From: Myxococcales bacterium | GTDB taxonomy: Bacteria > Myxococcota_A > Polyangia > Polyangiales > Polyangiaceae | Length of the DNA stretch: 64,000 bases | Reading direction: 5' to 3' | NCBI GenBank assembly: GCA_012514535.1 | Contig: JAAZAA010000056.1 | Location: forward strand, 3,932-67,931 | Part shown: positions 1 through 64,000 of the stretch, piece by piece | How the letters are laid out: each line of letters opens with the position of its first letter | Numbering within the stretch: position 1 is the stretch's first letter | Position numbers and translations under genes: made by a program | Notes under the pieces: generated by a model | What the model saw: only the letters and a program-made list of their open reading frames with translations | Databases searched by the model: none | Told to the model about the DNA's origin: nothing

Positions 1-232
1 GGCGCAGCGCTACACGTCATTCCGCAACCAGGACGACTCGTTTCGACGAAGCTTCGATATCGCTGCATGACGAAACGCAGTTCGCCATCCCCCGCCGTCG
101 CGCTCTTCCGGCAACATCGGGTATTCTTCAAGTCAACGGAAGTAGCCCCCGGGAAACCACGGCGATGCGTCGACCTCCTAACGTTCGACTCACGTTCGCT
201 CCTTCACAGAGCCACCAACTCAGGAGATTCGT

Positions 233-1933
233 GTGACTACCGCTATGCGCTCGCGCTCCCTCTGCGCCATCGCTCTGATTCCGGCTTCGGCGTTCCTCAT
301 GCAATCACGGACGGCGTCGGCTCAGACGCCGCACCCGGACGTCCGAGAGCCGGCTCCCTCCACCCCGGCCCTCACGGACGACCCGGGCTCCGACGATGTG
401 GCCCCGCCCGACGACCCAGCGCCCGACGACCCAGCGTCCGACGATGTGGCCCCGCCCGACACGCACTCTGCCGACGCGCAGGCTGCCGACCCGCGCCCTG
501 CCGACACCTCCCGCGCGCCCGTCGATGGACGTCCGCCCCCGACGAATCCCCGAGGATCCGTCGACGGGTCCGGTTCGCCCAGCGCGCCGGCGCCCCAGGG
601 GTCACCTGCGCCGCCCCCGAGCCCGGTCCCCGGGCGGCCGTTCCGGGATCACGCCTTGATGTCCCCTCAGCCGTCTCCGGATCCGGACCTGGCCCCGCCC
701 TCGTTGCTGCCCGTCGAGGCGACCACGTCGACCTGGACACGCTTCGAGTCCCGCTCCAACTACGACACCCTGGGCGTCTCCCGGGGGCGCTTCCTGGAAG
801 GGGACGCGTTCTTCTACCGCGCGCGGCTCGGACTGCGCACGAACCCGCTCGACCTCGGCAACGGCGTCACCGGGCTCGTCCAGTTCAGCCCCCAAGCGAG
901 CGGTCGCCTCGGCAGCGTGGGCACCACCACCGAGCGCCCCCTCGGCATCTACGAGGGCTACTTCCGGTTCCAGGGAGAGCGCGCCTCCTTCGACGGCGGT
1001 CGCTTCATGATGAACTACGGAGACGCCCTGGTCATCGGCAACCTCGACTGGAATCAGCCCGGCCGCGCCTTTGACGGCTTCCGCGCGAGATACGCCTTCG
1101 AGGGCGCCTTCATCGACGGCTTCGTGACGCTGACTGCGCGCGACGGCCTGACCCCGGCCGAGGGGCACCCGACGGTGACCGAGCCGTTCCTCGGCGGCGA
1201 CGTCTACTTCTGGGGACTCTATGCGGGGCTCGGCCCGCTCGTCGCGAAGGGACTGGAGCTCGACGTGTACGCGCTCGGGCTCTCGAACGTGAAGACCGAG
1301 GGCCTACCGAGCGCCGACGATCCGACGGTCTCCCTCACCCGGGGCGGCGCGACGGAGGTCACCCTCGGGGCTCGGGTGAAGCAGAAGGTCGGTGCCCTGG
1401 ACTACCGCCTGGAGGCGGGGACCCAGGTCGGCACACGCCCGATCACGGGGACCACCGGCGGCTCCCAGGACGTGTTCGCCTATCAGGCAGACGGCGAGAT
1501 CGGCTTCACCCTCGGCTCCCGGCTGCGCCTCGCCCTGAACGGGGTCGTCGCTTCCGGGGACGACCCGAACACGCAGGACGCGGAGGGCTGGTTCGAGCTC
1601 TTCCCCACCGGTCACAAGTTCCTCGGCCTGATGGACATCATCGGCCCCCGCACGAACGTCGCGAGCGGCGTCTTCAAGGGGACCGCGCACCTGACCGACT
1701 CCCTGCTCTTCTTGCTCGACGCGCACGTCTTCACGCGCCTCGAGGACGGAGGCTTGGGGCAGACCGGCACGGACAAGTTCGCAGGCTACGAGGTGAACAC
1801 GCAGCTGATGCAGAAGATCGGAGCGCCGGGGCGCCTGCGCGGCCTCTACGGGATTTTCATTCCCAACGCGGGCTACTACGCCTCCGGCGATCCGGCCCAC
1901 TACGTCGAGATCGAGGCCGGCATCGTCTTCTGA
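233..1933 (+). CDS. Outer-membrane beta-barrel porin, alginate-export (AlgE-like) family, with Pro/Asp-rich N-terminal linker
   Basis: GTG start 5 nt after AGGAG. Signal peptide MTTAMRSRSLCAIALIPASAFLMQSRTASA, then a PDDPAPDD low-complexity stretch, then alternating beta-strand pattern (FESRSNYDTLG, FFYRARLGLR) ending ...YVEIEAGIVF with a terminal aromatic. Family assignment is from memory of alginate_exp-type sequences. Confidence 0.6.
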   Translation: MTTAMRSRSLCAIALIPASAFLMQSRTASAQTPHPDVREPAPSTPALTDDPGSDDVAPPDDPAPDDPASDDVAPPDTHSADAQAADPRPADTSRAPVDGRPPPTNPRGSVDGSGSPSAPAPQGSPAPPPSPVPGRPFRDHALMSPQPSPDPDLAPPSLLPVEATTSTWTRFESRSNYDTLGVSRGRFLEGDAFFYRARLGLRTNPLDLGNGVTGLVQFSPQASGRLGSVGTTTERPLGIYEGYFRFQGERASFDGGRFMMNYGDALVIGNLDWNQPGRAFDGFRARYAFEGAFIDGFVTLTARDGLTPAEGHPTVTEPFLGGDVYFWGLYAGLGPLVAKGLELDVYALGLSNVKTEGLPSADDPTVSLTRGGATEVTLGARVKQKVGALDYRLEAGTQVGTRPITGTTGGSQDVFAYQADGEIGFTLGSRLRLALNGVVASGDDPNTQDAEGWFELFPTGHKFLGLMDIIGPRTNVASGVFKGTAHLTDSLLFLLDAHVFTRLEDGGLGQTGTDKFAGYEVNTQLMQKIGAPGRLRGLYGIFIPNAGYYASGDPAHYVEIEAGIVF

Positions 1934-1952
1934 TCACTCGCGCCCCCCGCGG

Positions 1953-1975
1953 CCGGCGCCCCCCCCCAGCGCCGG
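1953..1975. terminator. Hairpin between convergent porin and nirBD genes (possible bidirectional terminator)
   Basis: CCGGCGC (1953-1959) pairs with GCGCCGG (1969-1975) around a 9-nt C-rich loop. It lies in the 45-bp gap between two stop codons. No U-tract. Confidence 0.4.
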
Positions 1976-1978
1976 TCC

Positions 1979-4900
1979 TCACTCCGCGGCGTCCTCGCGC
2001 GTCGAGTCGTGGCACTCTCCGGTGCAGGCGCCCTCGAGCATCCCCTCGAGGGCCTCCACGCCGGGGAGCTCCGCGTAGACCCAGCCGTCCTCCACCCGCG
2101 CGGGGAACGTGGCGATCGAGAGCTCGTCGCCGCTCAGGCACTCACCGCTCTCGAGGCTGAACGTCTTCTTGTGGAAGGGGCACGCGACCTTCGGCGTCCC
2201 TCCCTGATCTCCCAGCAGACCCCGCGACAGGACCAGCTCCTGCTTGTGCGGGCACATGTTCTGGGTGACGTACCACTCTCCGCGGCTCTCGAAGTGGAAC
2301 AGGGCGAGCTCCGCGCGGCCGACCCGCACGGCCATTCCTCCCTCGGCGGGCACCTCCGCGGCGCGGAGGAGCCGCGTCCAGGAGCGCTGCTCCACCACGG
2401 GCAAATGGCGCTTCGCCGGCAGCGTCGTCCGCGTCCACGGCGCGGGGTGACGCTGGCCGCGCGCGCTCACCATCGGAGCGGGGCGATCCTCACGGGCGAG
2501 CGCGGCGCTGCCCTCGTCGGCGAAGTGCCGGAAGAGCGCGCGCTTCTCCGGGCTGCGCACGACGTCCGTCCACTCGCACACGAAGGCGTCCACGAGCCTC
2601 TGCATGTCCGCCTCGAACTCCGCCGCCAGACCCAGGGAGTCGTTCACGACCACGTCCCGCACATGATCGATGCCCCCCTCCAGCTTCTCGAGCCAAACGG
2701 AGGTCCGCGTGAGCTTGTCCGCCGTCTTGATGTAGTACATCAGGAAGCGATCGATGTACCGGAGCGCCGTCTCCTCGTCGATGTCGCTGGCCAGCAGCTC
2801 CGCGTGCCGCGGCTTCGCCCCGCCGTTGCCGCACACATAGAGATTCCAGCCTTTCTCCGTGGCGATCAGGCCGAAGTCCTTCGACTGCGCCTCCGCGCAC
2901 TCCCGCACGCAGCCGCTGACGGCGCTCTTGAGCTTGTGCGGTGAGCGGAGGCCCTTGTAGCGCTCCTCCACGCGCACCGCGAAGCCGACCGAGTCCTGCA
3001 CGCCGTAACGGCACCACGTGGAGCCGACGCAGCTCTTCACGGTGCGGACGCTCTTGCCGTAGGCGTGGCCGCTCTCGAAGCCGGCGTTGACGAGCTCCTC
3101 CCAGATGTCGGGGAGCTGCTCGACGCGCGCGCCGAACAGGTCGATGCGCTGCCCGCCGGTGATCTTCGTATACAGGCCGTACTTCTTGGCGACCTCGGCG
3201 ATCACCAGGAGCTTGTCCGGAGTGATCTCGCCCGCCGGGATCCGCGGCACGACCGAGTACGTGCCGCCGCGCTGGATGTTGGCCAGGAACCGATCGTTGG
3301 TGTCCTGGATCGTCGCGTGGTTCGTGATGGGCTCGGCGTGGACGCTCGCCAGGATCGCGGCGACGGCCGGCTTGCACACCTCACAGCCGTGGCCCTTCCC
3401 ATAGGCCTCGATCACCTCGCGGAAGCTGCGCTGCCCGCGGATCTTCACGAGATCGTACAGCTCCTGGCGGCTCTGCTCGAAGTGCTCACACAGAGACCGC
3501 TTCACGACCTTGCCGCGAGCGGCCATCTCCGCGTTGAAGATGTCCGTCACCAAGGGCAAACACCCGCCGCAGCCGGTGCCCGCCTTGGTGCATTTCTTGA
3601 TCGCCTCGAGGGTGCAGTTCTCGTCGGCGGCGATGGCCTGCACGATGTCCAGCTTGGTCACCGCGTTGCAGGAGCACACCTGGGCCGTGTCCGGGGTCGC
3701 CAACGGCGCCGCGCCCGAGCGGGTGCCGAGGAGGAGCTCGTCCGGCGAGACGGGCAGGTCGTCGCCGCTGCGCGCGTAGGGGAGGAGCGCGCCGTACTCC
3801 GTCGTGTCTCCCACCAGGATCGCGCCGAGGAGCTTCTTCCCGTCACCGGAGACGATCACCTTCTTGTAGGTCCCGCCTAGCCAATCCTGGAACACCACGG
3901 TCGCCGTCCCCGGGCGCTCGTCCGCGAACGGGTCGCCGAGGCTGGCGACCTCGACGCCGAGCAGCTTCAGCTTGGTCGACATGTCGGCGCCGTTAAACTC
4001 GCCGGGGTTGCCGCGCAGGGTCTGCGCGAGGGCCGACGCCATTTCGTAGCCCGGGGCGACGAGGCCGTAGAGCACGCCGTCGTGGATGGCGCACTCGCCG
4101 ACCGCGTAGATGTTCGGATCACTGGTCCGCAGCGAGTCGTCGACGACGACCCCGCCGCGCTCGTACACCTCGAGGCCCGCATCGGCAGCCAGCTGGTCCC
4201 GGGGGCGGATGCCCGCCGAGACGATCACCATATCCACGTCGAGCTTGTTGCCGTCACCGAAGCGGAGGCCCGTCACCGAGGCGGAGCCGAGCACGCCGAC
4301 CGTGCGCACGCCGAGGTGGACGTGCAGCCCGAGCGCCTCGATCTGGCGCTGCAGGAGCCGCGCGCCAGCATCGTCGAGCTGCCGCGGCATGAGGCGCTGC
4401 GCCTGCTCCACCACGTGCGTGGTGAGCCCCAGATCCCGCGCCGCCTTGGCCGCCTCCAGACCGAGGAGCCCTCCGCCGATGACCGCCGCCGATCGCGCCC
4501 CGGCTGCATAGGCGGTGATCGCTTCCAGGTCCTCGATGGTGCGGTAGACGAACACCCCGACCTTGTCGAGGCCGGGCACCGGGGGCACGAAGGGGGCCGC
4601 GCCGGTCGCGAGCACCAGGGAGTCGTAGGGCACCTCCTCGCCGTCGTTGGTGATCACCACCCGTGAGGCCCGCTCGATCCGCGCCGCACGCTTGCCGAGG
4701 CGCAGATCAATCCCGCGGGCGGAGTACCAGCTCACGGGCGCCAGCACGAGATCCTCTGCCCCCTTGCCGCCGAAGTACTCCGAGAGGTGCACGCGGTCGT
4801 AGGCGGGCCACGTCTCCTCGCCGAGCACGGTGATGCGCACCGGGTGACCGTCTTCGCCTTCGGTGAGCCGCTCGCACAGCTTGTAGCCCACCATGCCGTT

Positions 4901-5773
4901 GCCGATGACGACGACGCGGTGCTTCCCGATGGGGTTCTGGCGCACGCTGGGGGCTTCGCTCTCCCAGAGCCCGAGGGTCTGCGCCAGGTCGCGCACCACG
5001 GGCTGCATCACGGTGGCGTGACTGAGCACCAGGTCCGGGTGCACGCCGCGTCGCCGCAGCAACCCCGTCGCCGCCTCCGCCGCCAGCACCGGCTGCGAAC
5101 GCAGGGTCTGGACCAGGCGCTCCTCCTGGCCCGACACGCGACACGCGTCGAAGAGCCACGCGGCCGTGCGCTCCGTCAGGAACACGATCCCCTGGGCTTC
5201 TCGGGCCGCGAGCTTCTCGAGGAGCTCGAGCGCCTCGGGGTCGACCGCCGCGGCCGGCGCCACGACCCGCGCCGTGCCGCCCGCGTTCTCGATGGCCTGG
5301 GCGAGGGCCAGCTCGGTGGCTCTCTCGAAGGGCTGGATCCCGACCACCCTCCCGGCGAGCCCGAGGTTCTCCACCGCCGCGATCAGGGCGTCCAGATCGG
5401 GACGTCGCGTCACCACGTCGGCGTTGAGGCCCAGCTCGCTCAGGGCTCGCGCCGGCTTGGCGCCCCGGGCGATCTTCCGCGCGACGGACAGGGCTTCGAG
5501 GAACGCGTCGCTCTTCTCCAGCTGCCGGGACATCTCCACCATCAGGTGGACCCCCTGCGCGGAGGTGAACACGACGTCGTCGAACTCCCCTTCGACGAGC
5601 TGCACGATCCACCGCTCGAGGGGGATGGCCCCCGAGCTCTGGGAGTTCCGGGCGAACGGCAAGAGCCGCACGCCGAGCTTCTTCAGGCACTCCGCCAAGG
5701 CGTGGGAGTGCGGAGTCTCTGCGAGGGCGATGGTGGGCTGACGAGAAGTGGCTTCCTTGGACATGGGCTCCAT
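1979..5773 (-). CDS. nirBD: NAD(P)H-dependent nitrite reductase, single polypeptide: N-terminal HemD-like (uroporphyrinogen-III synthase fold) domain + NirB large subunit + C-terminal NirD small subunit
   Basis: 1264 aa. Residues ~1-280 resemble HEM4/HemD (FDDVVFTSAQGVHLMV...). Rossmann motif HRVVVIGNGMVGYKL follows, with a second GGGLLGLEAA. BFD-like 2Fe-2S motifs CSCNAV and GTGCGGCLP. Siroheme/4Fe-4S motifs CVGSTWCRYG and SGCVRECAEAQSKDFG. C-terminal Rieske-like NirD (CPHKQELVLSRG...CPFHKKTFSLESGEC). Confidence 0.9.
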   Translation of the reverse strand: MEPMSKEATSRQPTIALAETPHSHALAECLKKLGVRLLPFARNSQSSGAIPLERWIVQLVEGEFDDVVFTSAQGVHLMVEMSRQLEKSDAFLEALSVARKIARGAKPARALSELGLNADVVTRRPDLDALIAAVENLGLAGRVVGIQPFERATELALAQAIENAGGTARVVAPAAAVDPEALELLEKLAAREAQGIVFLTERTAAWLFDACRVSGQEERLVQTLRSQPVLAAEAATGLLRRRGVHPDLVLSHATVMQPVVRDLAQTLGLWESEAPSVRQNPIGKHRVVVIGNGMVGYKLCERLTEGEDGHPVRITVLGEETWPAYDRVHLSEYFGGKGAEDLVLAPVSWYSARGIDLRLGKRAARIERASRVVITNDGEEVPYDSLVLATGAAPFVPPVPGLDKVGVFVYRTIEDLEAITAYAAGARSAAVIGGGLLGLEAAKAARDLGLTTHVVEQAQRLMPRQLDDAGARLLQRQIEALGLHVHLGVRTVGVLGSASVTGLRFGDGNKLDVDMVIVSAGIRPRDQLAADAGLEVYERGGVVVDDSLRTSDPNIYAVGECAIHDGVLYGLVAPGYEMASALAQTLRGNPGEFNGADMSTKLKLLGVEVASLGDPFADERPGTATVVFQDWLGGTYKKVIVSGDGKKLLGAILVGDTTEYGALLPYARSGDDLPVSPDELLLGTRSGAAPLATPDTAQVCSCNAVTKLDIVQAIAADENCTLEAIKKCTKAGTGCGGCLPLVTDIFNAEMAARGKVVKRSLCEHFEQSRQELYDLVKIRGQRSFREVIEAYGKGHGCEVCKPAVAAILASVHAEPITNHATIQDTNDRFLANIQRGGTYSVVPRIPAGEITPDKLLVIAEVAKKYGLYTKITGGQRIDLFGARVEQLPDIWEELVNAGFESGHAYGKSVRTVKSCVGSTWCRYGVQDSVGFAVRVEERYKGLRSPHKLKSAVSGCVRECAEAQSKDFGLIATEKGWNLYVCGNGGAKPRHAELLASDIDEETALRYIDRFLMYYIKTADKLTRTSVWLEKLEGGIDHVRDVVVNDSLGLAAEFEADMQRLVDAFVCEWTDVVRSPEKRALFRHFADEGSAALAREDRPAPMVSARGQRHPAPWTRTTLPAKRHLPVVEQRSWTRLLRAAEVPAEGGMAVRVGRAELALFHFESRGEWYVTQNMCPHKQELVLSRGLLGDQGGTPKVACPFHKKTFSLESGECLSGDELSIATFPARVEDGWVYAELPGVEALEGMLEGACTGECHDSTREDAAE

Positions 5774-5803
5774 ACCTCGAGCTCCACTGTCCGGGGGCCG
5801 CTG

Positions 5804-5850
5804 TTTCGCGTTCTACCGGGGTTTCCAGAAAGTCGGAAAAGAACGCGAAA
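5804..5850. promoter_or_regulatory. Nested inverted repeat upstream of nirBD
   Basis: TTTCGCGTTCT (5804-5814) is the exact reverse complement of AGAACGCGAAA (5840-5850). The 25-nt spacer contains an inner TTTCC-N8-GGAAA repeat. It lies 31-77 nt upstream of the nirBD ATG. Confidence 0.5.
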
Positions 5851-5857
5851 TGGGCGC

Positions 5858-5891
5858 TGACCGGAAACACGGGGGCGCGCGTTTCCGGTCA
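5858..5891. promoter_or_regulatory. Perfect 11-bp inverted repeat upstream of nirBD
   Basis: TGACCGGAAAC (5858-5868) - N12 - GTTTCCGGTCA (5881-5891). A further GTTTCC copy lies at ~5897. Confidence 0.5.
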
Positions 5892-6148
5892 GTGACGGCG
5901 CGCCATGTTTCCACGAGGTGACCGGAGGCTGTCGAGTTTCGTCACGTCCTCCAGCGCCGGGCAGCCCCGCGGGTCGGCCACACGGGCCGCCGCAGAGCTC
6001 GACCGCACGGGCGTGCCGCCGGTGCCGGCCTGCAGGGGCCGCACAAGGTCCCGTGGTGCACGCGGGATTCCAGCGCACGGGATTCCAGCACGCGGGGTCG
6101 AGCGGACCGGATCGACCGCACTACCGCACGGACGCTCGCGTCAGGCGC

Positions 6149-6838
6149 TCACTGACCGCTCATGGCTCGTAGCGCCGGCAAGTCCTTGAGCGTGAACCCG
6201 TTCTCGTCGCCGCCCACGGTGCCCGACCGCTCCCAGCGCGTCATCACTCGGATCGCCGTCTCCGCGCTGGTGCTGACGAGCTCCGCGAGCTCCTGCCTCG
6301 ACAAGTGGATGGGGATGCCGCTGGACCCGTCCTCGAAGTCGTCGCCGAAGCGCTCGTACAGGTTGATGAGGAGATGCGCCAGGCGCGCTTCGACGGTGCC
6401 GGCGCTCAGCACGTCGATGCGCTGCAGGAGGTTCTCCACCTTCGTCTGCGCGTTGCGCACCAACGCGGCCGCCAGCTCGTTGCTCGTCTTCATCGCCTCG
6501 AGGATGCGGTCGCGCGGCACGAGCGCTACCTCGACGTGCGCCGTCACCGCGATCGCCGCCGCCGGGTAGACGACCCCCTTGAGCAAGGCCAGGTCGCCGA
6601 CGCTGTCCGGTGGTCCGAAGAGCCCGCAGATGACCGACCGACCTCCGGCCGTCGGTCGAACGACCTTGAGCACCCCGCGCCGGACGACCACGAAGTGCCG
6701 GGGCTGATCGCCGGCATCCCAGAGGCGCTCTCGCCTGGACAGGGAGCGCAGGGTCGTGACCTCCGCCAACGACGACAGGGTGGATGCATCAACACCCGCC
6801 AGGGCGGGAGTGCGTTTCAAGACCTCGAGGACACCCAT
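6149..6838 (-). CDS. Crp/Fnr-family transcriptional regulator (cNMP-binding-like domain + C-terminal HTH)
   Basis: 229 aa. Beta-roll effector domain (RERLWDAGDQPRHFVVVRRGVLKVV), dimerisation helix, HTH (LSRQELAELVSTSAETAIRVMTRWERSG). No N-terminal Cys cluster of true FNR. AAGGAG sits 7 nt upstream of the ATG. Confidence 0.85.
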   Translation of the reverse strand: MGVLEVLKRTPALAGVDASTLSSLAEVTTLRSLSRRERLWDAGDQPRHFVVVRRGVLKVVRPTAGGRSVICGLFGPPDSVGDLALLKGVVYPAAAIAVTAHVEVALVPRDRILEAMKTSNELAAALVRNAQTKVENLLQRIDVLSAGTVEARLAHLLINLYERFGDDFEDGSSGIPIHLSRQELAELVSTSAETAIRVMTRWERSGTVGGDENGFTLKDLPALRAMSGQ

Positions 6839-7007
6839 GAGAACTCCTTAAGCAAAAATCGTTCCGCAACTCCGAGAGGCCCCGACCGCCGCCGCGAGAT
6901 CGAACCCCTCGGGGGACGCCAGCCGAGGTGAGCGCCTCGGGAACTCCTGGAGAGGTGACGCGCGGATTTGCGCGGTGCCGGGGCGCTGGCGCAAACCTTG
7001 CGGCGGC

Positions 7008-7514
7008 TCAGCACAGCTCCAGAAAAAGCGCGTTCTCGCATGCCTCGTGCTTCCGGAACGCCGCATAGGCACGGGCGAAGGCGAGCTCGATGGTCCGGGG
7101 GCTCACCCGCGGATCCCCCACCATCCGACGGACCTCATCGAAGGCGTTCAGCAATACTGGGTGTTCGGCGTCCAGTCGGGCGAGGACCTCGAGCTGCTCG
7201 GAGTTTCTCTGAGAGCGCACCTCCGGGAAGGAGGTGGCCACCTCGACGGCGAAGTGGCTCTCCAGGAGGCTCACGAGCTCCCCGAGGAGCCGGGCGGCGT
7301 CCGCATGGCGGACCTTCGTCTCGGCCTCGTCCTCGACCTCGTCCGTGGCGACGCGCTCCTCGATGCGCTGCAGCAGCTCGAGCAGCCGGCGGTGCTGCAG
7401 GATCGCGTGCAAACCGTCTTCCGTCCCCATGGGCCAAGGTCTGCTGTCCGCCGGCGCCGACGCGGCGCCCAGCGGGTCGCTGTGGGTCACTGCGGATCTT
7501 GCTGTGCTGGCCAT
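7008..7514 (-). CDS. Hemerythrin (HHE cation-binding) domain protein, Hr-1
   Basis: His/Glu pattern LQHRRLLELL, LLESHFAVE, LDAEHPVLL, FRKHEACENALF. The ORF track extends to 7583. I prefer ATG 7514 (MASTARS...), which gives ~169 aa like the paralogs and sits 14 nt after a sigma-54-like -12 element. Start is uncertain. Confidence 0.7.
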   Translation of the reverse strand: MASTARSAVTHSDPLGAASAPADSRPWPMGTEDGLHAILQHRRLLELLQRIEERVATDEVEDEAETKVRHADAARLLGELVSLLESHFAVEVATSFPEVRSQRNSEQLEVLARLDAEHPVLLNAFDEVRRMVGDPRVSPRTIELAFARAYAAFRKHEACENALFLELC

Positions 7515-7526
7515 CGTCCGCCGTAA

Positions 7527-7542
7527 AGCACCTTTCATGCCA
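7527..7542 (-). promoter_or_regulatory. sigma-54-type -24/-12 promoter-like motif in front of Hr-1
   Basis: Minus strand reads cTGGCAT-GAAAG-GTGCTt. GG and GC have consensus spacing. ATG 7514 lies 14 nt after the -12 C (7528). Confidence 0.5.
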
Positions 7543-7624
7543 GCATCGCCTCCGAGGCTCTCACAGGGGAGCCCCTCGCGCACTGACGGACGTCAGGTCG
7601 ACGGCTGACGAGCATCAGAGCCCC

Positions 7625-7663
7625 GGATCTCGCGGCGCCGTAGGGTGAGGGGCGCCGCGATCC
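7625..7663. promoter_or_regulatory. Inverted repeat in divergent Hr-1 / DGC intergenic region
   Basis: GGATC(T)CGCGGCGCC - N11 - GGCGCCGCGATCC, 13-bp arms with one bulged T. It lies ~85-120 bp upstream of the Hr-1 -24 element, a typical enhancer (UAS) distance. Confidence 0.4.
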
Positions 7664-7687
7664 TGCGTCCCCTTCCCTGGTGCACCC

Positions 7688-8170
7688 ATGAGCACGACCC
7701 CGCCTCCCCTCGTGTATTCCTGTTCCGGCTGTTCCAGCGCTGCGCAGATGGCGAACCATCTCGCCCTCCAGCTCGACCGCCGCGGCGTGGCGGAGATGTC
7801 CTGCATCGCCGGCGTCGGCGGCGACGTGCCTCAGCTCGTGAACATCGCCCGCTCCGGGCGCCCCATCGTCGCCATCGACGGCTGTCCCCTGCGCTGCGTG
7901 GCCCACTCCCTCGCCCGGCACGGCCTGACCCCCCAGCGGCAGGTGACCCTCTCCGAGTTCGGGGTGCGCCGGAAGGCCCACGAGGACTTCGACCGTGCCG
8001 AGGCCGAGCGCCTCCTCGAGGCCCTCAGCGCCGAGCTGCGCGACGGGCTCACTCCGCGACCGGAGCCGCGCTCCGCTCCGCGGGCTCCGTCGGAGGGATC
8101 GCCCGGGTCGGGTTCGGGTGGGCTGGCGAGCGGGCTGGCGCCGTCCCCTGCAGCCCCAAGCGCCCGCTGA
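7688..8170 (+). CDS. DGC-domain putative zinc/iron-binding protein
   Basis: VYSCSGCSSAAQMANHLA...MSCIAGVGGDV...IVAIDGCPLRC matches my memory of the DGC family (CxxC, then the DGC motif). The C-terminal ~45 aa are low-complexity and overlap the convergent NrfD-like gene. Confidence 0.65.
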   Translation: MSTTPPPLVYSCSGCSSAAQMANHLALQLDRRGVAEMSCIAGVGGDVPQLVNIARSGRPIVAIDGCPLRCVAHSLARHGLTPQRQVTLSEFGVRRKAHEDFDRAEAERLLEALSAELRDGLTPRPEPRSAPRAPSEGSPGSGSGGLASGLAPSPAAPSAR

Positions 8171-9365
8171 GCACGGGCAGCGCGACCTTGATGGAGACGG
8201 TCAAGATCATCAGGCAGAGCGCCCAAATCCCGGCGGTGACGCGCCACTCGGTGAGACTCGGCGCGTACTCCACGAGCTCGTGCAGGGTGCTGGGCACGAA
8301 GCCCGGGACGATCAACCCCATCCCCTTTTCAATCCAGACGCCCACGAAGGCGAGCGCACACGCGACGTTCAAGACCAGCTTGCTCGTACGTGAGGCGGGC
8401 AGGTGGAGCAGCAGCGCCGAGGCGACGTTGAAGGCGACGGCGGACCAGATCCAGGGCACGAGGCCGTGTTTCCCGTGGGATCCGAAGAACAGGTACTTCG
8501 CGGCGGTGGCGTGAGCTCCGCCCGTATAGAAGGCGGTGAACAGCTCGGAGCCGAGCATGAACAGGTTCAGGAGCACGGTCACCCGCAGCACGGAGGCGAG
8601 CGTCCGGAGAGGACCATCGCCGATGTGGAAGTCCGAGTACCTGCGGACGACCTGCAGCAGGAGGATCACGAAGGCGGGCCCCGTGATGAAGGCCGACGCG
8701 ATGAAGCGCGGAGCGAGCAGCGCCGAGTTCCAGAAGGGGCGCCCGCCGAGCCCGCTGTAAAGGAACGCCGTGACGGTGTGGATCGAGACCGCCCAGAAGA
8801 TGGAGAGGAAGACGAAGGGGAGATACCAGCGCTTGGCCGGCTTGCGGCCGAGGAACCGCATGTAGAGCAGGTAGCCGGTGATGTGCAGGTTGAGCAGCAG
8901 ATAGCCGTTCAGCACGATCACGTCCCAGGTGAGCATCGAGATCGGCCAGTTGAAACGGCCGAGCCCGGGCAGCAGATGCCAGAACCTGTCGGGGCGTCCG
9001 AGATCCGCCAACACGAAGGCGAGGCACAGGGAGATCGCCGCGATCGCCAGCATCTCCCCGATCAGCACCACGGAGTGCATCTCGTGGTCGTCGTACAGGT
9101 AGGCGGGGATGACCATCATCACGGCGCCCGCCGCGAGGCCCACCCCGAAGGTAAAGTTGGCGATGTAGAGCCCCCAGGAGACGTGATCGCTCATCCCCGT
9201 GAGGCCCATCCCCTCGACCACCTGATGAGCCCACGCGTTCGCACCCACCAGGGCCACGGCCGTGAGCACCGTCATCCACGCGTAGAAGCGCCAGGTGCCC
9301 TCGAAGCCCAACTTGAAGAGCTGCCAGAGGAAGCGCGGGTAGGTAGCGGCGTGACTCGAGCCCAT
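8049..9365 (-). CDS. NrfD/PsrC-family polytopic membrane quinol-interacting subunit
   Basis: 438 aa with multiple hydrophobic helices. N-terminus (FLWQLFKLGFEGTWRFYAWMTVLTAVALVG...SWGLYIANFTFGVGLAAGAVMM) is typical of NrfD/HybB-type subunits. The ATG lies 4 nt after the FeS gene stop. Confidence 0.85.
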   Translation of the reverse strand: MGSSHAATYPRFLWQLFKLGFEGTWRFYAWMTVLTAVALVGANAWAHQVVEGMGLTGMSDHVSWGLYIANFTFGVGLAAGAVMMVIPAYLYDDHEMHSVVLIGEMLAIAAISLCLAFVLADLGRPDRFWHLLPGLGRFNWPISMLTWDVIVLNGYLLLNLHITGYLLYMRFLGRKPAKRWYLPFVFLSIFWAVSIHTVTAFLYSGLGGRPFWNSALLAPRFIASAFITGPAFVILLLQVVRRYSDFHIGDGPLRTLASVLRVTVLLNLFMLGSELFTAFYTGGAHATAAKYLFFGSHGKHGLVPWIWSAVAFNVASALLLHLPASRTSKLVLNVACALAFVGVWIEKGMGLIVPGFVPSTLHELVEYAPSLTEWRVTAGIWALCLMILTVSIKVALPVLSGRLGLQGTAPARSPAHPNPTRAIPPTEPAERSAAPVAE

Positions 9366-9369
9366 GGGA

Positions 9370-10272
9370 TCACTCGTCGAAGAAGTAGAAGAAGCGAGGG
9401 CGCGTTCCGAGCTCCTCCTTCAGCACGAACACGCGCTTGTTCTCGAGCACCCAGCGGATCTCGCTGTCCGGGTCGAGGAGGTTGCCGAAGACGCGCGCCC
9501 CCGTGGGGCACGCCTCGAGGCAGGCGGGGAGACGCCCTTCCCGGGTCCGATGCAGGCAGAACGTGCACTTCTCCACGACGCCCGCGGGGCGAATGCGGTT
9601 CGAGAGGTAGGCCTGGTCGGGGTTGATGTCCTCGGGGGCGAGCTCTGGCTTGTGCCAGTTGAAGCGCCGCGCGTGGTAGGGGCAAGCTGCCTCGCAGTAG
9701 CGACAGCCGATGCACCAGTTGTAGTCCACGACGACGATGCCGTCGGACTCCTTCCACGTGGCCTGCACGGGGCACACGTCCACGCAAGGAGGATTGTCAC
9801 ACTGCTGACACTGCACCGGCAGGTAGTACTTACCTGGCGCGGGCACCTCGTGGTCGTAGGTCGCGTTGCCCTGCTCCAGGTCGAAGGAGCCCTGATCCAT
9901 CTCGAGCACCCGGATGTACGAGTTGTTCGTCGCTCGATCGTGGTTGTTCTCCTCGTGGCAGGCCTCGGCGCAGCGGCGGCACCCGATGCACACGCTCAGG
10001 TTCAGCGCGTAACCGAACTGCACGTCCTCCATCGGGCGGACGTCGCGGATGTGGACGTCGCGCCCGTACTCGGCGGCCGTCTCCTCCTCCAGGCGCCTCA
10101 GCACCCGCTCCATCTCCTCCTTGTCGAGTTCGCGGTAGTGACGCTGGAGGAACTCGTCGAGGCTGAGGTCCCGCGCCCACTCCCGGAGCGGCGCCATGGC
10201 CTGCGCGAAGGCGCCGGCCCCCAACGTGGTGCCCACCACCTTCAGGGCGACACGTCGATTGACCTTAGTCAT
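9370..10272 (-). CDS. Tat-exported 4Fe-4S ferredoxin-type subunit (NrfC/HybA/PsrB-like)
   Basis: I chose internal ATG 10272, giving twin-arginine signal MTKVNRRVALKVVGTTLGAGAFAQA. Several CxxCxxCxxxC clusters (CIGCRRCAEAC, CQQCDNPPCVDVC, CIGCRYCEAAC, CTFCLHR). The ATG overlaps the upstream cytochrome stop by 8 nt (ATGACTAA). Confidence 0.85.
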   Translation of the reverse strand: MTKVNRRVALKVVGTTLGAGAFAQAMAPLREWARDLSLDEFLQRHYRELDKEEMERVLRRLEEETAAEYGRDVHIRDVRPMEDVQFGYALNLSVCIGCRRCAEACHEENNHDRATNNSYIRVLEMDQGSFDLEQGNATYDHEVPAPGKYYLPVQCQQCDNPPCVDVCPVQATWKESDGIVVVDYNWCIGCRYCEAACPYHARRFNWHKPELAPEDINPDQAYLSNRIRPAGVVEKCTFCLHRTREGRLPACLEACPTGARVFGNLLDPDSEIRWVLENKRVFVLKEELGTRPRFFYFFDE

Positions 10273-10879
10273 GGGGGGCCTCCGGGGCGTGCGTGGGCTC
10301 GGACAGGAAGCGATCGCGCGGCGGGTGCACCGGGTGGCCCCCCCGATACGCGGGCTCGTGAGGGTCGTGGCAATCGACGCAATGATTGCGGCGCCGCTCC
10401 CCCCGCGAGAGGTCCCAGTACCCGCGCATGCCGCCGTGGGATCCACGCCGGTAGTCGCGGGTCTGGGGGCCGTGGCACTGCGCGCAGAGCTGGAGCGCCT
10501 CGCTCCCGGGCAACACCTCTCCACTGGCGAGGCGCAGCTCGTGCGTCCGCTCGTCGTCGTGACAGGAGCTGCAGTGGAGCTCGCCGTGACGAACCGTCAG
10601 GCCAGCGTGGAACTCACGCAGCTCTCCGGCCGCATCGGGCAACGAGGTGGCGCTCCGCTGCGCGTGGCAGCTGACGCAGGCGACTCGACGGGGTCGCCCC
10701 AGAGCATCGAGCTGCCCGCTCGGCACGCCGCCGAGTCGGGAGCCGTCGATGATCACCCGCCCGCTGGGCAGGCCGGGAGCGGCTCCGAGCTCTTGCATGC
10801 GCGGAGCGTCGGGTCGGTTGCACGCCGCGGCGCAACCGATGAGGAAGAAGCAGAAGGGGAGCGAGACTCGTTGCGGCAC
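10265..10879 (-). CDS. Tetraheme c-type cytochrome, predicted lipoprotein
   Basis: Four CxxCH motifs (CVSCH, CSSCH, CAQCH, CVDCH). In-frame GTG 10879 gives (M)PQRVSLPFCFFLIGCAAAC, a lipoprotein-type signal. The longer ORF-track N-terminus is Arg-rich junk. Confidence 0.75.
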   Translation of the reverse strand: MPQRVSLPFCFFLIGCAAACNRPDAPRMQELGAAPGLPSGRVIIDGSRLGGVPSGQLDALGRPRRVACVSCHAQRSATSLPDAAGELREFHAGLTVRHGELHCSSCHDDERTHELRLASGEVLPGSEALQLCAQCHGPQTRDYRRGSHGGMRGYWDLSRGERRRNHCVDCHDPHEPAYRGGHPVHPPRDRFLSEPTHAPEAPHD

Positions 10880-10895
10880 CTGTAGGCGAGCGCTC

Positions 10896-10911
10896 TGCAG
10901 GGGACGTGCCA
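10896..10911 (-). promoter_or_regulatory. sigma-54-type -24/-12 promoter-like motif in front of the cytochrome c/FeS/NrfD operon
   Basis: Minus strand reads cTGGCAC-GTCCC-CTGCAg, one mismatch to TGGCAC-N5-TTGCA. GTG 10879 lies 18 nt after the -12 C. Confidence 0.55.
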
Positions 10912-10961
10912 GAAGCGCCCTCGACGTCGTCCTCCCTCCCGACGCAACCCCGGGGCGCGTC

Positions 10962-10973
10962 TGTCGATCGACA
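10962..10973. promoter_or_regulatory. Perfect 12-bp palindrome between divergent nap and cytochrome operons
   Basis: TGTCGATCGACA. It lies ~50 bp upstream of the cytochrome-operon -24 element and ~125 bp upstream of the napD -24 element. Confidence 0.4.
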
Positions 10974-11097
10974 CGGCCCGTGACGGTGTGAGGGGACGCG
11001 TCGATTTTTGCGGAGGTGGTCGGTGATGCGTGCAGCTTCTGCGGCGATGGTCCGACGTGACTCCGACAGTGCCGCCGTCTTCGCGCTCTCCGTGCCC

Positions 11098-11113
11098 TGG
11101 CGCGTGTCTTGCT
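11098..11113 (+). promoter_or_regulatory. sigma-54-type -24/-12 promoter-like motif in front of napD
   Basis: cTGGCGC-GTGTC-TTGCTt. napD ATG 11134 lies 22 nt after the -12 C. It shares the extended -12 string CTTGCTTGAG with the nnrS site. Confidence 0.55.
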
Positions 11114-11133
11114 TGAGGAGAACCGAATCTCCG

Positions 11134-11430
11134 ATGGCAATTAGCGGATTGGTCATCACCTTGGACGACGATCCAGAGCGCCGACGGGCGGCGCTCGCGG
11201 CTCTGCGCGCCGACGAGCGGCTGACCCTCGGAGAGCCCACGGGGAACCACCTCCCCCTGATCGCGGAGACGCGGCGGGCGCGCGAGGGCGTCGAGCTCAT
11301 CGAAGACCTGTTCACGCAGCCTGGCGTTCGGTTCGTCGACGTCGTCAGCGTGGACATGAGCGACGAGCTCGAGGACGGCGATCCAGCGTCCGCCGACTCC
11401 GTCGGGGACCCCAGCCACGAGGAAGGATGA
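11134..11430 (+). CDS. napD: NapD-like chaperone for periplasmic nitrate reductase
   Basis: Starts MAISGLVITLDDDPERR, comparable to the NapD core beta-strand (E. coli ...VCSLVVQA...). ~98 aa. Its stop overlaps the napA ATG (ATGA). The ORF-track start 11008 adds junk. Confidence 0.7.
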   Translation: MAISGLVITLDDDPERRRAALAALRADERLTLGEPTGNHLPLIAETRRAREGVELIEDLFTQPGVRFVDVVSVDMSDELEDGDPASADSVGDPSHEEG

Positions 11431-13838
11431 GGATGGAGCGGCGACAGTTCATCAAGAACGCGGCCATGGCGAGCGCGACGGTAGCCGCCACCCGACTGGC
11501 GCTGGGCAAGGATCCCCCGAAGCCGGACTCCCTCCCCCCCACCCCCGGCGTCACCTGGGACAAGGCGCCCTGTCGTTTCTGCGGCACCGGGTGTCACGTC
11601 CAGGTGGGCGTGAAGAACGGCAAGGTCGTGGCCATCGCCGGGGATCGCAAGGCGGAGGTCAACAAGGGGCTGCTCTGCGTGAAGGGCTATCACGTGGGGC
11701 TCGCCCTGTACGGCAAGGACCGCCTCACACGGCCGCTGCTGCGCAAGGGGGACCGCTTCGAGCCGATCGGCTGGGACCAGGCGCTCGAGATCGTCGCGCG
11801 GCGCATCTTCGACGATCCCGAGGGGTTCGCCATCTACGGCAGCGGGCAGTGGACCATCCCTGAGGGGTACGCCGCCCTCAAGCTCGTGAAGGCCGGCCTC
11901 GGCACGAACAACATCGATCCCAACGCGCGCCTGTGCATGGCCTCCGCCGTCACCGGCTTCTTGGCGACCTACGGCGTCGACGAGCCGGCGGGCTGCTACG
12001 ACGACCTCGACGAGTGCGACGTGCTCATCATGTGGGGAAACAACCCCGCAGAGATGCACCCGGTCCTGTTCTCGCGGGTCATCGACCGCCGCTCCCGGGG
12101 CGAGAAGGTGACCCTGATCGACATCGGGACCCGGCGCACCCGCACCTCCGAACACTGCCAGCACCACCTGCTCTTCAAGCCGCACACCGACATCGCCGTC
12201 GCGAACGGTATCCTCCACCTGCTCCTCGAGCGCGGGACCTACGATCGCGCCTTCGTGGAGAAGCACTGTCGCTTCCGGGCGGACAGCGATCCCGCGACGT
12301 TGCAGGGTAAGGAAATCGGGTTCGACGAGTTCAAGCGGAGGCTCGCGGAGTACACCCCCGAACGGGTTCAGCAAATCTCCGGCGTGTCGGCTCAGGACAT
12401 TCGCATGCTCGCCGACCTGTTCGGTCGGCGCGATCTGCGCATCACCAGCTTGTGGTGCATGGGCCCCAATCAGCACACGCGCGGTACTGCGATCAACACG
12501 CTCATCCACGCGGTCCACCTGCTCAGCGGACACTTCGGTCGTCCCGGGGACGCGCCGACCAGCCTCACCGGGCAGCCCTCCGCCTGCGGAACCGTGCGCG
12601 AGGTGGGCACCCTGGCCCACGCCCTCCCCGGCGGCCTCGTCGTGTCCCAAGCCGAAGATCGCAAGAAGGCGGAGAAGCTCTGGAACCTGCCGGAGGGGCG
12701 CGTTTCCGGGAAGCCCGGGCCGCACACCGTCGAGCTGTGGCGCCGCTTCTCCACCCCCAAGGACGAGGGCGGCACCATCAACACCGTCTGGGTGCAGGTG
12801 ACGAACCCCGCGCGCTCCCTGCCGAACGTCAACGAGCTGTTCGAGCCGAGTCGCCGCATCGACGGCAAGTTCCTCATCGTCTCCGACGTGTACCCCTCCG
12901 CCACCGCCCAGGCGGCGGACCTCATCCTGCCCTCGGCGATGTGGGTCGAGAAGAACGGCATGGTGGGCAACTCCGAGCGGCGCACCCAGCAATGGTTCCG
13001 CATGGTGAAGCCGCCAGGGGAGGCCCGGGACGACGCCTGGCAGCTCATCGCGGTGGCCCGCAAGCTCTACGAGCTCGGCCATCCGGGGATGAAGGACAAG
13101 GACGGGCGCTTCCTCTTCGCCATGGAGCAGGGGGGCGTCGAGGTGCCCGTGTGGGACTACCGCCACTACTACGACATCAACGTCGACTCACGGCTGTTCG
13201 AGGAGTACCGGACCTTCACGCGCTTCAAGCACAAGGATCTCGCCCCCTACGACGAGTACGTGAAGGCGCGGGGCCTCCGTTGGCCCGTGGTGGAGCAGCC
13301 CGACGGCACCTGGCGGGAGACCAAGTTCCGCTTCGCGGGCTTCGACGACCCCTACGTGAAGAAGGGACAGGAGTTCGACTTCTATCACTCCACCACCAAG
13401 GACGGCCGGGCGCAGATCTGGTTCCGGCCCTATCAGCCGCCGCCGGAGGTGCCCGACGCCGAGTATCCCTTCTGGCTGTGCACCGGGCGCGTGCTGGAGC
13501 ACTGGCACACGGGCACGATGACGATGCGCATCCCCCAGCTCCGGAGGGCGATGCCCCAGGCGTACGTCGAGCTGAACCCCGCAGACGCGAAGAAGCTGCG
13601 GGTGACCAGCGGCGACCTGGTGGTGCTCGAGTCGCGGCGCGGACAGCTCGAGTTGCCCGCGTGGATCGAGGGGCGCGGCGCGCCGCCGCCGGGGACCGTG
13701 TTCGTCCCGTTCTTCGACGAGTCGCTGCCCATCAACCGCGTGACCCTCGACGCCCACGACCCCTTCTCCAAGCAGCCGGACTACAAGAAATGCGCCGTGC
13801 GCGTCCGCAGGAGCGCCCGCCGCATCGCACGCCCATGA
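11427..13838 (+). CDS. napA: Periplasmic nitrate reductase catalytic subunit NapA (Mo-bisMGD, 4Fe-4S)
   Basis: Tat signal MRMERRQFIKNAAMASATVAATRLALG. N-terminal cluster CRFCGTGCHV...LCVKGY. Long colinear similarity to NapA as remembered (ANGILHLL, FWLCTGRVLEHWHTGTMT, FVPFFDE). Confidence 0.95.
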   Translation: MRMERRQFIKNAAMASATVAATRLALGKDPPKPDSLPPTPGVTWDKAPCRFCGTGCHVQVGVKNGKVVAIAGDRKAEVNKGLLCVKGYHVGLALYGKDRLTRPLLRKGDRFEPIGWDQALEIVARRIFDDPEGFAIYGSGQWTIPEGYAALKLVKAGLGTNNIDPNARLCMASAVTGFLATYGVDEPAGCYDDLDECDVLIMWGNNPAEMHPVLFSRVIDRRSRGEKVTLIDIGTRRTRTSEHCQHHLLFKPHTDIAVANGILHLLLERGTYDRAFVEKHCRFRADSDPATLQGKEIGFDEFKRRLAEYTPERVQQISGVSAQDIRMLADLFGRRDLRITSLWCMGPNQHTRGTAINTLIHAVHLLSGHFGRPGDAPTSLTGQPSACGTVREVGTLAHALPGGLVVSQAEDRKKAEKLWNLPEGRVSGKPGPHTVELWRRFSTPKDEGGTINTVWVQVTNPARSLPNVNELFEPSRRIDGKFLIVSDVYPSATAQAADLILPSAMWVEKNGMVGNSERRTQQWFRMVKPPGEARDDAWQLIAVARKLYELGHPGMKDKDGRFLFAMEQGGVEVPVWDYRHYYDINVDSRLFEEYRTFTRFKHKDLAPYDEYVKARGLRWPVVEQPDGTWRETKFRFAGFDDPYVKKGQEFDFYHSTTKDGRAQIWFRPYQPPPEVPDAEYPFWLCTGRVLEHWHTGTMTMRIPQLRRAMPQAYVELNPADAKKLRVTSGDLVVLESRRGQLELPAWIEGRGAPPPGTVFVPFFDESLPINRVTLDAHDPFSKQPDYKKCAVRVRRSARRIARP

Positions 13839-14590
13839 GCACTCCCGCCCCCGAACCCTCCGACGTCCTCCGCCACCGCATCTGGCACGTTGTGGGTGCG
13901 GTGGCCGTCGGCGTCGCGGCCGCCGGATTCCTGGCGGGCGTCGCGGGCCCCCCCGAGCGCGCGACGCCTCCTCGAGGAGAGGCGCCCGCCACGGAGGGCC
14001 CCGCCGTCCGCCGCTACTCCGAGATGGGCTCCGAACCGCGCGGTCCGAACGCGAACCTGTACGAGCGCGGCACCTCGGTCCTCGCGGTCGAGCGGGACCC
14101 CTACGCGGTCGTGGAGCGCACGGACGCCGAGCGCGCGGCTGCCCTCCGCGCCCGGGACGCGCGACGGGCCTACGACGGCGCGCCTCCCACGATCCCGCAT
14201 CCCATCGATCAGCGCCGGGCGCCGGACTGCTTGGCGTGCCACGGAGCGGCGGTCCAGATCGACGGCAAGATCGCCCCGACGATGAGCCATCCCCGCTACG
14301 ACAGCTGCACCCAGTGTCACGTCGTGGCCGCCGATCCACGCCCCGGCGGCGCGGCCCCGGAGGGAGTGGCCAACACCTTCGTGGGGACCTCGTCGGAGAA
14401 CCCGGGAGCGCGCGCGTGGCCAGGAGCTCCCCCGACGATCCCCCACGCGACGTCCATGCGCACGGACTGCCTGAGCTGCCACGGCTCCTTGGGGCGCGTG
14501 GGACTGCGCACGAGCCACCCCTGGCGCCAGAGCTGCACCCAGTGCCACGCCCCCTCCGCGGAGCTCGATCAGCGCGGACCAACCCCGTAG
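13835..14590 (+). CDS. napB: NapB-type cytochrome c with two tandem NapB modules (four CxxCH)
   Basis: The ATG overlaps the napA stop (ATGA). N-terminal TM/signal anchor HVVGAVAVGVAAAGFLAGVAG. Module 1 is GAPPTIPH...DCLACHG...MSHP...SCTQCH. Module 2 is GAPPTIPH...DCLSCHG...TSHP...SCTQCH. Confidence 0.8.
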   Translation: MSTPAPEPSDVLRHRIWHVVGAVAVGVAAAGFLAGVAGPPERATPPRGEAPATEGPAVRRYSEMGSEPRGPNANLYERGTSVLAVERDPYAVVERTDAERAAALRARDARRAYDGAPPTIPHPIDQRRAPDCLACHGAAVQIDGKIAPTMSHPRYDSCTQCHVVAADPRPGGAAPEGVANTFVGTSSENPGARAWPGAPPTIPHATSMRTDCLSCHGSLGRVGLRTSHPWRQSCTQCHAPSAELDQRGPTP

Positions 14591-14603
14591 GACCACCCCG
14601 CTC

Positions 14604-14993
14604 ATGTCCCTCCCGCGCCTCGACGTGCCTACGGCGGCCGCGCCAACCGAACCCTCCGCGCGCGCCGTCGACCCCTCTCCCGCAGGGGAGCCCCCCTTGC
14701 CGCCCCTGCAGACCGCGATCCTCGACGAGGCGACCCTCGAACGCCTCTTCCGCGAGATCGCCGCCCTCCCTAGGGCTCCCGAGGTGATCGTGAAGTGGGC
14801 TCCTCGGGAGCACACCCCCGACGCACGCACGTCGCTGGCCGAGGCCCGTGACGCGCTCGGCGATGGCCGCGCCTTCGGGCTGCAGCTCCGGTATCTCCTC
14901 GACGGCTCCCTCTGGTTCGACACCCTGATGCGAGTGGAGGGGGGCGTGCGGCTGGTGCGCATCGCCCATCCCCTGCCGCCATCGTCGAGCTGA
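14604..14993 (+). CDS. Hypothetical protein, last gene of nap operon
   Basis: 129-aa ORF 13 nt after napB. No Cys, no TM segment, no motif I recognise. Codon usage looks coding. Confidence 0.45.
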   Translation: MSLPRLDVPTAAAPTEPSARAVDPSPAGEPPLPPLQTAILDEATLERLFREIAALPRAPEVIVKWAPREHTPDARTSLAEARDALGDGRAFGLQLRYLLDGSLWFDTLMRVEGGVRLVRIAHPLPPSSS

Positions 14994-15094
14994 CGTGCGC
15001 GCAAGGTCGGCGTGACACCGCGGGTCGAGCGGGGCGCCGACGCCGATTCTGCGTGGAGGGCCTACGCCCTTGGCCCCGGGGACCCGCCGTTCCT

Positions 15095-15110
15095 CGGCAT
15101 ACCCCTTGCT
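15095..15110 (+). promoter_or_regulatory. sigma-54-type -24/-12 promoter-like motif in front of nnrS
   Basis: CGGCAT-ACCCC-TTGCTt followed by GAGAGAGATC and in-frame GTG 15122, 13 nt after the -12 C. Confidence 0.5.
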
Positions 15111-15121
15111 TGAGAGAGATC

Positions 15122-16348
15122 GTGAGCTTCGTTTCCTTGCGACTGCCGAGCAGTGAGCAGCCCTCCGCCGCCCCGAACCTCGCCCGCGCGGGCGCCGTCT
15201 TGGGCCGCATGGGGTTTCGCCCGTTCTTCCTGCTGGCTGCGCTGTTCTCCGCGGTGGCCATCCCCCTGTGGGTGCTCGCGCTGCAGGGGCGAGTGCAGCT
15301 CCGGGTTCCAGGAGGTGCTCTGTTTTGGCACACGCACGAGATGGTCTTCGGCTACACGGTCGCCGTGATCGCCGGCTTCTTGCTGACGGCCGTCACCCGC
15401 TGGACCGATCGAAGCACCGCGACCGGCGGACTCCTCTACGCCCTCGCGGGGGTCTGGATCCTGGGACGTGTCGCCGTGCTGCTCGCCGGACACCTGCCGG
15501 GCACCCTCGTCGCCGTGGTGGACCTGTCGTTCCTCCCGCTCGTCGCCTGGGCCATCGGCAGACCCATCTACGCGTCGCGCAACCGTCGCAACTACGCGAT
15601 GGTCGGGATCCTGGTCGGACTGGGGGGAGCCAACCTGGCGGTGCACCTGGACAGCCTCGGGGTCGCGCCCGGTGGGGCCCCCTGGGGGCTCCGCCTGGGG
15701 CTCAATCTGATCACCCTGATGATGCTCATCATCGGCGCGCGGGTGATTCCGATGTTCACTCGGAACGCAGTGGGCGACTCGAGGATCCAATCCGCGCGTA
15801 GCTGGGACGTGGCGACCGCGCTGGGCGCCGTCGCCCTCACGGTCGCCGACGTCGTCGCTGCGCCCGCCCCCATCCAGGCCGCGCTCGGCGGGGGAACGGC
15901 GCTGGTGGCGCTGGTGGCGGCGCGGCGCTGGGGAACGCGCGCGAGCCTCCGTAACCCGATGCTGTGGGTGCTCCACTTCGGCTACTTCTGGATCCCCATC
16001 GCGCTCCTGCTGCGGGCCGCGCACTTCGCCGGACTGCCCGTCGCTCACAGCACGGCGGTGCACGCCCTCACCGCGGGCGCCATCGGCACGCTCACCTTGG
16101 GCATGATGGCGCGGGTCACCCTCGGTCATAGCGGGCGCATCATCACGACGTCCCCGCTGACCACGGCGTGCTTCGCCGCGATCACGGCGGCGGCCCTCCT
16201 CCGGGTGACCGTTCCGGAGCTGGCGCCTCCCCTCACGGCCCACGCGTGGCTCTGCGCGGGCATCGCCTGGACGCTCGCCTTCCTCGGCTACGCGGTGCGC
16301 TTTGGTCCGATGCTGCTCAGTCCTCGCGTCGACGGGAAGGCTGGATGA
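15122..16348 (+). CDS. nnrS: NnrS-family heme/copper membrane protein (NO-stress associated)
   Basis: GFRPFFLLAALFSAVAIPLWV...HTHEMVFGYTVAVIAGFLLTAV with ~12 TM helices. I prefer GTG 15122, which leaves ~29 aa before GFRPFF as in other NnrS proteins. The ORF track starts at 15053. Confidence 0.85.
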   Translation: MSFVSLRLPSSEQPSAAPNLARAGAVLGRMGFRPFFLLAALFSAVAIPLWVLALQGRVQLRVPGGALFWHTHEMVFGYTVAVIAGFLLTAVTRWTDRSTATGGLLYALAGVWILGRVAVLLAGHLPGTLVAVVDLSFLPLVAWAIGRPIYASRNRRNYAMVGILVGLGGANLAVHLDSLGVAPGGAPWGLRLGLNLITLMMLIIGARVIPMFTRNAVGDSRIQSARSWDVATALGAVALTVADVVAAPAPIQAALGGGTALVALVAARRWGTRASLRNPMLWVLHFGYFWIPIALLLRAAHFAGLPVAHSTAVHALTAGAIGTLTLGMMARVTLGHSGRIITTSPLTTACFAAITAAALLRVTVPELAPPLTAHAWLCAGIAWTLAFLGYAVRFGPMLLSPRVDGKAG

Positions 16349-16351
16349 ACC

Positions 16352-17434
16352 ATGAAGTCCCACGACGACCACCCCTTCATCGCCATCTGGGAGACGACCC
16401 AGGCCTGCGATCTGAGCTGCAAACACTGCCGCGCCGAGGCGCGCCCGGAGCGCGACGCCGGTGAGCTCGACACCGCCGAGGGGAAGCGGCTCCTCGAGTC
16501 CTTCGCCGCGGCGCGGGTGCCGCTGGTCGTGCTGACGGGCGGCGATCCCGCCAAGCGCCCCGACCTCGTCGAGCTGGTGGCCTACGGTCACTCCCTCGGC
16601 CTGGCCATGGGGCTCACCCCCTCCGCCACCCCCCTGGTGACCCCCGAGCTCGTCGGCGACCTCGCGCGGGCGGGGCTCGCGCGCCTCGCCATCAGCATCG
16701 ACGGACCGAACGCCGAGATCCACGACTCCTTCCGGGGCATGGCCGGCGGCTTCGACTGCGCCCTGTCGATCCTGGAGGCGGCCCGGCGCCACTCCCTGCC
16801 GACGCAGATCAACACCTCGATCTACACGAGCAACCAGGGCTGCCTGCCGGAGCTCGTGGGCTTCGTCCGGCAGCAGCGCTGCACCCTCTGGAGCGTGTTC
16901 TTCGTCGTCCCCACCGGCCGCGCCAGCTGGCGCATGGAGCTGTCCGACGACGAGGTGGAGGCGGCGCTCGAGCTGCTGGCGGACGCCGCGGAGCGTGAGC
17001 CCTTCGCCATCAAGACGACCGCGGCGCCCCAGTATCGCCGCCTGTTGCTGCAGCGGGGTCGGGGCAAGTCCCACGGGGCCCGCGGGATCGCCGGGCTCGA
17101 CGTGAACGAGGGGCGCGGCTTCATGTTCGTCTCCCACCGGGGCGACGTGTTCCCGAGTGGCTTCCTCCCCGTCGCTTGCGGCAACGTTCGCCACACCGAT
17201 CCCGTGACCATCTACCGTGAGAGCCCGGTGTTCCGGTCGCTCCGCGATCCCGGCGCCCTCCAAGGCAAGTGCGGCGTATGTCAGTACAAGAAGGTGTGCG
17301 GCGGCTCACGGGCGCGCGCCTACGCCCACTCGGGCAACGTGCTCGCCTCCGATCCCGCCTGCGCCTACGTCCCCCCCGGCTACGTGGGGCCCCCTCCGAG
17401 CGCGCGTCCGCGCAGGCTCGAGGTGCTCGCATGA
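16352..17434 (+). CDS. Radical SAM / SPASM-domain enzyme (NirJ/AhbD-like)
   Basis: CX3CX2C motif in IWETTQACDLSCKHCRAE. GGDP SAM-binding strand. C-terminal SPASM Cys motif GKCGVCQYKKVCGGSRARAY...DPACAY. The start lies 4 nt after the nnrS stop. Confidence 0.85.
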   Translation: MKSHDDHPFIAIWETTQACDLSCKHCRAEARPERDAGELDTAEGKRLLESFAAARVPLVVLTGGDPAKRPDLVELVAYGHSLGLAMGLTPSATPLVTPELVGDLARAGLARLAISIDGPNAEIHDSFRGMAGGFDCALSILEAARRHSLPTQINTSIYTSNQGCLPELVGFVRQQRCTLWSVFFVVPTGRASWRMELSDDEVEAALELLADAAEREPFAIKTTAAPQYRRLLLQRGRGKSHGARGIAGLDVNEGRGFMFVSHRGDVFPSGFLPVACGNVRHTDPVTIYRESPVFRSLRDPGALQGKCGVCQYKKVCGGSRARAYAHSGNVLASDPACAYVPPGYVGPPPSARPRRLEVLA

Positions 17435-17486
17435 CTCTCCTCGCGGTCTCGCCGCCAGCACCTCTGCAGTGAAGGAACTCTCTCGA

Positions 17487-18941
17487 ATGCTCGAAGCACA
17501 CGACCTGCCCACGATCATCCAGGGCGGCATGGGAATCGGCGTCTCCGACTGGCGCTTGGCGCGCAGCGTGTCGATCCAGGGCGGCCTCGGCGTGGTCTCT
17601 GGCACGGCCATCGACACCGTCCTGGTGCGACGCCTCCAGCTGGGGGACGAGGGGGGGCACGTGCGCCGCGCCCTGGCCGCCTTCCCGGACCAGCGCGCCG
17701 CCGAGCGACTCCTGAAGCGCTACTACGTCGAAGGAGGGATCCCCCCGGATGCGCCCTTCCAGCCGCTCCCCCTGCCGAAACAGCGCATGAACCGCGCTCG
17801 CCTGCAGGTCTTCGTCCTGGCGAACTTCGTCGAGGTGTTCCTCGCCAAGGAGGGACACGACGGCCCGATCGGGATCAACTATCTGGAGAAGATCCAGCTC
17901 CCGACCCTGCCGTCCCTCTACGGGGCCTTGCTCGCCGGAGTGGACGTGATCCTCATGGGGGCAGGCATCCCCGCCTCGATCCCCGGGATCATCGCGGGGC
18001 TGCTCGCGGGCGAGCGCGTGGAGCTGAAGCTGCAGGTGGAAGGCCACCGCACCCCCGAGGGGTTCACGACCACCTTCGCCCACGAGGACGCCTTCGACGA
18101 GGACCTGCTCGCCGCCCGTCGCGACGGCGCCCGATCCCGACGGCCCCTTTTCCTGCCCATCATCTCCTCACACATCCTCGCGAAGACCCTCACGAAGAAG
18201 GCGAACGGCAAGGTCGACGGCTTCGTCGTCGAGAGCCACGTCGCCGGCGGACACAACGCGCCTCCGCGCAAGTCCCGGACCTCGGACGGCGGCGGATGGG
18301 GAGCCCTCGATGCACCCGACCTCGACGTGCTCCGGGGCCTCGAGCTGCCCTTCTGGCTGGCAGGGGGGCGCGCGTCGGCGGCGGCATACCAGGAGGCGCG
18401 GCGCCTGGGTGCCCACGGCATCCAGGTGGGGACCGCCTTCGCCTTCTGCGAGGAGTCCGGGATCCCCCTCGACGTGAAACGACGGACCATCGCGAGCTGC
18501 CGCCGGGGCACCCTCCACGTGGTGACCGACTTCGAGGCGTCGCCGACAGGCTATCCCTTCAAGCTGGTCCTCGACGACGACGAACCTCGAGCCCTCCAGG
18601 ACCTCCGGGATCGGACCCGGGTCTGCGACCTCGGCTACCTGCGCCAGAACTACGTCGACGAGCACGGGCGCCTCGGCTATCGCTGCCCGGGAGAACCCAA
18701 GGACACGTACGTGGCGAAGGGCGGCGCCCTCGAGGCGACCCACAACAAGCTCTGCCTCTGCAACGGCCTGCTCGCCACGGTGGGGCTCGGTCAGCGCCGT
18801 GACCACGTTCCGGAGCTCCCCATCTATACGGCCGGCGAAGGGATCGAGAGCATCCTCGAGTTCCTCGGCCCGGGGCGCGACTCCTACACCGCTGGCGACG
18901 TCCTGAAACATTTGCGCGCCGAACGGGCTCCCGGCTCCTGA
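17487..18941 (+). CDS. Nitronate monooxygenase / 2-nitropropane dioxygenase-family FMN oxidoreductase (long form)
   Basis: MLEAHDLPTIIQGGMGIGVSDWRLARSVS...GVVSGT, then VVESHVAGGHN and GIQVGTAF, a TIM-barrel FMN signature. ATG 17487 is preferred over ORF-track 17217. Confidence 0.8.
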   Translation: MLEAHDLPTIIQGGMGIGVSDWRLARSVSIQGGLGVVSGTAIDTVLVRRLQLGDEGGHVRRALAAFPDQRAAERLLKRYYVEGGIPPDAPFQPLPLPKQRMNRARLQVFVLANFVEVFLAKEGHDGPIGINYLEKIQLPTLPSLYGALLAGVDVILMGAGIPASIPGIIAGLLAGERVELKLQVEGHRTPEGFTTTFAHEDAFDEDLLAARRDGARSRRPLFLPIISSHILAKTLTKKANGKVDGFVVESHVAGGHNAPPRKSRTSDGGGWGALDAPDLDVLRGLELPFWLAGGRASAAAYQEARRLGAHGIQVGTAFAFCEESGIPLDVKRRTIASCRRGTLHVVTDFEASPTGYPFKLVLDDDEPRALQDLRDRTRVCDLGYLRQNYVDEHGRLGYRCPGEPKDTYVAKGGALEATHNKLCLCNGLLATVGLGQRRDHVPELPIYTAGEGIESILEFLGPGRDSYTAGDVLKHLRAERAPGS

Positions 18942-18957
18942 GCGCTCGAACTCCAGC

Positions 18958-18980
18958 GCCCAGCCCCCTAAGCGCTGGGC
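18958..18980. terminator. Hairpin after the nnrS operon
   Basis: GCCCAGC (18958-18964), 9-nt loop, GCTGGGC (18974-18980), 17 nt after the stop codon. No U-tract. Confidence 0.35.
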
Positions 18981-19011
18981 CTACCCCACTCCTCCATTGT
19001 AGCCTCTCCCC

Positions 19012-20040
19012 ATGGCCATCGCGCCGCCCGCCGACTCGCCGCTCCTGGACGCTCGCGGTCGTCCGCTCCGGGACCTGCGCGTCAGCGTGACGGACCGGTG
19101 CAACTTTCGGTGCGGCTACTGCATGCCGCGGGCTCACTTCGACGAGAACTTCCGGTTCTTGCCCCATTCGGCGCTCCTGAGCTTCGAGGAGATCGCCCGC
19201 GTGGCGCGGCTGTTCGTCGCGATGGGCGTCGAGAAGGTGCGCCTCACGGGGGGAGAGCCCCTGCTGCGGCGACACCTCGAGCGGCTCGTCGAGCTCCTCG
19301 CGCGGAACGAGGGGCTCGATCTCGCCCTCACCACGAATGGCGCGCTCCTGGCGGAGAAGGCCCCAGCGCTCGCGGCGGCGGGTCTGCGGCGGGTCACGGT
19401 GAGCCTCGACTCCCTCGAGGACGAGCGCTTTCGCCAGCTCACCGACAGCGCCGTGTCCGTCGATCGCATCCTCCACGGCATCGAGGTGGCCGCTCGCGCG
19501 GGGCTCGGTCCCCTGAAGATCAACACCGTCGTGCGACGGGGCGTGAACGACCACGAGGTGGTCACGATCGCGGAGCACTTCCGGGGCACGGGGCACGTCG
19601 TGCGCTTCATCGAGTTCATGGACGTCGGCACCACCAACCACTGGAACCGCGCCGAGGTGGTCACCGGCGCGGAGATCGTGGCTCGCATCGACGCCCGCTT
19701 CCCCCTCGAGCCCCTCGAGCCGGAGCGGCCCGGAGAGGTCGCCCGGCGCTACCGCTACGCCGACGGCGCGGGAGAGATCGGCGTCATCACGAGCGTCAGC
19801 GCGCCCTTCTGCGGGGACTGCAGCCGAGCCCGCCTGAGCTCCGAGGGGCGCCTGTTCACCTGCCTGTTCGCGACGCGGGGCACCGACCTGAGGGCCCTCG
19901 TCCGGCAAGACACGGACGACGGCGCGCTCCGGGAGGCCATCCGCTCCGCCTGGCGCGGGCGCGACGATCGTTACTCCGAGCTCCGCAACGACGGCAAGCG
20001 ACACCTACCGCGCATCGAGATGTCGTACATCGGCGGCTGA
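19012..20040 (+). CDS. moaA: GTP 3',8-cyclase MoaA (molybdenum cofactor biosynthesis)
   Basis: [18 protein letters not shown] radical-SAM motif, LTGGEPLLR, and C-terminal auxiliary cluster [20 protein letters not shown]. Confidence 0.95.
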
Positions 20041-20051
20041 GCCTCGCCTCC

Positions 20052-20795
20052 ATGAGCGATTCCCTCGTGCTCCTCAGCTCCGGCGCCTTCTTCGTCGTCG
20101 CGTTCCTCTACGCGTCCGTCGGCCACGCGGGGGCTTCGGGCTACCTGGCGGTCATGGCGCTGCTCTCCCACGCCCCCGAGACCATCAAGCCCATCTCGCT
20201 GCTCATGAACTGCGTCGTGGCGACGATCGCGTCCGTCGCCTTCATCCGGGCCGGGCACTTCGACGGGCGCGTGCTGCTCCCCTTCGCCGTCACGTCGATT
20301 CCGCTCGCGTTCCTCGGCGGCACCCTCCGGCTCGATCCGGCCCTGTTCCGCACCTTCGCGGGCGTGTTCCTCCTGGGCGCCAGCCTCCTCCTCTTCTTGC
20401 GGGAGCACCTCCGCCCCCGCGACGAGCCCCGCCCGGTGCGACTCCCCCTCGCGCTCACCCTCGGCGCGGGCATCGGCGTCGTCTCGGGCATGCTGGGCGT
20501 CGGGGGCGGCATCTTTCTCACCCCGTTGCTCATCGTCCTGGGCTGGGCCCCCGTGAAGACCGCCGCCGGGGTCTCGGCCCTGTTCATCCTCTGCAACTCG
20601 CTGATGGGCCTCCTCGGCCACGTCAGCGAGTTCGCGGAGCTCCCGCTGGCGACGCTGCCCTTCTGCGGCGCCGCCCTCGCCGGGGGCTACCTCGGGGCCC
20701 ACCTCGGCGCGACCCGCCTGGACCCCCGCGTCGTGCATTGGATCCTGCGGATCGTGCTGCTCGGCGCCGGCCTGAAGTTCCTGCTGGTTCGGTGA
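20052..20795 (+). CDS. TauE/SafE (DUF81) family anion exporter
   Basis: 247 aa with ~8 TM helices. Duplicated motif SVGHAGASGY / GMLGVGGGIFLTPLL. Taken from an internal ATG of the longer ORF-track frame. Confidence 0.8.
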   Translation: MSDSLVLLSSGAFFVVAFLYASVGHAGASGYLAVMALLSHAPETIKPISLLMNCVVATIASVAFIRAGHFDGRVLLPFAVTSIPLAFLGGTLRLDPALFRTFAGVFLLGASLLLFLREHLRPRDEPRPVRLPLALTLGAGIGVVSGMLGVGGGIFLTPLLIVLGWAPVKTAAGVSALFILCNSLMGLLGHVSEFAELPLATLPFCGAALAGGYLGAHLGATRLDPRVVHWILRIVLLGAGLKFLLVR

Positions 20796-20816
20796 GCGTT
20801 CGGTGAGCGCTCGGCG

Positions 20817-22277
20817 TCACTCCCGCGGGCGCACCTCGAGCACCGCCATCATGCCCAGCTTCGCGTGGTCCAGGATGTGACAGTGGAACATCCACAGGCC
20901 CGGCCGGTCATCGTAGGTGACGACGAAGCGCAGGGTCTCGCGGGGTGGGACGTTCACCGAGTCCTTCATCTCGCGGACGGGCCACGGCCGCCCCCCCACC
21001 TCGAGGACCTCGAAGGAGAACCCATGGAGATGAAACGGGTGGGCATAGTCCGTGTCGTTCAGGACCTCCCACACCTCCGTGTCACCGACGTAGGCGACGT
21101 GGGGTGTCTCGTGGTGGTGCATGGAGTCCTGGTGGACCTCGCCGTTGATCGAGAGGTGCGGGACCCCGTCCAGGGCCTGCTCTCCGAGCACGATCTGACG
21201 AGTGGGCAGCCCGGCCAGGTCGAGGGGAGGAAACTCCCGGAGCGTCTCGGGCACGCGCGCGGCTCCCGCCCCGCCCGCCTCGACCTCGACGTCGAAGAGC
21301 GGCTGATCGAGCTCCAGCACGCCGAGGTTGAACCGATCCGGATCCTGCGCGACCACCTCGAGCGCCCCCGCCGCGGACTCCGGGAAGGAGACCAACACCT
21401 CCGCTCGCTCGGAGGTGGCAAGCAGCAGCTCGCTGAAGGTCTGTGGGCTCTCGATAAGTCCCCCGTCCCCGCCAATGCGGATCAGATCCGTGTCGGGGAC
21501 GGCCATCTTGAAGAAGCGCGCGCGGGCCGCGTTGATGACGCGCCAGCGCTGAGGCAAGCCCGTGCGTGCCCGTAGCTTCGGCTGCACCTGGCCGTTGACG
21601 AGCAGGACCGAACCTTCCCGTCCGAAGTAGTCCCCGAACCACTCGGTGGCGTCCCCGGGCTGCAGCTGCCCCTCCTCATCGAGGGACATGTCGCTGAGGA
21701 CGAGGACCAGCTCCTCCGCGTCGATGGGGTCGTCGGGATCTTCGACCACGATCGGGCCGTAGAGGCCGTAGCCGACCTGAGCCGACGAGTCGATGTGGGG
21801 GTGGTACCAGAACGTGCCCGCATCCAGCAGCTCGAAGTCGTAGGTGAAGCTCTCCCCGGGCTCGACGGGATCCTGCACCGCGTGGGTCCCGTCCATGGTC
21901 GCGGGCACCCGCACCCCATGCCAGTGCACGGTGGTCGGGTCGGGCAGGTGGTTGGTGAAGTGGACGATCAGCCGGTCCCCCTTCTTGGCGCGCAGCAGGG
22001 GCCCGGGGATGGATCCGTTGTAACTCCAGACCTCCGTCAGCACGCCGGGGAGGATCTCGAGCTCCGCGAGCCGCGCCTCGATCTTCACCTCGAGCACGTT
22101 CGGATCGGGGTTGAGATCCTCCGCCACCACGGGAGCGATCTCCGCATCCCAATCGGGGGGCTGGGCGGCCCAATCCTCCTCCTCGCTCGCAGGTCCACAC
22201 GCGCTCGCCAGAGGCAGCAGCGCCAGCCAGAGCAGGCCGGAGCCCGGCAGCACTCGAGACACTTCCTGAACGTTCAC
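20817..22277 (-). CDS. Multicopper oxidase (laccase/CueO-like), predicted lipoprotein
   Basis: Copper motifs HWHGVRV, HPFHLHGFSF and WMFHCHILDHAKLGMM. In-frame GTG 22277 gives (M)NVQEVSRVLPGSGLLWLALLPLASAC, a lipobox. The ORF-track start 22337 would place a strong sigma-54-like motif inside the CDS. Confidence 0.85.
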   Translation of the reverse strand: MNVQEVSRVLPGSGLLWLALLPLASACGPASEEEDWAAQPPDWDAEIAPVVAEDLNPDPNVLEVKIEARLAELEILPGVLTEVWSYNGSIPGPLLRAKKGDRLIVHFTNHLPDPTTVHWHGVRVPATMDGTHAVQDPVEPGESFTYDFELLDAGTFWYHPHIDSSAQVGYGLYGPIVVEDPDDPIDAEELVLVLSDMSLDEEGQLQPGDATEWFGDYFGREGSVLLVNGQVQPKLRARTGLPQRWRVINAARARFFKMAVPDTDLIRIGGDGGLIESPQTFSELLLATSERAEVLVSFPESAAGALEVVAQDPDRFNLGVLELDQPLFDVEVEAGGAGAARVPETLREFPPLDLAGLPTRQIVLGEQALDGVPHLSINGEVHQDSMHHHETPHVAYVGDTEVWEVLNDTDYAHPFHLHGFSFEVLEVGGRPWPVREMKDSVNVPPRETLRFVVTYDDRPGLWMFHCHILDHAKLGMMAVLEVRPRE

Positions 22278-22289
22278 GGCGGCTCTTCT

Positions 22290-22305
22290 TGCAGGGTACA
22301 TGCCA
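22290..22305 (-). promoter_or_regulatory. sigma-54-type -24/-12 promoter-like motif in front of the multicopper oxidase
   Basis: Minus strand reads tTGGCAT-GTACC-CTGCAa. GTG 22277 lies 14 nt after the -12 C (22291). Confidence 0.55.
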
Positions 22306-22423
22306 ATACGAGCTCCCCCGCTCGGTCCCCCGGGCACCTCCCTTTGGGCTCGCCGGCCTCACGCACGCGCAACACCTGCGCGCTCTTGCGCCACCCCCAC
22401 GCAGATCCTGCGGCCCCTGTTCA

Positions 22424-22439
22424 TGGCCCGGATATTGCC
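22424..22439 (+). promoter_or_regulatory. sigma-54-type -24/-12 promoter-like motif in front of the cupin gene
   Basis: aTGGCCC-GGATA-TTGCCc. The cupin ATG 22484 lies 46 nt after the -12 C and is preceded by GAGGGAGAAG. Palindrome CGCAGATCCTGCG (22400-22412) lies just upstream. Confidence 0.4.
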
Positions 22440-22483
22440 CCCTCATCTGCGTCGCTGAGCTGGCGATTGCGAGGGAGAAGACC

Positions 22484-22840
22484 ATGCCGAAACCAGAACC
22501 CGTAGACCACGGAGCCATCTTCGACGTCACCGAGCTCGACCAGGAGGTCAGAGCCGAGGCGACCTTCGAGCGCAACGGCTACGCCGCCCGCACGCTCGTG
22601 CGCACGGCGGACCTGCGGATCGTCTTCATCGCCATGAGCGAAGGGAGCCACATCAAAGAGCACGAGGCGAGCGAGACCGCGTCGATCCACGTCGTGAAGG
22701 GTCACGTGCGGGTCGGGCTCGCGGATCGCGCGGCGGACCTGCGCGAGGGACAGCTGCTCGTGCTCGACTCGGGGCTGCGTCACGACGTGGAGGCCGCTGC
22801 CGACAGCGCGTTCCTGCTCACCCTCGGGTGGTCGAAGTAG
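22484..22840 (+). CDS. Cupin-domain protein
   Basis: 118 aa with a beta-barrel pattern (EGSHIKEHEASETASIHVVKGHVRV...LLVLDSGLRHDVEA). GAGGGAGAAG RBS. Confidence 0.65.
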   Translation: MPKPEPVDHGAIFDVTELDQEVRAEATFERNGYAARTLVRTADLRIVFIAMSEGSHIKEHEASETASIHVVKGHVRVGLADRAADLREGQLLVLDSGLRHDVEAAADSAFLLTLGWSK

Positions 22841-22883
22841 TCTGCAGGCGGCCGTCGGCATCGGGGGGACGTTCGACGGTGGA

Positions 22884-23594
22884 TCAGGCGGGGCTCCTCA
22901 CGAACCGCGGCTTGAGCACGTGGTTCTCGAGGTGCACGTGGATGAAGATGTCCGCCTCGAGCTCCCACAGCTCCGAGAACAACGTGCGATAGCTCGTGCA
23001 GGCCCAGTGGGGCAGTGAGAAGTCGTCGCTCGCCGCCCGGATCCGCTCCAGGAGCACGGCAATGTCCGTGTGATCTCCCGTCATCGAGCCCAGCAGGCGA
23101 CGGATCCGAGCTTCGTCCAGGGGCTCCGTCGTCAGCGCGGGGAAGAGCTCCTGCTCCTCTTCGTCGAGGTGCGCCAGCAGGATCTCCGAGAGCTCCTGGA
23201 CCGCGTCGTCGAGCTCTCGAAGCTTCGGGTTGGTGCCCCCGTGCACCCTGGACACCTTCGCGGCGAGCCCCTGCACGAAGGGGAGGCTCTTGCGGAGCGT
23301 GTCATGATGCCGCGCGACGATGTGTTCGACGAGCTCCGCGGTCGGGAGCTCCCGCAGTGACACGTCTTCCACCGACTGGCGCTCGGCGATGGTGCGCCCC
23401 AGCTCGTGAAGCAAGGCGTCCAACTCGACCCCACGTTTCTCCGCCGCTTCGGCGATACTCAGCTCCCCACCGCAACAGAAATCGATACGATGCCTCTGCA
23501 GCACGGCGGCGCAGGCGGAATGTTCGAGCACCAAGCCTGCGACGGTCTGGCGAGGATCCGGCGCCTGGAAGAGGTGCGTGCTTCGCTCTGTCAT
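22884..23594 (-). CDS. ric: Repair-of-iron-centres di-iron protein (RIC / YtfE / ScdA / DnrN / NorA family)
   Basis: N-terminal ScdA_N motif RIDFCCGG and C-terminal hemerythrin-like His/Glu pattern (HIVARHHD, LLAHLDEEEQELFP, HVHLENHVL). ATG 23594 is preferred over ORF-track 23771. Confidence 0.85.
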   Translation of the reverse strand: MTERSTHLFQAPDPRQTVAGLVLEHSACAAVLQRHRIDFCCGGELSIAEAAEKRGVELDALLHELGRTIAERQSVEDVSLRELPTAELVEHIVARHHDTLRKSLPFVQGLAAKVSRVHGGTNPKLRELDDAVQELSEILLAHLDEEEQELFPALTTEPLDEARIRRLLGSMTGDHTDIAVLLERIRAASDDFSLPHWACTSYRTLFSELWELEADIFIHVHLENHVLKPRFVRSPA

Positions 23595-23606
23595 GAGCCC
23601 CTCCTC

Positions 23607-23622
23607 AGCACGCGCCATGCCA
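23607..23622 (-). promoter_or_regulatory. sigma-54-type -24/-12 promoter-like motif in front of ric
   Basis: Minus strand reads cTGGCAT-GGCGC-GTGCTg. ATG 23594 lies 14 nt after the -12 C (23608). The intervening GAGGAGG could alternatively be a Shine-Dalgarno. Confidence 0.45.
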
Positions 23623-23707
23623 GCCGGGCCTCCGACGAGTTCCGGTGCTTTTCGGAGCCAGCGGCCACGCCGCGTCACCCTGGACTCGTTCCAGAGCCGG
23701 TCACAGA

Positions 23708-24712
23708 ATGGAACACGTGGAACGAGCCTCCTCAACCTGCAGCGTCTGTGGCCTGGTCCCCCTGGCGCCACGCCTGAAGGGCGCCACCCACGTGGTGGCG
23801 CGCAGTCCGTCCATGCAGGTGCTCCTCAAACGCGCGGCGCGGTTCGCTCAAAGCGACGCGCCCATCGCGGTCCTCGGGGAGACGGGGACCGGCAAGGAGG
23901 TCGTCGCGCGGGTCGTCCACGCTAACTCACCGCGGGCGCAGCGCCCCTTCGTGGCCGTGAACGTGGCCGCGCTGCCGACGGAGCTCCTCGAATCGGAGCT
24001 CTTCGGCCACGGCAAAGGGGCGTTCACGGGGGCCGCCGCCGCCCGGCGCGGGCTCTTCGAGGAGGCGGACGGGGGCACCCTCTTCCTCGACGAGATCGGA
24101 GAGATGTCCCTCCCCCTGCAGGCGAAGCTCCTCCGGGCGCTGCAGGACGGTGAGCTCCGGCGCGTCGGGGAGAACCAGGCGTTCTCCGTCGACGTGCGGG
24201 TGATCTGCGCCACCCACCGGAACCTGCGCGAGCGCGTCATGAACGGGCAGTTCCGGGAGGATCTCTTCTATCGCCTCAAGGTGCTCACGCTCGAGGTGCC
24301 CCCCCTCCGCGAGCGCCGCGAGGACCTCTTGCCGCTGGCACGACACTTCCTCACCCGGGAGAACACCAGCGCCATCGGGTTCGCCGCCGCCGCCGCGGAG
24401 CGGATGCTCGGTTACGCCTGGCCCGGCAACGTCCGGGAGCTCGAGAACGTCGTCAAGCATGGGGCCGCCCTCGCGAGCGGCCAGGAGATCGTCGTCGCCG
24501 ACCTCCCCGAGGAGTTGCTCCAGGATCGCCCTCCGCCCAGCGGTCCCACCGCGCCGACCAACCCATTCCGCACCCTCGCCGAGGTCGAGCGGGAGCACAT
24601 CCTCCGCGTGCTCGACGCCTGCGGGGGCTCCCAGTCCGAGGCGGCTCGGGTCCTCGGGGTCGCGCGGAACACCCTCTGGCGAAAGCTACGCAACCCCGAG
24701 CCAGCGGCATGA
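23708..24712 (+). CDS. sigma-54-dependent enhancer-binding protein consisting only of AAA+ core and C-terminal Fis-type HTH (no receiver/GAF/PAS domain)
   Basis: Walker A GETGTGKE, sigma-54 contact loop GAFTGA, Walker B LFLDEIGE, R-finger region, C-terminal HTH SQSEAARVLGVARNTLWRKL. Only ~35 aa precede the AAA+ core, and they contain CSVCG. Confidence 0.9.
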   Translation: MEHVERASSTCSVCGLVPLAPRLKGATHVVARSPSMQVLLKRAARFAQSDAPIAVLGETGTGKEVVARVVHANSPRAQRPFVAVNVAALPTELLESELFGHGKGAFTGAAAARRGLFEEADGGTLFLDEIGEMSLPLQAKLLRALQDGELRRVGENQAFSVDVRVICATHRNLRERVMNGQFREDLFYRLKVLTLEVPPLRERREDLLPLARHFLTRENTSAIGFAAAAAERMLGYAWPGNVRELENVVKHGAALASGQEIVVADLPEELLQDRPPPSGPTAPTNPFRTLAEVEREHILRVLDACGGSQSEAARVLGVARNTLWRKLRNPEPAA

Positions 24713-24748
24713 TTCCTGCCCCTGCTCGCCGTCGAGGAGCAAGAACCC

Positions 24749-25267
24749 ATGTTCGTCCAGATCGGCCGCCGCCAGCCCCCCGAGGGGCTCGTCACGTTGT
24801 TCCTCGAGTGCCACGGGCGGATCCGCGCGTTCACGGAGATCGCGCTACGGCTCGGTGAGCAAGAGGACGTGCCCCCCGAGGAGGTCGTCGACGCCTCGGC
24901 GCGCTGTCTGCGGTACTTCACGGAGGCCCTGCCCCTCCACATCGCCGACGAGGAGGAGAGCCTCCTCCCGCTTCTCCGGGGGCGCGAGGCGGCCGTCGAC
25001 GCCGCCCTCGACCTCATGCACGCGCAGCACGAGGCGCACGATCCGCTGCTCGCGGAGCTCGTCGACGCGCTCCGCGAGCGGAGGGGCGCCCCCGAGGCGA
25101 CGAGCGCCCGCGCGCGCCTTGCGACCGCCGCGCGGCGCGCGCAGCCGGAGCTGTTGCTGCACCTGGAGCACGAGGAGCGCGTCCTCTTCCCCGCTGCTCG
25201 ACGGCTCCTGACAGGAGCCGAGGAGCAGGCAGTACTCACCGAGCTGCGCGCGCGTCGTCATCGCTGA
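24749..25267 (+). CDS. Hemerythrin (HHE) domain protein, Hr-2, immediately downstream of the EBP
   Basis: LFLECHGRIRAF, LPLHIADEEESLLP, MHAQHEAHD, LLHLEHEERVLFP. Starts 36 nt after the EBP stop on the same strand. Confidence 0.75.
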   Translation: MFVQIGRRQPPEGLVTLFLECHGRIRAFTEIALRLGEQEDVPPEEVVDASARCLRYFTEALPLHIADEEESLLPLLRGREAAVDAALDLMHAQHEAHDPLLAELVDALRERRGAPEATSARARLATAARRAQPELLLHLEHEERVLFPAARRLLTGAEEQAVLTELRARRHR

Positions 25268-25273
25268 AGCTAT

Positions 25274-25312
25274 CTCTTGCGACAGGCTCTTGCGACGGGC
25301 TCTTGCGACGGG
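25274..25312. repeat. 3 x 13-bp tandem repeat in a convergent intergenic spacer
   Basis: CTCTTGCGACAGG CTCTTGCGACGGG CTCTTGCGACGGG, between the Hr-2 stop (25267) and the GH9 stop (25330). Confidence 0.9.
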
Positions 25313-25329
25313 TGACCTCCACCGCGCGG

Positions 25330-28104
25330 TCAGTCCGCCCGGTGGGGCACTAGCCCGCTGCGGTGTTCACTGCCCCCGGCCGCCCACTCCCGGGGCGGCA
25401 GCCTCTTGGGAGCGAGCGTCGCGAACAACGCAACCAGCGGGGCCTGGGACTCCCACACGCTGAACTCACTCATGTTGACCGCCGTGCGCGCGTCCACGTA
25501 CCGGAGCCCGAGCGGCTGGGATCCGAAGGAAGGATGAAACGCCGCAGCCAACGGCGCGTACCAGCTCGAACCCGGCATGTTGGCGACGGGGCCGTACACG
25601 GGGAGACCGGGCATGGGCGGCATCCCCTTGTCCTTGATGAAGGCGAGCGAGTCCGTGTGCAGAGGCTCCTGGGGCGTCACACTGCCCATACCGGTGACGT
25701 AGGACATGCCATTCGGGTTCCCCCCGAGCACGTAGTCCGCGGCCAGGCTGAGGGCGTCGACGTACTCCTGAGCGGGGCCCTGAGCCGTGAGCGCTTGATA
25801 GATGGGATCGGCGTGCAGCCCCGTGGCGACGGATCTGCCCCAGTCGGGGGGCGTCGCCGACGGCCGCCCGTTGCGCATGGCGTGCTCGGACGAGAGGAAC
25901 CGCTGGGCCGTCGCCCGCGCCCTGTCACCGAGAGCCGCACGCACGAAGGTCACGGTGTTCTGGTTGGCTCCCTCCGCGTCGAGGTAGCCCATCAGATAAT
26001 CGCTGAGGACGGGGGCGTTGCCCGTGAAGGAGCCCGGGTACACGTGAGACCAGGTCAACAGCCGCCCGTTCAGGGCGTTGTTGCCTCCCAGACCCGACCA
26101 GAGGCCGTCGAAGGCGCTCCGGTGCGTGGCCTCGGAGGTCGCCCGCGCCAGCTCGCTCACCGCGTAGAGGCGAAACTCCGCCGGAGCGGCCGCCCGCGTC
26201 GCCCAGGCGGAGGCGCGGACCGCCCGCTGCAGCAGCGCATCGGCCCGCTTGGCGTCGTAGGGCCGCACCAGGTGGGACGCCTGCGCGAAGAGCCCCGCGA
26301 CATAGGCCGTATGCCAGGGCTCCGGGTCGTAGGTCCAGTAGGCGAGCCGGTCCTCGTCGGCGTAGTAGTAGCCGCGCGGGTGGTGGGACGACTCCACGCC
26401 GGCCCGGACGCTGCCATCGTCGTTCTGCAAATCCTCCCAGGCGCGCACGCTGTGCAACGCCTCATCGAGCAGATCGGAGATGCCGTTGCCGCTCTCCGGG
26501 ATGTCGAGCTGGCCGTCGAGCAGGGCGTCTCGGTTGGCTTCGAAGGCGCGCAGCAAGTACTGGGCGACGACGACGTGGAAGGGGCGGATGTCGAAATCCC
26601 CGGCGTCGTGGTGGCCGCCGAGCACGGGGCGCTCGTTGCTCTTGGGGGTGTTCGTCGGGAACATGCCGGAGCGGTAGCTCCGCCCGCTGACGAAATAGGC
26701 GCTGCAGTGGTCGGGGCCGCGGCTCCAGTCCGTGTACTTTTCGTCCAGGTCGCCGCACCAGCGATTGAGGAACAGCCCCCGAGCGACCACGTAGAACGCC
26801 TTCAGGGCGGCGTCCTCGCTCACCGCGGTCGGATAGGACACCCCCACCCCTGGCACGCGGACACGGTAGCGCACGCCCTCCGCGGGCGGGACGCTCGCCA
26901 GATCGACCTGGTGCACCCGTCCGCCGGCCTCCGTGTCCCGGGCGGAGCGCTCGCTGACGGGAAGGTCCGCGGCGACCTCGCGCTTGGGGCGCAGGGCGTT
27001 GCGCGCGTCCGCGACCACGCTCACCGTGGCACCGAGCTGGCTCGGATCCACGTGGCCCCCGTCGCCGAGGTACGCGTGCAGGTAGGCGTACCGCTTGGTG
27101 GCTCTCGGGTTGTAACCGACTTGATTGACCTTGATGAGCGGGGACTCGAGGTAGCGGTCGCTGAACGGGACGACGACGTCGAGATCGGTGTTGGACCCAC
27201 CGCCGGAGTGCGTGACGGCGAGGAGCTCTCGCTCTCCGATCGGCTCCCCCAAGACGAGGAACAGGTGATCGTCGATGTCGACGACGTTGTCGGTCCCCCA
27301 TTTCTCCCACCCCACGGGGTAGCTCGGTTGCCCGACGGGGATGCTGCGACGACGCACGGCCGTCACCGGGACCTCCGTCCCGTCGGCGCGGCTCACGCGC
27401 CACTGTCCCCCCTGCCAGGCGGCGCCACGCGCCCCTTGGAGGCGCGACCCGTCGTACCGCGTCTCCCGGGTCTCCAGCACGAGCTGGAGGACGTTCGGGG
27501 CCACCGCATGCACGGAGCGCAGGGGCGTGTCGAGCTTCACTCGCGGGCCTCCGTGGGTCCGCGCGTGGGCGATCCCCCAGAGTGGCCCGCTCGCCGTGGT
27601 CGCCTCCAGACGAACGAACACGTCGGTGCTCGCGGCGATCTTTTCGATCACGTGGCTCGTGGCGGCGCCATCCAGGCTCGCGATCTCCACCTCGACGGGC
27701 AGCTGGTCCGCATCGCCCTTGGGCTCCGGCCCCATGAAGACCTTGATCTCCTCAGCGCCCTCGATGGGATCCCAAGACAGCTCGACGCGGCTGGAGCTGA
27801 CCTCCTCGACGCGCACCGCCACGTCGCCGAAGTCGATGCCCGCGTCCGGGTCCGAGTCCTCCCCGGGGCTCGGCGGCGGAGTGGTCGGTGGATCTTCCGT
27901 CTGGGGGGTCGACGGCGGCGTCGACGGGTCAGAGGGGCCCGCAGGAACGCCTGGGTCGGCGTCCTGCGGAGTACCTGGGCTCGCCTCCTCTTCCGGCGCA
28001 CATGCGGACCCGAGCAGGAGCACGAACGAACTGGCGATGGCGAGGCTGCGCCCGCGGTGGCTGCGGAGCCCGACGGAAGCGCGGGGGCGAAGGTCCGATT
28101 TCAT
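25330..28104 (-). CDS. Glycoside hydrolase family 9 endoglucanase with N-terminal FN3/Ig-like modules, predicted lipoprotein
   Basis: GH9 signature GGHHDAGDFDIRPF with downstream catalytic-domain similarity. ATG 28104 gives MKSDLRPRASVGLRSHRGRSLAIASSFVLLLGSAC. The ORF-track start 28395 adds an Arg-rich extension. Confidence 0.85.
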   Translation of the reverse strand: MKSDLRPRASVGLRSHRGRSLAIASSFVLLLGSACAPEEEASPGTPQDADPGVPAGPSDPSTPPSTPQTEDPPTTPPPSPGEDSDPDAGIDFGDVAVRVEEVSSSRVELSWDPIEGAEEIKVFMGPEPKGDADQLPVEVEIASLDGAATSHVIEKIAASTDVFVRLEATTASGPLWGIAHARTHGGPRVKLDTPLRSVHAVAPNVLQLVLETRETRYDGSRLQGARGAAWQGGQWRVSRADGTEVPVTAVRRRSIPVGQPSYPVGWEKWGTDNVVDIDDHLFLVLGEPIGERELLAVTHSGGGSNTDLDVVVPFSDRYLESPLIKVNQVGYNPRATKRYAYLHAYLGDGGHVDPSQLGATVSVVADARNALRPKREVAADLPVSERSARDTEAGGRVHQVDLASVPPAEGVRYRVRVPGVGVSYPTAVSEDAALKAFYVVARGLFLNRWCGDLDEKYTDWSRGPDHCSAYFVSGRSYRSGMFPTNTPKSNERPVLGGHHDAGDFDIRPFHVVVAQYLLRAFEANRDALLDGQLDIPESGNGISDLLDEALHSVRAWEDLQNDDGSVRAGVESSHHPRGYYYADEDRLAYWTYDPEPWHTAYVAGLFAQASHLVRPYDAKRADALLQRAVRASAWATRAAAPAEFRLYAVSELARATSEATHRSAFDGLWSGLGGNNALNGRLLTWSHVYPGSFTGNAPVLSDYLMGYLDAEGANQNTVTFVRAALGDRARATAQRFLSSEHAMRNGRPSATPPDWGRSVATGLHADPIYQALTAQGPAQEYVDALSLAADYVLGGNPNGMSYVTGMGSVTPQEPLHTDSLAFIKDKGMPPMPGLPVYGPVANMPGSSWYAPLAAAFHPSFGSQPLGLRYVDARTAVNMSEFSVWESQAPLVALFATLAPKRLPPREWAAGGSEHRSGLVPHRAD

Positions 28105-28117
28105 GGAAGCGGGATAT

Positions 28118-28133
28118 TGCAGGCTTCGGGCCA
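28118..28133 (-). promoter_or_regulatory. sigma-54-type -24/-12 promoter-like motif in front of GH9 cellulase 1
   Basis: Minus strand reads gTGGCCC-GAAGC-CTGCAa. ATG 28104 lies 15 nt after the -12 C (28119). There is no Shine-Dalgarno in between (ATATCCCGCTTCC). Confidence 0.5.
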
Positions 28134-28592
28134 CCTCCACGCCGCCACGTCCGCCCACCTTCGACCGCCGGAGTAGGCAAAACACCCCTTTCCTCACGCC
28201 TCCGCGCGATCCTCGACACCTCACGGCTCGTGGGCGACGTTCCATGACGAACAAGACTTGACGAGTTCTCTGACGCCCTCGGAGCAGCCCGCGGCGCCCC
28301 GAGCCGGACAGGTGCCCGCTGCTGTCCGGGCTTTCGCGAACACTCGTCCGGCGAGGAGGGCCACCGTCGTGCCTCTCGCACGCGCAGAGAGCCACGTCGA
28401 CACGCCTCTGCGAGCGCCGTCCAACGAAGGACTCACGTTCCGGAAGATCCCCGATCTACCAAAAAACTCACCCCACGAAAGGGCGCTCGCGCTAGCTGCG
28501 GCGCGCCTGATGGGCGTCAGTCGAAGACCGGACCCTGCCCCCGTACTCCAGGAGTCGCGTCCGGCGCGGAGCGACGTGCGTCCTGACGGCCG

Positions 28593-29114
28593 TCAGTCGA
28601 GAGCGCGCGGAGGACCCATCTCCCTCAGCACGGCGCGCTGCTCCTCCGGGGTGAGCAGAGATCCGAGCGCGGGATAGAGCACGCGCTCTTCGTACGCGAG
28701 GTGTTTCCCGAGCTCGAAGGCCAGACGCTCGGCGAGCACCAACAGGCGCTGTCGATGGCGCGCGGAGGTGGGGTGGCAGCGCACGCCTTCGAGCTCCGCG
28801 AGGAGGGCCTGGATCAGAGGAGCCTGGGCGCGGCGGTGACTGCGCGCGAGCTCCAGGGCCTCGTCGATGTCCGGGCGCTTGCCGAGGAGGCGCGGGAAGA
28901 GACACCTCTCCTCGATGGCCGTCTCGAGAGGGAGCACCTCGAGCAGGTAGCGCTCGCAGCGCCGACACATCGCGACCAGCTCGGCCTCCGTGAGCTGGCC
29001 CCCGCGCCCCACGGCCACCGCCAGGCTGAGCACCCTGCGGAAGGTCGCGTGGCCTTGAAACCAGCGCGTCGCGAGGTCATCGGAGCTGCGAAGGCTCTCC
29101 ACGACGGCCCCCAA
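28593..29114 (-). CDS. Hemerythrin-like domain protein, Hr-3 (paralog of Hr-2 with an apparent ligand substitution)
   Basis: Colinear with Hr-2: RWFQGHATFRRV / LFLECHGRIRAF, EVLPLETAIEERCLFP / EALPLHIADEEESLLP, ARSHRRAQ / MHAQHEAH, LGKHLAYEERVLYP / LLHLEHEERVLFP. The start is unclear; in-frame TTG 29114 or GTG 29102 give ~170 aa, and ORF-track 29327 is probably too long. Confidence 0.6.
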   Translation of the reverse strand: MGAVVESLRSSDDLATRWFQGHATFRRVLSLAVAVGRGGQLTEAELVAMCRRCERYLLEVLPLETAIEERCLFPRLLGKRPDIDEALELARSHRRAQAPLIQALLAELEGVRCHPTSARHRQRLLVLAERLAFELGKHLAYEERVLYPALGSLLTPEEQRAVLREMGPPRALD

Positions 29115-29330
29115 GCAGAAAGCGTACCGATCGCGAGAAAAGTGAGATCCGCAGGGGAATGATCGCCTCCTCGAGGCTTTCGGGATAGCGGAAAGCTCAT
29201 CGCCAGACTGCAAGCCCTGCACTCCCGGGCGAAAGGCACGCAGATCCTGCACACTGGCCGACGACCGCCCCACGCCCCGGGCGGCTCGAAGGACCGACGA
29301 GAGCGGCCGCTCGGATGGATGGCGCACCGA

Positions 29331-29363
29331 GGGCGAAGACTGGGCGAAGACTGGGCGAAGACT
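29331..29363. repeat. 3 x 11-bp perfect tandem repeat in the divergent Hr-3 / Hr-4 intergenic region
   Basis: GGGCGAAGACT x3 with one-helical-turn periodicity. It ends 28 bp upstream of the Hr-4 -24 element. Confidence 0.9.
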
Positions 29364-29390
29364 AAGGCTTGGTCAGCCCATCAAGCCCCT

Positions 29391-29406
29391 TGGCATGCCC
29401 GATGCT
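29391..29406 (+). promoter_or_regulatory. sigma-54-type -24/-12 promoter-like motif in front of Hr-4
   Basis: tTGGCAT-GCCCG-ATGCTa. The first start codon downstream of the predicted TSS is ATG 29446. The ORF-track ATG 29395 lies inside the TGGCATG element. Confidence 0.5.
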
Positions 29407-29445
29407 ACTCGTTCGCCTCGGACCGCTCAGCGCGGCGCATCCCCC

Positions 29446-29973
29446 ATGACCTCGACTCCTCTCGACCGCATCACCGACTATCTCGTGCGAGATCACGAGC
29501 GCCTGCACGCGCTCCTCGAAGCCGCGATGGCCGGAGGGCGCTTCTCCCCCGCCCCCTTCGCGACCTTCCGCCAGGGGCTCCTGCGCCACATCGCCATCGA
29601 GGAGAAGGTCCTCCTGCCCGCGGCGCGCCTGGCCCAGGGAGACGTCCCCTTGGCCCGCGCCTTCGACCTGCGCGTGGATCACGCCGCCCTGACCTCTCTC
29701 CTGGTCCCTCCGCCGGACGTCGCCCTGTGCAGGGAGATCGCCTCGCTCCTGGCAGTCCACGACGCCAAGGAAGAGGGACCAGAAGGCGTCTACGCCGAGT
29801 GTGAGGCCTTGTTCTCCCCCGCCCGCTCCGCGGCCCTCGCGGCGGAGGCCATCGGGTTCCGCTCGGTGCGCGTGGCGCCGCACCTCGATCGCCCGGGAGT
29901 CTATCGCACCGCCGCCGCGGCCCTGGCCGCCGCCCGGCGCATGAAGCCGCCGAAGGAGGCCGAGCGCCCCTGA
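29446..29973 (+). CDS. Hemerythrin (HHE) domain protein, Hr-4
   Basis: ITDYLVRDHERLHALL, LLRHIAIEEKVLLP, LRVDHAALTSLL, LLAVHDAKEEG. Confidence 0.7.
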   Translation: MTSTPLDRITDYLVRDHERLHALLEAAMAGGRFSPAPFATFRQGLLRHIAIEEKVLLPAARLAQGDVPLARAFDLRVDHAALTSLLVPPPDVALCREIASLLAVHDAKEEGPEGVYAECEALFSPARSAALAAEAIGFRSVRVAPHLDRPGVYRTAAAALAAARRMKPPKEAERP

Positions 29974-30005
29974 TCGCGGCGCCCGGCGCTCCGTCCCCCC
30001 GGGCG

Positions 30006-30809
30006 TCACCGGCTCAGGAGCGCGTACCAGGGGCGCCAGGTGGCGTGCACGCCGTGCGCGCTCGCGTTCCCCTCGCCGTAATCCCGCATGAGCGCCCGGA
30101 GCGCACCGGGCGCCAGGGGGCTCCCCCCCGGGTACCGGGACGCCCCCATGGCTCGTAGCACCTCGAAGAACTCCCGCGCGTCGCGGTAGACCCGAGGGAT
30201 GCTCTCGCTCTGAAACGCGACGAGTCGTAAGCCCGCCGCCGAGCAAGCGCGCTCCAGTTGCTCCCGCGAGTGCCCGATGCCGGGCGCGACGTCGAAGCGC
30301 GCCAAAGCCAGCGCCAGCTCGGGCAAGTTGTCCGTGGCGAAGCCGCTGACCAGATAGCGCCCCCCGGGCCGCAGGCGCTGGCCGACCCCGTCCACGTGCG
30401 CAGGGAGATCGTCGAGCCACTGCACCATCGCGCTGCTCGCGATCAAGTCGAAGCGTGCCCGCAGCCCGTCCCGCACCCGGCTGGCGTCGAGCTGGAGCCA
30501 ATGGACGCGGCGCGCGCCGTCTCCCCCCAAGCGCCGGCGCGTCTGCTCCAGCATGCCCCTGGACAGATCCGTGCACAGGAGCCTGGCGCCCGGGAATTTC
30601 CCCACGAGGAGCTCCGAGAGGTGCCCGGTGCCACAGCCCAGCTCGAGAACGTGCCGCGGGGACTCGCCCTCGAGCTGGAGCAGCTTCACGAGCCGGCGCG
30701 CCATGAGGCGCTGGACCTCGGACACCGCGTCGTAGCGCCGCGCCGCCCGCTCGAAGCTGAGCTGACGGTAGCGGATCGCGACCGGGAGCATCGCGGGTCC
30801 AGCGCCCAT
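30006..30809 (-). CDS. Class I SAM-dependent methyltransferase (BioC-like)
   Basis: SAM motif I VLELGCGTGHLSE, then DLSRGML and FDLIASSAMVQW. Internal ATG 30809 (or 30791). The ORF-track 5' extension overlaps the cytochrome gene. Confidence 0.75.
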   Translation of the reverse strand: MGAGPAMLPVAIRYRQLSFERAARRYDAVSEVQRLMARRLVKLLQLEGESPRHVLELGCGTGHLSELLVGKFPGARLLCTDLSRGMLEQTRRRLGGDGARRVHWLQLDASRVRDGLRARFDLIASSAMVQWLDDLPAHVDGVGQRLRPGGRYLVSGFATDNLPELALALARFDVAPGIGHSREQLERACSAAGLRLVAFQSESIPRVYRDAREFFEVLRAMGASRYPGGSPLAPGALRALMRDYGEGNASAHGVHATWRPWYALLSR

Positions 30810-30847
30810 GGCTCCGGCTTCCTTCCCGTCGTCGTGGTGGCGGGCGC

Positions 30848-31288
30848 TCAGCCGTCCTTGCGGAAGCCGCGCACGAGGGCCACCAGCTCCTTCAGCACCT
30901 CGGGCTTCCCCTTGATGTCCGGATGAGCGGGCATACCCGGGCTCTTTCCGACTGCGGCGCCGCCCTCGGTGATGATCTTCGCGATGTCCTCGTCGCTCGT
31001 CTCGTCCTGCCAGGCGGGATCCGCGAAGGCGCGAGGCTTGGGATCGATGGCCGCGGCGCCGGGGCCGTCGCCGGCGCCCGTCGTCCCGTGGCACACCACG
31101 CACCGCGCCTTGAAGTACTTCTCGGCCTCTGCGGCAGGCCCTCCCGCGGGCGCCGCGGGCGCCGTTTGCGTCGAGGGTGCCTCCACGCGCACCGGCTCCT
31201 GCTGGGGCGGCGCCTCCTCTTGCTTGTCCTTGCACCCCACCAACGCGGTGACCCCAAGCGCGACGACGATACTCGTGAACCTAGACAT
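30848..31288 (-). CDS. Monoheme class I c-type cytochrome, predicted lipoprotein
   Basis: MSRFTSIVVALGVTALVGC lipobox, one CVVCH motif, and a distal Met in GKSPGMPAH. AGGAGG ends 12 nt upstream of ATG 31288. Confidence 0.8.
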   Translation of the reverse strand: MSRFTSIVVALGVTALVGCKDKQEEAPPQQEPVRVEAPSTQTAPAAPAGGPAAEAEKYFKARCVVCHGTTGAGDGPGAAAIDPKPRAFADPAWQDETSDEDIAKIITEGGAAVGKSPGMPAHPDIKGKPEVLKELVALVRGFRKDG

Positions 31289-31510
31289 GTGCGACGATGT
31301 TCCTCCTGCTCGCGACCGACGCCGAACGGCGCTCTCGCGGTCGCTCGCCATCCCTCTCGGCTGGTACCGCTTCTTCCCGCAGGGTCATTCCTGCGACGGG
31401 CGGCCTGCTCCTGCGAACCGTGCGTTCGCACTCGGCGCGAGCCATGGTGCCGTCGATGGGTGAGCGATGCAATGATGATCGTCACGGCAGACAGCGGCGG
31501 GCACCAGATG

Positions 31511-31526
31511 CGGCACGCCTCTTGCT
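31511..31526 (+). promoter_or_regulatory. Orphan sigma-54-type -24/-12 promoter-like motif in a 1.1-kb non-coding gap
   Basis: CGGCAC-GCCTC-TTGCTg, matching the consensus at every position except the first T. No start codon within 15 nt. The next plausible coding features are the Mo-enzyme relic (31811) and GH9-2 (32392). Confidence 0.4.
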
Positions 31527-31810
31527 GCTTTGACGACGCGCGAGCCGCCCTGTGAGCCATACCACTGAGCTCTCCTTGCGACGCAGGCTGACGAGGCCGG
31601 CTGAGGAGGCGGGCTGCTGAGCTCGACCCGTGAGCCGACCGGCCGAAAAGCCGCATTTCTTCCGCGAAGACGGCAGCCCGAGCCTCCACGCCTTCGTCTG
31701 ACGACCATCATCGAACGCTCCCATCGGCGTCGATACCCTGAATCGATGACACGCGCGGTTTTCGCGTCGTGCTCCACCATCGTCGGCGAACGTCTCAGCG
31801 AGTCCTCCGT

Positions 31811-32090
31811 ATGCCGCAGACACCCCTCTCCGCCCCCAGGTCGTCCGAGCCCGCCTCTGGCTCCTCCCCCGCCCTGGACGGCACGTCCGCCGAGCTCCGT
31901 CACGGAGCTCCTCGGGTCCGGGAAGGCTTCAAGGCTTGGGCCGAGGCCGGCTTTCCGAGAGATCCCCACACGGGCAAGCCGGAGGCCAAGTACTTCCAAC
32001 GAGGCAATGACCGTTGGGTTCGAACGTCGTGGGAACAAGCCTTCGACTACGTGGCTCGCGCGCTCGACGACATTTCTCGCGTCTCCGCGC
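31811..32090 (+). pseudogene. Possible relic of a molybdopterin (DMSO-reductase family) oxidoreductase gene
   Basis: The translation ...FPRDPHTGKPEAKYFQRGNDRWVRTSWEQAFDYVARALDDISR resembles the conserved 'G-x-F-x-R-I/S-SW-D/Q-E-A-x-x-x-I-A' segment of Mo-bisMGD enzymes (cf. NarG ...RGGFVRSSWQEVNELIAA). I could not continue the similarity in any frame. Confidence 0.25.
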
Positions 32091-32391
32091 GGCGAGCCGT
32101 CGGCGTCCTCTCGGAGGGCGGGATGTCCGGGCGCCTCGGAGCCACTCCCCGCTGGGCGGCGCGCATGCCCTCGGTGACGCCGCGGCGGAGGAGGCGACCC
32201 ATTACGGCGCGCGCGAGAGCAAACGAGCAGACGATCGACGCAGCATCGGCGCGCGCGACCGCGCGCTCGGTGCTGCGACGTGCGCGAGCACTTGCACCAA
32301 CTCCCCGGTTGGGCCGGCGCAGGAAACCTTCCTCTCGCGACACCTGACCACCGTCATTGGCGTCAACGAGTCGGCACAACACCATCGGCTC

Positions 32392-34755
32392 ATGCATGGC
32401 GCGGAGCGAACGTGGACGCGAGCGGGTGTTGGCTGCGCGATCCTCCTGGCAGGGTTGGTCGCCTGTTCTTCCGGAGGCGAAGGCAGGGGCGCGGGAGGAG
32501 GGGGCGGCGGAAAGGCCAAAGGCTCGGGCGCGGGCGCCCAGGACGACGGCAACCCGCTGCTGGATCTCGACGGCGTCACGGAACACGTCAGCGAGCCCCC
32601 CGTCTGCTCCCCGGAGCCCTTCCCGCTGACATACACCTGCGAAGGCACCCCGGGTCCCTGGGCGGAGGCCCTGCAAAAGGCCCTGTGGTTCTTCAACGTG
32701 AACAAGTCCGGTCCCGGCGTGCACTGCACCGACGTGCAATGGCGCGGGGACGCCCACGTCGGCGACGGCGTGATCGCGCTCGATCCGGACGACCCCAACG
32801 GCGTGAACCTCAGCCAGGCCTTCATCGACGAGCACCGCGCGGTGCTCGATCCGGACGGCGACGGCACCGTCGATCTCGCGGGCGGCTATCACGACGCTGG
32901 CGACTACATCAAATTCACCCTGACGACGGCCTTCGCCGCGTCGATGATCGCCTGGAGCGTCTACGAGTACCCCGACTCCTACACGACGACGAGCCTCCTC
33001 GACGAGGCGCTGGGCCAGGTCCGCTGGGCGGCCGACTACTTCATGAAATCGACCTTCCGCGACGCGGACGGCAAGCTCGTCGCCTTCGCACATCAGGTCG
33101 CGGACGCGTCGGACCACTCCTGCTTCTGGATGCCCCCCGAGGTGCGTCGGACGGATCTGTGCCCCCGCAAGGCTTACTTCGTCCATGAAGGGCGCCCCGC
33201 CGCCGACGTCACCGCCGCGGCCGCCGCGACGCTCGCTCTCACGGGGATCGTCACCTACGCGCACCGCAAGACCGAAGCGGACGTCGAGTACGCCGAGCGC
33301 TGCCTCGACTACGCGAAAGCGTTGTATGAGTTCGCTGCACGGCACCCCGAGGCTCGCGCGAGCGACGACGGCGGCCTCTACACGTCGAACAGCTCGACGG
33401 ACGATTTGGCCTGGGCCGCGCTCTGGATCTATCTGGCCAACCCCGGGAAGAACAAGGCGTACCTCGACGCGATCGTGACCGGCGACAAGCCTTGGCTCTC
33501 CTTCGGGTCCCAGGCGAACATCCTCCAGCCAGGCCCCAACGGACAGTGGGTGCCTGCCTGGGCCGAGAGCTCACCCCACTCTTGGGACTCCATGCGCTCT
33601 GGCGTCATCGTCAAGCTGGCGCAGATCATGACGGATCGTGGCGATCCGATGGCTCCCCGCTGGGTGTCGATCGCACGAGAGATGGCGGAGGGCTTCGCCT
33701 CCGGGTCGTCGACGCCGGACGGCTTCTACGTCTACGCGAGCTGGGGATCGGCGCGCTACAACGCCGCCGCGCAGTTCACGACGCTGCTGTTCACCCGGGC
33801 GTTTCCGGACGACTCCGCCGCCGACACCCTCACCCGCTGGGCGCGCCGCCAGATCGATTACATCCTCGGCGACAACGACCTCGGGAAATCCTTCGTGATG
33901 GGCTACACGGACAGCTACGCGCTGCAGCCCCACCACGCGGCGGGGCACGCTTCCATCTACGGCCAGCCGAGCATCCCGGCCGAGAACCGCCACACCATTT
34001 GGGGCGCGCTCGTGAACGGACCGCAGGGTGACGGCTCCCACGTCGACGACCGGGACGACTACGGCTCGAACGAGGTCACGATCGACTACAACGCCGCCCT
34101 CGTCGCGGCGTTGGCGGCGCACTACGGCGATCGGGGCGCGGGAGAGTGCCCGCTCCTGTACTTCCCGCCGCTGGAGGATCCCATCGACGAGTTCTACGCG
34201 ATGGCCAACCTCAACGACGAACCCGGCGTGTGTCGGACGCAGGTCAACATCCGCACGATGAACGAGTCGATCCACCCACCGCGCTACGACGAGAAGCTCA
34301 CGACGCGCTTCTGGTTCGACGCCAGCGAGGTGATCGCCGCGGGCCTCGACCCCGTGAGCGCGGTGACGGCGCAGGTGATGCGTGACACGGGGACGAGCGC
34401 CACTCCGCCCGTGCCGACCCGGATCAGCGGCCCCATCGCCTGCGACACCGACGCCGGGGTTTACTACTTCGAGCTCGACCATACGGGCGCCAAGTTCTGG
34501 GGGCTCCTCCCCGTCCTCGGCGCGCCCCGAGACGTCCTGCTCGAGTACGGGCTCCCCCAGGCCGCGAGCTGCCCCTGGGACTCGAGCAACGACTGGAGCC
34601 TCCTGAACCTCCAGGTGGGAGGCACCGAGGAAGTCGCCAAGACGCCCTACGTCACCGTCTACAGCGACGGCGAGCTCATCTGGGGAGAGGAACCACCGTG
34701 CATGGGCGAGCGAAAGAAGGCCGAGCCTCCGCCGCCCCCCGTCTACGTCCGCTGA
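32392..34755 (+). CDS. Glycoside hydrolase family 9 endoglucanase with C-terminal CBM3c-like module, predicted lipoprotein
   Basis: ATG 32392 gives MHGAERTWTRAGVGCAILLAGLVAC. GH9 signature DLAGGYHDAGDYIKF, with WAALWIY and HHAAGHAS. The C-terminal ~200 aa are beta-rich (FYAMANLNDEPGVCRTQVNIRTMN). Confidence 0.9.
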   Translation: MHGAERTWTRAGVGCAILLAGLVACSSGGEGRGAGGGGGGKAKGSGAGAQDDGNPLLDLDGVTEHVSEPPVCSPEPFPLTYTCEGTPGPWAEALQKALWFFNVNKSGPGVHCTDVQWRGDAHVGDGVIALDPDDPNGVNLSQAFIDEHRAVLDPDGDGTVDLAGGYHDAGDYIKFTLTTAFAASMIAWSVYEYPDSYTTTSLLDEALGQVRWAADYFMKSTFRDADGKLVAFAHQVADASDHSCFWMPPEVRRTDLCPRKAYFVHEGRPAADVTAAAAATLALTGIVTYAHRKTEADVEYAERCLDYAKALYEFAARHPEARASDDGGLYTSNSSTDDLAWAALWIYLANPGKNKAYLDAIVTGDKPWLSFGSQANILQPGPNGQWVPAWAESSPHSWDSMRSGVIVKLAQIMTDRGDPMAPRWVSIAREMAEGFASGSSTPDGFYVYASWGSARYNAAAQFTTLLFTRAFPDDSAADTLTRWARRQIDYILGDNDLGKSFVMGYTDSYALQPHHAAGHASIYGQPSIPAENRHTIWGALVNGPQGDGSHVDDRDDYGSNEVTIDYNAALVAALAAHYGDRGAGECPLLYFPPLEDPIDEFYAMANLNDEPGVCRTQVNIRTMNESIHPPRYDEKLTTRFWFDASEVIAAGLDPVSAVTAQVMRDTGTSATPPVPTRISGPIACDTDAGVYYFELDHTGAKFWGLLPVLGAPRDVLLEYGLPQAASCPWDSSNDWSLLNLQVGGTEEVAKTPYVTVYSDGELIWGEEPPCMGERKKAEPPPPPVYVR

Positions 34756-34764
34756 GGTCCCGTC

Positions 34765-35313
34765 ATGCGCCGCCCTCGCCCGCTCACCTTCCTCACCCTC
34801 GTGGCCACCTTGTCCACCGCGTGGGGCTGCGCCCGCGCGGATTGGGGGCCCGAGCCCGACTCGGCCCCGGGCGGCGCGCCCAGCCTACCCCGACCACCAG
34901 CCAGCACCGGAGGGGTCACCGGCCACGCGGGGGACACCGGCACGGGTGGCACGGGGTTGACGAGCGGCGAGTTCGGCTCGGAAGAGCCAGACCCCGAGAG
35001 CCCCGAGCAGTGCGAGCCTCTGGCGACACCGACGTGTGACTGGTCGCGCGTCGATGGTTGCTGCCAGGAACACGCCTGCACGCGCGCCAGCGGTGCGGAC
35101 GTGTTCAACCTGTACCCCGTCGAGAGCTGCGAGGATCTCGTCTCCTGCGTCCAGGCGCACCCCGGGTGCTCGACCCCGGAGGATCCGCTCTGCTTCCAGA
35201 ACGAAGCTCCGGACGCACCGTGCCTGCGGGAGGGCTACCAGGCCTCCCACGAGGACCCCGACGGTCCCTTCGCCTGGACCGCCGAGCTCGTCCGCTGCGT
35301 GTGCGGGTACTGA
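34765..35313 (+). CDS. Cys-rich secreted lipoprotein, unknown function
   Basis: MRRPRPLTFLTLVATLSTAWGC lipobox, a Gly/Thr/Pro linker, then a ~100-aa domain with 12 Cys after the lipobox Cys (CEPLATPTCDWSRVDGCCQEHAC...CEDLVSC...C...C...C...CVC). The start lies 10 nt after the GH9-2 stop. Confidence 0.6.
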   Translation: MRRPRPLTFLTLVATLSTAWGCARADWGPEPDSAPGGAPSLPRPPASTGGVTGHAGDTGTGGTGLTSGEFGSEEPDPESPEQCEPLATPTCDWSRVDGCCQEHACTRASGADVFNLYPVESCEDLVSCVQAHPGCSTPEDPLCFQNEAPDAPCLREGYQASHEDPDGPFAWTAELVRCVCGY

Positions 35314-35357
35314 GCAGCGCCCACGCGCCGCTGCGCCGATCGCCGAGCTCCGGCAAC

Positions 35358-35385
35358 CCAGCCTGGCCCCGCCGGGCCAGGCTGG
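35358..35385. terminator. Strong hairpin between convergent genes (bidirectional terminator candidate)
   Basis: CCAGCCTGGCCC - CGCC - GGGCCAGGCTGG, a perfect 12-bp stem with a 4-nt loop, followed by TT. Confidence 0.6.
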
Positions 35386-35395
35386 TTCCATCGGC

Positions 35396-38300
35396 TCAGC
35401 CCAGCTCCTCGAGGCCGCGCTTGGCGTCTTCGAGGCTCTCGTCGAGCTGCAGCGCCCGCTCGAAGTTCTGCTTGGCCTTGGGGAGCTCCCCGAGCTTCTG
35501 GTGGATCTGCCCGAGGCGGCAGAAGACCTCCGCCTTGGTCACCGGGGAGCTGTCGTCGAGCTTCTGCAGACGGAGGGCCAGGTACATCTTCTGGGCGTTC
35601 TTGTAGTCCTCCGTCTGGTACGCGAGGTCGCCGAGCTGCTTGAGCACGTGGACGTTCCCCGGCTCGATGCGGAACGCCTTGTTGAGCTCGTCGAGGGCCT
35701 TCTCCGTGTCGCCCTGGGACAGGTGAGCCGTCGCCAGGCGGCGATGGATCTCTGCGACCTCCTTCGATCGCTTGCCCGCGAAGCTCTCCACGACCTTCTG
35801 CAGGACCTCCACCGCCTCCGCACCCCGTCCCGAGGCGGAGTACGCGTCACTGAGCTCCATCAGCAGGTCACGGTCCTCCGGATCGAGCTCGCTGGCGCGG
35901 GCCAAGAGCTCCGCGGCCTGGGCGGTGTCATCCCGCTTCGTGCGATGCAGCTCCGCCGCTTCGCGGAAGAGCGCGACCTTGTCCGCTGGCTCCTCGGCGG
36001 CCTCTGCGTCCTCGACGAGCAAGGCGGCGAGCTTGTCCCACGCGCCGTTCGCCTCGTACTGGGACCGGAGGCGTCCACGCACCTCCTCGCTGGGCCCACC
36101 GCTCTGCAGAGCGCGTTCGAGGGCCGCCGCGGCCTTCTCGCCCTCTTCCAGCTCACGGTAGAGCTCCGCGAGCTCGACGCCTCGAGTCACGGCCTCCTCT
36201 CCTTCGAGGAGCGGCACGAGCCGTTCCAGGGCAGCGGCGCTCTCGGGGCGGCTCCCCTCGGCGTCATGTAGCCGCACGAGGGCCTCCAGCGCTCCCCGGT
36301 GGTTCGGGTCGCGCTCGAGCACCTCCTGATAGCGCTCCACCGCGCGGCCACCGTCCCCGAGGGGCCCCTCGTAGAGGTTCCCGAGACGGACGAGGAACCT
36401 GAGCTCGGACTCCTGGTCTCCTCGCTCCCGCGCCCCCTGGATCTGCGCATCGAGGAGATCAGCGAGCTCGTCGTTCCGGCCATCCTTCTCGTAGAGATCG
36501 CTGAGCATCACCACGGCGTCCGCCTGAGCGGGCAGCTCGTCCAGGATCGTCTGGAGGAGGTCGATGGCCGCGACGTGATCGTCCAGCCGCTCCACGAACA
36601 GGCGCGCGAGGTCGAGCCGCAAGCCGTTGCGTCGCTCCAGATCGTCCTCGAGATCGATCAGGCGCTCGCTGAGCCGCGACAGCTCCAGCCACTTCTCACC
36701 GCGCTCGTAGGCGGCCCAGAGGGCCTCCGACGCCTTGCGGTCCGTGGGCTCGTCCTCGAAGAGCTGCTCGAACAGCTCCGTGGCACGGTCCAGCTGCTCC
36801 AGGTGCTGGAGAGCGATCTCCGCGGCCTCGAAGCGCAGCGCGCGCACCGTCTTCATGTCGAGCTCGAGCTCCGCGCGGCGCACGAGCAGATCGAAGGTCT
36901 CCTGATGGTCCCCCGCGCTGCGCCGGGCCTCCGTGAGGCCAGCCAGCGCCCAGAGGTTCACCTCGTCGAGCTCGATCACCTTGCGCAGCAGCCGCTCCCC
37001 GAGGGCAGCGTCGCCGAGCCCGTCACAGAGCTCCTTGGCGCGTCGGTACATGCCGAGGCGCTCCTCGTCGTCGAGGGCCAGGCGCGCGCGCCGCTCCAAG
37101 GTCGCGATCAGGTCCCGCTCGCGCCCCGGATCGGTCTGCAGCGCCTCGAGCTCCGCCAGCACTTCGTCGTTGTCTGGCTCGAACTCGCTCGCCTTCACCA
37201 GAGCGGCCTCCGCCGCCGCGCGATCACCGAGTTTGTCCCGCTGCCAGGAGGCCACACGCACACACAGCTCGCGACCGCTCACGGGATCGAGGCCCTCCGC
37301 GGCCTCCACCGCCGACAGCACCGCCTGCGCTGCGTCCGCCCAGGCGCCGGTGATCGGGGCCAGGCGCTCGATCTCGTCCAACAGCGCGGCGTCGGTGGGA
37401 TCGTCCGCCAGACCTTGCTGCAGCACCTTCTGCGCGGCGCCAGGATCCTGGCAGTCTTCCTCCAGCACGCGCGCCAGCTCCCGACGCATGTCGATGCGCT
37501 CGACGATCGTCTCCGCCTTCGTCACGCGCCGCTCGAAGAGCCCCGCGAGGCGGTCCGTCTGTGACCGCTCCCGGTAGACGCCCTCCAGGACCTCGAAGGC
37601 CTCCTCGAAGCAGGTCGGCTCTTCCAGCAGCTGCTCCAAGAGCTCGGCCGCGCCCCGGTGTGCGCGATCGCGCTCGATGGCCAGGCGGAGCGATCCGAGC
37701 GCCTCGGCGGGTCGCTTCAGCTCCTCGAGCTGCAGACGACCCAGGCGGTAGTACAGCTCCGCCTGCTCCTCGTCGGCGTCCTCCAGGGCGAGACGCCTCT
37801 CCAGCACGCCCTGGAGCTCCTCGAGCTCACCGGACGCGGAGTAGAGGCGATCGAGAGCCTCGAGGAGCTCCGGCTGATCGCCCGCCTGCTCCGTCGCCCG
37901 GACGTAGGCGCGGATGGCGCGCTTGCCGTCGGACAGCGCCTGCTCCGCGAGCCGCCCGGCGCGCACCAGGAGGTCCCGCGCGATCTCGGCGTCGTAGGTC
38001 TCGCCGCCCCGCTCCTCGAGCGCGGCCACGTAGGCCTCCCAGTCGCCGGTCTGCGCCGCGAGCCGCTCGATCTCGACATGAAGATCGAGGGCCTCGGGCG
38101 TCTCTGCCAGTGCACGCAGGAGCGTCTTCAGCGCGTGCCTGGCGTTGCCGAGGGCCGACTCCTCCACCTGGGCGATCGCGCGCAGGGTCTCCGCCCGGGT
38201 GGACGGCTCCACCTCGATGGTGAGCCGCATCTCGAGCACGTCGATGAGCCGCTCGTGCAAGCCGCTCTGCCGCAAGACGGGCACGAGCACCTCGGCCGCG

Positions 38301-41300
38301 AGCCCCCGCAGGTGCTCGTGCTCCTGACCCAGCGCCCGCACGGCGTCGAGGCTCTCCTCGTCGTCGGAGCGCTCTTCCAGCACCAGGCGGTAGGCTTCGA
38401 TCGCCTCCTCGAAGCTCTCGAGCTTGCTCGCCAGGATGCGGCCGACCTCCGTGCGCAGCTGGATGCGGCGCTCGGGGTTCTGCTCCGTGCTCGCCTCGAG
38501 CCGCAGGTTGTCGAGCAGATCGGGCCACATCTCCTCGGCGCGATAGAGCCGGTTGAGCTCGGCCCGGGTCTCGGCGCTGTCCGGGCGCAGCGCGATCGCC
38601 TGCACCAGCGACTCGATCGCCCGCGGGCGGTCGATGAGATCCTGCTCCAGACGGCGGGCGGATCGCGTCATCAGCTCGAACTTGAGCTCGTCCTCCTCCG
38701 GCGTCGCGAGGTCGAAGCGCTGCTGGTAGAGGTCGACCAGACGCGCCGCCTCGCCGCGCCCCTCGTGGAGCGCGATCAGACAATCCAGGGTCGGCGCGTG
38801 GCTCGGATCGATGTCGAAGGCCTGCTCGTACGCCTCGAGGGCCCCCGGGGCGTCGTCGAGCATGTGCTGACGCAGCTCGCCGATGCGTCGCCACGCCTCC
38901 GCCCGCTCGTCCTCCTCGAACACGAGGTCCGCCTTGGCCAAGAGGGCCGTCTCGAGGGTCTTCCAGTCGCTCAGCAGCAGGGAGAGCCTCTCCATGCTCA
39001 GGACCGGCTCGAGCTCCCCTTGCTCGATGTCGTGCAGACCCACGTACGCGTTCAGGGCCTTCCTCGGATCGTCGAGGTGTCGGTCGTGGACGGCCGCGAG
39101 CTTCGCGAGCAGGTCGCGCTTGCCGAGGAGATCGGGGTGCTCGGCCAAGAGCTGGTCGTAGATCTCCGTGAGCTCGTCCCAGCTCTCGGTCGCCTCCACC
39201 AGGCGCTCGTAGTCGGCGCGTACGTCCGGGTCGTCGGGTTCGACGCGCACCGCCTCGGCGAGGACTCGCCGCGCCTTGCCCTGGTCCTGGCCCCGGGACT
39301 CCCAGAGCTCCGCCGTCTCCCGGAGGACGCTCACCTGCTCGGCGGGATCCGTCGCCAGGGAGAAGCGGTCCTCGTTCAGCTTGATGAGCCGCTTCCAGTC
39401 GTCGGCCGACTCGTAGAGCGGCCGCAGGATCTCCACGATCCGCTCCTTCAGGGTCTCGTGCTCACGGAACGCCTCCAGGGAGCGGATGGCCTCCGTGTGG
39501 GTGGGGAGCTCGCGCACGATCTCCTCGAGCTGGTCGACGGCGCGCTCCGTCTGGCCCAGCCGCGTGTCGAACAACCGCGCCAGCGACAGGCGGAAGTCCG
39601 CCGCCGCCTCGGGAGCGCTGTCTTCGGCGCGCCGCTGGTAGAGCTCGGCGAGATCCTCCCAGCGCTCCTTCGTCGTGTAGAGCTCCGTCAGGGCGTCGAG
39701 GGAGCTCGAGTCGCGCTCGTCGATCTCGAGCACCGCCTGGTGCGCCTCGATGGCCGCGTCCAGATCCTGGAGGTGGTCCCGCTGCAGGGCGGCCACCGTG
39801 TGCAGGAGGCGCACGCGGTCGTCCGGCTCGTAGCGATGCTCCAGCGCCGTGCCGTACAGCTCGACGCGCTCCTGATGAGCCTCCGCGCGGATCAAGATCG
39901 CGTCGATGGCCTCGAAGAGATCCTGAGCTTCGGGAGCGAACGCCAGCGCGCGCCGGTACAAGGGCAACGCCTGCGCGTCGTTGCCCCCTTCGACGAAGAG
40001 CTCCGCGGCGCGCCGCGCCAGCCGCGTGCTGCCCTCGTCGTCCACCTCGACGTGCTCGAGCCGGGCGGCGTAGATCTCCGCCAAGCGCTGGTGCGCTCCG
40101 GCGACCTTCGCCAGACGCTCGAGCTCCGAGACGATCTCCTCGTCGTTGATGTCGTCTTCGAGGAGCTGCGCCGAGATCTCGAGGGCGCCTGCGTAGTCTT
40201 CCTTCTGCTCCTCCTGGATCTGCGCCAACCGGGTGATGAGCTCCCGGCGCTCCTCGGGCACGTCGGAGCTCTCCAAGCGCGTCCGGAGCGCCGCGGTCAC
40301 GCGATCGTAGTCCGCGCGGAGCAGGTAGACCGGCTCGAGCAGCGTCGCCGCTCGGGCGCGCTGGGACGGCTCCTCGGCGCTCCCCTGCAGCTTCTCCAGA
40401 AGCTCGATCGCGCCCGCGTGCTGGTTGTCGCACTCCAGCGCCTGCTCGAGCTCGTCGAGCGCCCGCTCCACGTCGCCGCTGCGCTCTTCGGCGACGCGGG
40501 CGACCTGGACGCGCAGATCGGGCTCGCTCCCGTCCCGCTCGTCGATGCGGCGCTGCAGGAGGGACGTGAGGTCGTCCCAGCGCTCCGCCTTCGTGTAGAG
40601 GGTCTGGAGCGCTTCGACGGCCCTGGCGTCCAGGCTCGAGGTGATGATGGACTCGTACACCTCGATGGCCCGTTCGGGCTCGTTCAGCTCTCCGGACAGG
40701 AGCTCCGCCTGGCGATAGGACAGCTCACGCCGCTCGTCGTCCGAGTCGGACACCTCCGCCCGCCGCTCGAGAATCTCCAGGAGACGCGCCGCCTCCCCGG
40801 ACTCCCCGTAGAGCTCTTCGAGCGCCAACAGGGACGCTCGATCGTCCGCGCGGAGCTCGAGGACCTTGCAGTAGGTCTCCTTCGCTCGCTCCGGGGAGCC
40901 CAGCTCGTAGCGATGGAGCTCCGCCACGCGCCGGGTGACGTCCACCTGCAGGTCCCCGTCGAACAGCTCGGGGACGATGGCTTCGAGCACCTCGGCCTGC
41001 TCGCGGCGCCGACCGGTGGTGCCTGCGAGGCGATCCAGGGTGACGAGGTAAGGGGTGACGTCCCCTTGAGCCGCCGCGTCGCGCACGGCCCGCTCCGCGT
41101 AGCCGTAGGCCCGCGCCGCGTCGTCGAGGGCATCCTCGGCGATGCGGGTCGCCAGCTCGAGCTTGTCGAGGCGCTCGCTGGGATCGTCCGCGACCTCCAC
41201 CTCGATCTCGACGATCTCGATGAGCCGGGCGTGATCCCCCTCGGCCTCGTAGATCGGGTGGAGGATCTCCGCCGCCTCCATGCGCGCGGTGCGGTCCTCC

Positions 41301-44300
41301 AGCGCCAGCATCTCGTTGAGGGCGGCGCGGCTCGCCCCGTGGGTCGAGTCGATCGAGATCGCGCGCCGGTAGGCCTCCAGCGCCCCGGGGTAATCCTTGG
41401 TGTGATCCCGCCGGGAGTTGCCGAGGGCGGCGAGCACCGCGAGGCGCTCCTCGTCCGTCTCCACGATGTCCAGGTGCCGCTCGTAGGTCTCGTTCAGGTC
41501 GTCCCAGCGCTCGAGCTCCGCGAACAAGCCCTCCAGGGACTGGTAGATCTCCGCGGCGGGGCCGAACTCATCGACGATGGACTGGAACGTCTCCACCGCG
41601 GCGCTCTTCTGCTCCAGGCGATCGCGCTGCACCTCCGCCTGCCGCAGCAGGAGCGCGCGACGCTCCTCACCGCTGGCGAGATCACGACGTCGTTCGAGGA
41701 CGCCGACGAGCTGCTCCCAGCGACCGGCGCGGGTGTAGAGATCGTCGAGAGCCGCGAGGGCTTCCGGTTCGTCCGGGGTCTCCTCCAGGCGGGCCTCCCA
41801 GGCCGCGATCGCGCCCTCGGTGTCCCCGAGCACCTCCGCCGACAGCTCTCCGATGCGCGCCAGGAGCTCGCCGCGACGCTCTCCGTCGGACTCGAGCGCC
41901 ACCTGGAGCCGCAGCACGTCCGCGAGCTCCTCGGGGCGGTTCGATCCGACGTAGATGGCCTCGAGAGCCCGCGCCGCGGGCAGGACGAGATCCGCGTCCT
42001 CGGGGTCGAGCCCGAGCACCCGTCGATACGTCCCCTCGGCGGCGGTGATGTCGCCCAAGGCCTCCTGCTGCAGGGACGCCACCTGCATGAGGATCTCCCC
42101 CTTGAGGGGTGCCTCCTCCGCCGCGTCCGCGGTGGCGACGAGGACCTCCGCCGTCCGCGCGTACCGACCCAGACGCCTGCCCGACTCGACGAGCCGCTCG
42201 CGCAGCTCCGCGTCGAGGGGATCGAGGGGCGCCAGCTCCGCGAAGACCTCGAAGGACCCTTCGTCGTCGTGGAGCCGCTCGTTCCGGAGCGTGGCGATAC
42301 GCCGCAAGAGCTCGCGCCGCTCATCCTCCCGCTGACGCTGCAGCTCCTCGTCGAGGTCCTCGCCCTCCTCCGGGCGCAGCGAGTCGACGCGCACGCAGAG
42401 CACGCGCACGAGATCCCGGGTCTCGTCCCGGAGCTCGTAGACGGTCTCGAGCGCTCGCGCCGCCCTCCCCTTGACGTTCCCGACCTCCAACAAGAGCTCG
42501 GCGACCTCCCTCGCCTCCGTGTCGTTCGGGTCGTCGAGGAGCAGGCTCTCCACGTGTCCCACCGCGCGCTCGGGCTGGTGCAGCTCGAGGGCGAGCCGAG
42601 CGGCGCGCACCCGGAGCTCGCTCAGGGCCTCGCCGGACGCGCCCTCCAGGCGGAGCTCGACGATCTCCGAGAGCCGCTCGCTGCGACCCAGACGCGAGTA
42701 GAGCCGGTCCAGCGCCTCCAAAGAGGCCGCGTGCGCCGGATCGAGCCGCAGGATGCGCTCGTGGTAGCCTGCGGCCTTGGCCGCGTCGTCGATGATCTCC
42801 TCGGCGATCAGCGCGACCTCCGCGAGCATCTCGATGCGGCGCGCCTCGTCGTCGAGCCGCTCCGTGGCCCGCTCGTAGAGGGACTCGAGCTCCCCCCAGC
42901 GCTCCGCGCCCGTCAGGATCTCCTTCAGCCGCCCGAAGGCCTGCTCGTCGTCCGGATCCAGGCCCAGGATCATCTCGAGGTACGGGACGGCGCCCAGGGA
43001 GTCGCCGAGCACCGAGTCGTGCAAGCGCGCGGCGCGGCCGGCCAGCTCCCGCAGGATCTCCGGCTCCAGCCCCTCGGCGACGCTGGATCGCAGGGTCTCC
43101 CGATAGCGCTCGGCGAGCTCCGTGGGACGCCCCGCCAAGCTCCCGAGGCGATCGCCTCGATCCCAGAGCCCGAGCTCCCCCGGATGGCTCCCGAGGGCTT
43201 CCAGGATCGCGCCCAGGGCGGCGCCGAGCTCTCCGAGCTTCTCCTCGAAGACCGTGGCCAGGCGGTGATACAGGTCGATGCGCTCGCCCGCCTCCGCCGT
43301 CTCGCCGATCAGGACGACCAGCGCGCGCGCCTCCTGGCGCGCGTCACCCGTGAGCTCGAACTGCTCCACGAGCAGCCGCGCCGCCTCGGCGCGCACTCCG
43401 GGCTCGTCCACCACCTTCTGGAGCACGTCGATCGCACGGACGCGATCGCCGTCGAGCTCCAGCGCCTCCCTCGCCGCGCTCAACGCCTCGGCAGGCTGCG
43501 CCAGTCGATCGACGTAGAGCTCCGCCAGCTCGAGCGCCTTGGTCGCCCGCTCCTCGGCGGGCGCGAGCTGCCGCTGCCGCTCCAGGCCGACGGCGGCGGC
43601 GGTCCAATCCTCTGCCGCCAGGGCGAGCCGCACGCTGGCCGCGAGAGCCACGGCGTCGTCCGGCGCGAGCTCCAGCGCCCTCGAGTAGAGCTGCCGGGCT
43701 CGATCCACCTCACCGAACTCCTCCTCGAGCTGCGCCCAGTCGTTGAGCAACCGAGCGCGCTCCGCGTCGCTCTCGGCATGCTCCGTCCGGAGCTCGTGGA
43801 GCCAGCGCAGCCCATCGCGCCGGTCCCCGCGGCGCAGGATGTTCTCGAGCAGGCTGCCCGCCTCGACGTCCGTCGGGCGCCCCTCGAGGACCCCCTGCAG
43901 GCGGGCGACCGCGTCATCGACGCGCCCGAGCTCGTCCGCGTACACGGTGGCGAGCTTCAGACAGAGCAGCCGCTGTTCGTCGGCGTGGGCCGGGCTCGGA
44001 GCGGTCTGTACCGGCACCGCCTCGACGACCGTCGCCGTCTTCTTGCGCCGACGGCGCTTACGGCGCCCGCCACCGCCGGCGGCCTGCTCCAGCTCCTCGG
44101 AGGTGGGCGGCGCCTCGCTGACGGAGGCCTTCGTGACCTCGCCGGACTGCGCCATCTCGAGGGACGACGCATCGAGCTCGGCGAGACGCCCCTCGAGCGC
44201 CGACACCAGCTCGTCCCAGTGCCCGGACGCCCGCGCCGTCTGCTCGAGCAACTCCACGGCCCGGGGATCCGCCGGGCTGATCTCGTAGGCGCGGCGCGCG

Positions 44301-46879
44301 TGCTGCGCCGCCGTGCGCCGATCCATCAGCCTCTGACCGGTGACCTCCACGAGCTTCTCGAGCCACGCGATCTTCTCCTCGGGCGACGCGCTCCCCTGGA
44401 GCATCACCTCGTACAGCGCGGGCATCCGCGCCCACTTCTCGTCCGCCTCGTAGAGCGGCAGGAGCTTGCTGGCGGCCCGCGTGTCCGCCGGATCGTTGGC
44501 CAGGATGCGCTCGTAGGACCGGAACGCCCGATCGGGTTGCTGCAGCTCCTCTTCGTAGATGCGCGCGGCGCGATAGCTGAGCGCGATCTTCGTCGCGGGC
44601 TCCGCCGCCCGATCCGCGGCGTTGCTCAACACCTCGACGAGCCCCTCGTGATCCTGCTGGGACGCGTAGAGCTCCTCGAGGGCGTCGAAATCCTCGCTGC
44701 GCAGGAACGTGTCCCGCAACACACGCATGGCGCGCGGCTGCCGCGGCTCGAGCTCGAGGGCCCGGCGCCAGGCGCCAATCGCCTGCTCGGCGTCGCCGAG
44801 GTGGTCCGAGTAGACAGAGCCGAGCTTCTGCAGCACGGCGAGCTTGGCGTCGACGTCCTCGAGGGCCGCGAGGCGACGCTCGAGGGCCTCCGCCAGAGTC
44901 GTCCAGTCCTTCGACCGCTCGGCGTGACGCTCGAGCCGATCCAGGACATCCATGCGCGAGGGATCCAGATCCAGGATCTCGCGGTAGTAGGCGACGGCGT
45001 CCGCGCCGCGGTTGAGACGCTCCGCGGCCAGCTGCGCCATCTCGCGGAGCAGCGGCACGCGATCGTGCCCCTGTCGCCCGGAGAGCTGCTCCTCATACAG
45101 AGCGAACAGCTCCTTCCAGGCGCGGCGCTTCCGGTAGAGCTCCTCGAGGCGCTCGGTCGCCTCCTCGTCCGTCGGATCGAGCGCGTGGAGCGCCGCGTAG
45201 GCGTCCATGGCGTGCTGCACGTTGGAGAACTGATCCAGCCAGCGGCGCGCCACCTCACGGAACAGGCGCTTCTTCTCGTCGACGTCCGAGACCAGCTCCG
45301 CCAAGAGCTGCTGACTGCTCAGGAGATCGCGCCAGCGCCCGAGCTTCTGGTAGAGGTCGACCAGCTCGCGCACCTCGCCGATGTCCTGCTCGTCGAGCTT
45401 GCCGTCGAGCTGCACGATCTGATTGAGCACGCCGACGAGCGCCGTGTCGCTCTTCACGTACTCACGGTACACGCCCGCGATCTCCCGCAGGACGGCCAGG
45501 CGCTCCTCGTAGGCCGACTCCGGGGTGCGCTCGAGCTGCTGGTTGAGCAGCTGCACGAGGGCGTTGTGCCCCTGCGTCTGCTTGTAGAGGCGCTTGAGAG
45601 AAGCGCGCGCCTCCGCGTTGTCCGGATCCTGGCGCAGGATGCTCTTGTACTGCTCGATCGCCTTCTGGGCGTTCGCCTGCGACTCCGCGAGCTGCGCCAC
45701 CTCCTGCGCGATCTCCGTGCGGCGCGGATCGCCTTCCGGCATCGCGCGCTGCGCCGCGGTCAGGATCTGAGCCAGCCCCGCGTCGTCGTCCAGGGACTTC
45801 TTGTACTCGCGATAGAACGCGAGCATGCCGTCGTTCGCCGGATCGATCTTGCGGATCCGCTCGAACCAGACCTCCGCGTCCGCCAGAGACTCGCGCTTGC
45901 GCCAATGGAGCATCGCGATCTGGAGCATCTCGCCCAGCTTGTCCTCGCCCGTGACGGTCGAGGTCTCGAGGGGCCGCTCATAGACACGCACCAAGGCGTC
46001 CCACCGCTCGTTTTGTGAGAAGAACGTGGTGACGTAGCCCAGGGCGTCCTGTTGGTTCGGTGCGTCGACGAGCACCCGATCGTAGGCGCGCGCGGCCCGC
46101 TCCTCGTCTCCGAGGCGATGCAGGTAGATGCGCGCCAGGCGCACGCCCGCCGCGACGCGCACGGACGGATCCGTGCTGCGATCCGCGACGCGCTCCAGCA
46201 CGCGCGCCGCCTCCTCCCACTTGGACTGGCGCCGGTAGACGGTCTCCAGCAGCCGCGCGGCGTCCGCGTTCGTGGGATCGAGGCGCACGGCTCGCTCGAG
46301 GAGCTCGGCGATCACCTCGAAGCGCGGGTTGGGCGCATGGCGCACCTCGACCTCGGCGGCGCGCATCAGCATCGAGCTCTGGTACGCCTCGTCGCCGCCC
46401 CCCTCCGCCTCGGTGACGTAATTCTCTGCGGCCTCCGCCCAGGTGCGACGTCGATCCTCGAGCTCGGCGAGCCGCGAGAGCGCCTCCGCATCCTCGGGGT
46501 TCAGCTCGAGCAGACGCTCGGCGGCCGCCGCGGCGGCCGTCTCGTCGAACAGCTCGGAGGACAGGACCCGTACATGAGCGCGTAGGTAGTCGGCTTCGCG
46601 CGGGGTCCCCGCCGTCGCCCGGAGCGACAACTCCAACAGGCGGGCCACGGCCTCCCACTCGCCACGCTCCACGTGCCGCTGGCGCGCGGCGTCGATGACC
46701 TCGAGGCTCTCCTCCAGCCCCAGGTCGCCATCCGGAGCCGCCAATGCTTCGGCGAGGGCAGCCCAGGCATCCTCGGCGTCGGGGTTGGCTTGAAGGGTTC
46801 CTAGAGCCGTTCGGACCGTCTGTGAATCCATCCTCGTTCCCGTCGCATCACCCGACTTCACAAAGTGCGACCATTGCAC
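35396..46879 (-). CDS. Giant (~3,810-3,827 aa) cytoplasmic protein built almost entirely of TPR-like helical repeats
   Basis: Single uninterrupted 11.5-kb ORF. No signal peptide or TM segment seen. A ~75-80 aa unit recurs dozens of times (A-[IV]-x-x-Y-x-x-[IVL]-L-x-x-D-P-x-x-x-x-A-L-x-x-L-x-x-L-Y-x-x-x-x-x-W-x-[ED]-L). Acidic, Leu/Ala/Glu/Arg-rich. Start is GTG 46879 or ATG 46831. Confidence 0.85.
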   Translation of the reverse strand: MQWSHFVKSGDATGTRMDSQTVRTALGTLQANPDAEDAWAALAEALAAPDGDLGLEESLEVIDAARQRHVERGEWEAVARLLELSLRATAGTPREADYLRAHVRVLSSELFDETAAAAAAERLLELNPEDAEALSRLAELEDRRRTWAEAAENYVTEAEGGGDEAYQSSMLMRAAEVEVRHAPNPRFEVIAELLERAVRLDPTNADAARLLETVYRRQSKWEEAARVLERVADRSTDPSVRVAAGVRLARIYLHRLGDEERAARAYDRVLVDAPNQQDALGYVTTFFSQNERWDALVRVYERPLETSTVTGEDKLGEMLQIAMLHWRKRESLADAEVWFERIRKIDPANDGMLAFYREYKKSLDDDAGLAQILTAAQRAMPEGDPRRTEIAQEVAQLAESQANAQKAIEQYKSILRQDPDNAEARASLKRLYKQTQGHNALVQLLNQQLERTPESAYEERLAVLREIAGVYREYVKSDTALVGVLNQIVQLDGKLDEQDIGEVRELVDLYQKLGRWRDLLSSQQLLAELVSDVDEKKRLFREVARRWLDQFSNVQHAMDAYAALHALDPTDEEATERLEELYRKRRAWKELFALYEEQLSGRQGHDRVPLLREMAQLAAERLNRGADAVAYYREILDLDPSRMDVLDRLERHAERSKDWTTLAEALERRLAALEDVDAKLAVLQKLGSVYSDHLGDAEQAIGAWRRALELEPRQPRAMRVLRDTFLRSEDFDALEELYASQQDHEGLVEVLSNAADRAAEPATKIALSYRAARIYEEELQQPDRAFRSYERILANDPADTRAASKLLPLYEADEKWARMPALYEVMLQGSASPEEKIAWLEKLVEVTGQRLMDRRTAAQHARRAYEISPADPRAVELLEQTARASGHWDELVSALEGRLAELDASSLEMAQSGEVTKASVSEAPPTSEELEQAAGGGGRRKRRRRKKTATVVEAVPVQTAPSPAHADEQRLLCLKLATVYADELGRVDDAVARLQGVLEGRPTDVEAGSLLENILRRGDRRDGLRWLHELRTEHAESDAERARLLNDWAQLEEEFGEVDRARQLYSRALELAPDDAVALAASVRLALAAEDWTAAAVGLERQRQLAPAEERATKALELAELYVDRLAQPAEALSAAREALELDGDRVRAIDVLQKVVDEPGVRAEAARLLVEQFELTGDARQEARALVVLIGETAEAGERIDLYHRLATVFEEKLGELGAALGAILEALGSHPGELGLWDRGDRLGSLAGRPTELAERYRETLRSSVAEGLEPEILRELAGRAARLHDSVLGDSLGAVPYLEMILGLDPDDEQAFGRLKEILTGAERWGELESLYERATERLDDEARRIEMLAEVALIAEEIIDDAAKAAGYHERILRLDPAHAASLEALDRLYSRLGRSERLSEIVELRLEGASGEALSELRVRAARLALELHQPERAVGHVESLLLDDPNDTEAREVAELLLEVGNVKGRAARALETVYELRDETRDLVRVLCVRVDSLRPEEGEDLDEELQRQREDERRELLRRIATLRNERLHDDEGSFEVFAELAPLDPLDAELRERLVESGRRLGRYARTAEVLVATADAAEEAPLKGEILMQVASLQQEALGDITAAEGTYRRVLGLDPEDADLVLPAARALEAIYVGSNRPEELADVLRLQVALESDGERRGELLARIGELSAEVLGDTEGAIAAWEARLEETPDEPEALAALDDLYTRAGRWEQLVGVLERRRDLASGEERRALLLRQAEVQRDRLEQKSAAVETFQSIVDEFGPAAEIYQSLEGLFAELERWDDLNETYERHLDIVETDEERLAVLAALGNSRRDHTKDYPGALEAYRRAISIDSTHGASRAALNEMLALEDRTARMEAAEILHPIYEAEGDHARLIEIVEIEVEVADDPSERLDKLELATRIAEDALDDAARAYGYAERAVRDAAAQGDVTPYLVTLDRLAGTTGRRREQAEVLEAIVPELFDGDLQVDVTRRVAELHRYELGSPERAKETYCKVLELRADDRASLLALEELYGESGEAARLLEILERRAEVSDSDDERRELSYRQAELLSGELNEPERAIEVYESIITSSLDARAVEALQTLYTKAERWDDLTSLLQRRIDERDGSEPDLRVQVARVAEERSGDVERALDELEQALECDNQHAGAIELLEKLQGSAEEPSQRARAATLLEPVYLLRADYDRVTAALRTRLESSDVPEERRELITRLAQIQEEQKEDYAGALEISAQLLEDDINDEEIVSELERLAKVAGAHQRLAEIYAARLEHVEVDDEGSTRLARRAAELFVEGGNDAQALPLYRRALAFAPEAQDLFEAIDAILIRAEAHQERVELYGTALEHRYEPDDRVRLLHTVAALQRDHLQDLDAAIEAHQAVLEIDERDSSSLDALTELYTTKERWEDLAELYQRRAEDSAPEAAADFRLSLARLFDTRLGQTERAVDQLEEIVRELPTHTEAIRSLEAFREHETLKERIVEILRPLYESADDWKRLIKLNEDRFSLATDPAEQVSVLRETAELWESRGQDQGKARRVLAEAVRVEPDDPDVRADYERLVEATESWDELTEIYDQLLAEHPDLLGKRDLLAKLAAVHDRHLDDPRKALNAYVGLHDIEQGELEPVLSMERLSLLLSDWKTLETALLAKADLVFEEDERAEAWRRIGELRQHMLDDAPGALEAYEQAFDIDPSHAPTLDCLIALHEGRGEAARLVDLYQQRFDLATPEEDELKFELMTRSARRLEQDLIDRPRAIESLVQAIALRPDSAETRAELNRLYRAEEMWPDLLDNLRLEASTEQNPERRIQLRTEVGRILASKLESFEEAIEAYRLVLEERSDDEESLDAVRALGQEHEHLRGLAAEVLVPVLRQSGLHERLIDVLEMRLTIEVEPSTRAETLRAIAQVEESALGNARHALKTLLRALAETPEALDLHVEIERLAAQTGDWEAYVAALEERGGETYDAEIARDLLVRAGRLAEQALSDGKRAIRAYVRATEQAGDQPELLEALDRLYSASGELEELQGVLERRLALEDADEEQAELYYRLGRLQLEELKRPAEALGSLRLAIERDRAHRGAAELLEQLLEEPTCFEEAFEVLEGVYRERSQTDRLAGLFERRVTKAETIVERIDMRRELARVLEEDCQDPGAAQKVLQQGLADDPTDAALLDEIERLAPITGAWADAAQAVLSAVEAAEGLDPVSGRELCVRVASWQRDKLGDRAAAEAALVKASEFEPDNDEVLAELEALQTDPGRERDLIATLERRARLALDDEERLGMYRRAKELCDGLGDAALGERLLRKVIELDEVNLWALAGLTEARRSAGDHQETFDLLVRRAELELDMKTVRALRFEAAEIALQHLEQLDRATELFEQLFEDEPTDRKASEALWAAYERGEKWLELSRLSERLIDLEDDLERRNGLRLDLARLFVERLDDHVAAIDLLQTILDELPAQADAVVMLSDLYEKDGRNDELADLLDAQIQGARERGDQESELRFLVRLGNLYEGPLGDGGRAVERYQEVLERDPNHRGALEALVRLHDAEGSRPESAAALERLVPLLEGEEAVTRGVELAELYRELEEGEKAAAALERALQSGGPSEEVRGRLRSQYEANGAWDKLAALLVEDAEAAEEPADKVALFREAAELHRTKRDDTAQAAELLARASELDPEDRDLLMELSDAYSASGRGAEAVEVLQKVVESFAGKRSKEVAEIHRRLATAHLSQGDTEKALDELNKAFRIEPGNVHVLKQLGDLAYQTEDYKNAQKMYLALRLQKLDDSSPVTKAEVFCRLGQIHQKLGELPKAKQNFERALQLDESLEDAKRGLEELG

Positions 46880-46959
46880 TCTCGTCTTCGGATGCGGGAC
46901 GAGAGTAGCGCCCTCCGATGACCGGGAACAACCCTTGCAAATCAGTGATTCCGCTCCGT

Positions 46960-47970
46960 TTATGGAGAGCTCACTGACCCGGCTGAGTCCACCCGATTGC
47001 CCGCGCGATCGCCCTCGCCTGCGGGCTCTGCGCCCGAGGTCGGGCCCTCTCGCACATCACCGGAATTCATCACCCGTGCGAGCTTTTCACGCACGGCGGG
47101 GTTCGCACCGAGCGCCCGCGCCCGCTCGAGGGCGTGCCGCGCCTCCGCGCGACGCCCCAGCCGCCAAAGCGCGTAAGCCCGCCCCAGCTGCACGTCCCCG
47201 TCTTTCGGCCGCAGGGCCGCCAGAGCGTCGTACTGGGCGAGCGCCTCGTCCGGTTGGTCCAGGCGCAAGGCGAGGGTCGCGAGGCCCACGCGGTGTTCGG
47301 GCGCATGGGGGGCGATGCGCAGCCCCCGCTCGTAAGCGCCCTTTGCCTCCATGTACCTACCTTGATGCACACGGACCAGGCCGAGGGCGTGCCAGGTGGT
47401 CGCGTCCTCGGGATCGCGCCGCAGAGCCTCCTCGAGACGCGGCGCCGCCCACTCGAGCTCTCCCCAGCGGGCGGCGCGCAGCCCCCCAGCGCGCGGTCCC
47501 CGAGGATCCTGGGGCGCCACGGCCGCTCCCCGGTCGAAGAAGGCCAGCGCCTCGTCGTAGCGGTGAGCGAGCTCGTAGGCGTGGCCGAGCTCGATCCAGG
47601 GCGTCGGATCCCGCTCGCCCAGGCGCGCTGCCAGGCGCGCGGCCTCGCGCTCCGCCGCTCCCAGATCCCCGCGGTGCCCGAGCACGCGGACGAGCTGACG
47701 CCGCGCCTCCACGTCGTCGGGTGCGTGCTCCAGGTGCTCCTCGAGGAGGCGCTGCGCCTCCTCCGTCCGGCCAGCGTCCACGAGGAGGGAAGCGCGGGCG
47801 ACCGGCGACGTCGGCGCACACCCGGAGCACGGCGCGACGAACAGAGCACCTCCGAGCAGGACCCCGCGGAGCAGCACGCCATGGAGCAGGGCGCCGCGGA
47901 GCAGGGCGCGCAGCCCCCCCGAGGGGACGGCCCGCCTGGGGGGACCGGGAGAGCCGAGGGAGCGCCGCAC
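46960..47970 (-). CDS. TPR-repeat lipoprotein
   Basis: [12 protein letters not shown] lipobox-like signal, then ~6 canonical TPRs ([61 protein letters not shown]). Its stop lies 80 nt upstream of the giant TPR ORF on the same strand. Confidence 0.75.
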
Positions 47971-48141
47971 GAGCGGACGCTACCGCATCGCTGGGGAGCC
48001 CCGCCATCACCCCGGCCACCCACCCTCCAGCGCGCCAGAGCTTGCGCTGGGACCTCCCGCTGGGTACCTGCGCACGAGCCTGCGTTCGGTCGGCGTGCGC
48101 GCACGAGCGCCGCCGTCGAGGAATCACCCAGGAGGAGACGC

Positions 48142-49089
48142 ATGGGTCAGTTCGATGAGCTACAGACGATCGGCGTGGTCGGAGCGGGGCAGATGGGCGT
48201 CGGCATCGCGCAGGTCTGCGCGGCGGCGGGCCTCGCGGTGACCCTGTCGGACGTCTCTCGGGAGCAGGCCCGCGCGGGGCTCGACCGCATGAAGGCGCGC
48301 CTCGATGGCCAGGTCGAGCGCGGCAAGGTGGCGGCGGCGGATCGGGACGCGCTCCTCGAGAGGATCCAGGTGGTCGACCTCGCCGGGCACGGCGCCGCGC
48401 AGCTCGTGATCGAGGCGGCCACGGAGCGTGAGGAGCTCAAGCTCGAGCTCTTTCGGCAGCTCGACGCGAGCACGCCCCCGGAGACCCTGCTCGCGAGCAA
48501 CACGTCGAGCATCTCGATCACGCGCATCGCCGCCGCGACTCGGCGCGCCGACCGGGTGGGCGGCCTCCACTTCATGAACCCCGTCCCGGTGATGCAGCTG
48601 GTCGAGGTCGTTCGTGGCCTCCAGACGTCCTCCGAGACCCTGGCCCAGCTCACGGCCCTCGCCCACCGCGTCGGCAAGCAGACGGTCGCGAGCGAGGACC
48701 GTCCGGGGTTCATCATCAACCGCGTCCTCATCCCATTCTTGAACGAGGCTTGCCTGGCCCTGAGCGAGGGCGTCGCGAGCGTCGCCGACATCGACGCGGG
48801 GATTCGGCTCGGGCTCAACCACCCCCTGGGTCCCCTCGCCCTCGCGGATTTGATCGGCCTGGATACGGTGTTGGCGATCGGTGAGGTGCTCCACCGGGAC
48901 TTCGGTGACAGCAAGTACCGACCAGCTCCCCTGCTCCGCAACCTGGTCGCCGCCGGCTGGCTGGGACGCAAGACGGGCAAAGGATTCTACGTGTACGGCC
49001 CCAAGGGCGAGCTGGGAGAGCCCAACCCCCTGCTCCGCGGGGATCCTTCCCTCGGAGCCGCCGCCGGAGAGGGGAGGGAGCGCTCGTGA
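48142..49089 (+). CDS. hbd: 3-hydroxybutyryl-CoA / 3-hydroxyacyl-CoA dehydrogenase
   Basis: [30 protein letters not shown] fold, [57 protein letters not shown]. Confidence 0.9.
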
Positions 49090-50966
49090 GCTCATCTCTC
49101 CGGCTTCGTCGTAGGAGCGCGGAAGACCCGCTCCGCCGCACCTTCGGGCGACGCCTGGCCGCGCGCGGGTGGCCGGTTCTCCTCGGGCTCCTCCCGTTGG
49201 CCGCCTGTGAGGAGGACAAGCCCTTCACGCCCTTCGAGGTGGCAACCTCGCTGCCCACCAGCCCCGAGCCCCCGCCGCCTCCCGAGCCGACGGCGACCGC
49301 GGAGCAGCCCGCCGAGGGGAACGTGCTCCTGCGGCGCGCGATCAAGGCGCCCCGCGAGGCGAAGACCTGGACCGTCGAGGGGCGCCCCCTGCGCGCCCCG
49401 GACGGGCACCTCTTCGACCTGGCGCTCCCCCTCGCGCCCGCGAAGGAGGGCGCTCCTCCCGAGGTGCTCGCGTGGACGCGCCAACCCGCCCGGGGGAGCA
49501 CGCCCGCGAGCGGGGCCCTCTGGCTCTACGGAGACGGCGAGCCCCGTCGTCTGGCGGAGCTGCCTGGCTTCGTCCCGGTCAGTCCCGACTGTGAGCACGT
49601 GGCGAGCCTCGATCAGACGGGCCCCCACACCGTGACCGTCGACGTGACGGCCCGCTGCACCGCCCGCCTCGTCGCCCGCGCCCCCACGCGCAGCGTGCTC
49701 GTCGTCGATCCGAAGCGCCCCGACCCGGTCCTCATGGGCTTCCGCGCCGCCGACCCGGCGCCGGGGGAGACCCTCGAGCTCCAGATCGACTCACGGGACC
49801 TCGACGACGACGGGCGTGACGACATCACCCTGCGCGTCACCGTGGGCAGCAAGGACCGGAAGGCCAGCGCTCGGTTCGTGTGGTTCGATCGCGCCGCGGG
49901 GCGCTCTCGCGACTCCAAGGAGCCCGCGGCCAGCTTCTCCGCGATCGCCGCGCGCTTGGCGACTCTGTCCAAGGGCAGCAAGGGCGCGGCCTCCGTCGCC
50001 GACGAAGCGGACGCGGCGCGCCGCCTCTACGCCGCGGCGTGCGGAGAGAGCGGGACGCCCCGGCTCTGGGCCGCGAACGGTACGGCGTTGACCTGCAGCG
50101 CGGACGCCAGCGTCGCCTCTTTCCTCGGCTCGGAGATCACCGCGGCGTCGACCCTCGGGCGACCGCTCGAGGCGCTCGGGCTGCTGGAGCGCGACGGCTG
50201 GTACGGCGCGAAGCTCCCCGCCAAGGAACGTGAGCGCCTCGAGAAGCTGGCGCTGGGCAAGGTGCAGAAGGTGAGCCCGGAGATGGCAGGGGCCTTCATG
50301 GCCCACCTGCCGCCGCGCCCCACGGAGCCGCGCTTCAGCCCCCTGCACTTCGACTCCTCGGGACGTCTCTGGGTGCGCAACGCGGAGGCGCGGGTGCTCG
50401 CCAGCGATCCCCCGGGCAGCCCACCGAGCGATCCCACGCTGGGCGCGGGAGGAGCCCCCCAGCGGAGCGATGTCCCCGACGTCTGGCCCCTGCGCGTCAT
50501 CGACCAGGCCGGGCGCACCTGGACGGGCGTCGTGCCCTCCTGCGATCGCTCGGAGCTCCAGCTGTCCTTCGTGAGCCGGGAGGGGATGCCCTCACCCCCG
50601 CAACCTCTCCCCCTCCTCGCTCCTCGCCCGGGTTCCTGCCAGCGGGCGGGCGCCCTCGCGCCCCCCACCGGGACGCCGATCGCGTGGCACGGCAACCAGC
50701 TCGAGGTCTGGCTCGCCGGACATCACCTCAACGCTCCCTCGACCAGCACTCCGGGGCGCCCCGGCTCTCCCCGCTCCGCCGATGGGAAGGCGCTCGTCGT
50801 CCCCAGCCGGTTCGGCTTGCTCGTGCAGCGCGACGGCGGGGTCGAGCTCTGGCAGGGCGAGGTGACCCAGGCGCTCACGGACTGCGTCCCCAGCGCGGGC
50901 GCGCGTCAGATCGCCTGCGTCAAGGGGCGCAGCAGCGTCGTCGTGCTGAAGCGACCTGGAGCCTGA
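49086..50966 (+). CDS. Hypothetical lipoprotein (626 aa)
   Basis: The GTG overlaps the hbd stop (GTGA). [13 protein letters not shown] lipobox, then a Pro-rich linker. No recognisable domain. Confidence 0.55.
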
Positions 50967-51050
50967 AGCGCAGCTGGACTGGCGCGCGCAGCCCGGGCGG
51001 CGCCGCGCCCAGGCTGGATGCCACGCCGCCAGCCACGCCGCGTCCCTGGA

Positions 51051-51614
51051 TCACGGCGCCTTGGCGCGCTCGAGATAGGAGCGGTTGCGCGTGTCGACCT
51101 TGATCCAGTCCCCCTCGCCGACGAAGAGGGGCACCTGGACCACCGCGCCGGTGGAGATGGTGGCGGGCTTGGTGACGTTCGTCGCCGTGTCGCCCTTCAC
51201 GCCCGGCTCGGTCTGCGTCACCTGGACGATGATGTGCGCCGGCAGGCTCACGCTCACGGGGTTGCCGCGATACAGGGTGACGGTCACCTCCGCCCCATCG
51301 ATCAGGAACCCGGCGTCGTCACCGACCGCGTCCGAGGGCACGGAGATCTGCTCACCCGTGTGGGAGTTCATGAACACGTACCCCTCCCCGTCCGGGTAGA
51401 TGTACTGCATGGTCTTCTCCTCGACGTCCGCGGGCTCGAGCTTCTCTCCGGAACGGATGTTGCGCTCGAGGGAACCGCCGGTGAGGAGGTTCTTCATTTT
51501 CGTGCGCGTGAAGGCCTGCCCCTTGCCGGGCTTGACGAACTGGAAGTCGACCACCACGTAGGGCTGGCCGTCCATCATGATCTTCACGCCTTTTTTGATG
51601 TCGCTCGTTTCCAT
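51051..51614 (-). CDS. efp: Translation elongation factor P
   Basis: Full-length match to EF-P as remembered: KKGVKIMMDGQPYVVVDFQFVKPGKGQAFTRTKMKNLLTG...VKGDTAT...KPATISTGAVVQVPLFV. Confidence 0.97.
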   Translation of the reverse strand: METSDIKKGVKIMMDGQPYVVVDFQFVKPGKGQAFTRTKMKNLLTGGSLERNIRSGEKLEPADVEEKTMQYIYPDGEGYVFMNSHTGEQISVPSDAVGDDAGFLIDGAEVTVTLYRGNPVSVSLPAHIIVQVTQTEPGVKGDTATNVTKPATISTGAVVQVPLFVGEGDWIKVDTRNRSYLERAKAP

Positions 51615-51933
51615 TTGACTGCCTCGTAAAGAGCACCGACGGCTTGCCAGCTGCGGCGGAGAGGACTCGGCCCCTGCGCGGGCCGTTCAGGCCGACCCTG
51701 CTTCCCGGGCCAGCGCGTCGGGTGTTACAGGGTGCGCGCCAGGCATTCAAGGGCAAGCTCGGAGGCCACTGGCCCTCACCACCGCCCCCAGATGGGGGGT
51801 GTGTTCGAAAGACCGCCCATTTCGGGGACCGCGACCGGGGTTGCGCGCGGGGGAGCGGCTGACCAGGATGCGCCGTCCCCCCTGCCCCCGTCGCCCCCGC
51901 GACCCGCCGCCTGCGCCCCCACCCTCCTCTCCG

Positions 51934-52803
51934 ATGCTCCCGCGCCCCATGCACGAATACGACCTGGAGGAAATCAAGCGAGAGATCGTCGAAAGCCGCT
52001 CGCTGACCATCAAGACCAACAACCTGGTCAACGCGCTGGCCGCCGATCTCAAGAGCATCGCCAAGCGCCAGCAGGGCTACGAGCGGAAGATCTTCGTCCA
52101 CTCCGTCACCGCCTACCTGGTCGTCGTGGCGGTGATCATGATCTTGAGCAAGCTGGCCCTGGACGCTCAGGTGGAGGCGGTCCGTGAAGAGGGACGCGCA
52201 GCTCGCGAAGAGCTCGTGCAGATGGAGAAGAGCCTCGCCGCCGTCGAGAAGCGCGAGGAGGCGCGGCTCCTGGCCTCTCGCAAGGCGGCGGAGCTCTACC
52301 AGCTCGTCACGGAGAACAAACGGCCCGAGCTCCTCGAGCGGTTGCCCGAGCTCGCCAAGCTCGACCTGAGCCCCACGGAGCGGGCGGTCTTCGAACAGGC
52401 CGCGCAGCGCTCACGCATGGAACTCTCGCTGATCGCCTATCAGGCGGGACTGGACCACGCCCGGGCGCAGCGCTGGCACGAAGCCATGTTGAGCTTCCGT
52501 GAATCACTCGAGCTCCACCGCGACGCCCCCCACGCCCCCCAGGCGACCTACGAGCTGGCGCGGGCGCAGCGACAGCTCGGACGGCAGAAGGAGGCCATTC
52601 CCCTGCTGATGTCCTTGACGGAGGCCTCCGCCGACAAGGAGGTGCTCGACGAGGCGACCTTCCTCCTGGCGGAGTGCCAGCTCGACATCGAAGCCTGGAA
52701 CGACGCCAAGGCCACCCTGCGCAACTTCATCCGGCGTTTTCCCCGGAGCCCGCTGCTGAACGAGGCGCGCTCGAAGCTCTCCGAGGTCAACCTCCGTCAC
52801 TGA
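51934..52803 (+). CDS. Membrane-anchored coiled-coil protein with C-terminal TPR (YbgF/CpoB-like) domain
   Basis: TM helix VTAYLVVVAVIMILSKLAL, heptad-rich region, and C-terminal TPRs (ATYELARAQRQLGRQKEAIPLL...EATFLLAECQLDIEAWNDAKATLRNFIRRFPRSP). Start is ATG 51934 or 51949. Confidence 0.6.
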   Translation: MLPRPMHEYDLEEIKREIVESRSLTIKTNNLVNALAADLKSIAKRQQGYERKIFVHSVTAYLVVVAVIMILSKLALDAQVEAVREEGRAAREELVQMEKSLAAVEKREEARLLASRKAAELYQLVTENKRPELLERLPELAKLDLSPTERAVFEQAAQRSRMELSLIAYQAGLDHARAQRWHEAMLSFRESLELHRDAPHAPQATYELARAQRQLGRQKEAIPLLMSLTEASADKEVLDEATFLLAECQLDIEAWNDAKATLRNFIRRFPRSPLLNEARSKLSEVNLRH

Positions 52804-53660
52804 GCGCGGGGATCCCCGGACGGCTCGCCGCCCGCTCCCTCCGGATCCGCGTTCGGGTGCCAGAGGGGCCCGCTCCCCCGACCGAGGATCGGCGCCCGTC
52901 GCAGCGCAGCAACGAGATAGTCGCGACCGCGCTGCACGGCGTCGCGCAGGGTGAGCCCCTCGGCGACGCCAGCGGCGATCGCCGAGGCCAGGGTGCACCC
53001 GGTGCCGTGACCCGCGCGCGTCACGATCCGCGGGCCGGAGAAGCGGTACTCCTCACCATCGACGGTTCGGAGCAGGTCCGTCACCTCCTCCTCGCTGCCC
53101 GGTAGGTGGCCGCCCTTGACGAGGACCGCGGCGGCGCCCAGGGCGAGCAACCGCTCCGCCGCCCGCCCCGCGCCCTCGAGATCCTGGATCGGGACTCCCG
53201 TGAGATGTTCCGCCTCGGGGACGTTGGGCGTCACCAGCGCCGCCCGCGGCACGAGCTCCTCGAGGAGCGCACGCACGCCGTCCCGGGAGAGCAGCTCGCG
53301 CCCGTCGCTCGCCAGGATCACCGGATCGACGACGAGGGCGGCGCGGCCGACCCGCGCGGCGACCGCTCGCACCACGTCGATGTTGTGGAGCATGCCCGTC
53401 TTGATCACGTCAGCGCCGATGTCATCGAGGACCGCGTCCATCTGGGCGCCCACCACGCTCGCCGGGATGGGCATCACCTCCGTCACCCCGCAGGTGTTCT
53501 GGACGGTGATGGCCGTCACCGCCGTGGCTCCGAAGACCCCGAGGGCCGTGAGCGTCTTCAGATCCGCCTGGATCCCCGCGCCGCCGCTCGGATCCGAGCC
53601 TCCGACGGCGAGGACACGTGCGGGAGCGGGAGGAGGTTCGGGCGGAGAGGACGGGCGCAT
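52797..53660 (-). CDS. thiD: Hydroxymethylpyrimidine / phosphomethylpyrimidine kinase
   Basis: VLAVGGSDPSGGAGIQADLKT, VIKTGML, LVTPNVPEAE, VLVKGGH, GTGCTLASAIAA. Confidence 0.9.
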   Translation of the reverse strand: MRPSSPPEPPPAPARVLAVGGSDPSGGAGIQADLKTLTALGVFGATAVTAITVQNTCGVTEVMPIPASVVGAQMDAVLDDIGADVIKTGMLHNIDVVRAVAARVGRAALVVDPVILASDGRELLSRDGVRALLEELVPRAALVTPNVPEAEHLTGVPIQDLEGAGRAAERLLALGAAAVLVKGGHLPGSEEEVTDLLRTVDGEEYRFSGPRIVTRAGHGTGCTLASAIAAGVAEGLTLRDAVQRGRDYLVAALRRAPILGRGSGPLWHPNADPEGAGGEPSGDPRAQ

Positions 53661-53761
53661 CGCGGGCGATGGTGCAGGGGAGCAGGCGCTCCGTCCAGGG
53701 GAGGTCCAGGAGGGAAAACCGTCCCTCAGGACAAACTTCCATTATACTCCACGCCCCCGCC

Positions 53762-53843
53762 GGCCCCTTGGCGAAATCGGCAGACGCGGGAGACTTAAAA
53801 TCTCCTTCCGCACGGAGTCCCGGTTCGAGCCCGGGAGGGGCCA
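53762..53843 (+). tRNA. tRNA-Leu, anticodon UAA (reads UUA/UUG)
   Basis: Hand-folded cloverleaf. Acceptor GGCCCCT/AGGGGCC with discriminator A. Anticodon stem GGAGA/TCTCC with loop C-U-UAA-A-A. Long variable arm TCCG-CA-CGGA (class II). T-arm CCCGG-TTCGAGC-CCGGG. CCA is not encoded. Confidence 0.85.
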
Positions 53844-53887
53844 CTCCTTCGTGGGTTTCGTGAGCGCGGACCGCCCCGCCGGGTATT

Positions 53888-53904
53888 TTGAAAACCGTTT
53901 TCAA
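53888..53904. promoter_or_regulatory. AT-rich 8-1-8 palindromic operator candidate upstream of feoAB
   Basis: TTGAAAAC-C-GTTTTCAA, ending 19 nt upstream of the feoA GTG. It stands out as AT-rich in this GC-rich DNA. Confidence 0.5.
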
Positions 53905-53922
53905 TAAGAGTACGTTCCCGGC

Positions 53923-54159
53923 GTGACCCTCCGCGAAGCCCCCATCGGTCGCTCTGCTCGTGTCGTCGCCGTCGACGTCGACAAGGGCGGGCGCGCCTTC
54001 CGACGCAGACTCCTCGAGCTCGGCCTCGTGCCCGGGACGGAGGTGCAGGTCCTCCGGGTCGCGCCGCTGGGCGATCCCATCGAGCTGCTCGCCCGCGGCT
54101 GCTTGCTCTCGATCCGCAAAGCGGACGCCGCCTCCGTGCACGTCGAGCTGGCCCCATGA
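53923..54159 (+). CDS. feoA: Ferrous iron transport protein A
   Basis: 78 aa, SH3-like FeoA pattern (ARVVAVD...RRLLELGLVPGTEVQVLRVAPLGDPIEL). Confidence 0.85.
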   Translation: MTLREAPIGRSARVVAVDVDKGGRAFRRRLLELGLVPGTEVQVLRVAPLGDPIELLARGCLLSIRKADAASVHVELAP

Positions 54160-56435
54160 CGTCCTCCTTGCTCGAGGAGCCCCAGGCTCCCGCCGATCCC
54201 GCCCGCCAGGGTGGCTCCGCCGTGAGCGCTCCCAGGGCTCCGACGCCGGGACGACACATCGCCCTGGTCGGCAACCCGAACGTCGGCAAGACCAGCTTGT
54301 TCAATCACCTGTCCGGGCAGAGCGCCCGCGTCGGGAACTACCCGGGCATCACCGTGGAGCGCCGCACGGGGGTCGTCCACCTGCCGAGCGTGACGCCCGG
54401 AGGAAGCCCGGAGCAGCGCCAGCTGGTGGACGTGCCCGGGACCTACTCCCTCAGCGCCCGCTCCCAAGAGGAACGCATCGCCATCGACGAGGTGCTCGGG
54501 CTGAACGGCGCGCCGCCGCCGGCCCTCACCGTGGTGGTGATCGACGCCGGTCAGCTCCTCCGCAACCTCTACCTCGTGGTGCAGCTGCTCGAGCTGCGGG
54601 TCCCCTGCGTGCTCGCCCTCAACATGGTCGACGAGGCGCCCCACGCACCTCCCCACCCGGAGGCCCTCACGCGGATCCTCGGGGTGCCCTGCGTCCTCAC
54701 CAACGGGCGCACGGGGGAAGGCATCGACGAGCTCCGCGCCGCCATCGCGCGCGCGTGCGCGCAGCCCCCCCAACCCCGGGTCCACGTCACCTATCCCCCC
54801 GAGCTGATCCGCGCCGCCGACCGGGTCGCCGACGCCCTCCCCTCCTCCTGGCGCGGCAGCGTCGAGCGGGATCGTGCCCTCGCGCTGTGGGCCTTGTCGA
54901 GCCTCGACGAGGACGACGAGCTCGAAGGGATCCCGGACGAGCTCCGCGCGCGGGTCCTCGACATCCACGCGACGGGGCTCGACGCGGATCTCGCGACCGT
55001 CACGGCCCGCTACGCCTACCTCGACGGCCACCAGAGCGACTTTTTCCGCCCGACCACGGCGGAGCAGGGCGGACCCGCGCGCGTCTCCGAGAAGGTGGAT
55101 CGCGTGCTGCTCCACCCCGTCTACGGGTTCGCCGCGTTCCTCGGCATCATGCTGCTGCTCTTCCAGTCTCTGTTCACCTGGTCCGACCCTGCGATCGGGT
55201 GGATCGAGGACGGGGTCGCAGCCCTCCAGGAGGTCGCCGGCTCGGTACTGCCGGAGGGGTTGCTGCGGGACCTGTTGACGGAGGGCGTCCTGGGCGGCGT
55301 CGGCAACGTCATCGTGTTCCTGCCCCAGATTCTGCTGCTTTTTTTCTTCATCGGGCTGCTGGAAGACTCCGGCTACATGGCGCGCGTCGCGTACCTGATG
55401 GACCGCATCATGCGCAGCCTCGGCCTGCACGGCCGCGCCTTCGTCCCGATGCTCAGCGGCTTCGCCTGCGCCGTGCCCGCCATCTTGGCGACGCGCACCA
55501 TGGAGCGTCAGCGGGATCGCCTGCTCACGATGATGGTGGTGCCGCTGATGGCGTGCTCCGCGCGCCTGCCCGTCTACACCCTCGTCATCGCGGCGCTCTT
55601 TCCGCCCGAGAGCTTGTTCGGCGTGCCGCTGCAAGGGCTGCTGATGGTGGCGATGTACCTGTTCAGCGTCGTCATCGCCCTGCTCGCGACGGCCGTGCTG
55701 GGGCGCACCGTGATTCGTGGACGGCGCGTTCCCCTCATCCTCGAGCTGCCCCCCTATCGCTTGCCGCGCCTGGCGAGCACCGTGCGCATGATGACGGAGC
55801 GCGCCGGGCAGTTCCTGCGGGAAGCGGGCACGGTGATCCTCGTCTGCACGATCGCGCTCTGGGGCCTGCTCACCTTCCCCCGCGAGGACGTGGCCCCCGA
55901 AGGCGAGGCCGTCGTCGCCACCGCCGTCGTCACGGAGAACGCGGAGACTTCCCTCGGATCGGACGCGCTGGTCACCGCAGCCGAAGCAGCGCCGCGTGAC
56001 AGAGACTCACGGCTGGCCCAGAGCTACGGAGGCCAGCTCGGCAAAGCCCTCGAGCCCGTGGTGGCTCCCCTGGGCTTCGACTGGAAGATCGCCACGGGGA
56101 TCATCGGCGCCTTCGCGGCGCGGGAGGTGTTCATCTCCACCCTCGCTCTGGTGTACGGCATGGGCGACGTCGACGACGAAGCCCTGCCCCTGCGGGAGCG
56201 GATGCGCGAAGAACGTCGCGCCGACGGCTCCCACACCTACACGCCGCTCGTGGGGCTCTCGCTCATGGTCTTCTTCGCCTTGGCCTGCCAGTGCATGAGC
56301 ACCCTCGCGGTCGTGCGTCGGGAGACCAGGAGCTGGCGCTGGCCCGCTTTCATGTTCGCCTACATGACGGCGCTCGCCTACGCCGCGAGCTTCATCGTGT
56401 ACCAGGGTGGACGACTGCTCGGGTTCGTCGGTTGA
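54156..56435 (+). CDS. feoB: Ferrous iron transporter FeoB (G-protein domain + permease)
   Basis: IALVGNPNVGKTSLFN, GNYPGITVE, DVPGTYSL, NMVDEA, then a polytopic permease domain. Confidence 0.95.
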   Translation: MTSSLLEEPQAPADPARQGGSAVSAPRAPTPGRHIALVGNPNVGKTSLFNHLSGQSARVGNYPGITVERRTGVVHLPSVTPGGSPEQRQLVDVPGTYSLSARSQEERIAIDEVLGLNGAPPPALTVVVIDAGQLLRNLYLVVQLLELRVPCVLALNMVDEAPHAPPHPEALTRILGVPCVLTNGRTGEGIDELRAAIARACAQPPQPRVHVTYPPELIRAADRVADALPSSWRGSVERDRALALWALSSLDEDDELEGIPDELRARVLDIHATGLDADLATVTARYAYLDGHQSDFFRPTTAEQGGPARVSEKVDRVLLHPVYGFAAFLGIMLLLFQSLFTWSDPAIGWIEDGVAALQEVAGSVLPEGLLRDLLTEGVLGGVGNVIVFLPQILLLFFFIGLLEDSGYMARVAYLMDRIMRSLGLHGRAFVPMLSGFACAVPAILATRTMERQRDRLLTMMVVPLMACSARLPVYTLVIAALFPPESLFGVPLQGLLMVAMYLFSVVIALLATAVLGRTVIRGRRVPLILELPPYRLPRLASTVRMMTERAGQFLREAGTVILVCTIALWGLLTFPREDVAPEGEAVVATAVVTENAETSLGSDALVTAAEAAPRDRDSRLAQSYGGQLGKALEPVVAPLGFDWKIATGIIGAFAAREVFISTLALVYGMGDVDDEALPLRERMREERRADGSHTYTPLVGLSLMVFFALACQCMSTLAVVRRETRSWRWPAFMFAYMTALAYAASFIVYQGGRLLGFVG

Positions 56436-57105
56436 GGTCGCCGCGGTGGGAGGTCCTCCCGAGAGACCAGCGCCCGCGCGGCGCGGACGGCGGCGAGCCG
56501 CGGCGCTCCCACGGAGCTTCTACGCTCGGGACGTGCTCGAGGTCGCCCGCGACTGCATCGGGGCCCTCCTCGTCCACGAGGGCCCCGAGGGCACCGTGTC
56601 CGGGAGGATCGTGGAGGCGGAGGCGTACCGCGGGCCCGAGGATCGCGCCGCCCACAGCTTCGGCGGGCGACGCACGCCGCGCACGGAGGTCATGTTCGGG
56701 ACGCCGGGGCATGCCTACGTGTTCTTCGTGTACGGCATGCACTGGCACGTGAACCTCGTCACAGGGGCGCCCGGGCAACCCCAAGCCGTGCTGCTGCGGG
56801 CAGTGGAGCCCCTTCAAGGGGTCGAGCTCATGGCGCGCAGGCGCCGCATGGACGCCAGGCGCCGCGAGCTCACCAACGGCCCCGGCAAGCTGTGCCAGGC
56901 GTTCGGGATCGATCGGGCCCTCTACGGCGCCGACCTCTGCCAGCCGCCCCTCTACCTCGCGCCTCCCCCGCCGGGCAGCCCTGCTCCGCGCGTGGCGACC
57001 TCTCCGCGGATCGGCGTGGACTACGCGGGGGAGTGGCGGGAGCGGCCCTGGCGCTTCTTCGACGCGGACAGCCCCTACGTGCTGCGGGCTCGCCGGCGGA
57101 GCTGA
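56407..57105 (+). CDS. mpg: DNA-3-methyladenine glycosylase (Mpg/AAG family)
   Basis: FYARDVLEVARDCIGALLV...GRIVEAEAYRGPEDRAAHSFGGRRTPRTEVMFG.PGHAYVFFVYGMHW.NLV. The start is uncertain and overlaps the feoB 3' end by 29 nt as called. Confidence 0.85.
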   Translation: MDDCSGSSVEVAAVGGPPERPAPARRGRRRAAALPRSFYARDVLEVARDCIGALLVHEGPEGTVSGRIVEAEAYRGPEDRAAHSFGGRRTPRTEVMFGTPGHAYVFFVYGMHWHVNLVTGAPGQPQAVLLRAVEPLQGVELMARRRRMDARRRELTNGPGKLCQAFGIDRALYGADLCQPPLYLAPPPPGSPAPRVATSPRIGVDYAGEWRERPWRFFDADSPYVLRARRRS

Positions 57106-57219
57106 GGTCGCTGCGCCCCACCTCCGCCCGGGCCCTACCGCGCGCCCTCGAGGATCCCTTCGGGGCCCGAGCCATGATAGGTCTTCGGGGACTCGCGGAG
57201 GGCTTGGCGACACACCGCC

Positions 57220-58593
57220 GTGGGCCACTCACGGACCGCTCCGCGGGGGACGACCCCGATGACACGCCCTCCCCTCGATCCCGGCTCAGCCCCCTCGTCG
57301 ACGGACCCCGACCCCAGTGCGCCCTCCCGCGGGGCCTTGTCCGGACGTCGCGTCCTGCTCGCCGTCACGGGCAGCATCGCCGCCTACAAGGCCGTGCTCC
57401 TCCTGCGGCTCCTGAAGAAGGCGGGCGCCCACGTCGAGGTCCTGCTGACGGACACGGCGCAGCGCTTCGTCGGCGCCGCCACCTTCTCTGGCCTCGGCGC
57501 CCCCGTCCACGACGACATGTTCTCCGCGCCGGGGGAGCTCCATGTCACCCTGGGGCAGCGCGCCGACGTGTTGCTCGTCGCCCCGGCCACCGCCGACGTC
57601 CTCGCGCGCCTGCGTCAGGGGCGCGCCGACGACCTGCTCACGGCGACCGCTCTGTGCCTGCGCGGTCGCCTGCTGCTCGCGCCCGCCATGCACCCGACGA
57701 TGTGGCACGCGCCCGCCGTGCGGGAGAACGTGGCCCTCCTCCAGGCGCGCGGCGCGGAGCTGATTGGCCCCGTCGTCGGAGAGGTCGCGTCGGGAGATTC
57801 GGGGATGGGGAGGATGGCCGAACCGGAGGAGATCGTCGCGGCCCTCACCCACAGCCTCCGCTCCGACGCCAGCCTCGGGGGGCGACACGTGGTCGTCACC
57901 GCAGGCCCTACCCGCGAGCCCATCGATCCCGTGCGGTTCCTCACCAACACCTCCTCGGGAAAGATGGGGTTCGCCATCGCGGCCCAGGCCGCTCGCCGAG
58001 GAGCGCGCGTCACCCTGATCGCCGGCCCCGTGCACCAGCCCACCCCCGCGGGGGTCGAGCGCCTCGACGTGGGCACCACGGAGGAGATGCGCAGCACCCT
58101 GTGGTCGGTCCTCGGCGACGACCTCCAGGGGGCGGACGCCCTCGTGATGTGCGCGGCCGTCGCGGATTACCGCCCCCGGACGGCCGCCGAGCACAAGCTG
58201 AAGCGAGGCGACGAGCTGCGGCTCGACCTCGTGCCCAACCCCGATCTGCTCGCGGAGATCGGCGCCGCCCGCGGCGGGACCACCCCGGTGCTCGTCGGCT
58301 TCGCCCTCGAGACCGGTGACGACGACGCCCTCTCCGCGTCCGCCCGCGGCAAGCTCCAGCGCAAGAAGGTCGACCTGGTCGTCGCCAACGCTGCCGCCGA
58401 GTCCTTGGGCCGCGACGACAACCGCGTATTGCTCGTGACGGACACCGAGACCACCCCGCTCCCCACGCTCCCGAAAGAGGCCATCGCCCACCAGCTGCTC
58501 GACTGGGTGGGAGCCCGCCTGGATGCCCTGACGGCGCCTCCCGCGGACGTCACGCCCGGGCCCGTCGACTCCAGCACCGAGGGAACGCCGTGA
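57220..58593 (+). CDS. coaBC: Bifunctional phosphopantothenoylcysteine decarboxylase / synthetase
   Basis: RVLLAVTGSIAAYKAVLLLRLL flavoprotein motif, PAMHPTMW, and the CoaB half VVVTAGPTREPIDPVRFLTNTSSGKMG. Start is GTG 57220 or ATG 57259. Confidence 0.9.
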   Translation: MGHSRTAPRGTTPMTRPPLDPGSAPSSTDPDPSAPSRGALSGRRVLLAVTGSIAAYKAVLLLRLLKKAGAHVEVLLTDTAQRFVGAATFSGLGAPVHDDMFSAPGELHVTLGQRADVLLVAPATADVLARLRQGRADDLLTATALCLRGRLLLAPAMHPTMWHAPAVRENVALLQARGAELIGPVVGEVASGDSGMGRMAEPEEIVAALTHSLRSDASLGGRHVVVTAGPTREPIDPVRFLTNTSSGKMGFAIAAQAARRGARVTLIAGPVHQPTPAGVERLDVGTTEEMRSTLWSVLGDDLQGADALVMCAAVADYRPRTAAEHKLKRGDELRLDLVPNPDLLAEIGAARGGTTPVLVGFALETGDDDALSASARGKLQRKKVDLVVANAAAESLGRDDNRVLLVTDTETTPLPTLPKEAIAHQLLDWVGARLDALTAPPADVTPGPVDSSTEGTP

Positions 58594-59258
58594 TCCTGGT
58601 CTGTGGCGCGCTCCTCCTCCTGATGACGGCCGTCGGCCTGGCCTTTCGGCCTGCGTGGGCGGGGGCGATGCTCTTCTGGTGGGTGCTCCTCGGCCCCCAT
58701 GTCCTCGTCGCCGCCTATGCCGCCAACGACCTGCACCGGAGAGGACGCCTGGGGGAGCTCCTCCGACCGCGGTTCGGGGACTTGACCCTCGGCGCCCTGG
58801 TGGGGGTCGTCCTGCTCGTCGCCTCCTGGGCGGGCCGCGAGACCCTGGCGGGGGTCGGCACACCACAGCAAGCGTGGCTCCTCAACATCTACTTTCAGGT
58901 GGGAGCTCCGGAGGTCGTCGAGAGCTCGGTCCTCATCACGACGATCATTCTCGCGGTGGTGGTCTGTGAGGAACTCATCTGGCGCGGCTGGGTCCTCGAT
59001 CGGAGCACGGCCACCTTCGGAGAGCGACGCGGCTGGCCCATCGCCGCGCTTCTCTATGGCGCGACGATGCTCCCCACCGTCGTCACCCTCGCCGCGCCCG
59101 TGGCGGGGCCGAACCCCTTGCTCCTCGTCGCCGCCCTCTTCTGCGGGCTGGTCTGGACGTTCATGGCCAAGCTGATCGGGAGACTGCCCCCGATCATCAT
59201 CTCCCACGCCATCTTCACCTATTTCTCGATCGTCCAGTTCCGTCAGCCAGGGTTGTGA
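58590..59258 (+). CDS. CPBP-family intramembrane glutamic endopeptidase (CAAX protease-like)
   Basis: Motif 1 EELIWRGW, motif 2 ALLYGA, motif 3 ISHAIFT, multiple TM helices. The GTG overlaps the coaBC stop (GTGA). Confidence 0.75.
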   Translation: MILVCGALLLLMTAVGLAFRPAWAGAMLFWWVLLGPHVLVAAYAANDLHRRGRLGELLRPRFGDLTLGALVGVVLLVASWAGRETLAGVGTPQQAWLLNIYFQVGAPEVVESSVLITTIILAVVVCEELIWRGWVLDRSTATFGERRGWPIAALLYGATMLPTVVTLAAPVAGPNPLLLVAALFCGLVWTFMAKLIGRLPPIIISHAIFTYFSIVQFRQPGL

Positions 59259-59360
59259 CCCCGAGGCCCTCCGGGGCGGACGGCGAAGCTCGAGCGCTCG
59301 GCTCGAAGAGCGGGCCCAGAGCGAGGGGCCCAGAGCGAGAGGCCGGGGGTGCGCGCGAGC

Positions 59361-59384
59361 CCAGGGTCCGGCGGCGAACCCTGG
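59361..59384. terminator. Hairpin between convergent CPBP and yebC genes
   Basis: CCAGGGT - 10 nt - ACCCTGG. No U-tract. Confidence 0.3.
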
Positions 59385-59438
59385 ATCCGTCGGGAGGTGT
59401 GGGTCGGCGGGTCGCGCGCGGGGAGCCTCAACCAACCG

Positions 59439-60188
59439 TCAACCCGTGATGCGGGCGAGCTCCTCGTCGGACACGTCGAAGTCACTGAAGACGTTCTGCA
59501 CGTCGTCGTGATCGTCCAAGGCCTCCGCGAGGTTCATGCACACCTCCGCGTCCCGTCCGCTGACGTTCTTCTTCGTCTTGGGCACGTAGGCGATCTTGCT
59601 CTCGGAGATCGGCAGCTTCGCCTCTTCGAACTTCGCGACCACGTTGAAGAGGTCCTCCACGGGCGTGTACACGACCCACACGTCGCCCTCGTTCCGGTAG
59701 TCCTCCGCGCCCGCCTCGAGCGCCGCCTCCATCAGCTGCTCCTCCGTGACGGCGCTCGCCTCGAGGCTGATCGTGCCCAGACGATCGAAGGCCCAGCCGG
59801 CGGTGCCCGAGCTCCCGAGCACGCCGTTGTTCCGTTCGAAGATCTTGCGGAGCTCCGCGACCGTGCGGTTGCGGTTGTCCGTCATGCCTTCCACCAGGAA
59901 CAGCGTCCCCGAAGGTCCCGTCCCCTCGTAGAGCACCTCGTCGTAGTTCGCGCCTTCGATCTCACCGGTGCCGCGCTGGATGGCGCGCTTCATGGTGTCC
60001 GCAGGCATGTGCTGGGCCTTGGCGTCGTTGATCGCCTTGCGCAGACGCGGGTTGCCGTCGGGGTCACCGCCGCCCAAGCGGGCCGCGGTGGTGATCTCCT
60101 TGATCAACTTGGTGAACAGCTTGCCGCGGGCCGCATCATTGGCCCCCTTCTTGCGCTTGATCGTCGCCCACTTGGAATGGCCGCTCAT
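59439..60188 (-). CDS. yebC: YebC/PmpR-family transcriptional regulator / translation factor
   Basis: MSGHSKWATIKRKKGANDAARGKLFTKLIKEITTAARLGGGDPDGNPRLR. Full-length family match from internal ATG 60188. Confidence 0.95.
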   Translation of the reverse strand: MSGHSKWATIKRKKGANDAARGKLFTKLIKEITTAARLGGGDPDGNPRLRKAINDAKAQHMPADTMKRAIQRGTGEIEGANYDEVLYEGTGPSGTLFLVEGMTDNRNRTVAELRKIFERNNGVLGSSGTAGWAFDRLGTISLEASAVTEEQLMEAALEAGAEDYRNEGDVWVVYTPVEDLFNVVAKFEEAKLPISESKIAYVPKTKKNVSGRDAEVCMNLAEALDDHDDVQNVFSDFDVSDEELARITG

Positions 60189-60262
60189 GGAAGCGCGTTT
60201 ACCAAATCCCTGGCGCCCGAGCCACACGACCCCCGCAGGGTCCGTGTACGATTTTTGGAGAC

Positions 60263-61111
60263 TCAGGCGACCCGTCGGGCCGGCATCGGGGTGGCGATGA
60301 CCATGGTCAGGTCTCGATGGAGCAGCGCGAAGGCGCTGTCCTGGGGCCACTCGGGGGCCCCCTCGAGCAGGGTGGCCACCGCGTCCCGAGCGCCGCGCTG
60401 GGCACAGACCGCCGCGGCCGCATAACGGGTCACCCAATGCAGCAGGGGCAACACCTCGGGTCCCCGTAGCAGGAGCTCCAGATCCCCCTGCTCGGCGCGC
60501 CCGTCGAAGGCGCGCACGATGGCGCCCATGCACTCACGGATCGCTCGGGACCGGCGCTCGCGCCCCGGACTCTCCGGCCGCGGCAAGGAGCGCAGGGCAG
60601 CGGCGCGCCCGTGGGCCCCGGTGTGCTCCCCCTCGAAGGCCTCGATGAGGACCTCGACGATGAGCAGCTGCTCGTGCTCGTCGTCGTCCAGGTGGCGGTG
60701 CCGCCACGCTTGCAGAGCCAGGCGGGCGGGCCCGGTGACGCCCAGGGCGGCCAGGGCCAGGGCTCGCTGCAGGGCGATCCGCTCCTGGTCGGAGTGCTGC
60801 ACCTCGCGGAGGGCCGCCTCGAGGATCTCGGCGACGCTCCCGGTGCGGTAGATGGCCCGACGGCGGCGCCGCTCCAGGAACTCCGGGGCCACGGAGAGGG
60901 GAACGACCAACAAAACGAAAGCGCCCGCGAGGAGCCACTCCCCCGCGAGCGCCAAGCGAATCGCGTAAGCAACCGCCGCGGCCGACGCCATGAAGCGGAC
61001 GAACCCCGCAGCACGACCCAGCCAGGACCCCCATACGTTAAGCGATGACTGCACAATGGCTCCTGAAGATGAAGGAGGAGGACGCGGAGCCCCGAAACGG
61101 CTGGGGAGCAC
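60263..61111 (-). CDS. Hypothetical membrane protein
   Basis: 282-aa ORF with two N-terminal hydrophobic helices (FMASAAAVAYAIRLALAGEWLLAGAFVLLVVPLSV), then a helical soluble part. No motif recognised. Confidence 0.45.
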   Translation of the reverse strand: MLPSRFGAPRPPPSSSGAIVQSSLNVWGSWLGRAAGFVRFMASAAAVAYAIRLALAGEWLLAGAFVLLVVPLSVAPEFLERRRRRAIYRTGSVAEILEAALREVQHSDQERIALQRALALAALGVTGPARLALQAWRHRHLDDDEHEQLLIVEVLIEAFEGEHTGAHGRAAALRSLPRPESPGRERRSRAIRECMGAIVRAFDGRAEQGDLELLLRGPEVLPLLHWVTRYAAAAVCAQRGARDAVATLLEGAPEWPQDSAFALLHRDLTMVIATPMPARRVA

Positions 61112-61499
61112 CGACAGCCATCGTCAACAATCGCTTTGGAGCGCGCAAGCTGCCATTTTCCGCTAGCCCGCAGCGTCCCGGCGCGTCGTCGTCGACTCGT
61201 CGTCGGCTCGTGTCGTGACATCGCGACACCTCCACACCTTCAGTGACCCCGGTACGCCGGAGGCCCACTCCAGCCTCGCGGGATTGATGCAACCTGGGTC
61301 CGTCTCATGAGCGCTTCCACGGCGGCGCGCGGCACTACGTGACGCCGTCGAACCCACCATTGCCGCGCGGCGGCGCATGTCCGCAGTGGCGCCGCACGAC
61401 TCGGCGGACGCACCACCGCTCGACGGCGCAACGCATCACCGCGTGGCGGAGCCGCTCGACTCCGCCCCCCAGCGACGGTCCCGTACGACCCGCCACACC

Positions 61500-61745
61500 A
61501 CGCCACCACCGCGCACGACGACGACCCACGGCGCTGCGCAATGCCCTCGCGCCACCGCGCACGACGACGACGCGCGCAGCGACGCACGACGAGCGCGGCC
61601 ACTGCGCGGCACGGCGCTGCACGATGCCCTTGCGCCACGACGCGCGACGCACCACTGCTCCCGCAACGCCTCGGCGCACGACGCCGAACGGCGCTGCACG
61701 ACGCCACCGCGCGCGGCGGCGCGTCACTGCGCGGCGGTCACTCTG
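61500..61745. repeat. Degenerate ~80-bp tandem repeats in a 626-bp non-coding gap
   Basis: Core ACGGCGCTGC(G/A)C(A/G)A(T/C)GCC recurs at ~61528, ~61610 and ~61687. CCACCGCGCACGACGACGAC occurs twice (61507, 61551). CACTGCGCGGC occurs twice (61600, 61725). Confidence 0.55.
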
Positions 61746-63234
61746 CGGCGGCGCCGCGCACGTACCCGTAGTACTCGACGCCGAGATCCTGGAACGTCTG
61801 CTCGTAGGTCTCTCCCACCCGCAGGATCGCGAACTCGTCCCGCGGCTCGACCAGCAGGGCGGGCACCGCGCGCCCGTCGTGCAGCGCTTCGTACTGCTCG
61901 CGCGTGAGATCGACGGCGCCCTCCAGCGCCTGCGCGAAGCCGATGCGACGCGCGGCCGCCTCCCAGCCCGGCACCGGCTCCATGGGGATCGCCTCGGCGG
62001 CGTCGCCGCTCCCGTAACCGACCATCACCATGGGTGAGCCCGCCAGCTCCTTCCCCGTCTGCACCGCCTCCTCGAAGCCCGCGGCGATCCACGCGGGGAG
62101 CGCGGCGCTGTAGAGGTTTCCGAGGTCGCGGGCGCCCTCACTCCCGAGCCCCATCTTCTGCGCCAGGAGCTCGCGGAAGTTCGAGCGCTTGCGCAGGACC
62201 GCCGCCACCGCGCTCGTGGCCGCATAGGGATCTTCGTCCGCCTTCCCGTCGAGGACGCGCGCGTACAGATCTGGGAGCGACGTGGTCTCCGCGAGCACCG
62301 CCGACACCTCCACCCCCGCCTCCTCGCACAGCAGACGGAGCTCCTCCTCGTGGCGGTCACTGCGCGCCAGGCCCCGCACGTAGAGGAACGACATCGCCTG
62401 GATGGGCATGTGGTGGTACGGGCGATGGAAGAAGAGCGCCCGCACGTCCCGGTAGAACTGCCCTGCGCGCGCGTCGACCCGCTCCAGCATGGCCTCGACC
62501 GCGTGCACCGTCTCGTCGAGGTAGGCGAAGGTCGAGTAGCGCCCGCTGAACACCGGGAAGTCGCTCATGCGCTTCGTGCGCTCCGCGTACGCCTCGTGGA
62601 AGTGGCGCGCGAAGGGCTTGCGGAAATCCGGACCGCGGTAATCGGAGGCGCTCCCTGCGCGCCTCAGGTCCACCGCCAACATCTTGGGGTCCCGCTCGAT
62701 GAGCATCGCCACCGCGCCGGCGCCCTGGGTTTGTTCCCCCGTGCTGCCGCGCTCGTACTCCGCGACGTCCGCGGCGACGACGATCGCCAGCTTGTCGGCG
62801 CCGTCGCAGGAGACGTAACGCAGCGCGCTCTTCAGGGCGTACACCCCGCCGAGGCACGCGTGCTTGAACTCCGGGACCTCCAGCTGACGCGCCAGCCGGG
62901 GGAGCCCGAGCTCCTCGAGCGCCCGATCCACCATGCCCCGGACGATCACCGCGCCGGCGGCGTTGTCGGTGCTCGACTCGGTGCCGAGCCCGAGGAAGCC
63001 CACCCGGCGCGGATCGATGTCGTAGCTCCGGATGAGCCGCAGCACCGCGTTGGCGGCCATGGTGTAGACGTTCTCGTGGCGCGCGGGGACCCGGAAGCTG
63101 CGGCCGACGACGTTGCGGACCTTCTCCCAGGGGTTCCCGGTCCATTCGCACCACGCCTCCAGGGGGACGCGCAGGGCCGGGACGTACAGGCTCATGCCGC
63201 TGATGCCAGGGCGGACGGGGGCGTTGTCGCTCAT
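61738..63234 (-). CDS. HMG-CoA synthase-family (thiolase-fold condensing) enzyme, long form (~498 aa)
   Basis: ATG 63234. GISGMSLYVPALRV, GLGTESSTD, catalytic Cys context EFKHACLGGVYAL, GAGAVAMLIE, and later His/Asn regions. ORF-track start 63438 is rejected. Confidence 0.75.
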   Translation of the reverse strand: MSDNAPVRPGISGMSLYVPALRVPLEAWCEWTGNPWEKVRNVVGRSFRVPARHENVYTMAANAVLRLIRSYDIDPRRVGFLGLGTESSTDNAAGAVIVRGMVDRALEELGLPRLARQLEVPEFKHACLGGVYALKSALRYVSCDGADKLAIVVAADVAEYERGSTGEQTQGAGAVAMLIERDPKMLAVDLRRAGSASDYRGPDFRKPFARHFHEAYAERTKRMSDFPVFSGRYSTFAYLDETVHAVEAMLERVDARAGQFYRDVRALFFHRPYHHMPIQAMSFLYVRGLARSDRHEEELRLLCEEAGVEVSAVLAETTSLPDLYARVLDGKADEDPYAATSAVAAVLRKRSNFRELLAQKMGLGSEGARDLGNLYSAALPAWIAAGFEEAVQTGKELAGSPMVMVGYGSGDAAEAIPMEPVPGWEAAARRIGFAQALEGAVDLTREQYEALHDGRAVPALLVEPRDEFAILRVGETYEQTFQDLGVEYYGYVRGAAAE

Positions 63235-63357
63235 GATCGGTCTCGTTCTCGATGGATCCGGTTCAGGGATCGGCGTTTTATACCCCGATCTTCGCCGGGA
63301 CCGGGAGCAAAACGACCCATGCGAACTGGCGTTCGCGCTCGCGCTACCGCGACGACG

Positions 63358-63389
63358 CAGTTCCTCGCGCCCGTCCTTGCGAGGAACTG
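63358..63389. promoter_or_regulatory. Perfect 11-bp inverted repeat in the divergent HMGS-like / KS-like promoter region
   Basis: CAGTTCCTCGC - N10 - GCGAGGAACTG, immediately followed by TTGACT. Confidence 0.45.
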
Positions 63390-63436
63390 TTGACTCCGCT
63401 GCTGCCACTGGCACATTCCCGCCGGGCAGGCACTGC

Positions 63437-64000
63437 ATGCGAAGAGCTGCGATCTATGGCTGGGGGCTGGTAGCTCCCCACTCGGCGAACATCGACGAGT
63501 TCGAACGGAACCTCGATGGAGCGGAGTCTTGGCTCACGCCGTTCAACGGCTTCGGACCCGACAACTTCCTGGTAGGCAATCCAAAGTTCGACTTTGCCGC
63601 GTACCAGCCGTGGATCGAGGAGCGTTTCCCCCCGAGCCGGTTCCGACAACTGACGGACAAGATGGATCCGACGAGCCTCTACGGCATCGGCGCCTTCATC
63701 CAGTCCCTCGGGCAGAACCCGGGCCTCGAGCGGGCGCTGATGGAGCTCGGTCCTCAGGCGCACGTCTACGTGGGCAACGCCCTCGGCGCGTACCCCACCG
63801 TCTGTCGGACCGCCATCGAGTTCCATCGGGCGCAGCGACGCTGGAATCGGTTCTGGGCGGCGCCCGAGCGGAACGCCGCGCTCCGGGAGTACCTGGCCCA
63901 CGGCGGCGACGTCCCCGTGCGCGATCCCGCGACCTTCGAGGACCCCGACGAGCGCGAGGCGGCGGAAGACGCCTGGTTCGGTTACTGGAGCGAGCGCTCC
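63437..64000 (+). CDS. Beta-ketoacyl synthase-like condensing enzyme, N-terminal fragment (runs off the window)
   Basis: Not in the ORF track because it is open-ended. My translation from ATG 63437 is MRRAAIYGWGLVAPHSANIDEFERNLDGAESWLTPFNGFGPDNF...DKMDPTSLYGIGAFIQSLGQNPGLERALMELGPQAHVYVGNALGAYPTV. It follows the KS N-terminal pattern (RR-[VA]-[VA]-I-x-G-x-G-x-V-[SA]-P, then the MD-xxx-xx-A helix and the VxVG-xxxG strand). There is no stop through 64000. Confidence 0.55.
   Translation, partial: MRRAAIYGWGLVAPHSANIDEFERNLDGAESWLTPFNGFGPDNFLVGNPKFDFAAYQPWIEERFPPSRFRQLTDKMDPTSLYGIGAFIQSLGQNPGLERALMELGPQAHVYVGNALGAYPTVCRTAIEFHRAQRRWNRFWAAPERNAALREYLAHGGDVPVRDPATFEDPDEREAAEDAWFGYWSERS

Follow-up and report, generated by a model that had tools for sequence, protein, structure and literature searches.

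EBPs (sigma-54 activators) of the PspF and HrpRS type consist of an AAA+ domain plus an HTH only, with PspA or HrpV exerting control in trans. In NorR-type units (norR with norVW, norAB or hmp), the EBP gene is divergent from a gene for NO detoxification or repair, activator repeats lie ahead of a −24/−12 promoter, and one site close to the regulator gene points to autoregulation (PMC1274295). Sigma-54 is essential to Myxococcus xanthus, where the peroxide regulon of the EBP PexR likewise comprises a divergent regulator/target pair (ahpC-katB), the short stretch between the two genes holding dyad enhancers that overlap the regulator's promoter region; a leaderless pexR transcript has been proposed, but not demonstrated, in this member of the Myxococcota (PMC12754779). 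Leaderless mRNAs arise from a sigma-70-type −10 element adjoining the ORF in Deinococcus-Thermus, Actinobacteria and rhizobia (PMC12340547, PMC3616915, PMC4842269); according to the Bradyrhizobium study, leaderless genes have no specific promoters described for them (PMC4842269). We found no description in the literature of a sigma-54 promoter combined with a near-leaderless message.

The window analyzed here, a 64-kb stretch of DNA from a Polyangia-class myxobacterium, contains a nitrate, nitrite and NO-stress gene island carrying real-looking sigma-54 promoters. The rpoN gene is absent from the window. A single EBP gene was found in it, with the intact GAFTGA loop reported by the first-pass annotation, and it is divergent from ric, whose promoter motif was confirmed:

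23708..24712, + strand: sigma-54 activator (EBP); Pfam AAA+ domain (GAFTGA) and HTH_8, sensor domain absent
23688..23723, strand not assigned: putative EBP enhancer (UAS); GTTCCA at 23688, TGGAAC at 23709 and 23718; overlaps the EBP start codon (ATGGAACAC)
23607..23622, − strand: ric promoter TGGCATGGCGCGTGCT; −12 C 14 nt from ATG 23594

The ric/EBP pair resembles NorR units in its divergent EBP and NO-related genes, its upstream sites and its likely autoregulation. NorA, the first norAB product of R. eutropha, is a Ric/DnrN-type di-iron protein like the ric target here; no NorR target is known to us to have a promoter abutting its start codon. The EBP differs from NorR in lacking a GAF or any other sensor domain: its N-terminus comprises only about 30 residues, with a CxxCGLxP motif. 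PexR, from the same phylum, senses through a metal-binding GAF domain, and its suggested leaderless transcript comes from a sigma-A promoter rather than a sigma-54 promoter. The GTTCCA/TGGAAC hexamers also differ from the NorR enhancer (GT-N7-AC) and the PexR enhancer (CACCG-N6-CGGTG). In domain architecture the EBP matches the PspF and HrpRS type; however, no NCBIfam equivalog reached its cut-off (NorR, 320 against 476; PspF, far under). It belongs to a family of ~330-aa proteins with 70–77% identity and conserved cysteines, and in related loci a hemerythrin gene often, though not always, follows it. The −10-type leaderless genes share with this locus a promoter element whose short distance to the start codon is constant, the lack of an SD site and mostly ATG starts, but involve a housekeeping sigma factor and a −10 box instead of an enhancer-dependent −24/−12 promoter.

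The GTTCCA/TGGAAC hexamers form a single cluster in the window, adjoining ric; in every related locus examined, a conserved enhancer next to an EBP gene lies about 65–100 bp from the ric promoter motif, on the upstream side of the −24 element. In almost all of these loci GTTCCA-N12-TGGAAC overlaps the start of the EBP gene; it is degraded in one (L097). We propose that the sensor-less EBP would bind this enhancer, which shares bases with the EBP start codon, and activate the closed complex at ric, probably with autoregulation as well. The earlier suggestion that the local EBP drives the whole set was not supported, because its half-sites cluster at ric only. The remaining promoters, which lack this enhancer, presumably use other activators, probably encoded elsewhere.

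Besides ric, the window contains the following motifs:

7527..7542, − strand: Hr-1 (hemerythrin) promoter TGGCATGAAAGGTGCT; 14 nt to ATG 7514; no SD site
22290..22305, − strand: multicopper oxidase (MCO) promoter TGGCATGTACCCTGCA; 14 nt to GTG 22277; no SD site
15095..15110, + strand: nnrS promoter CGGCATACCCCTTGCT; 13 nt to GTG 15122
28118..28133, − strand: GH9 cellulase-1 (GH9-1) candidate promoter TGGCCCGAAGCCTGCA; 15 nt to ATG 28104; no SD site
10896..10911, − strand: cytochrome c/FeS/NrfD operon candidate promoter TGGCACGTCCCCTGCA; 18 nt to GTG 10879
6851..6866, − strand: weak extra candidate at a crp/fnr-family gene CGGAACGATTTTTGCT; 14 nt to ATG 6838; AAGGAG in spacer
11098..11113, + strand: napD candidate promoter TGGCGCGTGTCTTGCT; 22 nt to ATG 11134
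22424..22439, + strand: cupin promoter TGGCCCGGATATTGCC; 46 nt to ATG 22484; SD site GAGGGAGAAG in leader
29391..29406, + strand: Hr-4 promoter TGGCATGCCCGATGCT; 41-nt leader to ATG 29446
31511..31526, + strand: orphan motif CGGCACGCCTCTTGCT; no start codon nearby

All ten 16-mers of the first-pass annotation were located at the coordinates and strands it gave, each claimed start codon was the ATG or GTG named, and the distances from the −12 C (14, 14, 14, 13, 15, 18, 22, 46 and 41 nt) were reproduced. Its estimate that the motif exceeds chance also held. In the window, TGGCAYN6TGCW matched five times against 0.22 expected from shuffles, each time at a site already annotated. The looser TGGC-N8-TGC matched 20 times against 10.6 expected. 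On a gene map that takes the first-pass start codons for the genes concerned, ten of these matches fell in 6.1 kb of intergenic DNA (~1.0 expected) and ten in 57.9 kb of coding DNA (~9.6 expected); the roughly 10-fold excess is therefore entirely intergenic. No enrichment was seen in the lowest score tier (5/8 flanking matches).

The scan was extended to a deduplicated 783 kb, comprising the window and fetched loci. With GG-N10-GC, the flanking consensus gave 119 matches, compared with 61–77 for gaps of 8, 9, 11 and 12. A distance peak at 13–15 nt had been anticipated, and the distance from the −12 C to the first ATG or GTG of a long ORF was indeed exactly 14 nt at 16 of the 119 matches (background 0.84%) and 13–15 nt at 23 (background 2.5%). 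Wrong-gap controls gave 0–1 at distance 14. Both enrichment and distance peak appeared only with the N10 gap. The binomial P values of ~1e-14 are overstated because the matches include orthologous promoters, which are not independent data; about 15 promoter lineages can be counted as independent. Independent promoters with the 14-nt distance precede an FeS-assembly gene (L005), a hemerythrin gene (L008), the gene after the EBP (L014), a second ric (L003) and PhaR-like genes (L037, L083). The near-leaderless geometry is no accident of the window: many genomes show the exact 14-nt distance at promoters independent of one another.

Conservation in orthologous loci, a check proposed at the outset, revealed the motifs as conserved islands. 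Relatives with ~87% nucleotide identity keep those of ric, MCO, nnrS, Hr-1, Hr-4, cupin, GH9-1 and the orphan while the flanks diverge: 102 of 112 motif positions were identical, short spacers were ~73% identical, and the DNA upstream was often unalignable. Together with the strict GG-N10-GC spacing and an orientation always toward the gene, this agrees with the assignment of the element to the sigma-54 type. In the related locus L001, the ric promoter is TGGCACGGTGCGTGCT with unchanged spacing. The in-frame ATG inside TGGCATG was ruled out as a start by comparison with L001, where the ric ATG is ACG and the MCO and Hr-4 sequences carry +1 and +2 indels, respectively.

The EBP is divergent from ric in 16 lineages, and in all of them a GG-N10-GC motif precedes ric or the operon containing it. 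Measured to homology-supported ric starts, which sit within 5–15 residues of a conserved QTVA motif, the distance from the −12 C was 14 nt in six lineages and 15 nt in a seventh; L100 has 19 nt, another lineage allows either 15 or 27 nt, and the other seven have 26–38 nt, each with an AGGAG-type SD site. The same N-terminus, MLDR..., follows a 14-nt spacer lacking an SD site in L014 but 26–30-nt leaders with one in L013, L005 and L098. An SD-like 4-mer occurred in 2 of 13 short-class lineages versus 6 of 7 long-class lineages (Fisher P = 0.004); napD (22 nt) and ric of L100 (19 nt) lie between the two classes.

At the other short-spacing genes, N-termini and relatives bear on the start codons. 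Hr-1 of L089 (74% aa identity) keeps TGGCATGAAAAGTGCT with its ATG at 14 nt, and ATG 7514 is the only downstream start codon common to the window and L089; an in-frame ATG inside TGGCATG, also shared, is a possible alternative. The MCO motif is conserved at 15 of 16 positions in L001, with a spacer identical at 6 of 12 positions and a 1-nt indel that breaks the frame of the motif-internal ATG. As had been predicted, GTG 22277 gives MCO a lipoprotein signal, ending LASAC, and GTG 15122 gives NnrS an N-terminus that matches public gene calls (408 aa). Alignment of nnrS with L001 starts at the motif, with unalignable sequence upstream, and mismatches after the GTG fall 5/2/11 by codon position; translation may instead begin at an ATG ~87 nt further downstream. 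ATG 28104 gives GH9-1 a lipoprotein-type signal. The GH9-1 motif is conserved at 16 of 16 positions in L001, yet so are the 125 nt upstream, which makes this comparison non-discriminating. GTG 10879 begins a lipoprotein signal on a cytochrome with four CxxCH motifs.

Our best reading, which we consider fairly probable, is that the elements are genuine −24/−12 promoters and that a subset abuts start codons and yields near-leaderless mRNAs. This subset, with the −12 C 13–15 nt before the start, would comprise ric, Hr-1, MCO, nnrS and probably GH9-1, with the cytochrome operon (18 nt) as a looser member. Sigma-54 holoenzyme initiates ~10–15 nt past the −12 C, so these genes would be transcribed with leaders of 0–3 nt and their messages translated leaderless or near-leaderless, lacking an SD site. 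By dRNA-seq, sigma-54 motifs in Campylobacter jejuni lie 8–13 nt upstream of the transcription start (PMC3847290). As relatives keep the 13–15 nt spacing, almost leader-free messages are probable at several of these genes. Initiation at the canonical +1, 12 nt past the C, would still give a leader of 2 nt, which counts against strict leaderlessness, as do the GTG starts of MCO, nnrS and three others; leaderless messages that begin with GTG are poorly used in E. coli. Sequence analysis establishes the motif with its spacing, orientation and conservation, the enhancer at ric, a bimodal distribution of distances, and SD sites in long-spacer orthologues but not in most short-spacer ones; sigma-54 dependence, the 5′ ends and leaderless translation itself are inferred.

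Real sigma-54 promoters could also serve ordinary leadered mRNAs, with a second, upstream sigma-70-type promoter supplying an SD-bearing transcript or with starts further downstream, and the 14-nt spacing would then result from promoters being packed into short spaces between genes. We consider this unlikely. Dual sigma-A and sigma-54 promoters are documented for M. xanthus ahpC (PMC12754779), AAGGAG precedes the crp-family gene, and nnrS has its downstream ATG. The caveat that spacers may hold SD sites applies to ric, whose 12-nt spacer contains GAGGAGG in the window; a similar sequence occurs in L001, and a GGAGG-type sequence in the 12-nt spacer of the L003 operon. A transcript initiated further upstream could make use of such sequences, and dual expression of ric, leadered and leaderless, is therefore possible. 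The caveat does not extend to the 11 of 13 short-class lineages that lack an SD-like sequence. Moreover, packing predicts a spread of distances instead of a spike exactly at 14, and the ric starts are fixed by N-terminal homology. No sigma-70 consensus match was found in 6000–25900, which is weak evidence at 70% GC.

Alternatively, the element might be an operator for a dimeric transcription factor, with a sigma-70-type transcript whose promoter or 5′ UTR contains it. Many ric copies contain a partial dyad, GCACG-N3-CGTGC, and CG at positions 11–12 in about half of the ric-family motifs creates a 13-bp dyad, perfect in L001, L003 and L097; RNAalifold finds the same small hairpin. However, the GCA...TGC part is inherent in the sigma-54 consensus, the conserved T1 and G2 have no symmetric partners, the dyad is absent from most non-ric sites (Hr-1, MCO, nnrS, Hr-4), every site is oriented toward a gene, and the EBP has its own, different enhancer alongside. 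An operator is thus improbable in our view. A structured or protein-bound 5′ UTR element, raised by the first-pass annotation and allowed by a weak 6-bp hairpin, is very improbable: no Rfam family reached threshold in the window, single-sequence folding z-scores (−1.1 to +1.5) were no better than shuffles, the invariant GG and GC pairs show no covariation, and conservation in several genes begins at the motif, not upstream. Chance in GC-rich DNA fits the abundance of loose pattern versions, the coding matches and the unenriched lowest tier, and is possible individually for the orphan, GH9-1, napD and crp sites; for the strong sites it is contradicted by intergenic enrichment, N10 specificity, conservation and the distance spike, which makes it hardly credible as a general account.

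The crp-family site, overlooked in the first pass and identical in sequence in L089, is ambiguous: it matches poorly in the −24 half and is accompanied by a good SD site. At napD, the implied leader is roughly 8–10 nt and lacks an SD site; ATG 11134 starts the N-terminus MAISGLVITL, which we take to resemble NapD N-termini. The cupin motif is TGGCTCGGATGTTGCT in L001, with unchanged distance. The Hr-4 region aligns with L001 from the motif onward, and a 2-nt leader indel breaks the frame of the motif-internal ATG. Downstream of the orphan motif, the next + strand gene is GH9-2, starting ~490 nt or more away; its equivalent in L001 is AGGCATGCCTCTTGCT, where the block upstream is conserved and the sequence downstream poorly so.

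By its Pfam matches, the left half of the window is a nitrate/nitrite/NO island; the G+C content of the window is 70%. The genes are listed in window order.

1979-5812, minus strand: HemD-NirB-NirD fusion, a single 1277-aa ORF
6149-6838, minus strand: Crp/Fnr-family regulator (crp)
7008-7514, minus strand: hemerythrin Hr-1
after Hr-1: DGC-domain gene
8049-10879, minus strand: cytochrome c / FeS / NrfD operon
next: napD, napA and a NapB-like gene, then nnrS
after nnrS: radical-SAM gene, NMO gene and moaA
next: multicopper oxidase (MCO), then cupin, then ric
22884-23594: ric, with ScdA_N and hemerythrin domains
23708-24712, plus strand: sigma-54 activator (EBP), divergent from ric
after the EBP: further hemerythrins and two GH9 cellulases

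The fusion ORF joins HemD-like, NirB-like (FAD/NAD, BFD, sirohaem) and NirD/Rieske domains. Four hemerythrin paralogues (7008-7514, 24749-25267, 28593-29327 and 29446-29973) and Ric lie within 23 kb, and the Hr-1 protein was found identical in 139 blocks of the sequence collection. A 3887-aa ORF at 35396-47056 (minus strand) has a very strong coding signature (GC3 0.91). The 64-kb window contains no rpoN gene.

The first-pass annotation had proposed ten sigma-54-type -24/-12 motifs, most of them close to start codons. Checked site by site, their positions, strands, start codons and distances (counted from the -12 C up to the start codon's first base) were all correct, and the GG-N10-GC spacing was present in 10/10. 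TGGCAYN6TGCW matched five times against 0.22 expected, and TGGC-N8-TGC 20 times against 10.6. On a gene map built with the start codons of the annotation, ten of the latter fell in 6.1 kb of intergenic DNA (about 1 expected) and ten in 57.9 kb of coding DNA (about 9.6 expected); because only the intergenic count departs from expectation, we regard the coding matches as noise and the intergenic ones as signal. Of the ten strict intergenic matches, eight aim at a start within 50 nt; those at 6987 and 31974 do not, and the looser orphan site at 31511 likewise has no start nearby. The sigma-70 consensus gave no match in 6000-25900, a result that is uninformative at 70% G+C.

Two close relatives were compared with the window. 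L001 ('Proteobacteria bacterium OH_SBlB_69', a GTDB genome) shares about 87% nucleotide identity and is syntenic over window positions 12972-33693, and L089 spans Hr-1 and crp; a contig search with Ric returned one relative only. The motif was kept at ric, MCO, nnrS, GH9-1 (the first GH9 cellulase), Hr-4, cupin, the orphan site and Hr-1. Over seven promoters, 102/112 motif positions were identical to the relatives, with GG and GC invariant, against about 73% identity for the short spacers in the same comparison. At nnrS and Hr-4, the sequence alignable with L001 starts with the motif's first base and does not extend upstream, and the MCO spacer is half diverged in L001, with a 1-nt indel. The ric site is a strong one, and MCO, Hr-1, nnrS, Hr-4 and cupin are good candidates, each a conserved island, of which Hr-4 and cupin have ordinary leaders (41 and 46 nt). 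The candidate promoters of the cytochrome operon (18 nt), napD (22 nt) and GH9-1 (15 nt) are plausible; the entire region upstream of GH9-1 is conserved, and the motif is not singled out. The sequence downstream of the orphan site is poorly conserved. The crp site is a weak candidate: CGGAACGATTTTTGCT at 6851-6866 (minus strand) lies 14 nt before the ATG, with AAGGAG in the spacer, and is identical in L089; it may be a weak sigma-54 site or have arisen by chance.

The EBP has its nearest named relatives in MAGs of Polyangia, Polyangiaceae, Sorangium and Kofleriaceae, which places the source organism, one that has been sampled many times, among the myxobacteria of class Polyangia. Ten loci were fetched via orthologues of the EBP (L002-L008, L097-L100). 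Scanning metagenomes with the C-terminal HTH of the family added about ten further true orthologues, most of the 80 metagenome loci carrying other EBP families. The family is large (about 330 aa, 70-77% identity), and all members lack a sensor domain. At nearly all orthologous loci, the EBP gene is divergent from ric or from a ric-containing operon, about 85-135 bp apart. Half-sites GTTCCA and TGGAAC, typically arranged as GTTCCA-N2-3-GTTCCA-N3-5-TGGAAC, make up a recurrent enhancer, which overlaps the start codon of the EBP gene (ATGGAACAC), and a recurrent TGGCACG-N4-GTGCT motif in the intergenic region is directed at ric. As far as sequence can indicate, this is the layout of a textbook enhancer-dependent promoter. 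In several loci, although not all, a hemerythrin lies downstream of the EBP, an observation on gene neighbourhoods only. Hemerythrin or Ric-like genes often occupy this position elsewhere (L003, L006, L008, L010), some with their own sigma-54 promoter at 14-16 nt.

By Pfam, the EBP comprises AAA+, lid and HTH_8 domains only, with about 30 residues ahead of AAA+. Divergent norR/target units resemble the ric/EBP layout (PMC1274295). However, the NorR family has an N-terminal GAF (non-haem iron) sensor, which the EBP lacks, and tandem GT-N7-AC enhancers, in place of which we found GTTCCA-N12-TGGAAC and a third half-site. Sensor-less EBPs of the PspF type have a trans-acting negative regulator (PspA-like); for the present EBP, the comparison covered the gene neighbourhood. 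The protein reached no curated equivalog cut-off in NCBIfam. The EBP family tied to ric is uncharacterised and widespread. Within the family, the N-terminal CxxCGLxP (C11, C14) and C167 are nearly invariant and C305 is invariant; these residues could form a cysteine- or metal-based sensor. A second group of EBPs with short N-termini (L016, L024, L026, L031, L038/L040) has three or four cysteines before AAA+, for example C..PF...C..C......C, and these EBPs may make up a broader family with small Cys-rich sensor modules.

The ric start codons were set independently of the motif by a Q(T/S)VA...VLDHS block found 5-15 residues after the initiator methionine in all orthologues, and N-terminal homology across both spacing classes backs them. 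Four genes (ric, Hr-1, MCO and Hr-4) have an in-frame ATG within TGGCATG. It was rejected as the start at three of these genes because L001 reads ACG (ric) or carries frame-breaking indels (MCO, Hr-4). At Hr-1, it stays in frame in L089 and may be the start; the ATG at 14 nt is the sole downstream start common to the window and L089. The nnrS start codon is settled in part only. A pyrimidine at -1 and purine at +1 had been considered as an argument for transcription starting on the start codon, which we dropped because 'CC ATG' precedes most genes of this genome, whatever their leader.

The geometry also has value for annotation, as public gene calls conflict with it at Hr-1, the cytochrome and napD. 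Automatic calls make Hr-1 176 aa long, from the ATG within TGGCATG (L091-L096 and L002, compared with the window). The tetrahaem cytochrome is called as 177 aa without a signal peptide, whereas GTG 10879 yields a lipoprotein signal, and the 134-aa napD call overruns its own candidate promoter. The EBP of L002 is called as 467 aa.

Across the orthologous loci, most ric promoters fell into a short class (14 or 15 nt) or a long class (26-38 nt), with L100 (19 nt) in between.

Distance from the -12 C to the ric start codon, and Shine-Dalgarno (SD) sites
14 nt: window/L001, L003/L012 (first gene of the operon), L007, L009, L014, L025; SD mostly none
14 nt: separate ric promoter within the L003 operon; SD none
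15 nt: L017; SD none
15 or 27 nt (ambiguous): L099; GGAAGG ahead of the 27-nt option
19 nt: L100; SD none
26, 26, 27, 28, 30, 32, 38 nt: L006 (Sorangium cellulosum), L013, L015, L005, L098, L097, L008; AGGAG-type SD in all

Within the short class, the 12-nt spacers have no sequence in common. An N-terminus MLDR... is encoded both in L014 (14 nt, no SD) and in L013, L005 and L098 (26-30 nt, SD), showing one start codon with two designs. The first-pass annotation had cautioned that purine-rich spacers might be ordinary SD sites. Such a sequence, GAGGAGG, is indeed present in the ric spacer of the window; across the short class, however, an SD-like 4-mer occurs in only 2/13 lineages (ric in the window and the L003 operon), against 6/7 in the long class (P = 0.004). 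By analogy with the dual-promoter ahpC (PMC12754779), a read-through or sigma-A transcript may serve as a further template for translation of ric in the window.

The generality of the spacing was evaluated on 783 kb (the window and all fetched loci, near-duplicates removed). The gap itself was specific: with at least 6/8 flanking consensus bases, N10 gave 119 matches versus 61-77 at gaps 8, 9, 11 and 12, and in the strong tier N10 gave 36 versus 4-6 at other gaps. Chance matches are excluded as an account of the strong sites. The distance peak predicted from the window was recovered, the first long-ORF ATG/GTG lying exactly at 14 nt for 16/119 matches (background 0.84%) and at 13-15 nt for 23/119 (background 2.5%), while wrong-gap controls gave 0-1 at 14 nt. 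The binomial P of about 1e-14 is inflated by shared ancestry, and about 15 independent promoter lineages keep the spacing. Besides ric, the 14-nt members are Hr-1, MCO and the weak candidate crp in the window, an FeS-assembly gene after the EBP (L005), a hemerythrin after the EBP (L008) and a gene after the EBP (L014). PhaR-like genes on unrelated contigs of other high-GC organisms, L037 (minus strand, 2422) and L083 (minus strand, 8007), have motifs 14 and 15 nt before GTG; their protein sequence reads VQTT...RVLRRYANRKIYD. A smaller group at 16-19 nt comprises the cytochrome operon of the window and genes in L009, L010, L068/L084 and L100. In L068 (minus strand, 11574) and L084 (minus strand, 11534), from two related organisms of 59% G+C, a conserved motif lies 18 nt before GTG (VT..ERELRARW...); together with the cytochrome operon and L009, these hint at a second, looser spacing class.

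In sigma-54 promoter numbering, the conserved C is -12, which puts the canonical +1 at 12 nt downstream. In C. jejuni, dRNA-seq placed the motif GGaa-N6-tTGCTt 8-13 nt upstream of the transcription start site (TSS) (PMC3847290), which corresponds to a TSS some 10-15 nt beyond the C. With the start codon at 13-15 nt, the leader would measure 0-3 nt, leaving no room for an SD and respecting the customary limit for leaderless messages (no more than 5 nt, as quoted in PMC12754779). From this geometry and the C. jejuni distances, we infer that sigma-54 transcripts of the short-spacer genes would begin 0-3 nt before the start codon. A peak at 14 rather than 12 further suggests, by inference only, initiation on the start codon's own first base (A or G). 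Since M. xanthus cannot do without sigma-54 and has been suggested to make a leaderless pexR transcript (PMC12754779), both features plausibly occur in the phylum; our literature search found no TSS-to-start distances for M. xanthus sigma-54 promoters.

If the motif were instead a dimeric operator, a dyad would be in keeping, and many ric motifs do contain GCACG-N3-CGTGC. However, T1 and G2 lack symmetric partners, most non-ric sites lack the dyad, and every site is directed at its gene, making an operator unlikely. The RNA element that the first-pass annotation offered as an alternative finds no support, as folding gives z-scores between -1.1 and +1.5, covariation is absent and no Rfam family matches in the window.

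In full-text literature searches, we found no paper tying sigma-54 promoters to leaderless transcripts. To our knowledge, leaderless-rich phyla mostly lack sigma-54. TSS atlases reporting both features handle sigma-54 promoters and leaderless genes separately (including PMC3616915, PMC4842269 and PMC3847290), and according to one of them, no specific promoters have been described for leaderless genes (PMC4842269). On sequence and comparative evidence, the sites would represent two known kinds, sigma-54 promoter and leaderless mRNA, in a new combination. We tentatively propose, as a model that has nearly even chances of being correct, that Polyangia, and possibly other sampled phyla, have a conserved class of sigma-54 promoters 14 nt from the start codon that initiate on it, giving leaderless, SD-independent messages with near-zero basal transcription, especially for NO/redox-stress proteins (Ric, hemerythrins, NnrS, MCO); ric would be driven by the sensor-less EBP family, with the CxxCGLxP cysteines possibly serving as sensor. 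Should the 5' ends coincide with the start codons, the design would be a distinct one, fully activator-gated transcription without a 5' UTR and therefore without UTR-based control, and a fixed 14-nt rule would allow sigma-54 start-site selection to be studied directly.

The suggestion of a single regulon under the local EBP was not borne out. The half-sites cluster once in the window, at 23688-23723; a search of the other promoters revealed no further clusters, and TGTTCCA-N8-18-TGGAACA occurs nowhere else in the window. A cognate EBP and enhancer are present at ric, adjacent and conserved, but were not found at the other nine sites. As this is also the only EBP gene in the window, the other promoters are probably served by activators encoded elsewhere.

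A search for a motif common to the DNA upstream of the ten sites turned up nothing beyond a 14-mer shared exactly by two sites and some weak partial copies. The 14-mer, CACGCAGATCCTGC, lies at 22398-22411 (MCO/cupin intergenic region) and 29237-29250 (upstream of Hr-4), has the core palindrome GCAG-N3-CTGC and is a candidate binding site of a factor. Both copies are kept in L001 and L002, and the 14-mer was found in close relatives only; weaker copies precede Hr-1 (7659-7667) and nnrS (15041-15052). Inverted CGTCAG/CTGACG repeats at 7583-7610, which precede the -24 element of Hr-1 by 40-70 nt, are partly kept in L089. Finally, a perfect 12-bp palindrome, TGTCGATCGACA, is located at 10962-10973, midway between the divergent candidate promoters of the cytochrome operon and napD.

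Follow-up and report, generated by a model that had tools for sequence, protein, structure and literature searches.

How do electrons leave the quinol pool for a periplasmic nitrate reductase (Nap) whose gene cluster carries neither of the two accepted quinol dehydrogenases of this system, NapC and NapGH? The question is raised by a locus in 64,000 nucleotides of DNA, the whole of which is hereinafter called the window, from a myxobacterium of soil and compost. The nap genes of this locus, napD, napA, a NapB-like gene and a small open reading frame (ORF), lie on one strand; on the other strand, across a control region of 254 bp (10880-11133), lies a trio of genes for a lipoprotein tetrahaem cytochrome c, a Tat-exported iron-sulfur (FeS) protein and a membrane subunit of the NrfD family (Table 1). 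The original prediction made for this DNA held that the trio fits a quinol:cytochrome c oxidoreductase able to feed NapB, and this idea is supported by the linkage of the trio to nap, by the homology of its subunits to DsrO and DsrP, and by the promoters of the two operons. On the basis of synteny and homology we consider it likely, at a probability of roughly 0.7, that the trio replaces NapC and NapGH, and that Nap is here served by a third kind of quinol dehydrogenase.

The predicted ORFs of the trio and of napD, napA and napB were all found where they had been placed, and the tight coupling claimed for their junctions is borne out: the cytochrome gene shares 8 nt with the FeS gene, which in turn is parted by 4 nt from that of the NrfD-family subunit, and the napD/napA and napA/napB junctions are ATGA overlaps. 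The reading of the remaining nap genes needed revision. The gene taken for napB is present at 13835-14590, but encodes a single 251-aa tetrahaem protein with two NapB repeats (the double NapB), and the orphan ORF assigned to the nap operon exists and is conserved, but lies at 14604-14993, beyond position 14590, where the operon had been said to end.

Table 1. Features of the nap locus and of the divergent trio, in positions of the window
Feature	Position	Strand	Evidence or sequence
NrfD-family subunit gene	8049..9365	-	Pfam NrfD and NCBIfam DsrP
Tat-exported FeS subunit gene	9370..10272	-	NCBIfam DsrO score, RR motif, 16 Cys
Lipoprotein tetrahaem cytochrome c gene	10265..10879	-	4 CXXCH, lipobox Cys20, GTG start
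Sigma-54-type -24/-12 element, trio operon	10896..10911	-	TGGCACGTCCCCTGCA
Perfect palindrome	10962..10973		TGTCGATCGACA
Sigma-54-type -24/-12 element, nap operon	11098..11113	+	TGGCGCGTGTCTTGCT
napD, divergent	11134..11430	+	31-orthologue profile matching E. coli NapD
napA	11427..13838	+	NapA structures, ligand conservation
Double NapB gene	13835..14590	+	Pfam NapB, internal repeat, TM anchor
Conserved small ORF, last of the nap cluster	14604..14993	+	Detected in 60/80 loci

The identity of the trio was approached through family models, solved structures and conservation. The NrfD-family subunit, 438 aa long and with some 10 TM helices in the hydropathy profile, matches Pfam NrfD with 134 bits and exceeds the cut-off of the NCBIfam DsrP model (NF045798; 423 bits, cut-off 350), scoring low with the NCBIfam models for NrfD (21; cut-off 348) and QrcD (48 bits; cut-off 570). 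It is 35% identical to the DsrPh of Ca. Electrothrix (E=8e-72), its best solved structures are ActC chains, weakly matched (E=2e-10), and 145 of its positions are at least 97% conserved among 61 orthologues. It is thus a homologue of DsrP, and we propose it as the menaquinol-oxidising subunit. The FeS subunit (300 aa) bears the twin-arginine motif NRRVALK, which is kept in 80 homologues together with 16 cysteines, implying four [4Fe-4S] clusters. It comes within 3 bits of the NCBIfam DsrO cut-off (197 against 200), with 164 bits for QrcC and 126 for NrfC (cut-off 378); T. thermophilus PsrB (2VPW_B) is its best solved match, and Electrothrix DsrOh is 48% identical to it (E=1e-99). A homologue of DsrO, it is predicted to be Tat-exported and periplasmic.

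The cytochrome is a protein of 204 aa with a GTG start and four CXXCH motifs. Its lipobox Cys20 is invariant in 41 sequences, as are His91, His98, His148 and His174, and all four haems are probably bis-His ligated. Pfam returns generic multihaem matches only, the NCBIfam NrfB model gives 28 bits (cut-off 184) and the AF2 model is poor (pLDDT 63). A tetrahaem protein of Electrothrix is 32% identical over haems 2-4 (E=8e-14). We propose this lipoprotein as the electron exit of the module.

These affinities shift the comparison made in the original prediction, which had likened the module to NrfBCD or the core of alternative complex III (ACIII): the closest relatives by sequence are DsrO and DsrP. 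The trio combines homologues of both with a probably bis-His tetrahaem cytochrome, away from dsrMK, and in this it agrees with the DsrOhPh-tetrahaem (DsrOhPhCyt) loci, which have been reported from cable bacteria and from certain Desulfobulbales, Gammaproteobacteria and Betaproteobacteria (PMC13047784, 2026). The Electrothrix complex has the same three types of subunit, all three homologous to those of the trio; its cytochrome likewise has four haems, all His/His ligated, and its locus is likewise unattached to DsrMK. The differences are that the Electrothrix order is TMH1-DsrOh-DsrPh-cytochrome, whereas in the window the cytochrome is encoded first and TMH1, a small protein confined to cable bacteria (PMC13047784), is absent; that the Electrothrix cytochrome has 328 aa as against the 204-aa lipoprotein; and that the Electrothrix locus has no nap gene closer than 6 kb, whereas the window module is linked to nap. 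The DsrOhPhCyt locus was formerly called 'candidate alternative complex III', and its physiological function is given as unknown (PMC13047784); a 2026 cryo-EM preprint on DsrMKJOP states the same of DsrOhPh-tetrahaem complexes.

By sequence, DsrMKJOP is the closest characterised point of reference, in that one window subunit passes the DsrP model (423/350) and another nearly passes that of DsrO (197/200); among the relatives, the DsrP of an Archaeoglobales dsrC-dsrOPMKJ cluster falls in a sequence cluster with a 43% identical representative. According to the cryo-EM preprint, menadiol sits in DsrP at most 8 A from a DsrO cluster, menaquinol is oxidised at DsrP, and electrons leave via DsrO to the cytochrome DsrJ. 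By inference from this analogy, oxidation of quinol at the P subunit and exit via the O subunit to a c-type cytochrome might be shared between DsrJOP and the trio. The trio is nevertheless distinct from DsrMKJOP, which is recognised by DsrO and DsrP encoded along with the NarI-like DsrM, the HdrD-like DsrK and the trihaem DsrJ in a genome with dsrAB and dsrC: DsrM, DsrK, DsrC and DsrAB were found neither in the window nor in the related loci; DsrJ has three haems, one of them Cys-ligated, against four, probably bis-His, in the window cytochrome; and the electron sink of DsrMKJOP is the cytoplasmic DsrC, whereas that proposed here is a periplasmic molybdoenzyme.

Other modules built around NrfD-family proteins are more remote. 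NrfBCD, which serves as quinol dehydrogenase for cytochrome c nitrite reductase of the E. coli type, follows a similar logic, passing electrons from a cofactor-free NrfD through an FeS subunit exported by Tat and then a small multihaem cytochrome to a periplasmic N-oxide reductase. An assignment of the trio to NrfBCD was rejected on the scores (NrfD 21/348, NrfC 126/378, NrfB 28/184), and no NrfA is encoded in the window; moreover, NrfB is pentahaem and soluble whereas the window cytochrome is a tetrahaem lipoprotein, and NrfD has 8 helices (NrfD-family review) as against about 10. Like the trio, ACIII (ActABCDEF) and Qrc (QrcABCD) are built from quinone-reactive subunits of the NrfD family, multihaem cytochromes and an FeS wire. 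ACIII, however, comprises an ActB of about 1000 aa in which an FeS and a molybdopterin-like domain are fused, the NrfD-like ActC and ActF, the pentahaem ActA and the monohaem ActE; the trio, which has no ActA or ActE, was not accepted as ACIII, its FeS subunit being of 300 aa without a molybdopterin-like domain, its NrfD-like gene single and its cytochrome tetrahaem. Qrc was rejected on the QrcD score and the lack of a QrcB-like subunit. Cbc4 (CbcSTU) of Geobacter sulfurreducens has the same published composition as the trio and is likened to it by description: the CbcS preprint lists a membrane-associated cytochrome whose four haems are all bis-His, together with a 4x[4Fe-4S] protein and an integral membrane subunit, and proposes a menaquinol:cytochrome c oxidoreductase. 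CbcS differs in having a TM-helix anchor and a NapC/NirT-like haem core, and its partners are periplasmic Ppc cytochromes for metal reduction.

The nap side of the locus encodes a recognisable reductase with an unusual small subunit. The 98-aa NapD matched no Pfam model as a single sequence, even at E=10 and including Pfam NapD, but a profile of 31 orthologues has as its top matches E. coli NapD (2JSX, 2PQ4; E=1e-5, full length). NapD proteins are small (around 90 aa), cytoplasmic, of ferredoxin-type fold and encoded next to napA, and the window gene overlaps the start of napA. NapA (803 aa) scores 895 bits with the NCBIfam model, just below the cut-off of 904. It is similar over its full length to known structures, has an RR signal (RRQFIK) and keeps in 70 sequences the [4Fe-4S] ligands Cys49/52/56/84 and the Mo ligand Cys170 (RLCMASA). 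The top-ranking structures are all of NapA, namely those from C. necator (3ML1, 729 bits), E. coli (2NYA, 717) and R. sphaeroides (1OGY, 694), with the monomeric NapA of D. desulfuricans ranking lower (538 bits); by these similarities, the window NapA is predicted to be of the type that pairs with NapB.

Canonical NapB is a soluble dihaem protein of about 150 aa with a PPxIPH motif and bis-His ligation, whereas the window version comprises, within one 251-aa ORF, two tandem NapB-like dihaem repeats with four haems in all, 49% identical to each other (E=3e-18), and an N-terminal hydrophobic TM segment (residues 15-40). This segment probably remains uncleaved as a membrane anchor, and between it and the first haem domain runs a linker of about 70 residues with little conservation. 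Repeat 1 reaches 50 bits with Pfam NapB (cut-off 25) and the protein as a whole 16 bits with NCBIfam NapB (cut-off 230); it aligns with C. necator NapB, contains the PPTIPH motif twice, and keeps four CXXCH motifs and four distal histidines in 68 sequences. Among the matches listed, all but one of 120 homologues measure about 240-300 aa. The small downstream ORF encodes a conserved cytoplasmic protein of 129 aa, with no Pfam match at E=10; AF2 models it with confidence (pLDDT 81, over 90 in the core), and no fold in the PDB matches the model significantly. The cluster shares with canonical Nap a NapAB-type NapA, NapD and haem domains of NapB fold; it differs in that the canonical systems have NapC or NapGH, whereas here neither is present, NapB is duplicated and anchored, and a DsrOP-like trio is attached. 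A 2026 Nap review distinguishes four operon types only: napEDABC, napDAGHB, napCMADGH and napAGHBFLD.

The claimed lack of NapC and of a NapG/NapH pair holds for the 64-kb window in motif and Pfam scans. We looked for NapC/NirT as an N-terminal TM helix with a tetrahaem domain matching PF03264 (Cytochrom_NNT) or NapC models, and for NapGH as a Tat-exported, four-cluster NapG with a 4-TM NapH bearing two cytoplasmic [4Fe-4S] motifs. The only ORFs in the window with at least two CXXCH or at least two ferredoxin motifs are those of the FeS protein, the cytochrome and the double NapB, and Pfam scans of the other large ORFs retrieved no NapC/NirT, NapG or NapH. Neither the lipoprotein cytochrome nor the double NapB matches PF03264 at E<=0.01; weak matches at E<=0.1 were obtained for 29 of 41 cytochrome homologues (best E=2.9e-5). 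No NapC or NapGH was found within flanks of up to 10 kb of 80 related loci either, where the extra FeS ORFs are NapF-like ferredoxins (NapF being present in about half of the loci), along with a few unrelated multihaem ORFs.

The original prediction had called for a gene-neighbourhood survey, and here the outcome is clear: the trio stands beside nap wherever the contig reaches. Our set consisted of the 80 closest species-representative genomes, all Myxococcota save for two MAGs labelled otherwise, and covered Sorangium (So ce56 among them), Archangium, Myxococcus, Pyxidicoccus, Kofleriaceae, Haliangiales, Sandaracinus and Bradymonadales. The trio adjoins nap in 78 of the loci; in the remaining two the contig stops at napD and there is no NapA match. 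In most loci the two sets of genes diverge, and six loci (L053, L056, L061, L069, L075, L076) have them co-directional; since the trio is beside nap in both arrangements, the adjacency has survived rearrangement. The outer flanks vary, with NnrS at about 13 loci, Crp at about 9 and NirBD at 2, and no other periplasmic reductase is conserved near the trio. Within the clade of at least 65% identity the trio was never found apart from nap in the 80 species examined. Nap is missing beside relatives of 35-51% identity, among them the DsrOhPhCyt complex of cable bacteria, which stand alone or accompany multihaem or porin-cytochrome clusters; such distant trios indicate that the module is not intrinsically Nap-specific. 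One distant trio adjoins tatAC and a menaquinone-biosynthesis operon, which counts in favour of the module as a quinol dehydrogenase.

The control region points in the same direction. A sigma-54 promoter has GG at -24 and GC at -12, a fixed distance apart (TGGCAC-N5-TTGCW), and depends on RpoN and an enhancer-binding protein; the sequence motif was found on both strands, as had been predicted, and its position is conserved over orthologous loci. The element TGGCACGTCCCCTGCA ends 16 nt before the GTG start of the cytochrome gene and TGGCGCGTGTCTTGCT ends 20 nt before the napD start. Of 62 loci, 37 have a -24/-12 motif 8-40 nt away from the napD start and 42 have one at this distance from the cytochrome start (about 0.2 in shuffles for either). 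This conservation on both sides of the control region supports co-regulation of the two operons. The window also contains a gene for an enhancer-binding protein (23708-24712). The role suggested for the palindrome TGTCGATCGACA as a shared control element did not survive comparison: it sits between the two sigma-54-like sites and occurs once in the window, but none of the 61 other intergenic regions contains it, not even that of the closest relative (L002), and a perfect 12-nt palindrome arises in about 10% of shuffles of the control region, with 52 such palindromes in the whole window. As judged from these comparisons, nothing supports a regulatory role for it. In the only 'transcriptomic' runs in which the locus is present, its coverage is flat and DNA-like.

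From the gene content, cofactor motifs, homologies, conserved linkage and conserved promoter motifs observed here, we infer a route for the electrons, including its direction and order, the type of quinone and the physical contacts among the tetrahaem cytochrome, the double NapB and NapA. Menaquinol would be oxidised at a periplasm-facing site of the cofactor-free NrfD-family subunit, and the electrons would then cross the four [4Fe-4S] clusters of the DsrO homologue and the lipoprotein cytochrome with its four, probably bis-His, haems. From there they would pass to the membrane-anchored, four-haem double NapB and on to the [4Fe-4S] cluster and Mo-bisMGD site of NapA, where nitrate would be reduced to nitrite in the periplasm. 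NapD would mature NapA as the chaperone of its Tat signal, the small downstream protein may be an accessory factor, and the back-to-back sigma-54 promoters would drive both operons with very short leaders.

Several other accounts have to be weighed against this dedicated route. The trio might instead act as a 'mini alternative complex III', a general quinol:cytochrome c oxidoreductase for several periplasmic acceptors with Nap as one client, placed next to nap by shared regulation. The distant trios beside many different cytochromes or alone, the former name of the homologous cable-bacterial locus, and another small cytochrome c encoded in the window (30848-31384) would all suit such an enzyme; yet we regard it as unlikely, in view of the clade in which the trio keeps to nap even after reordering, the lack of any other periplasmic reductase conserved nearby, and the same unusual promoter type on both operons. 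That linkage (78/80, the rest cut at napD) and the common promoter type also make it distinctly unlikely that the donor of Nap is encoded elsewhere, be it NapC, NapGH, bc1/Qcr or ACIII acting via a soluble cytochrome, with the trio working, for example, as a Qrc-like cytochrome c:menaquinone reductase. A napC, napGH, bc1 or ACIII outside the 64-kb window could be the real donor under this account. In its favour, Nap of Campylobacter jejuni is coupled with Qcr, a menaquinol-cytochrome c reductase (PMC6195509), and NrfD-type modules can reduce quinone, as PMC6303296 describes for Qrc; an ActA-like pentahaem ORF also lies near one locus (L067). A Qrc-like function in particular is at odds with the 48 bits obtained where QrcD requires 570 and with the missing QrcB-like subunit, and the nearest characterised relative, DsrP, oxidises quinol according to the cryo-EM preprint.

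It is, finally, conceivable that the double NapB is itself the quinol oxidase, an analogue of NapC or CymA that renders the trio dispensable for Nap. Its layout of one N-terminal TM segment and four c-haems in about 250 aa does recall NapC/NirT, but its two NapB repeats, Pfam NapB match and PPTIPH motifs, with no match to Cytochrom_NNT, place it elsewhere. Its four haems all have conserved distal histidines, whereas haem I of the NapC/NirT-type oxidases NrfH and CymA is high-spin and non-bis-His according to the CbcS preprint, and the poorly conserved linker holds the anchor apart from the haem domain. We consider this account highly improbable, and retain the trio as the probable donor of Nap.

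A further extension, which we offer as a speculation with little chance of proving right, is that the DsrOP-like module couples menaquinol oxidation to charge translocation via a conserved polar network of the 10-helix subunit. Periplasmic nitrate reduction by Nap would then conserve energy directly in Myxococcota, and the widespread DsrOhPhCyt trios would form a family of electrogenic quinol:cytochrome c oxidoreductases plugging into different terminal reductases.

If the trio does serve Nap, the implications would be several. Nap would be the first concrete physiological partner for DsrOhPh-tetrahaem complexes, and nitrate reduction in myxobacteria would provide a read-out for their function. 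The label 'DsrP', a name from sulfate reduction which the NCBI pipeline gives to the Sorangium orthologue, can mislead genome and metagenome surveys into reporting sulfur cycling when applied to myxobacterial proteins. Soil metagenome work has assigned much napA and nirB to Sorangium; models of nitrate reduction in soil based on NapC and NapGH may therefore miss a large share of environmental Nap. A third dedicated donor would add a branch to the two accepted for Nap, conserved in 80 or more species of one of the major phyla of soil, and the choice between NapC/NapGH and the trio would parallel that between NrfH and NrfBCD in nitrite reductase.

The three minus-strand genes facing the nap cluster (window G+C about 70%) encode a tetrahaem cytochrome, an FeS protein and an NrfD-family membrane protein. 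They form the tightly coupled module that the original prediction had described, with an overlap of 8 nt between the cytochrome and FeS genes and a gap of 4 nt between the FeS and NrfD genes. In public gene calls, the identical cytochrome (P0121) begins at an internal methionine, giving a product of 177 aa from which the lipoprotein signal peptide is lost; the GTG start at 10879 restores the lipobox, whose cysteine is invariant in 41 homologues. An AF2 model of the cytochrome, built with a 41-sequence alignment, reached a pLDDT of 63.5, and a Foldseek search against the PDB returned no match (best E about 5). Convergent with the NrfD gene is a plus-strand gene for a DGC-domain protein (7688-8170; PF08859, 118 bits), and about 120 nt of its ORF overlap the NrfD gene, in the non-conserved 3' tail of the latter. 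A minus-strand ORF downstream of the NrfD gene (7535-7981), considered as a TMH1-like partner, proved spurious, the true gene there being that of the plus-strand DGC-domain protein.

Features of the module, the nap cluster and their surroundings in the window
Feature	Position	Strand	Remarks
HemD-like/NirB/NirD fusion	1979-5773	-	1264 aa; FAD/NAD, BFD, sirohaem NIR_SIR, C-terminal NirD Rieske-like
Crp/Fnr	6149-6838		
Hemerythrin gene	7008-7583		
NrfD-family membrane protein	8049-9365	-	438 aa, about ten hydrophobic segments
FeS protein	9370-10272	-	300 aa, twin-arginine signal, four ferredoxin-type Cys groups
Tetrahaem cytochrome c	10265-10879	-	204 aa, GTG start, lipoprotein signal ending LIGC, four CXXCH
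napD	11134-11430	+	profile of 31 orthologues
napA	11427-13838	+	NapAB type
NapB-like gene	13835-14590	+	251 aa, two repeats
Small ORF	14604-14993	+	129 aa
NnrS	15053-16348		
MoaA	19012-20040		
Multicopper oxidase	20817-22358		three-domain
ScdA/RIC-type di-iron gene	22884-23825	-	just upstream of activator, opposite strand
Sigma-54 enhancer-binding protein (activator)	23708-24712	+	AAA+ and HTH_8 domains only, no sensor domain
Hemerythrin-domain gene	24713-25267	+	directly after activator gene
Hemerythrin gene	28593-29372		

The module had been likened to NrfBCD or to ACIII, and this part of the prediction was not borne out. Against the NCBIfam models, the membrane subunit scores 423 bits with the DsrP equivalog (cut-off 350) and the FeS subunit falls just short with DsrO (197 versus a cut-off of 200), whereas scores with the Nrf, Qrc, Psr, Ttr and Arr models are much lower; on these scores and the subunit composition, an assignment to NrfBCD, ACIII or Qrc was rejected. 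In the PDB, ActC chains were the only matches of the membrane subunit, and weak ones, and the best match of the FeS subunit was PsrB. A HMMER scan of 1.8 billion cluster representatives recovered 295 clusters at E<=1e-30. Among them is an Archaeoglobales protein with 43% identity, a member of whose cluster sits in a genuine dsrC-dsrO-dsrP-dsrM-dsrK-dsrJ cluster; a further one, with 35% identity, is the 'DsrPh' of the cable bacterium Ca. Electrothrix, whose locus has the order TMH1-DsrOh-DsrPh-tetrahaem. Compared with the trio in the window, the Electrothrix proteins are 48% (FeS), 35% (membrane subunit) and 32% (cytochrome, over haems 2-4) identical. A comparative genomic study of 2026 (PMC13047784) described this DsrOhPh-tetrahaem locus as encoding a complex apart from DsrMKJ, of unknown function and found in some organisms without sulfur metabolism, and proposed that it transfers quinol electrons to cytochromes in the periplasm. 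The cryo-EM structure of DsrMKJOP, reported in a 2026 preprint, shows menadiol bound in DsrP close to the periplasmic side, no more than 8 A from a DsrO cluster; the preprint concludes that quinol is oxidised at DsrP, with electrons passing via DsrO to the cytochrome, and describes the physiological role of the 'DsrOhPhCyt' complexes as unknown. The Geobacter Cbc4 complex (CbcSTU), likened here by its published description alone, has a composition identical to that of the trio.

On the plus strand, ATGA overlaps join napD to napA and napA to the NapB-like gene. NapD is too divergent for a Pfam match; with a profile of 31 orthologues, the two best PDB matches are both E. coli NapD, over the full length, at E=1e-5. 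NapA is, by homology, of the NapAB type: its nearest solved structures are those from C. necator, E. coli and R. sphaeroides, and the monomeric D. desulfuricans enzyme ranks behind them. Conservation extends to its Tat signal, FeS cysteines and Mo-ligand cysteine. The operon had been described as napD-napA-napB plus one orphan ORF; these genes are indeed present, but the NapB is a 251-aa tandem-repeat protein ('double NapB') and not the classical 150-aa dihaem form. Its hydrophobic segment at residues 15-40 is probably an uncleaved membrane anchor, since a proline follows the only plausible cleavage site. Beyond the anchor lie two NapB-like repeats, 49% identical to one another (E=3e-18), each with a PPTIPH motif and two CXXCH motifs. 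The first repeat matches the Pfam NapB model and aligns to C. necator NapB, and the four haem motifs and four further histidines are kept in 68 orthologues. Almost all of the best 120 homologues are about 240-300 aa long, and the double NapB is therefore the norm for the clade. Its reading as a NapC analogue was rejected because the protein consists of NapB repeats. For the small ORF product, a confident single-sequence AF2 model (pLDDT 81) has the fold beta-alpha-beta-beta-alpha-beta3, whose best PDB match is not significant (E=0.035, TM about 0.3); Gln94, Tyr97, Asp106, Thr107 and Arg119 are the sole near-invariant residues of this protein, which may represent an uncharacterised Nap accessory family.

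A neighbourhood survey searched a single genome from each GTDB species for the membrane subunit and found a relative in at least 516 species, of which the best 80 (65-93% identity) were examined by tblastn with the window's proteins in flanks of up to 10 kb. Nearly all of these 80 carry the label Myxococcota or an older deltaproteobacterial name for that lineage, and include Sorangium (with So ce56), Archangium, Myxococcus, Pyxidicoccus, Kofleriaceae, Haliangiales, Sandaracinus, Persicimonas, Lujinxingia and Bradymonadales; a Pirellulaceae label is attached to one MAG and a 'Proteobacteria' label to another, and two carry no label beyond 'bacterium'. Complete genomes with the cluster include those of Sorangium cellulosum So ce56 (NC_010162), Archangium gephyra (NZ_CP102578) and Archangium minus (NZ_CP043494), along with several Sorangium sp. 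chromosomes, and Sorangium, Archangium and Pyxidicoccus are culturable carriers. All 80 loci have the trio of cytochrome, FeS and NrfD genes together, except that the contig of L069 ends within the FeS gene and does not reach the cytochrome gene. NapA adjoins the trio in 78, and in the other two the contigs end at napD. Most loci have the divergent order, and six (L053, L056, L061, L069, L075 and L076) are co-directional, with the module followed by napDAB. The outer neighbours vary, such that the NnrS, Crp and NirBD genes flanking the cluster in the window recur in few of the 80 loci. About half of the loci (about 38/80) have a gene for a NapF-like ferredoxin between the NapB-like gene and the small ORF, for example at 4212-4784 of the Sorangium sp. 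So ce315 locus (L001). The N-terminus of this ferredoxin is of the RR type and the protein carries an RPPGA motif; neither the window nor L002, the closest relative of the window, has the gene. The co-directional set of L076 also has, immediately upstream of the tetrahaem gene, an extra gene (150-1154) for a TM-anchored pentahaem cytochrome, which may be an additional electron-input or electron-output subunit.

A NapC- or NapGH-like gene was found in the flanks (up to 10 kb) of none of the 80 loci. Within the 64-kb window, a six-frame motif scan detected no other ORF with at least two CXXCH or at least two ferredoxin motifs, and Pfam scans of the remaining large ORFs detected no NapC/NirT, NapG, NapH, DsrM or DsrK, in agreement with the claim that the locus lacks NapC and NapG/NapH.

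More distant relatives of the membrane subunit, at 35-51% identity, have small cytochrome and FeS genes alongside without nap, and their contexts are varied: 1) the trio alone, or two trios in tandem. 2) Trios inside multihaem or porin-cytochrome clusters. 3) A trio beside a sigma-54 two-component pair. 4) An NrfD-CBS fusion with a flavoprotein, lacking the cytochrome and FeS genes. 5) In a 39% identical relative (P0396), a trio between tatA-tatC and a menaquinone-biosynthesis operon with polyprenyl synthase, MenF-, MenD-, UbiE-, MenC- and MenE-like genes, which ties the module family to menaquinone. As such relatives retain the cytochrome and FeS genes in varied non-nap contexts, the trio appears to be a portable quinone-reactive module, whose Nap-linked form makes up a separate clade with high conservation.

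The prediction had also placed sigma-54-like promoters on both operons, flanking a palindrome, as a sign of co-regulation. The promoter motifs stand: both sites in the 254-bp control region (10880-11133) fit TGGCAC-N5-TTGCW with one mismatch each, and are two of just five such sites in 64 kb (0.8 expected). In 62 divergent control regions, motifs with the GG and GC cores, at most two mismatches and a distance of 8-40 nt from the start codon are positionally conserved on the napD side in 37 and on the cytochrome side in 42, compared with about 0.2 in shuffles. They mostly lie 11-16 nt from the start codon, which implies very short leaders or true starts slightly different from those assigned. 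Some control regions span only 42-90 bp, too short to accommodate an upstream activator site in the stretch separating the promoters. The palindrome TGTCGATCGACA, however, occurs once in the window and in none of the other loci, the closest relative included, and about 10% of shuffles of the control region hold a perfect 12-nt palindrome; being neither conserved nor improbable by chance, it was rejected as an operator. The central part of the control region (11000-11060, about 60 nt, GTCGATTTTTGCGGAGGTGGTC...GCAGCTTCTGCGGCGA) is almost the same in the window and in L002 amid diverged surroundings; it could serve as a binding site for an activator or IHF, or just reflect recent common ancestry. 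Judged from its domains and neighbours, the sigma-54 activator looks like a candidate regulator, in an NO- or O2-sensing pair that could drive the nap and module promoters about 9 kb away. Two compost runs labelled TRANSCRIPTOMIC (X7 and X12) were uninformative on expression; they behave like genomic DNA, with flat depth over the whole of positions 1-20000 and contigs of up to 30 kb.

The best-supported model, to which we assign a probability of roughly 0.7, is that electrons pass from menaquinol through the trio and the double NapB to NapA. The DsrP-like subunit would oxidise menaquinol, and the electrons would travel through the four clusters of the DsrO-like protein and the four haems of the lipoprotein cytochrome to the anchored four-haem double NapB, and from there to NapA for periplasmic nitrate reduction. 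If, as in DsrP, the protons of quinol leave on the periplasmic side, then, with nitrate reduction using periplasmic protons, this step would not be electrogenic by itself; the most novel possibility, an unlikely one, is a pumping role for the NrfD-type subunit.

A quinol:cytochrome c oxidoreductase feeding Nap, as originally proposed, is thus favoured by linkage, promoter motifs and DsrP homology. The trio might instead be a general enzyme of this kind with several clients, which we consider unlikely in view of its strict linkage to nap and the promoters common to both operons. Somewhat less probable still is that the genes for the true Nap donor lie elsewhere and that the trio has another function or operates in reverse; the same linkage argues against this, as does the fact that the nearest characterised homologue oxidises quinol. 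That the double NapB is itself the quinol oxidase seems very improbable given its NapB-type repeats.

By gene content, the nap cluster and module sit within an N-oxide island. Farther along the window, a single minus-strand ORF of about 3,890 aa (35396-47056) consists largely of TPR repeats. The source organism is common in compost, manure and soil metagenomes, and soil surveys have attributed much napA and nirB to Sorangium. The parts of the system are already known, namely Nap, the DsrOP-like modules and the module family itself, named in 2026. Neither a Nap-dedicated DsrOP-like/NrfD module in Myxococcota nor a tandem four-haem NapB is described in the Nap review, which distinguishes four operon types, in the NrfD-family review, or in the literature found by targeted searches. 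In public annotation, the Sorangium orthologue goes under 'DsrP', and the cytochrome is either 'hypothetical' or a 'nitrite reductase cytochrome c552 subunit'. The full name given to the myxobacterial NrfD-like protein by NCBI's annotation pipeline, for the So ce315 orthologue (P0019; L001 10001-11278) as in other NCBI records, is 'sulfate reduction electron transfer complex DsrMKJOP subunit DsrP', yet the gene belongs to a nap cluster and no dsrMK lies within roughly 10 kb either side. The 'DsrP' label on the myxobacterial NrfD-like proteins is a systematic mis-naming, which could seed false sulfur-cycle calls.

Follow-up and report, generated by a model that had tools for sequence, protein, structure and literature searches.

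The DNA analysed here (the window) is a stretch of 64,000 nucleotides from a Polyangiaceae (Myxococcota) bacterium. It carries three ORFs, nnrS, a radical SAM (rSAM) gene and an NMO-like gene, all on the + strand and separated by gaps of 3 and 52 nt. This tight linkage had been described in an earlier note on the same DNA, and it is borne out by the ORFs, by the profile matches and by public gene calls made independently on identical contigs, where the same boundaries appear. The relevant features are the following:

11433-13838, + strand: NapA-like catalytic subunit (NapA model, 894.7 bits, slightly below the cutoff of 904)
13835-14590, + strand: NapB-like cytochrome c (PF03892)
14604-14993, + strand: 129-aa ORF (gene call)
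15095-15110, + strand: sigma-54-type -24/-12 promoter-like element CGGCATACCCCTTGCT, GG-N10-GC (pattern match, putative role)
15122-16348, + strand: nnrS, NnrS-family heme/copper membrane protein, 408 aa (Pfam PF05940, 354 bits, E 1.6e-105)
16352-17434, + strand: radical SAM gene, 360 aa, predicted AhbD-type coproheme decarboxylase (PF04055; NCBIfam TIGR04053)
17487-18941, + strand: NMO-like gene, long-form NMO/FabK-fold FMN TIM-barrel oxidoreductase, 484 aa (PF03060, 50.7 bits vs a cutoff of 28)
19012-20040, + strand: moaA, GTP 3',8-cyclase, first step of molybdenum cofactor synthesis (NCBIfam TIGR02666, 377.7 bits vs a cutoff of 284)
20052-20795, + strand: TauE/SafE-family anion exporter, final gene of the + strand run (Pfam PF01925, 126.8 bits)
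22884-23618, - strand: RIC (Pfam match)
23708-24712, + strand: sigma-54 enhancer-binding protein without a sensor domain (Pfam match)
24749-25267, + strand: hemerythrin (Pfam match)

The context that had been reported, with nap genes upstream, moaA downstream, and RIC and hemerythrins nearby, was also correct, several hemerythrins being found close by. The RIC, enhancer-binding protein and hemerythrin genes at 22884-25267 are likely regulatory and repair neighbours, and all three are found again in locus L099. No cpfC, chdC, cgoX or ahbABC genes were found within the window.

Promoter and transcription unit

The sigma-54-like promoter claimed previously is present at 15095-15110, but by itself it is weak, with 2 mismatches, and matches of such quality are not enriched over chance in the window (41 observed vs 45 expected; the loose pattern has a background rate of 0.27 per kb on each strand). 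Stronger equivalents were detected in related loci, in such a way that a near-consensus TGGCAC-N5-TTGCT lies immediately 5' of the first gene of the rSAM unit in L093, L100, L096, L098, L097 and L008, with a weaker element in L085. A further sigma-54-like site lies 5' of the nap genes (11098-11113), and the sigma-54 activator gene is located nearby, at 23708-24712 on the + strand. From these data we infer a sigma-54/NO control of the operon. The -12 element ends 12 nt before the GTG at 15122, so that the mRNA would have almost no leader unless NnrS starts at the ATG at 15209 (Met30); the Pfam PF05940 match begins at residue 29.

The NMO-like gene is separated from moaA by 70 nt, and moaA from the TauE-family gene by 11 nt. 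Since this first gap is short and no intrinsic terminator-like site was found from 13800 to 21000 on the + strand, moaA probably belongs to one transcription unit with the trio. Metatranscriptome contigs span nnrS through moaA (X32, 14263-20418; X34, 15210-19549); since convergent genes are likewise bridged by other contigs, these are consistent with co-transcription rather than a proof of it. In view of the gene layout in L099, the nap genes (11433-14993) may likewise share a transcript with nnrS. In the NO regulons described, nnrS is a core member (PMC1274295).

The radical SAM protein

The rSAM protein passes NCBIfam TIGR04053 (420.5 bits, cutoff 395), and its second-best model is the AhbD equivalog (302 bits, below the curated cutoff of 500). 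It shows 52% identity over 351 aa with the AhbD of Haloferax volcanii (HVO_2144, E 1e-116), which carries the name of TIGR04053 at NCBI and that of "Coproheme decarboxylase AhbD" in UniProt (D4GUU1). The cysteines of the radical SAM cluster (Cys19/23/26) and of the auxiliary cluster (Cys307/310/316/337) are invariant in alignment A1, and their pattern, CX3CX2C plus CX2CX5CX20C, with Ser319 where Methanosarcina barkeri has Cys324, is that of the single-auxiliary-cluster AhbDs of non-methanogenic archaea (PMC10452713). One auxiliary cluster is predicted rather than two because the four AuxI cysteines are absent.

The AlphaFold2 model (pLDDT 85.5) has PqqE and SuiB as its top folds, with SkfB also among the neighbours. 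This likeness to SuiB and SkfB could be taken as a sign of a SPASM-type maturase of peptides (RiPPs) acting on an unannotated small precursor. Such a role is extremely unlikely, as the AuxI cysteines are missing, the nearest sequence families are all tetrapyrrole enzymes, the gaps of 3, 52 and 70 nt are too short for a precursor gene and no conserved small ORF emerged from neighbourhood clustering, in agreement with the earlier failure to find one.

A second alternative is that the enzyme acts on tetrapyrrole side chains as NirJ does, or in a related way, for example by removing propionates and releasing acrylate; the toxic enoate by-product would then be reduced by the FabK-like NMO-fold enzyme. 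The C-terminal CX2CX5CX20C is the same as in NirJ (PMC10114771), a family member adjoining nirS is named NirJ in the Thermus papers, acrylate is released by NirJ (PMC12505453), and the NMO-fold protein resembles enoyl reductases. However, the NirJ model gives only 148 bits against a cutoff of 515, half of the AhbD score, nirS and other heme d1 genes are absent from the window, and most family loci have NirK or no nitrite reductase, all of which makes this chemistry very improbable here.

Conserved neighbourhoods of the radical SAM family

Members of TIGR04053 sit in NO/denitrification clusters of Acidobacteriota, Myxococcota, Thermus and haloarchaea. Across phyla their neighbours include genes for qNor, RIC and hemerythrin, for regulators of the Crp/Fnr or NsrR type and for NnrS or NnrS-like proteins, which agrees with the nitrosative-stress or nitrate setting proposed before. 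Among 51 acidobacterial loci, RIC was found in 44, Crp/Fnr in 41, hemerythrin in 40 and qNor in 32. The order is nirK, rSAM, halocyanin, norB in haloarchaea (locus L095 in H. volcanii) and Rrf2, norCBH, nirS, rSAM, cyt c, P460 in the Thermus nic cluster.

In several Myxococcota loci and one Gemmatimonadota locus, the rSAM gene is close to hemY: a hemY passing TIGR00562 adjoins it in L043, L062 and L093, and Amino_oxidase-family genes, called by family without TIGR00562 scoring, do so in L014, L096, L098 and L100. In L098 the stop codon of the rSAM gene overlaps the start codon of hemY, and the HemY of this locus scores 249 bits to Bacillus subtilis CgoX vs 175 bits to Myxococcus xanthus PgoX, a CgoX-likeness that comes from this one copy. 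The hemY linkage argues for a role of the rSAM protein in general heme synthesis.

Maturation of the NnrS cofactor had been offered earlier as one example of a role. On this reading the rSAM protein would be a maturase or heme-modifying enzyme dedicated to NnrS (or qNor), for which it would make or repair a special cofactor, and would not produce bulk heme b. Indeed, nnrS adjoins the rSAM gene in the window, L085, L099, L003, L004, L005 and L021, and in L008 and L027 the two are no more than about 1.5 kb apart; a membrane protein (c5), possibly NnrS-like, accompanies it in 42 of the 51 acidobacterial loci, although this likeness is weak (hhalign probability 4%). We consider this proposal improbable, because the same enzyme occurs with no NnrS nearby next to norB/nirK in haloarchaea and nirS/norCB in Thermus, plain protoheme rescues the H. 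volcanii mutant and the proximity to hemY speaks for heme synthesis in general.

The protein is thus shown to belong to this family, to carry the motifs described above, to be homologous to an AhbD studied genetically and to lie in neighbourhoods that are conserved. It is most likely, judging from its sequence, an oxygen-independent heme synthase of the AhbD type, and its substrate would be Fe-coproporphyrin III. This assignment is based on the TIGR04053 match, the homology to HVO_2144, the cysteine pattern, the NO/denitrification neighbourhoods and the hemY linkage. An AhbD-like enzyme replacing ChdC anaerobically is already predicted in reviews (PMC10114771, PMC13564367), and hemN in the DNR/NnrR regulon is a precedent for O2-independent heme genes under NO control (PMC1274295). 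Against the AhbD reading, none of cpfC, chdC, cgoX and ahbABC is there in the window to account for a supply of coproheme, and the reference myxobacterium M. xanthus uses the protoporphyrin pathway, without a coproheme intermediate. The earlier description of the operon as one of unknown chemistry, with no described pathway, is not supported for the rSAM enzyme, given its AhbD family and the deletion phenotype and heme rescue in H. volcanii (PMC5746218), and it stands for the NMO-like gene. The rSAM chemistry is largely known, and the flavoprotein is the sole part of the trio without an explanation.

The NMO-fold flavoprotein and the conservation of the trio

The linkage extends beyond this genome in part. 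The trio was seen again in L085 and L099 and is shared with related soil and compost bacteria, but only with Polyangiaceae relatives. Of the 80 genome loci retrieved with rSAM, 79 do not have the full linkage and 77 have no NMO gene within 10 kb. The rSAM-NMO pair is more persistent: close NMO orthologs (at least 57% identity) had the rSAM gene at 3 kb or less in all eight loci inspected in the Polyangiaceae clade, two of them picked blind, and the pair is kept even though different genes (NnrS or qNor) stand upstream and the flanking genes have been reshuffled.

The NMO-fold protein has an AGGH motif (His256) and four invariant cysteines (380, 400, 423 and 425) in a C-terminal extension (alignments A2 and A3). 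The top Foldseek match of its AlphaFold2 model (pLDDT 90.4) is Helicobacter pylori FabX (7e1q, E 8e-17, TM 0.71 on the target), and FabK, NMO and PA1024 are other structural neighbours. The proximity in the eight loci, the four cysteines with the AGGH histidine and the FabX match suggest, tentatively, that this FMN/Cys4 protein could be a redox partner of the rSAM enzyme or of a neighbouring CgoX-like HemY, acting as an electron sink or relay without O2. Which external acceptor takes the electron from AhbD is left open in the literature (PMC10114771, PMC10452713). Most rSAM loci lack the NMO gene, the NMO family occurs elsewhere without rSAM and the cysteine spacing is unlike that of FabX, three observations that speak against such a partnership.

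There is perhaps one chance in a few that the operon is a patchwork of a regulon, with a common promoter and usefulness under nitrate/NO stress but no biochemical link among the three genes. The NMO-fold protein would then be an independent stress enzyme, such as a nitronate/nitroalkane detoxifier, a PA1024-like NADH:quinone reductase or an enoate reductase, as its neighbours FabK, NMO and PA1024 would allow. Its family is widespread, being found without rSAM in Desulfococcus, Deinococcus and Streptomyces, often next to genes for universal stress proteins (Deinococcus L091, Desulfococcus L094); the NMO gene is missing at most rSAM loci, and the mosaic make-up of NO regulons is well documented (PMC1274295). 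Nevertheless, the proximity of rSAM and NMO genes in eight of eight loci despite rearrangement exceeds the conservation usual for co-regulation.

Proposed function of the operon

We favour, as the rather probable explanation, a sigma-54-dependent operon answering anoxia and NO, in which protection and cofactor supply, including an AhbD-type heme b synthase, are combined. It would comprise nnrS, the AhbD-type rSAM gene, the NMO-fold flavoprotein gene, moaA and tauE, and possibly the nap genes upstream, presumably transcribed together in a periplasmic-nitrate-reductase and NO-stress island of this compost bacterium. The genes would then form no single new pathway: NnrS would be a membrane hemoprotein for NO tolerance and MoaA would begin the synthesis of the molybdenum cofactor for NapA. 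In the rSAM enzyme, the Cys19/23/26 cluster would cleave SAM to the 5'-deoxyadenosyl radical, which would take hydrogen from the ring A and B propionates of Fe-coproporphyrin III, in such a way that these lose CO2 to become vinyl groups, yielding heme b, and the leftover electron would exit via the single auxiliary cluster (Cys307/310/316/337). If true, heme would be made without O2 or H2O2 during nitrate respiration and exposure to NO.

Comparison with known systems

The H. volcanii AhbD resembles the rSAM protein of the window in family, identity, cysteine pattern and location in a denitrification/NO cluster. Its gene lies between nirK and norB, and the deletion abolishes only denitrifying and DMSO-respiring growth, protoheme being able to rescue it (PMC5746218). 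It differs in being archaeal, in receiving coproheme from siroheme (AhbABC), in having no NnrS or NMO-fold neighbour and in not being sigma-54 regulated; the evidence for its function is genetic. The closest biochemically characterised enzymes are the AhbDs of M. barkeri and Desulfovibrio (TIGR04545), which share CX3CX2C, the C-terminal AuxII motif and the predicted conversion of coproheme propionates to vinyls, whereas the protein of the window fails their equivalog (302 vs 500) and lacks the four AuxI cysteines.

The "NirJ" of the Thermus thermophilus nic cluster, another TIGR04053 member (46-47% identity), adjoins nirS and norCBH and has no NnrS or NMO-fold neighbour. It has its own anoxia/nitrate-regulated promoter and other regulators, PnirJ requiring DnrS, DnrT and the nsrRST cluster, probably NsrR (PMC5748679). 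Its annotation as a heme d1 maturation factor, an assumption, counts against the AhbD reading. The hemN (CgdH) of proteobacterial DNR/NnrR regulons follows the same logic, an O2-independent radical SAM heme step with nir, nor and nnrS, but belongs to an unrelated radical SAM family and acts on coproporphyrinogen III in the protoporphyrin pathway.

FabX and FabK, of the NMO superfamily, share with the NMO-fold protein the FMN TIM barrel and the histidine of the (E/V)AGGH motif. FabX has a C-terminal Cys4 [4Fe-4S] subdomain with spacing Cx3Cx3Cx11C, whereas the protein of the window, with around 17% identity, is 120 aa longer, has Cx19Cx22CxC and lacks a fatty-acid-synthesis context. Finally, the nnrS of Vibrio cholerae likewise follows a sigma-54 promoter, which is controlled by the NO-responsive enhancer-binding protein NorR. 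The nearby activator in the window lacks a GAF sensor domain and has hemerythrin and RIC genes beside it, and the nnrS operon described here, unlike that of V. cholerae, also carries genes for cofactor synthesis.

Gene map and surroundings of the operon

The genes of the region (G+C content around 70%) were mapped from codon-position G+C and family searches, and the public gene calls on identical contigs were concordant with this map; coordinates in locus L081 become window coordinates by adding 6351. The genes listed below follow each other on the forward strand with gaps of 3, 52, 70 and 11 nt, in this order.

15122-16348, + strand: NnrS, 408 aa (PF05940, 354 bits against a gathering score of 28, profile positions 4-371 of 371)
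16352-17434, + strand: radical SAM protein, 360 aa (TIGR04053)
17487-18941, + strand: nitronate monooxygenase (NMO)-family protein, 484 aa (PF03060, 50.7 bits against 28)
19012-20040, + strand: MoaA (TIGR02666, 378 bits)
20052-20795, + strand: TauE-family exporter (family search)

The first protein is a member of PF05940, with a full-length match over the gathering score. Upstream of nnrS and on the same strand lie genes for a NapA-like reductase, a NapB-like cytochrome and a 129-aa ORF, and the island also holds a Crp/Fnr regulator, four or five hemerythrins, RIC, a cupin, a three-domain multicopper oxidase, a sigma-54 activator devoid of sensor domain, a NirBD fusion and an NrfD/ferredoxin/cytochrome c module. 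The earlier note had described the first three genes as an operon between nap and moaA, with RIC and hemerythrins nearby, and family searches, codon-position G+C and public gene calls all showed these genes and their context to be correct.

Several other features of the region were recorded. The NirBD fusion (1979-5812, - strand) is a 1277-aa NirB-like/NirD-like assimilatory nitrite reductase whose N-terminal domain resembles HemD (uroporphyrinogen-III synthase), an unusual tie of a siroheme enzyme to tetrapyrrole synthesis. The multicopper oxidase (20817-22253, - strand) is CueO-like and failed the NirK model; such a gene was found again beside the radical SAM and NMO genes in two related loci (L085, 4936-6399, and L097, 6292-7836), and multicopper oxidase genes are also near in the haloarchaeal loci. 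A single ORF of 3886 aa (35396-47056, - strand) consists mostly of TPR repeats. Two genes for GH9 cellulases flank the island (25330-28395, - strand, and 32011-34755, + strand), sequences near-identical to the window come chiefly from compost, and also from soil, sludge and fertilizer metagenomes and compost metatranscriptomes, and the index of the assembly collection lists the radical SAM protein sequence in 211 blocks; therefore, the host is a common cellulolytic, Polyangiaceae-like compost bacterium.

The radical SAM protein is a predicted AhbD-type heme b synthase

The radical SAM protein was assigned to TIGR04053 of NCBIfam (420.5 bits, cutoff 395) by an end-to-end match (profile positions 4-366 of 366), followed by the models of AhbD heme b synthase (302.4 bits), NirJ2 (214) and NirJ (147.7). 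The AhbD score is below the cutoff of the equivalog model TIGR04545 (500 bits), and the AhbDs of the Haloferax volcanii type are likewise assigned to TIGR04053 and not to TIGR04545. Eight cysteines were invariant among 20 homologs (C19, C23, C26, C276, C307, C310, C316 and C337), in such a way that both motifs common to all AhbDs (Fix et al., PMC10452713) are present, the N-terminal CX3CX2C as C19-x3-C23-x2-C26 and the AuxII motif CX2CX5CX20-38C as C307-x2-C310-x5-C316-x20-C337. A full SPASM AuxI site is not, C276 being the only extra invariant cysteine. The four additional AuxI cysteines are confined to the AhbDs of methanogens and sulfate reducers, and in the enzymes of non-methanogenic archaea these positions are taken by Glu and Ser (PMC10452713). 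As Ser319 sits at the position of Methanosarcina barkeri C324, the protein would belong to this second group, and its sequence matches the non-methanogen subgroup, in which AuxI is absent too.

The AlphaFold2 model (pLDDT 85.5) resembles PqqE, SuiB, BlsE and anSME, and SuiB was also the top structural hit for the AhbD model of PMC10452713. The PDB sequence search returned no solved structure of AhbD, NirJ or NnrS, and the literature search on TIGR04053 returned no paper.

Relatives were sought by tblastn of plasmids and by a genome scan, and haloarchaea, Thermus, Deinococcus and Bacillus proved to have members of the TIGR04053 family. The gene of Halobellus rarus (L077; 494 bits) has nirK on one side and qNor on the other, and in Haloferax larsenii the radical SAM, halocyanin and norB genes are consecutive. 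The H. larsenii protein used as query led to P0262 of H. volcanii, which is HVO_2144, labeled "TIGR04053 family" at NCBI and "Coproheme decarboxylase AhbD" in UniProt (D4GUU1). Its gene lies in the order nirK, HVO_2142, DUF2249, AhbD, halocyanin and, further on, norB, on a contig of 2,847,757 bp that we take to be the main chromosome. At this locus (L095, 11845-12165) a 106-aa ORF of PF26005 ("rSAM_target_put") adjoins norB around 4.6 kb from ahbD; no counterpart was seen in the window. The radical SAM protein is 52% identical to HVO_2144 over 351 residues (E 1e-116), so that it has a close homolog with genetic evidence of function, provided by the HVO_2144 deletion of Kosugi et al. (PMC5746218), which lost growth by denitrification and by DMSO respiration only and recovered with protoheme. 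The radical SAM protein is thereby predicted from its sequence to be an AhbD-type heme b synthase, that is, a coproheme decarboxylase.

Two other roles were considered for this enzyme. A role in heme d1 synthesis as NirJ does not fit and is given low weight, because nitrite reductase is NirK or absent in most loci and the window lacks nirS; neither nirS nor a nirF-type gene was found in it, and the NirJ score of 147.7 bits compares with a cutoff of 515 for TIGR04051. Maturation of a RiPP is also given low weight: no precursor-peptide gene adjoins the radical SAM gene, the neighbouring gaps are only 3, 52 and 70 nt, and no conserved small-ORF family was found beside it in 80 loci.

Neighbourhoods of the radical SAM gene across phyla

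The predicted AhbD gene was followed through 80 genome loci (51 from Acidobacteriota, 23 from Myxococcota/delta, five from Gemmatimonadota and one from a haloarchaeon) by tblastn and clustering of the flanking ORFs. Its neighbours in Acidobacteriota were RIC (44 of 51 loci), the membrane protein family c5 (42), Crp/Fnr (41), hemerythrin (40) and qNor (32), and the contexts in Myxococcota and Gemmatimonadota were more varied, with Crp, heme-copper oxidase/NOR subunits, cytochromes c, NosZ and sensor kinases. In Thermus thermophilus JL-18 the gene, which is the nirJ of the Thermus literature, lies between nirS and a cytochrome c gene, near norCBH, Rrf2 and cytochrome P460; the nirJ promoter requires DnrS, DnrT and, probably, the NO-responsive NsrR (PMC5748679).

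The c5 family (for example L071, 7019-8374, - strand) consists of polytopic proteins of 451 aa that match no Pfam family, even at E 5, and accompany the radical SAM protein, RIC and qNor in loci of the range L016-L080. Compared to NnrS, c5 gave nothing significant by BLASTP, and by hhalign an E of 0.01 but a probability of 4%. Weak hints of a very distant relationship come from transitive matches, as a divergent NnrS in L021 matches one c5 at E 2.6e-5 and L001 carries a c5-like ORF.

A HemY-type porphyrinogen oxidase gene recurs beside the radical SAM gene in several Myxococcota loci and one Gemmatimonadota locus. It scored over the TIGR00562 cutoff in L043 (10001-12611), L062 and L093, and genes of the Amino_oxidase family, which were not scored against that model, adjoin the radical SAM gene in L014, L096, L098 and L100. 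In L098 (2300-4860) the two genes are translationally coupled, the radical SAM stop codon overlapping the hemY start, and this HemY, the sole copy compared, gave 249 bits to CgoX of Bacillus subtilis versus 175 bits to PgoX of Myxococcus xanthus, a hint of a heme branch of the coproporphyrin type in these Myxococcota and Gemmatimonadota lineages. The coproporphyrin pathway is used by Acidobacteria, whereas M. xanthus follows the protoporphyrin route. No cpfC, cgoX, chdC or ahbABC was found within the 64-kb window.

Conservation of the radical SAM-NMO pair

NnrS was encoded within 10 kb of the radical SAM gene in six of the 80 genome loci, all from Myxococcota, and an NMO-like gene within the same distance in three; L021 is an additional locus, with its divergent NnrS directly downstream. 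When the NMO gene was taken as the starting point, the radical SAM gene was found less than 3 kb away in every inspected locus whose ortholog had at least 57% identity. The arrangements are listed below, among which L093, L099 and L100 were selected without prior hints.

Gene orders around the radical SAM (rSAM) and NMO genes
Window: nnrS-rSAM-NMO
L085: nnrS-rSAM-217 aa-NMO
L099: nap...nnrS-rSAM-NMO
L093 and L100: qNor-rSAM-NMO
L096: hemY / rSAM-NMO
L098: rSAM-hemY-GH9-NMO
L097: rSAM-MCO / NMO

Remoter NMO homologs, from Desulfococcus, Deinococcus and Streptomyces, had no radical SAM gene nearby; two of them adjoin universal stress protein genes, and the plasmid-borne ones (Deinococcus and Streptomyces) had no informative context. 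Because close orthologs keep the radical SAM gene and distant homologs lack it, the pair is a clade-specific conserved module, whose upstream partner is NnrS or qNor. The 217-aa insert of L085 (2806-3459) had only a non-significant Pfam match, to YwiC-like proteins (E 0.16). The annotation of the Thermus nic cluster also includes a YwiC-like protein (L089, 2164-3261).

The NMO-fold protein

The third protein belongs to the NMO family by its PF03060 score, with a conserved barrel and an invariant AGGH256 that aligns with the His motif of FabK and NMO. By sequence it is only distantly similar to the NMO and FabK proteins of known structure, with a top score of 37 bits and 24-30 bits to the solved NMOs, and the family name "nitronate monooxygenase" should not be taken as its function. 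The AlphaFold2 model (pLDDT 90.4) matched Helicobacter pylori FabX first, and then FabK, NMOs, PA1024 and PfaD. FabX binds FMN, belongs to the NMO family and carries a [4Fe-4S] cluster on four cysteines of a C-terminal subdomain (PMC8626469). The C-terminal extension of the NMO-fold family also has four invariant cysteines (C380, C400, C423 and C425), but these do not follow the FabX pattern, Cx19Cx22CxC in the window protein versus C300/C304/C308/C320 (Cx3Cx3Cx11C) in FabX. As FabX is the best structural match and the four cysteines are invariant, we infer that the window protein binds FMN and has a metal site, probably an Fe-S cluster.

AhbD and HemY both require an electron acceptor in the absence of O2, and for this reason a role of the NMO-fold protein as redox partner of either is attractive, even if we consider it rather unlikely. 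The external electron acceptor of AhbD is listed as an open question (PMC10114771, PMC10452713), and a literature search joining "nitronate monooxygenase" and "AhbD" returned no paper.

Promoter and transcription unit

Upstream of nnrS, the sequence CGGCATACCCCTTGCT (15095-15110) is spaced as GG-N10-GC, like a sigma-54 (-24/-12) promoter. By itself this element is unconvincing, since sigma-54-like matches are no commoner in the window than in shuffled sequence. In related loci, where the loose pattern has a background of 0.27 per kb per strand, near-perfect elements stand ahead of the radical SAM-bearing unit, before its first gene, and those of L093, L100, L096, L098, L097 and L008 are of consensus grade.

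Sigma-54 elements of the related loci
L093: TGGCACATCGTTTGCT
L100: TGGCACATCGCTTGCT
L096: TGGCACATGGCTTGCT
L098: TGGCATGTGAATTGCT
L008: TGGCATAGTCGTTGCT
L097: TGGAACAATCCTTGCT
L085: CGGCACGCCACTTGCC

With an upstream element, its conservation in orthologous loci and a gene for an enhancer-binding protein at 23708-24712, the element at 15095-15110 is a predicted RpoN site. Its -12 element ends only 12 nt before the GTG at 15122, so the true start of NnrS may be the ATG at 15209. In L099 the sole such site lies before nap, and the nap genes continue directly into nnrS-rSAM-NMO; the window, too, has a site of this type before nap (11098-11113, + strand); the transcription unit may thus begin at nap.

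The scan for an Fnr/Crp box (TTGAT-N4-ATCAA) upstream of nnrS was negative, and neither a sigma-70 promoter nor a + strand terminator was found between 13800 and 21000. Two contigs from compost metatranscriptomes are unbroken from nnrS to moaA (X32, 14263-20418, and X34, 15210-19549); they are not decisive on co-transcription, as their depth is flat, convergent genes are bridged too and DNA carry-over is possible. We infer that the operon is co-transcribed and induced by NO.

More sigma-54-type elements were seen at 10896-10911 (- strand), 11098-11113 (+ strand), 22290-22305 (- strand) and 22424-22439 (+ strand), preceding the NrfD/ferredoxin/cytochrome c operon, the nap operon, the multicopper oxidase gene and the cupin gene, respectively, and a large part of the island may belong to a single RpoN regulon. 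The enhancer-binding protein has only 334 aa (AAA+ and HTH, with neither GAF nor receiver domain), and its gene is flanked by a divergent RIC gene and a downstream gene for a 172-aa hemerythrin (22884-25267), a trio also found in L099 (15577-17865). The NO/O2 sensor of this sensor-less, NorR-like activator may be a di-iron protein acting in trans.

Overall reading and comparison with known systems

The region would be an operon under sigma-54 control and inducible by nitrate and NO, in which NnrS would give protection from NO and the AhbD-type heme synthase, together with MoaA, would ensure an oxygen-independent supply of cofactors, with MoaA serving the molybdenum enzyme NapA. A more specific proposal, which we hold to be improbable, is that in Polyangiaceae-type Myxococcota the AhbD-type enzyme, the CgoX-like HemY and the long NMO-fold FMN/Cys4 protein form a terminal, oxygen-independent branch of the coproporphyrin-dependent heme pathway, induced by NO and anoxia, where the NMO-fold protein would be the external electron acceptor or relay of AhbD (from the AhbD auxiliary cluster to Fe-S and FMN, and then to NAD(P)+ or quinone). 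The conserved radical SAM-NMO pair offers a concrete candidate for this acceptor.

An AhbD-like enzyme is expected as the anoxic substitute of ChdC in organisms with the coproporphyrin pathway (reviewed in PMC10114771 and PMC13564367). If the region is a sigma-54 NO/anoxia operon with an oxygen-independent coproheme decarboxylase, it would give bacterial support to this predicted replacement of the H2O2-dependent ChdC in the oxygen-free conversion of coproheme to heme, and the generic label "TIGR04053 family radical SAM/SPASM protein" and, in Thermus, the label "NirJ" could probably give way to a functional name. The data also show this predicted step to be wired directly into the NO and denitrification regulons of many soil phyla (Acidobacteriota, Myxococcota, Gemmatimonadota and Deinococcota among them) and of haloarchaea.

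The arrangement is a variant of a known one and not new chemistry, with the conserved NMO-fold partner as the remaining puzzle: it resembles the haloarchaeal denitrification cluster with ahbD, the "nirJ" of Thermus, and hemN in DNR/NnrR regulons.
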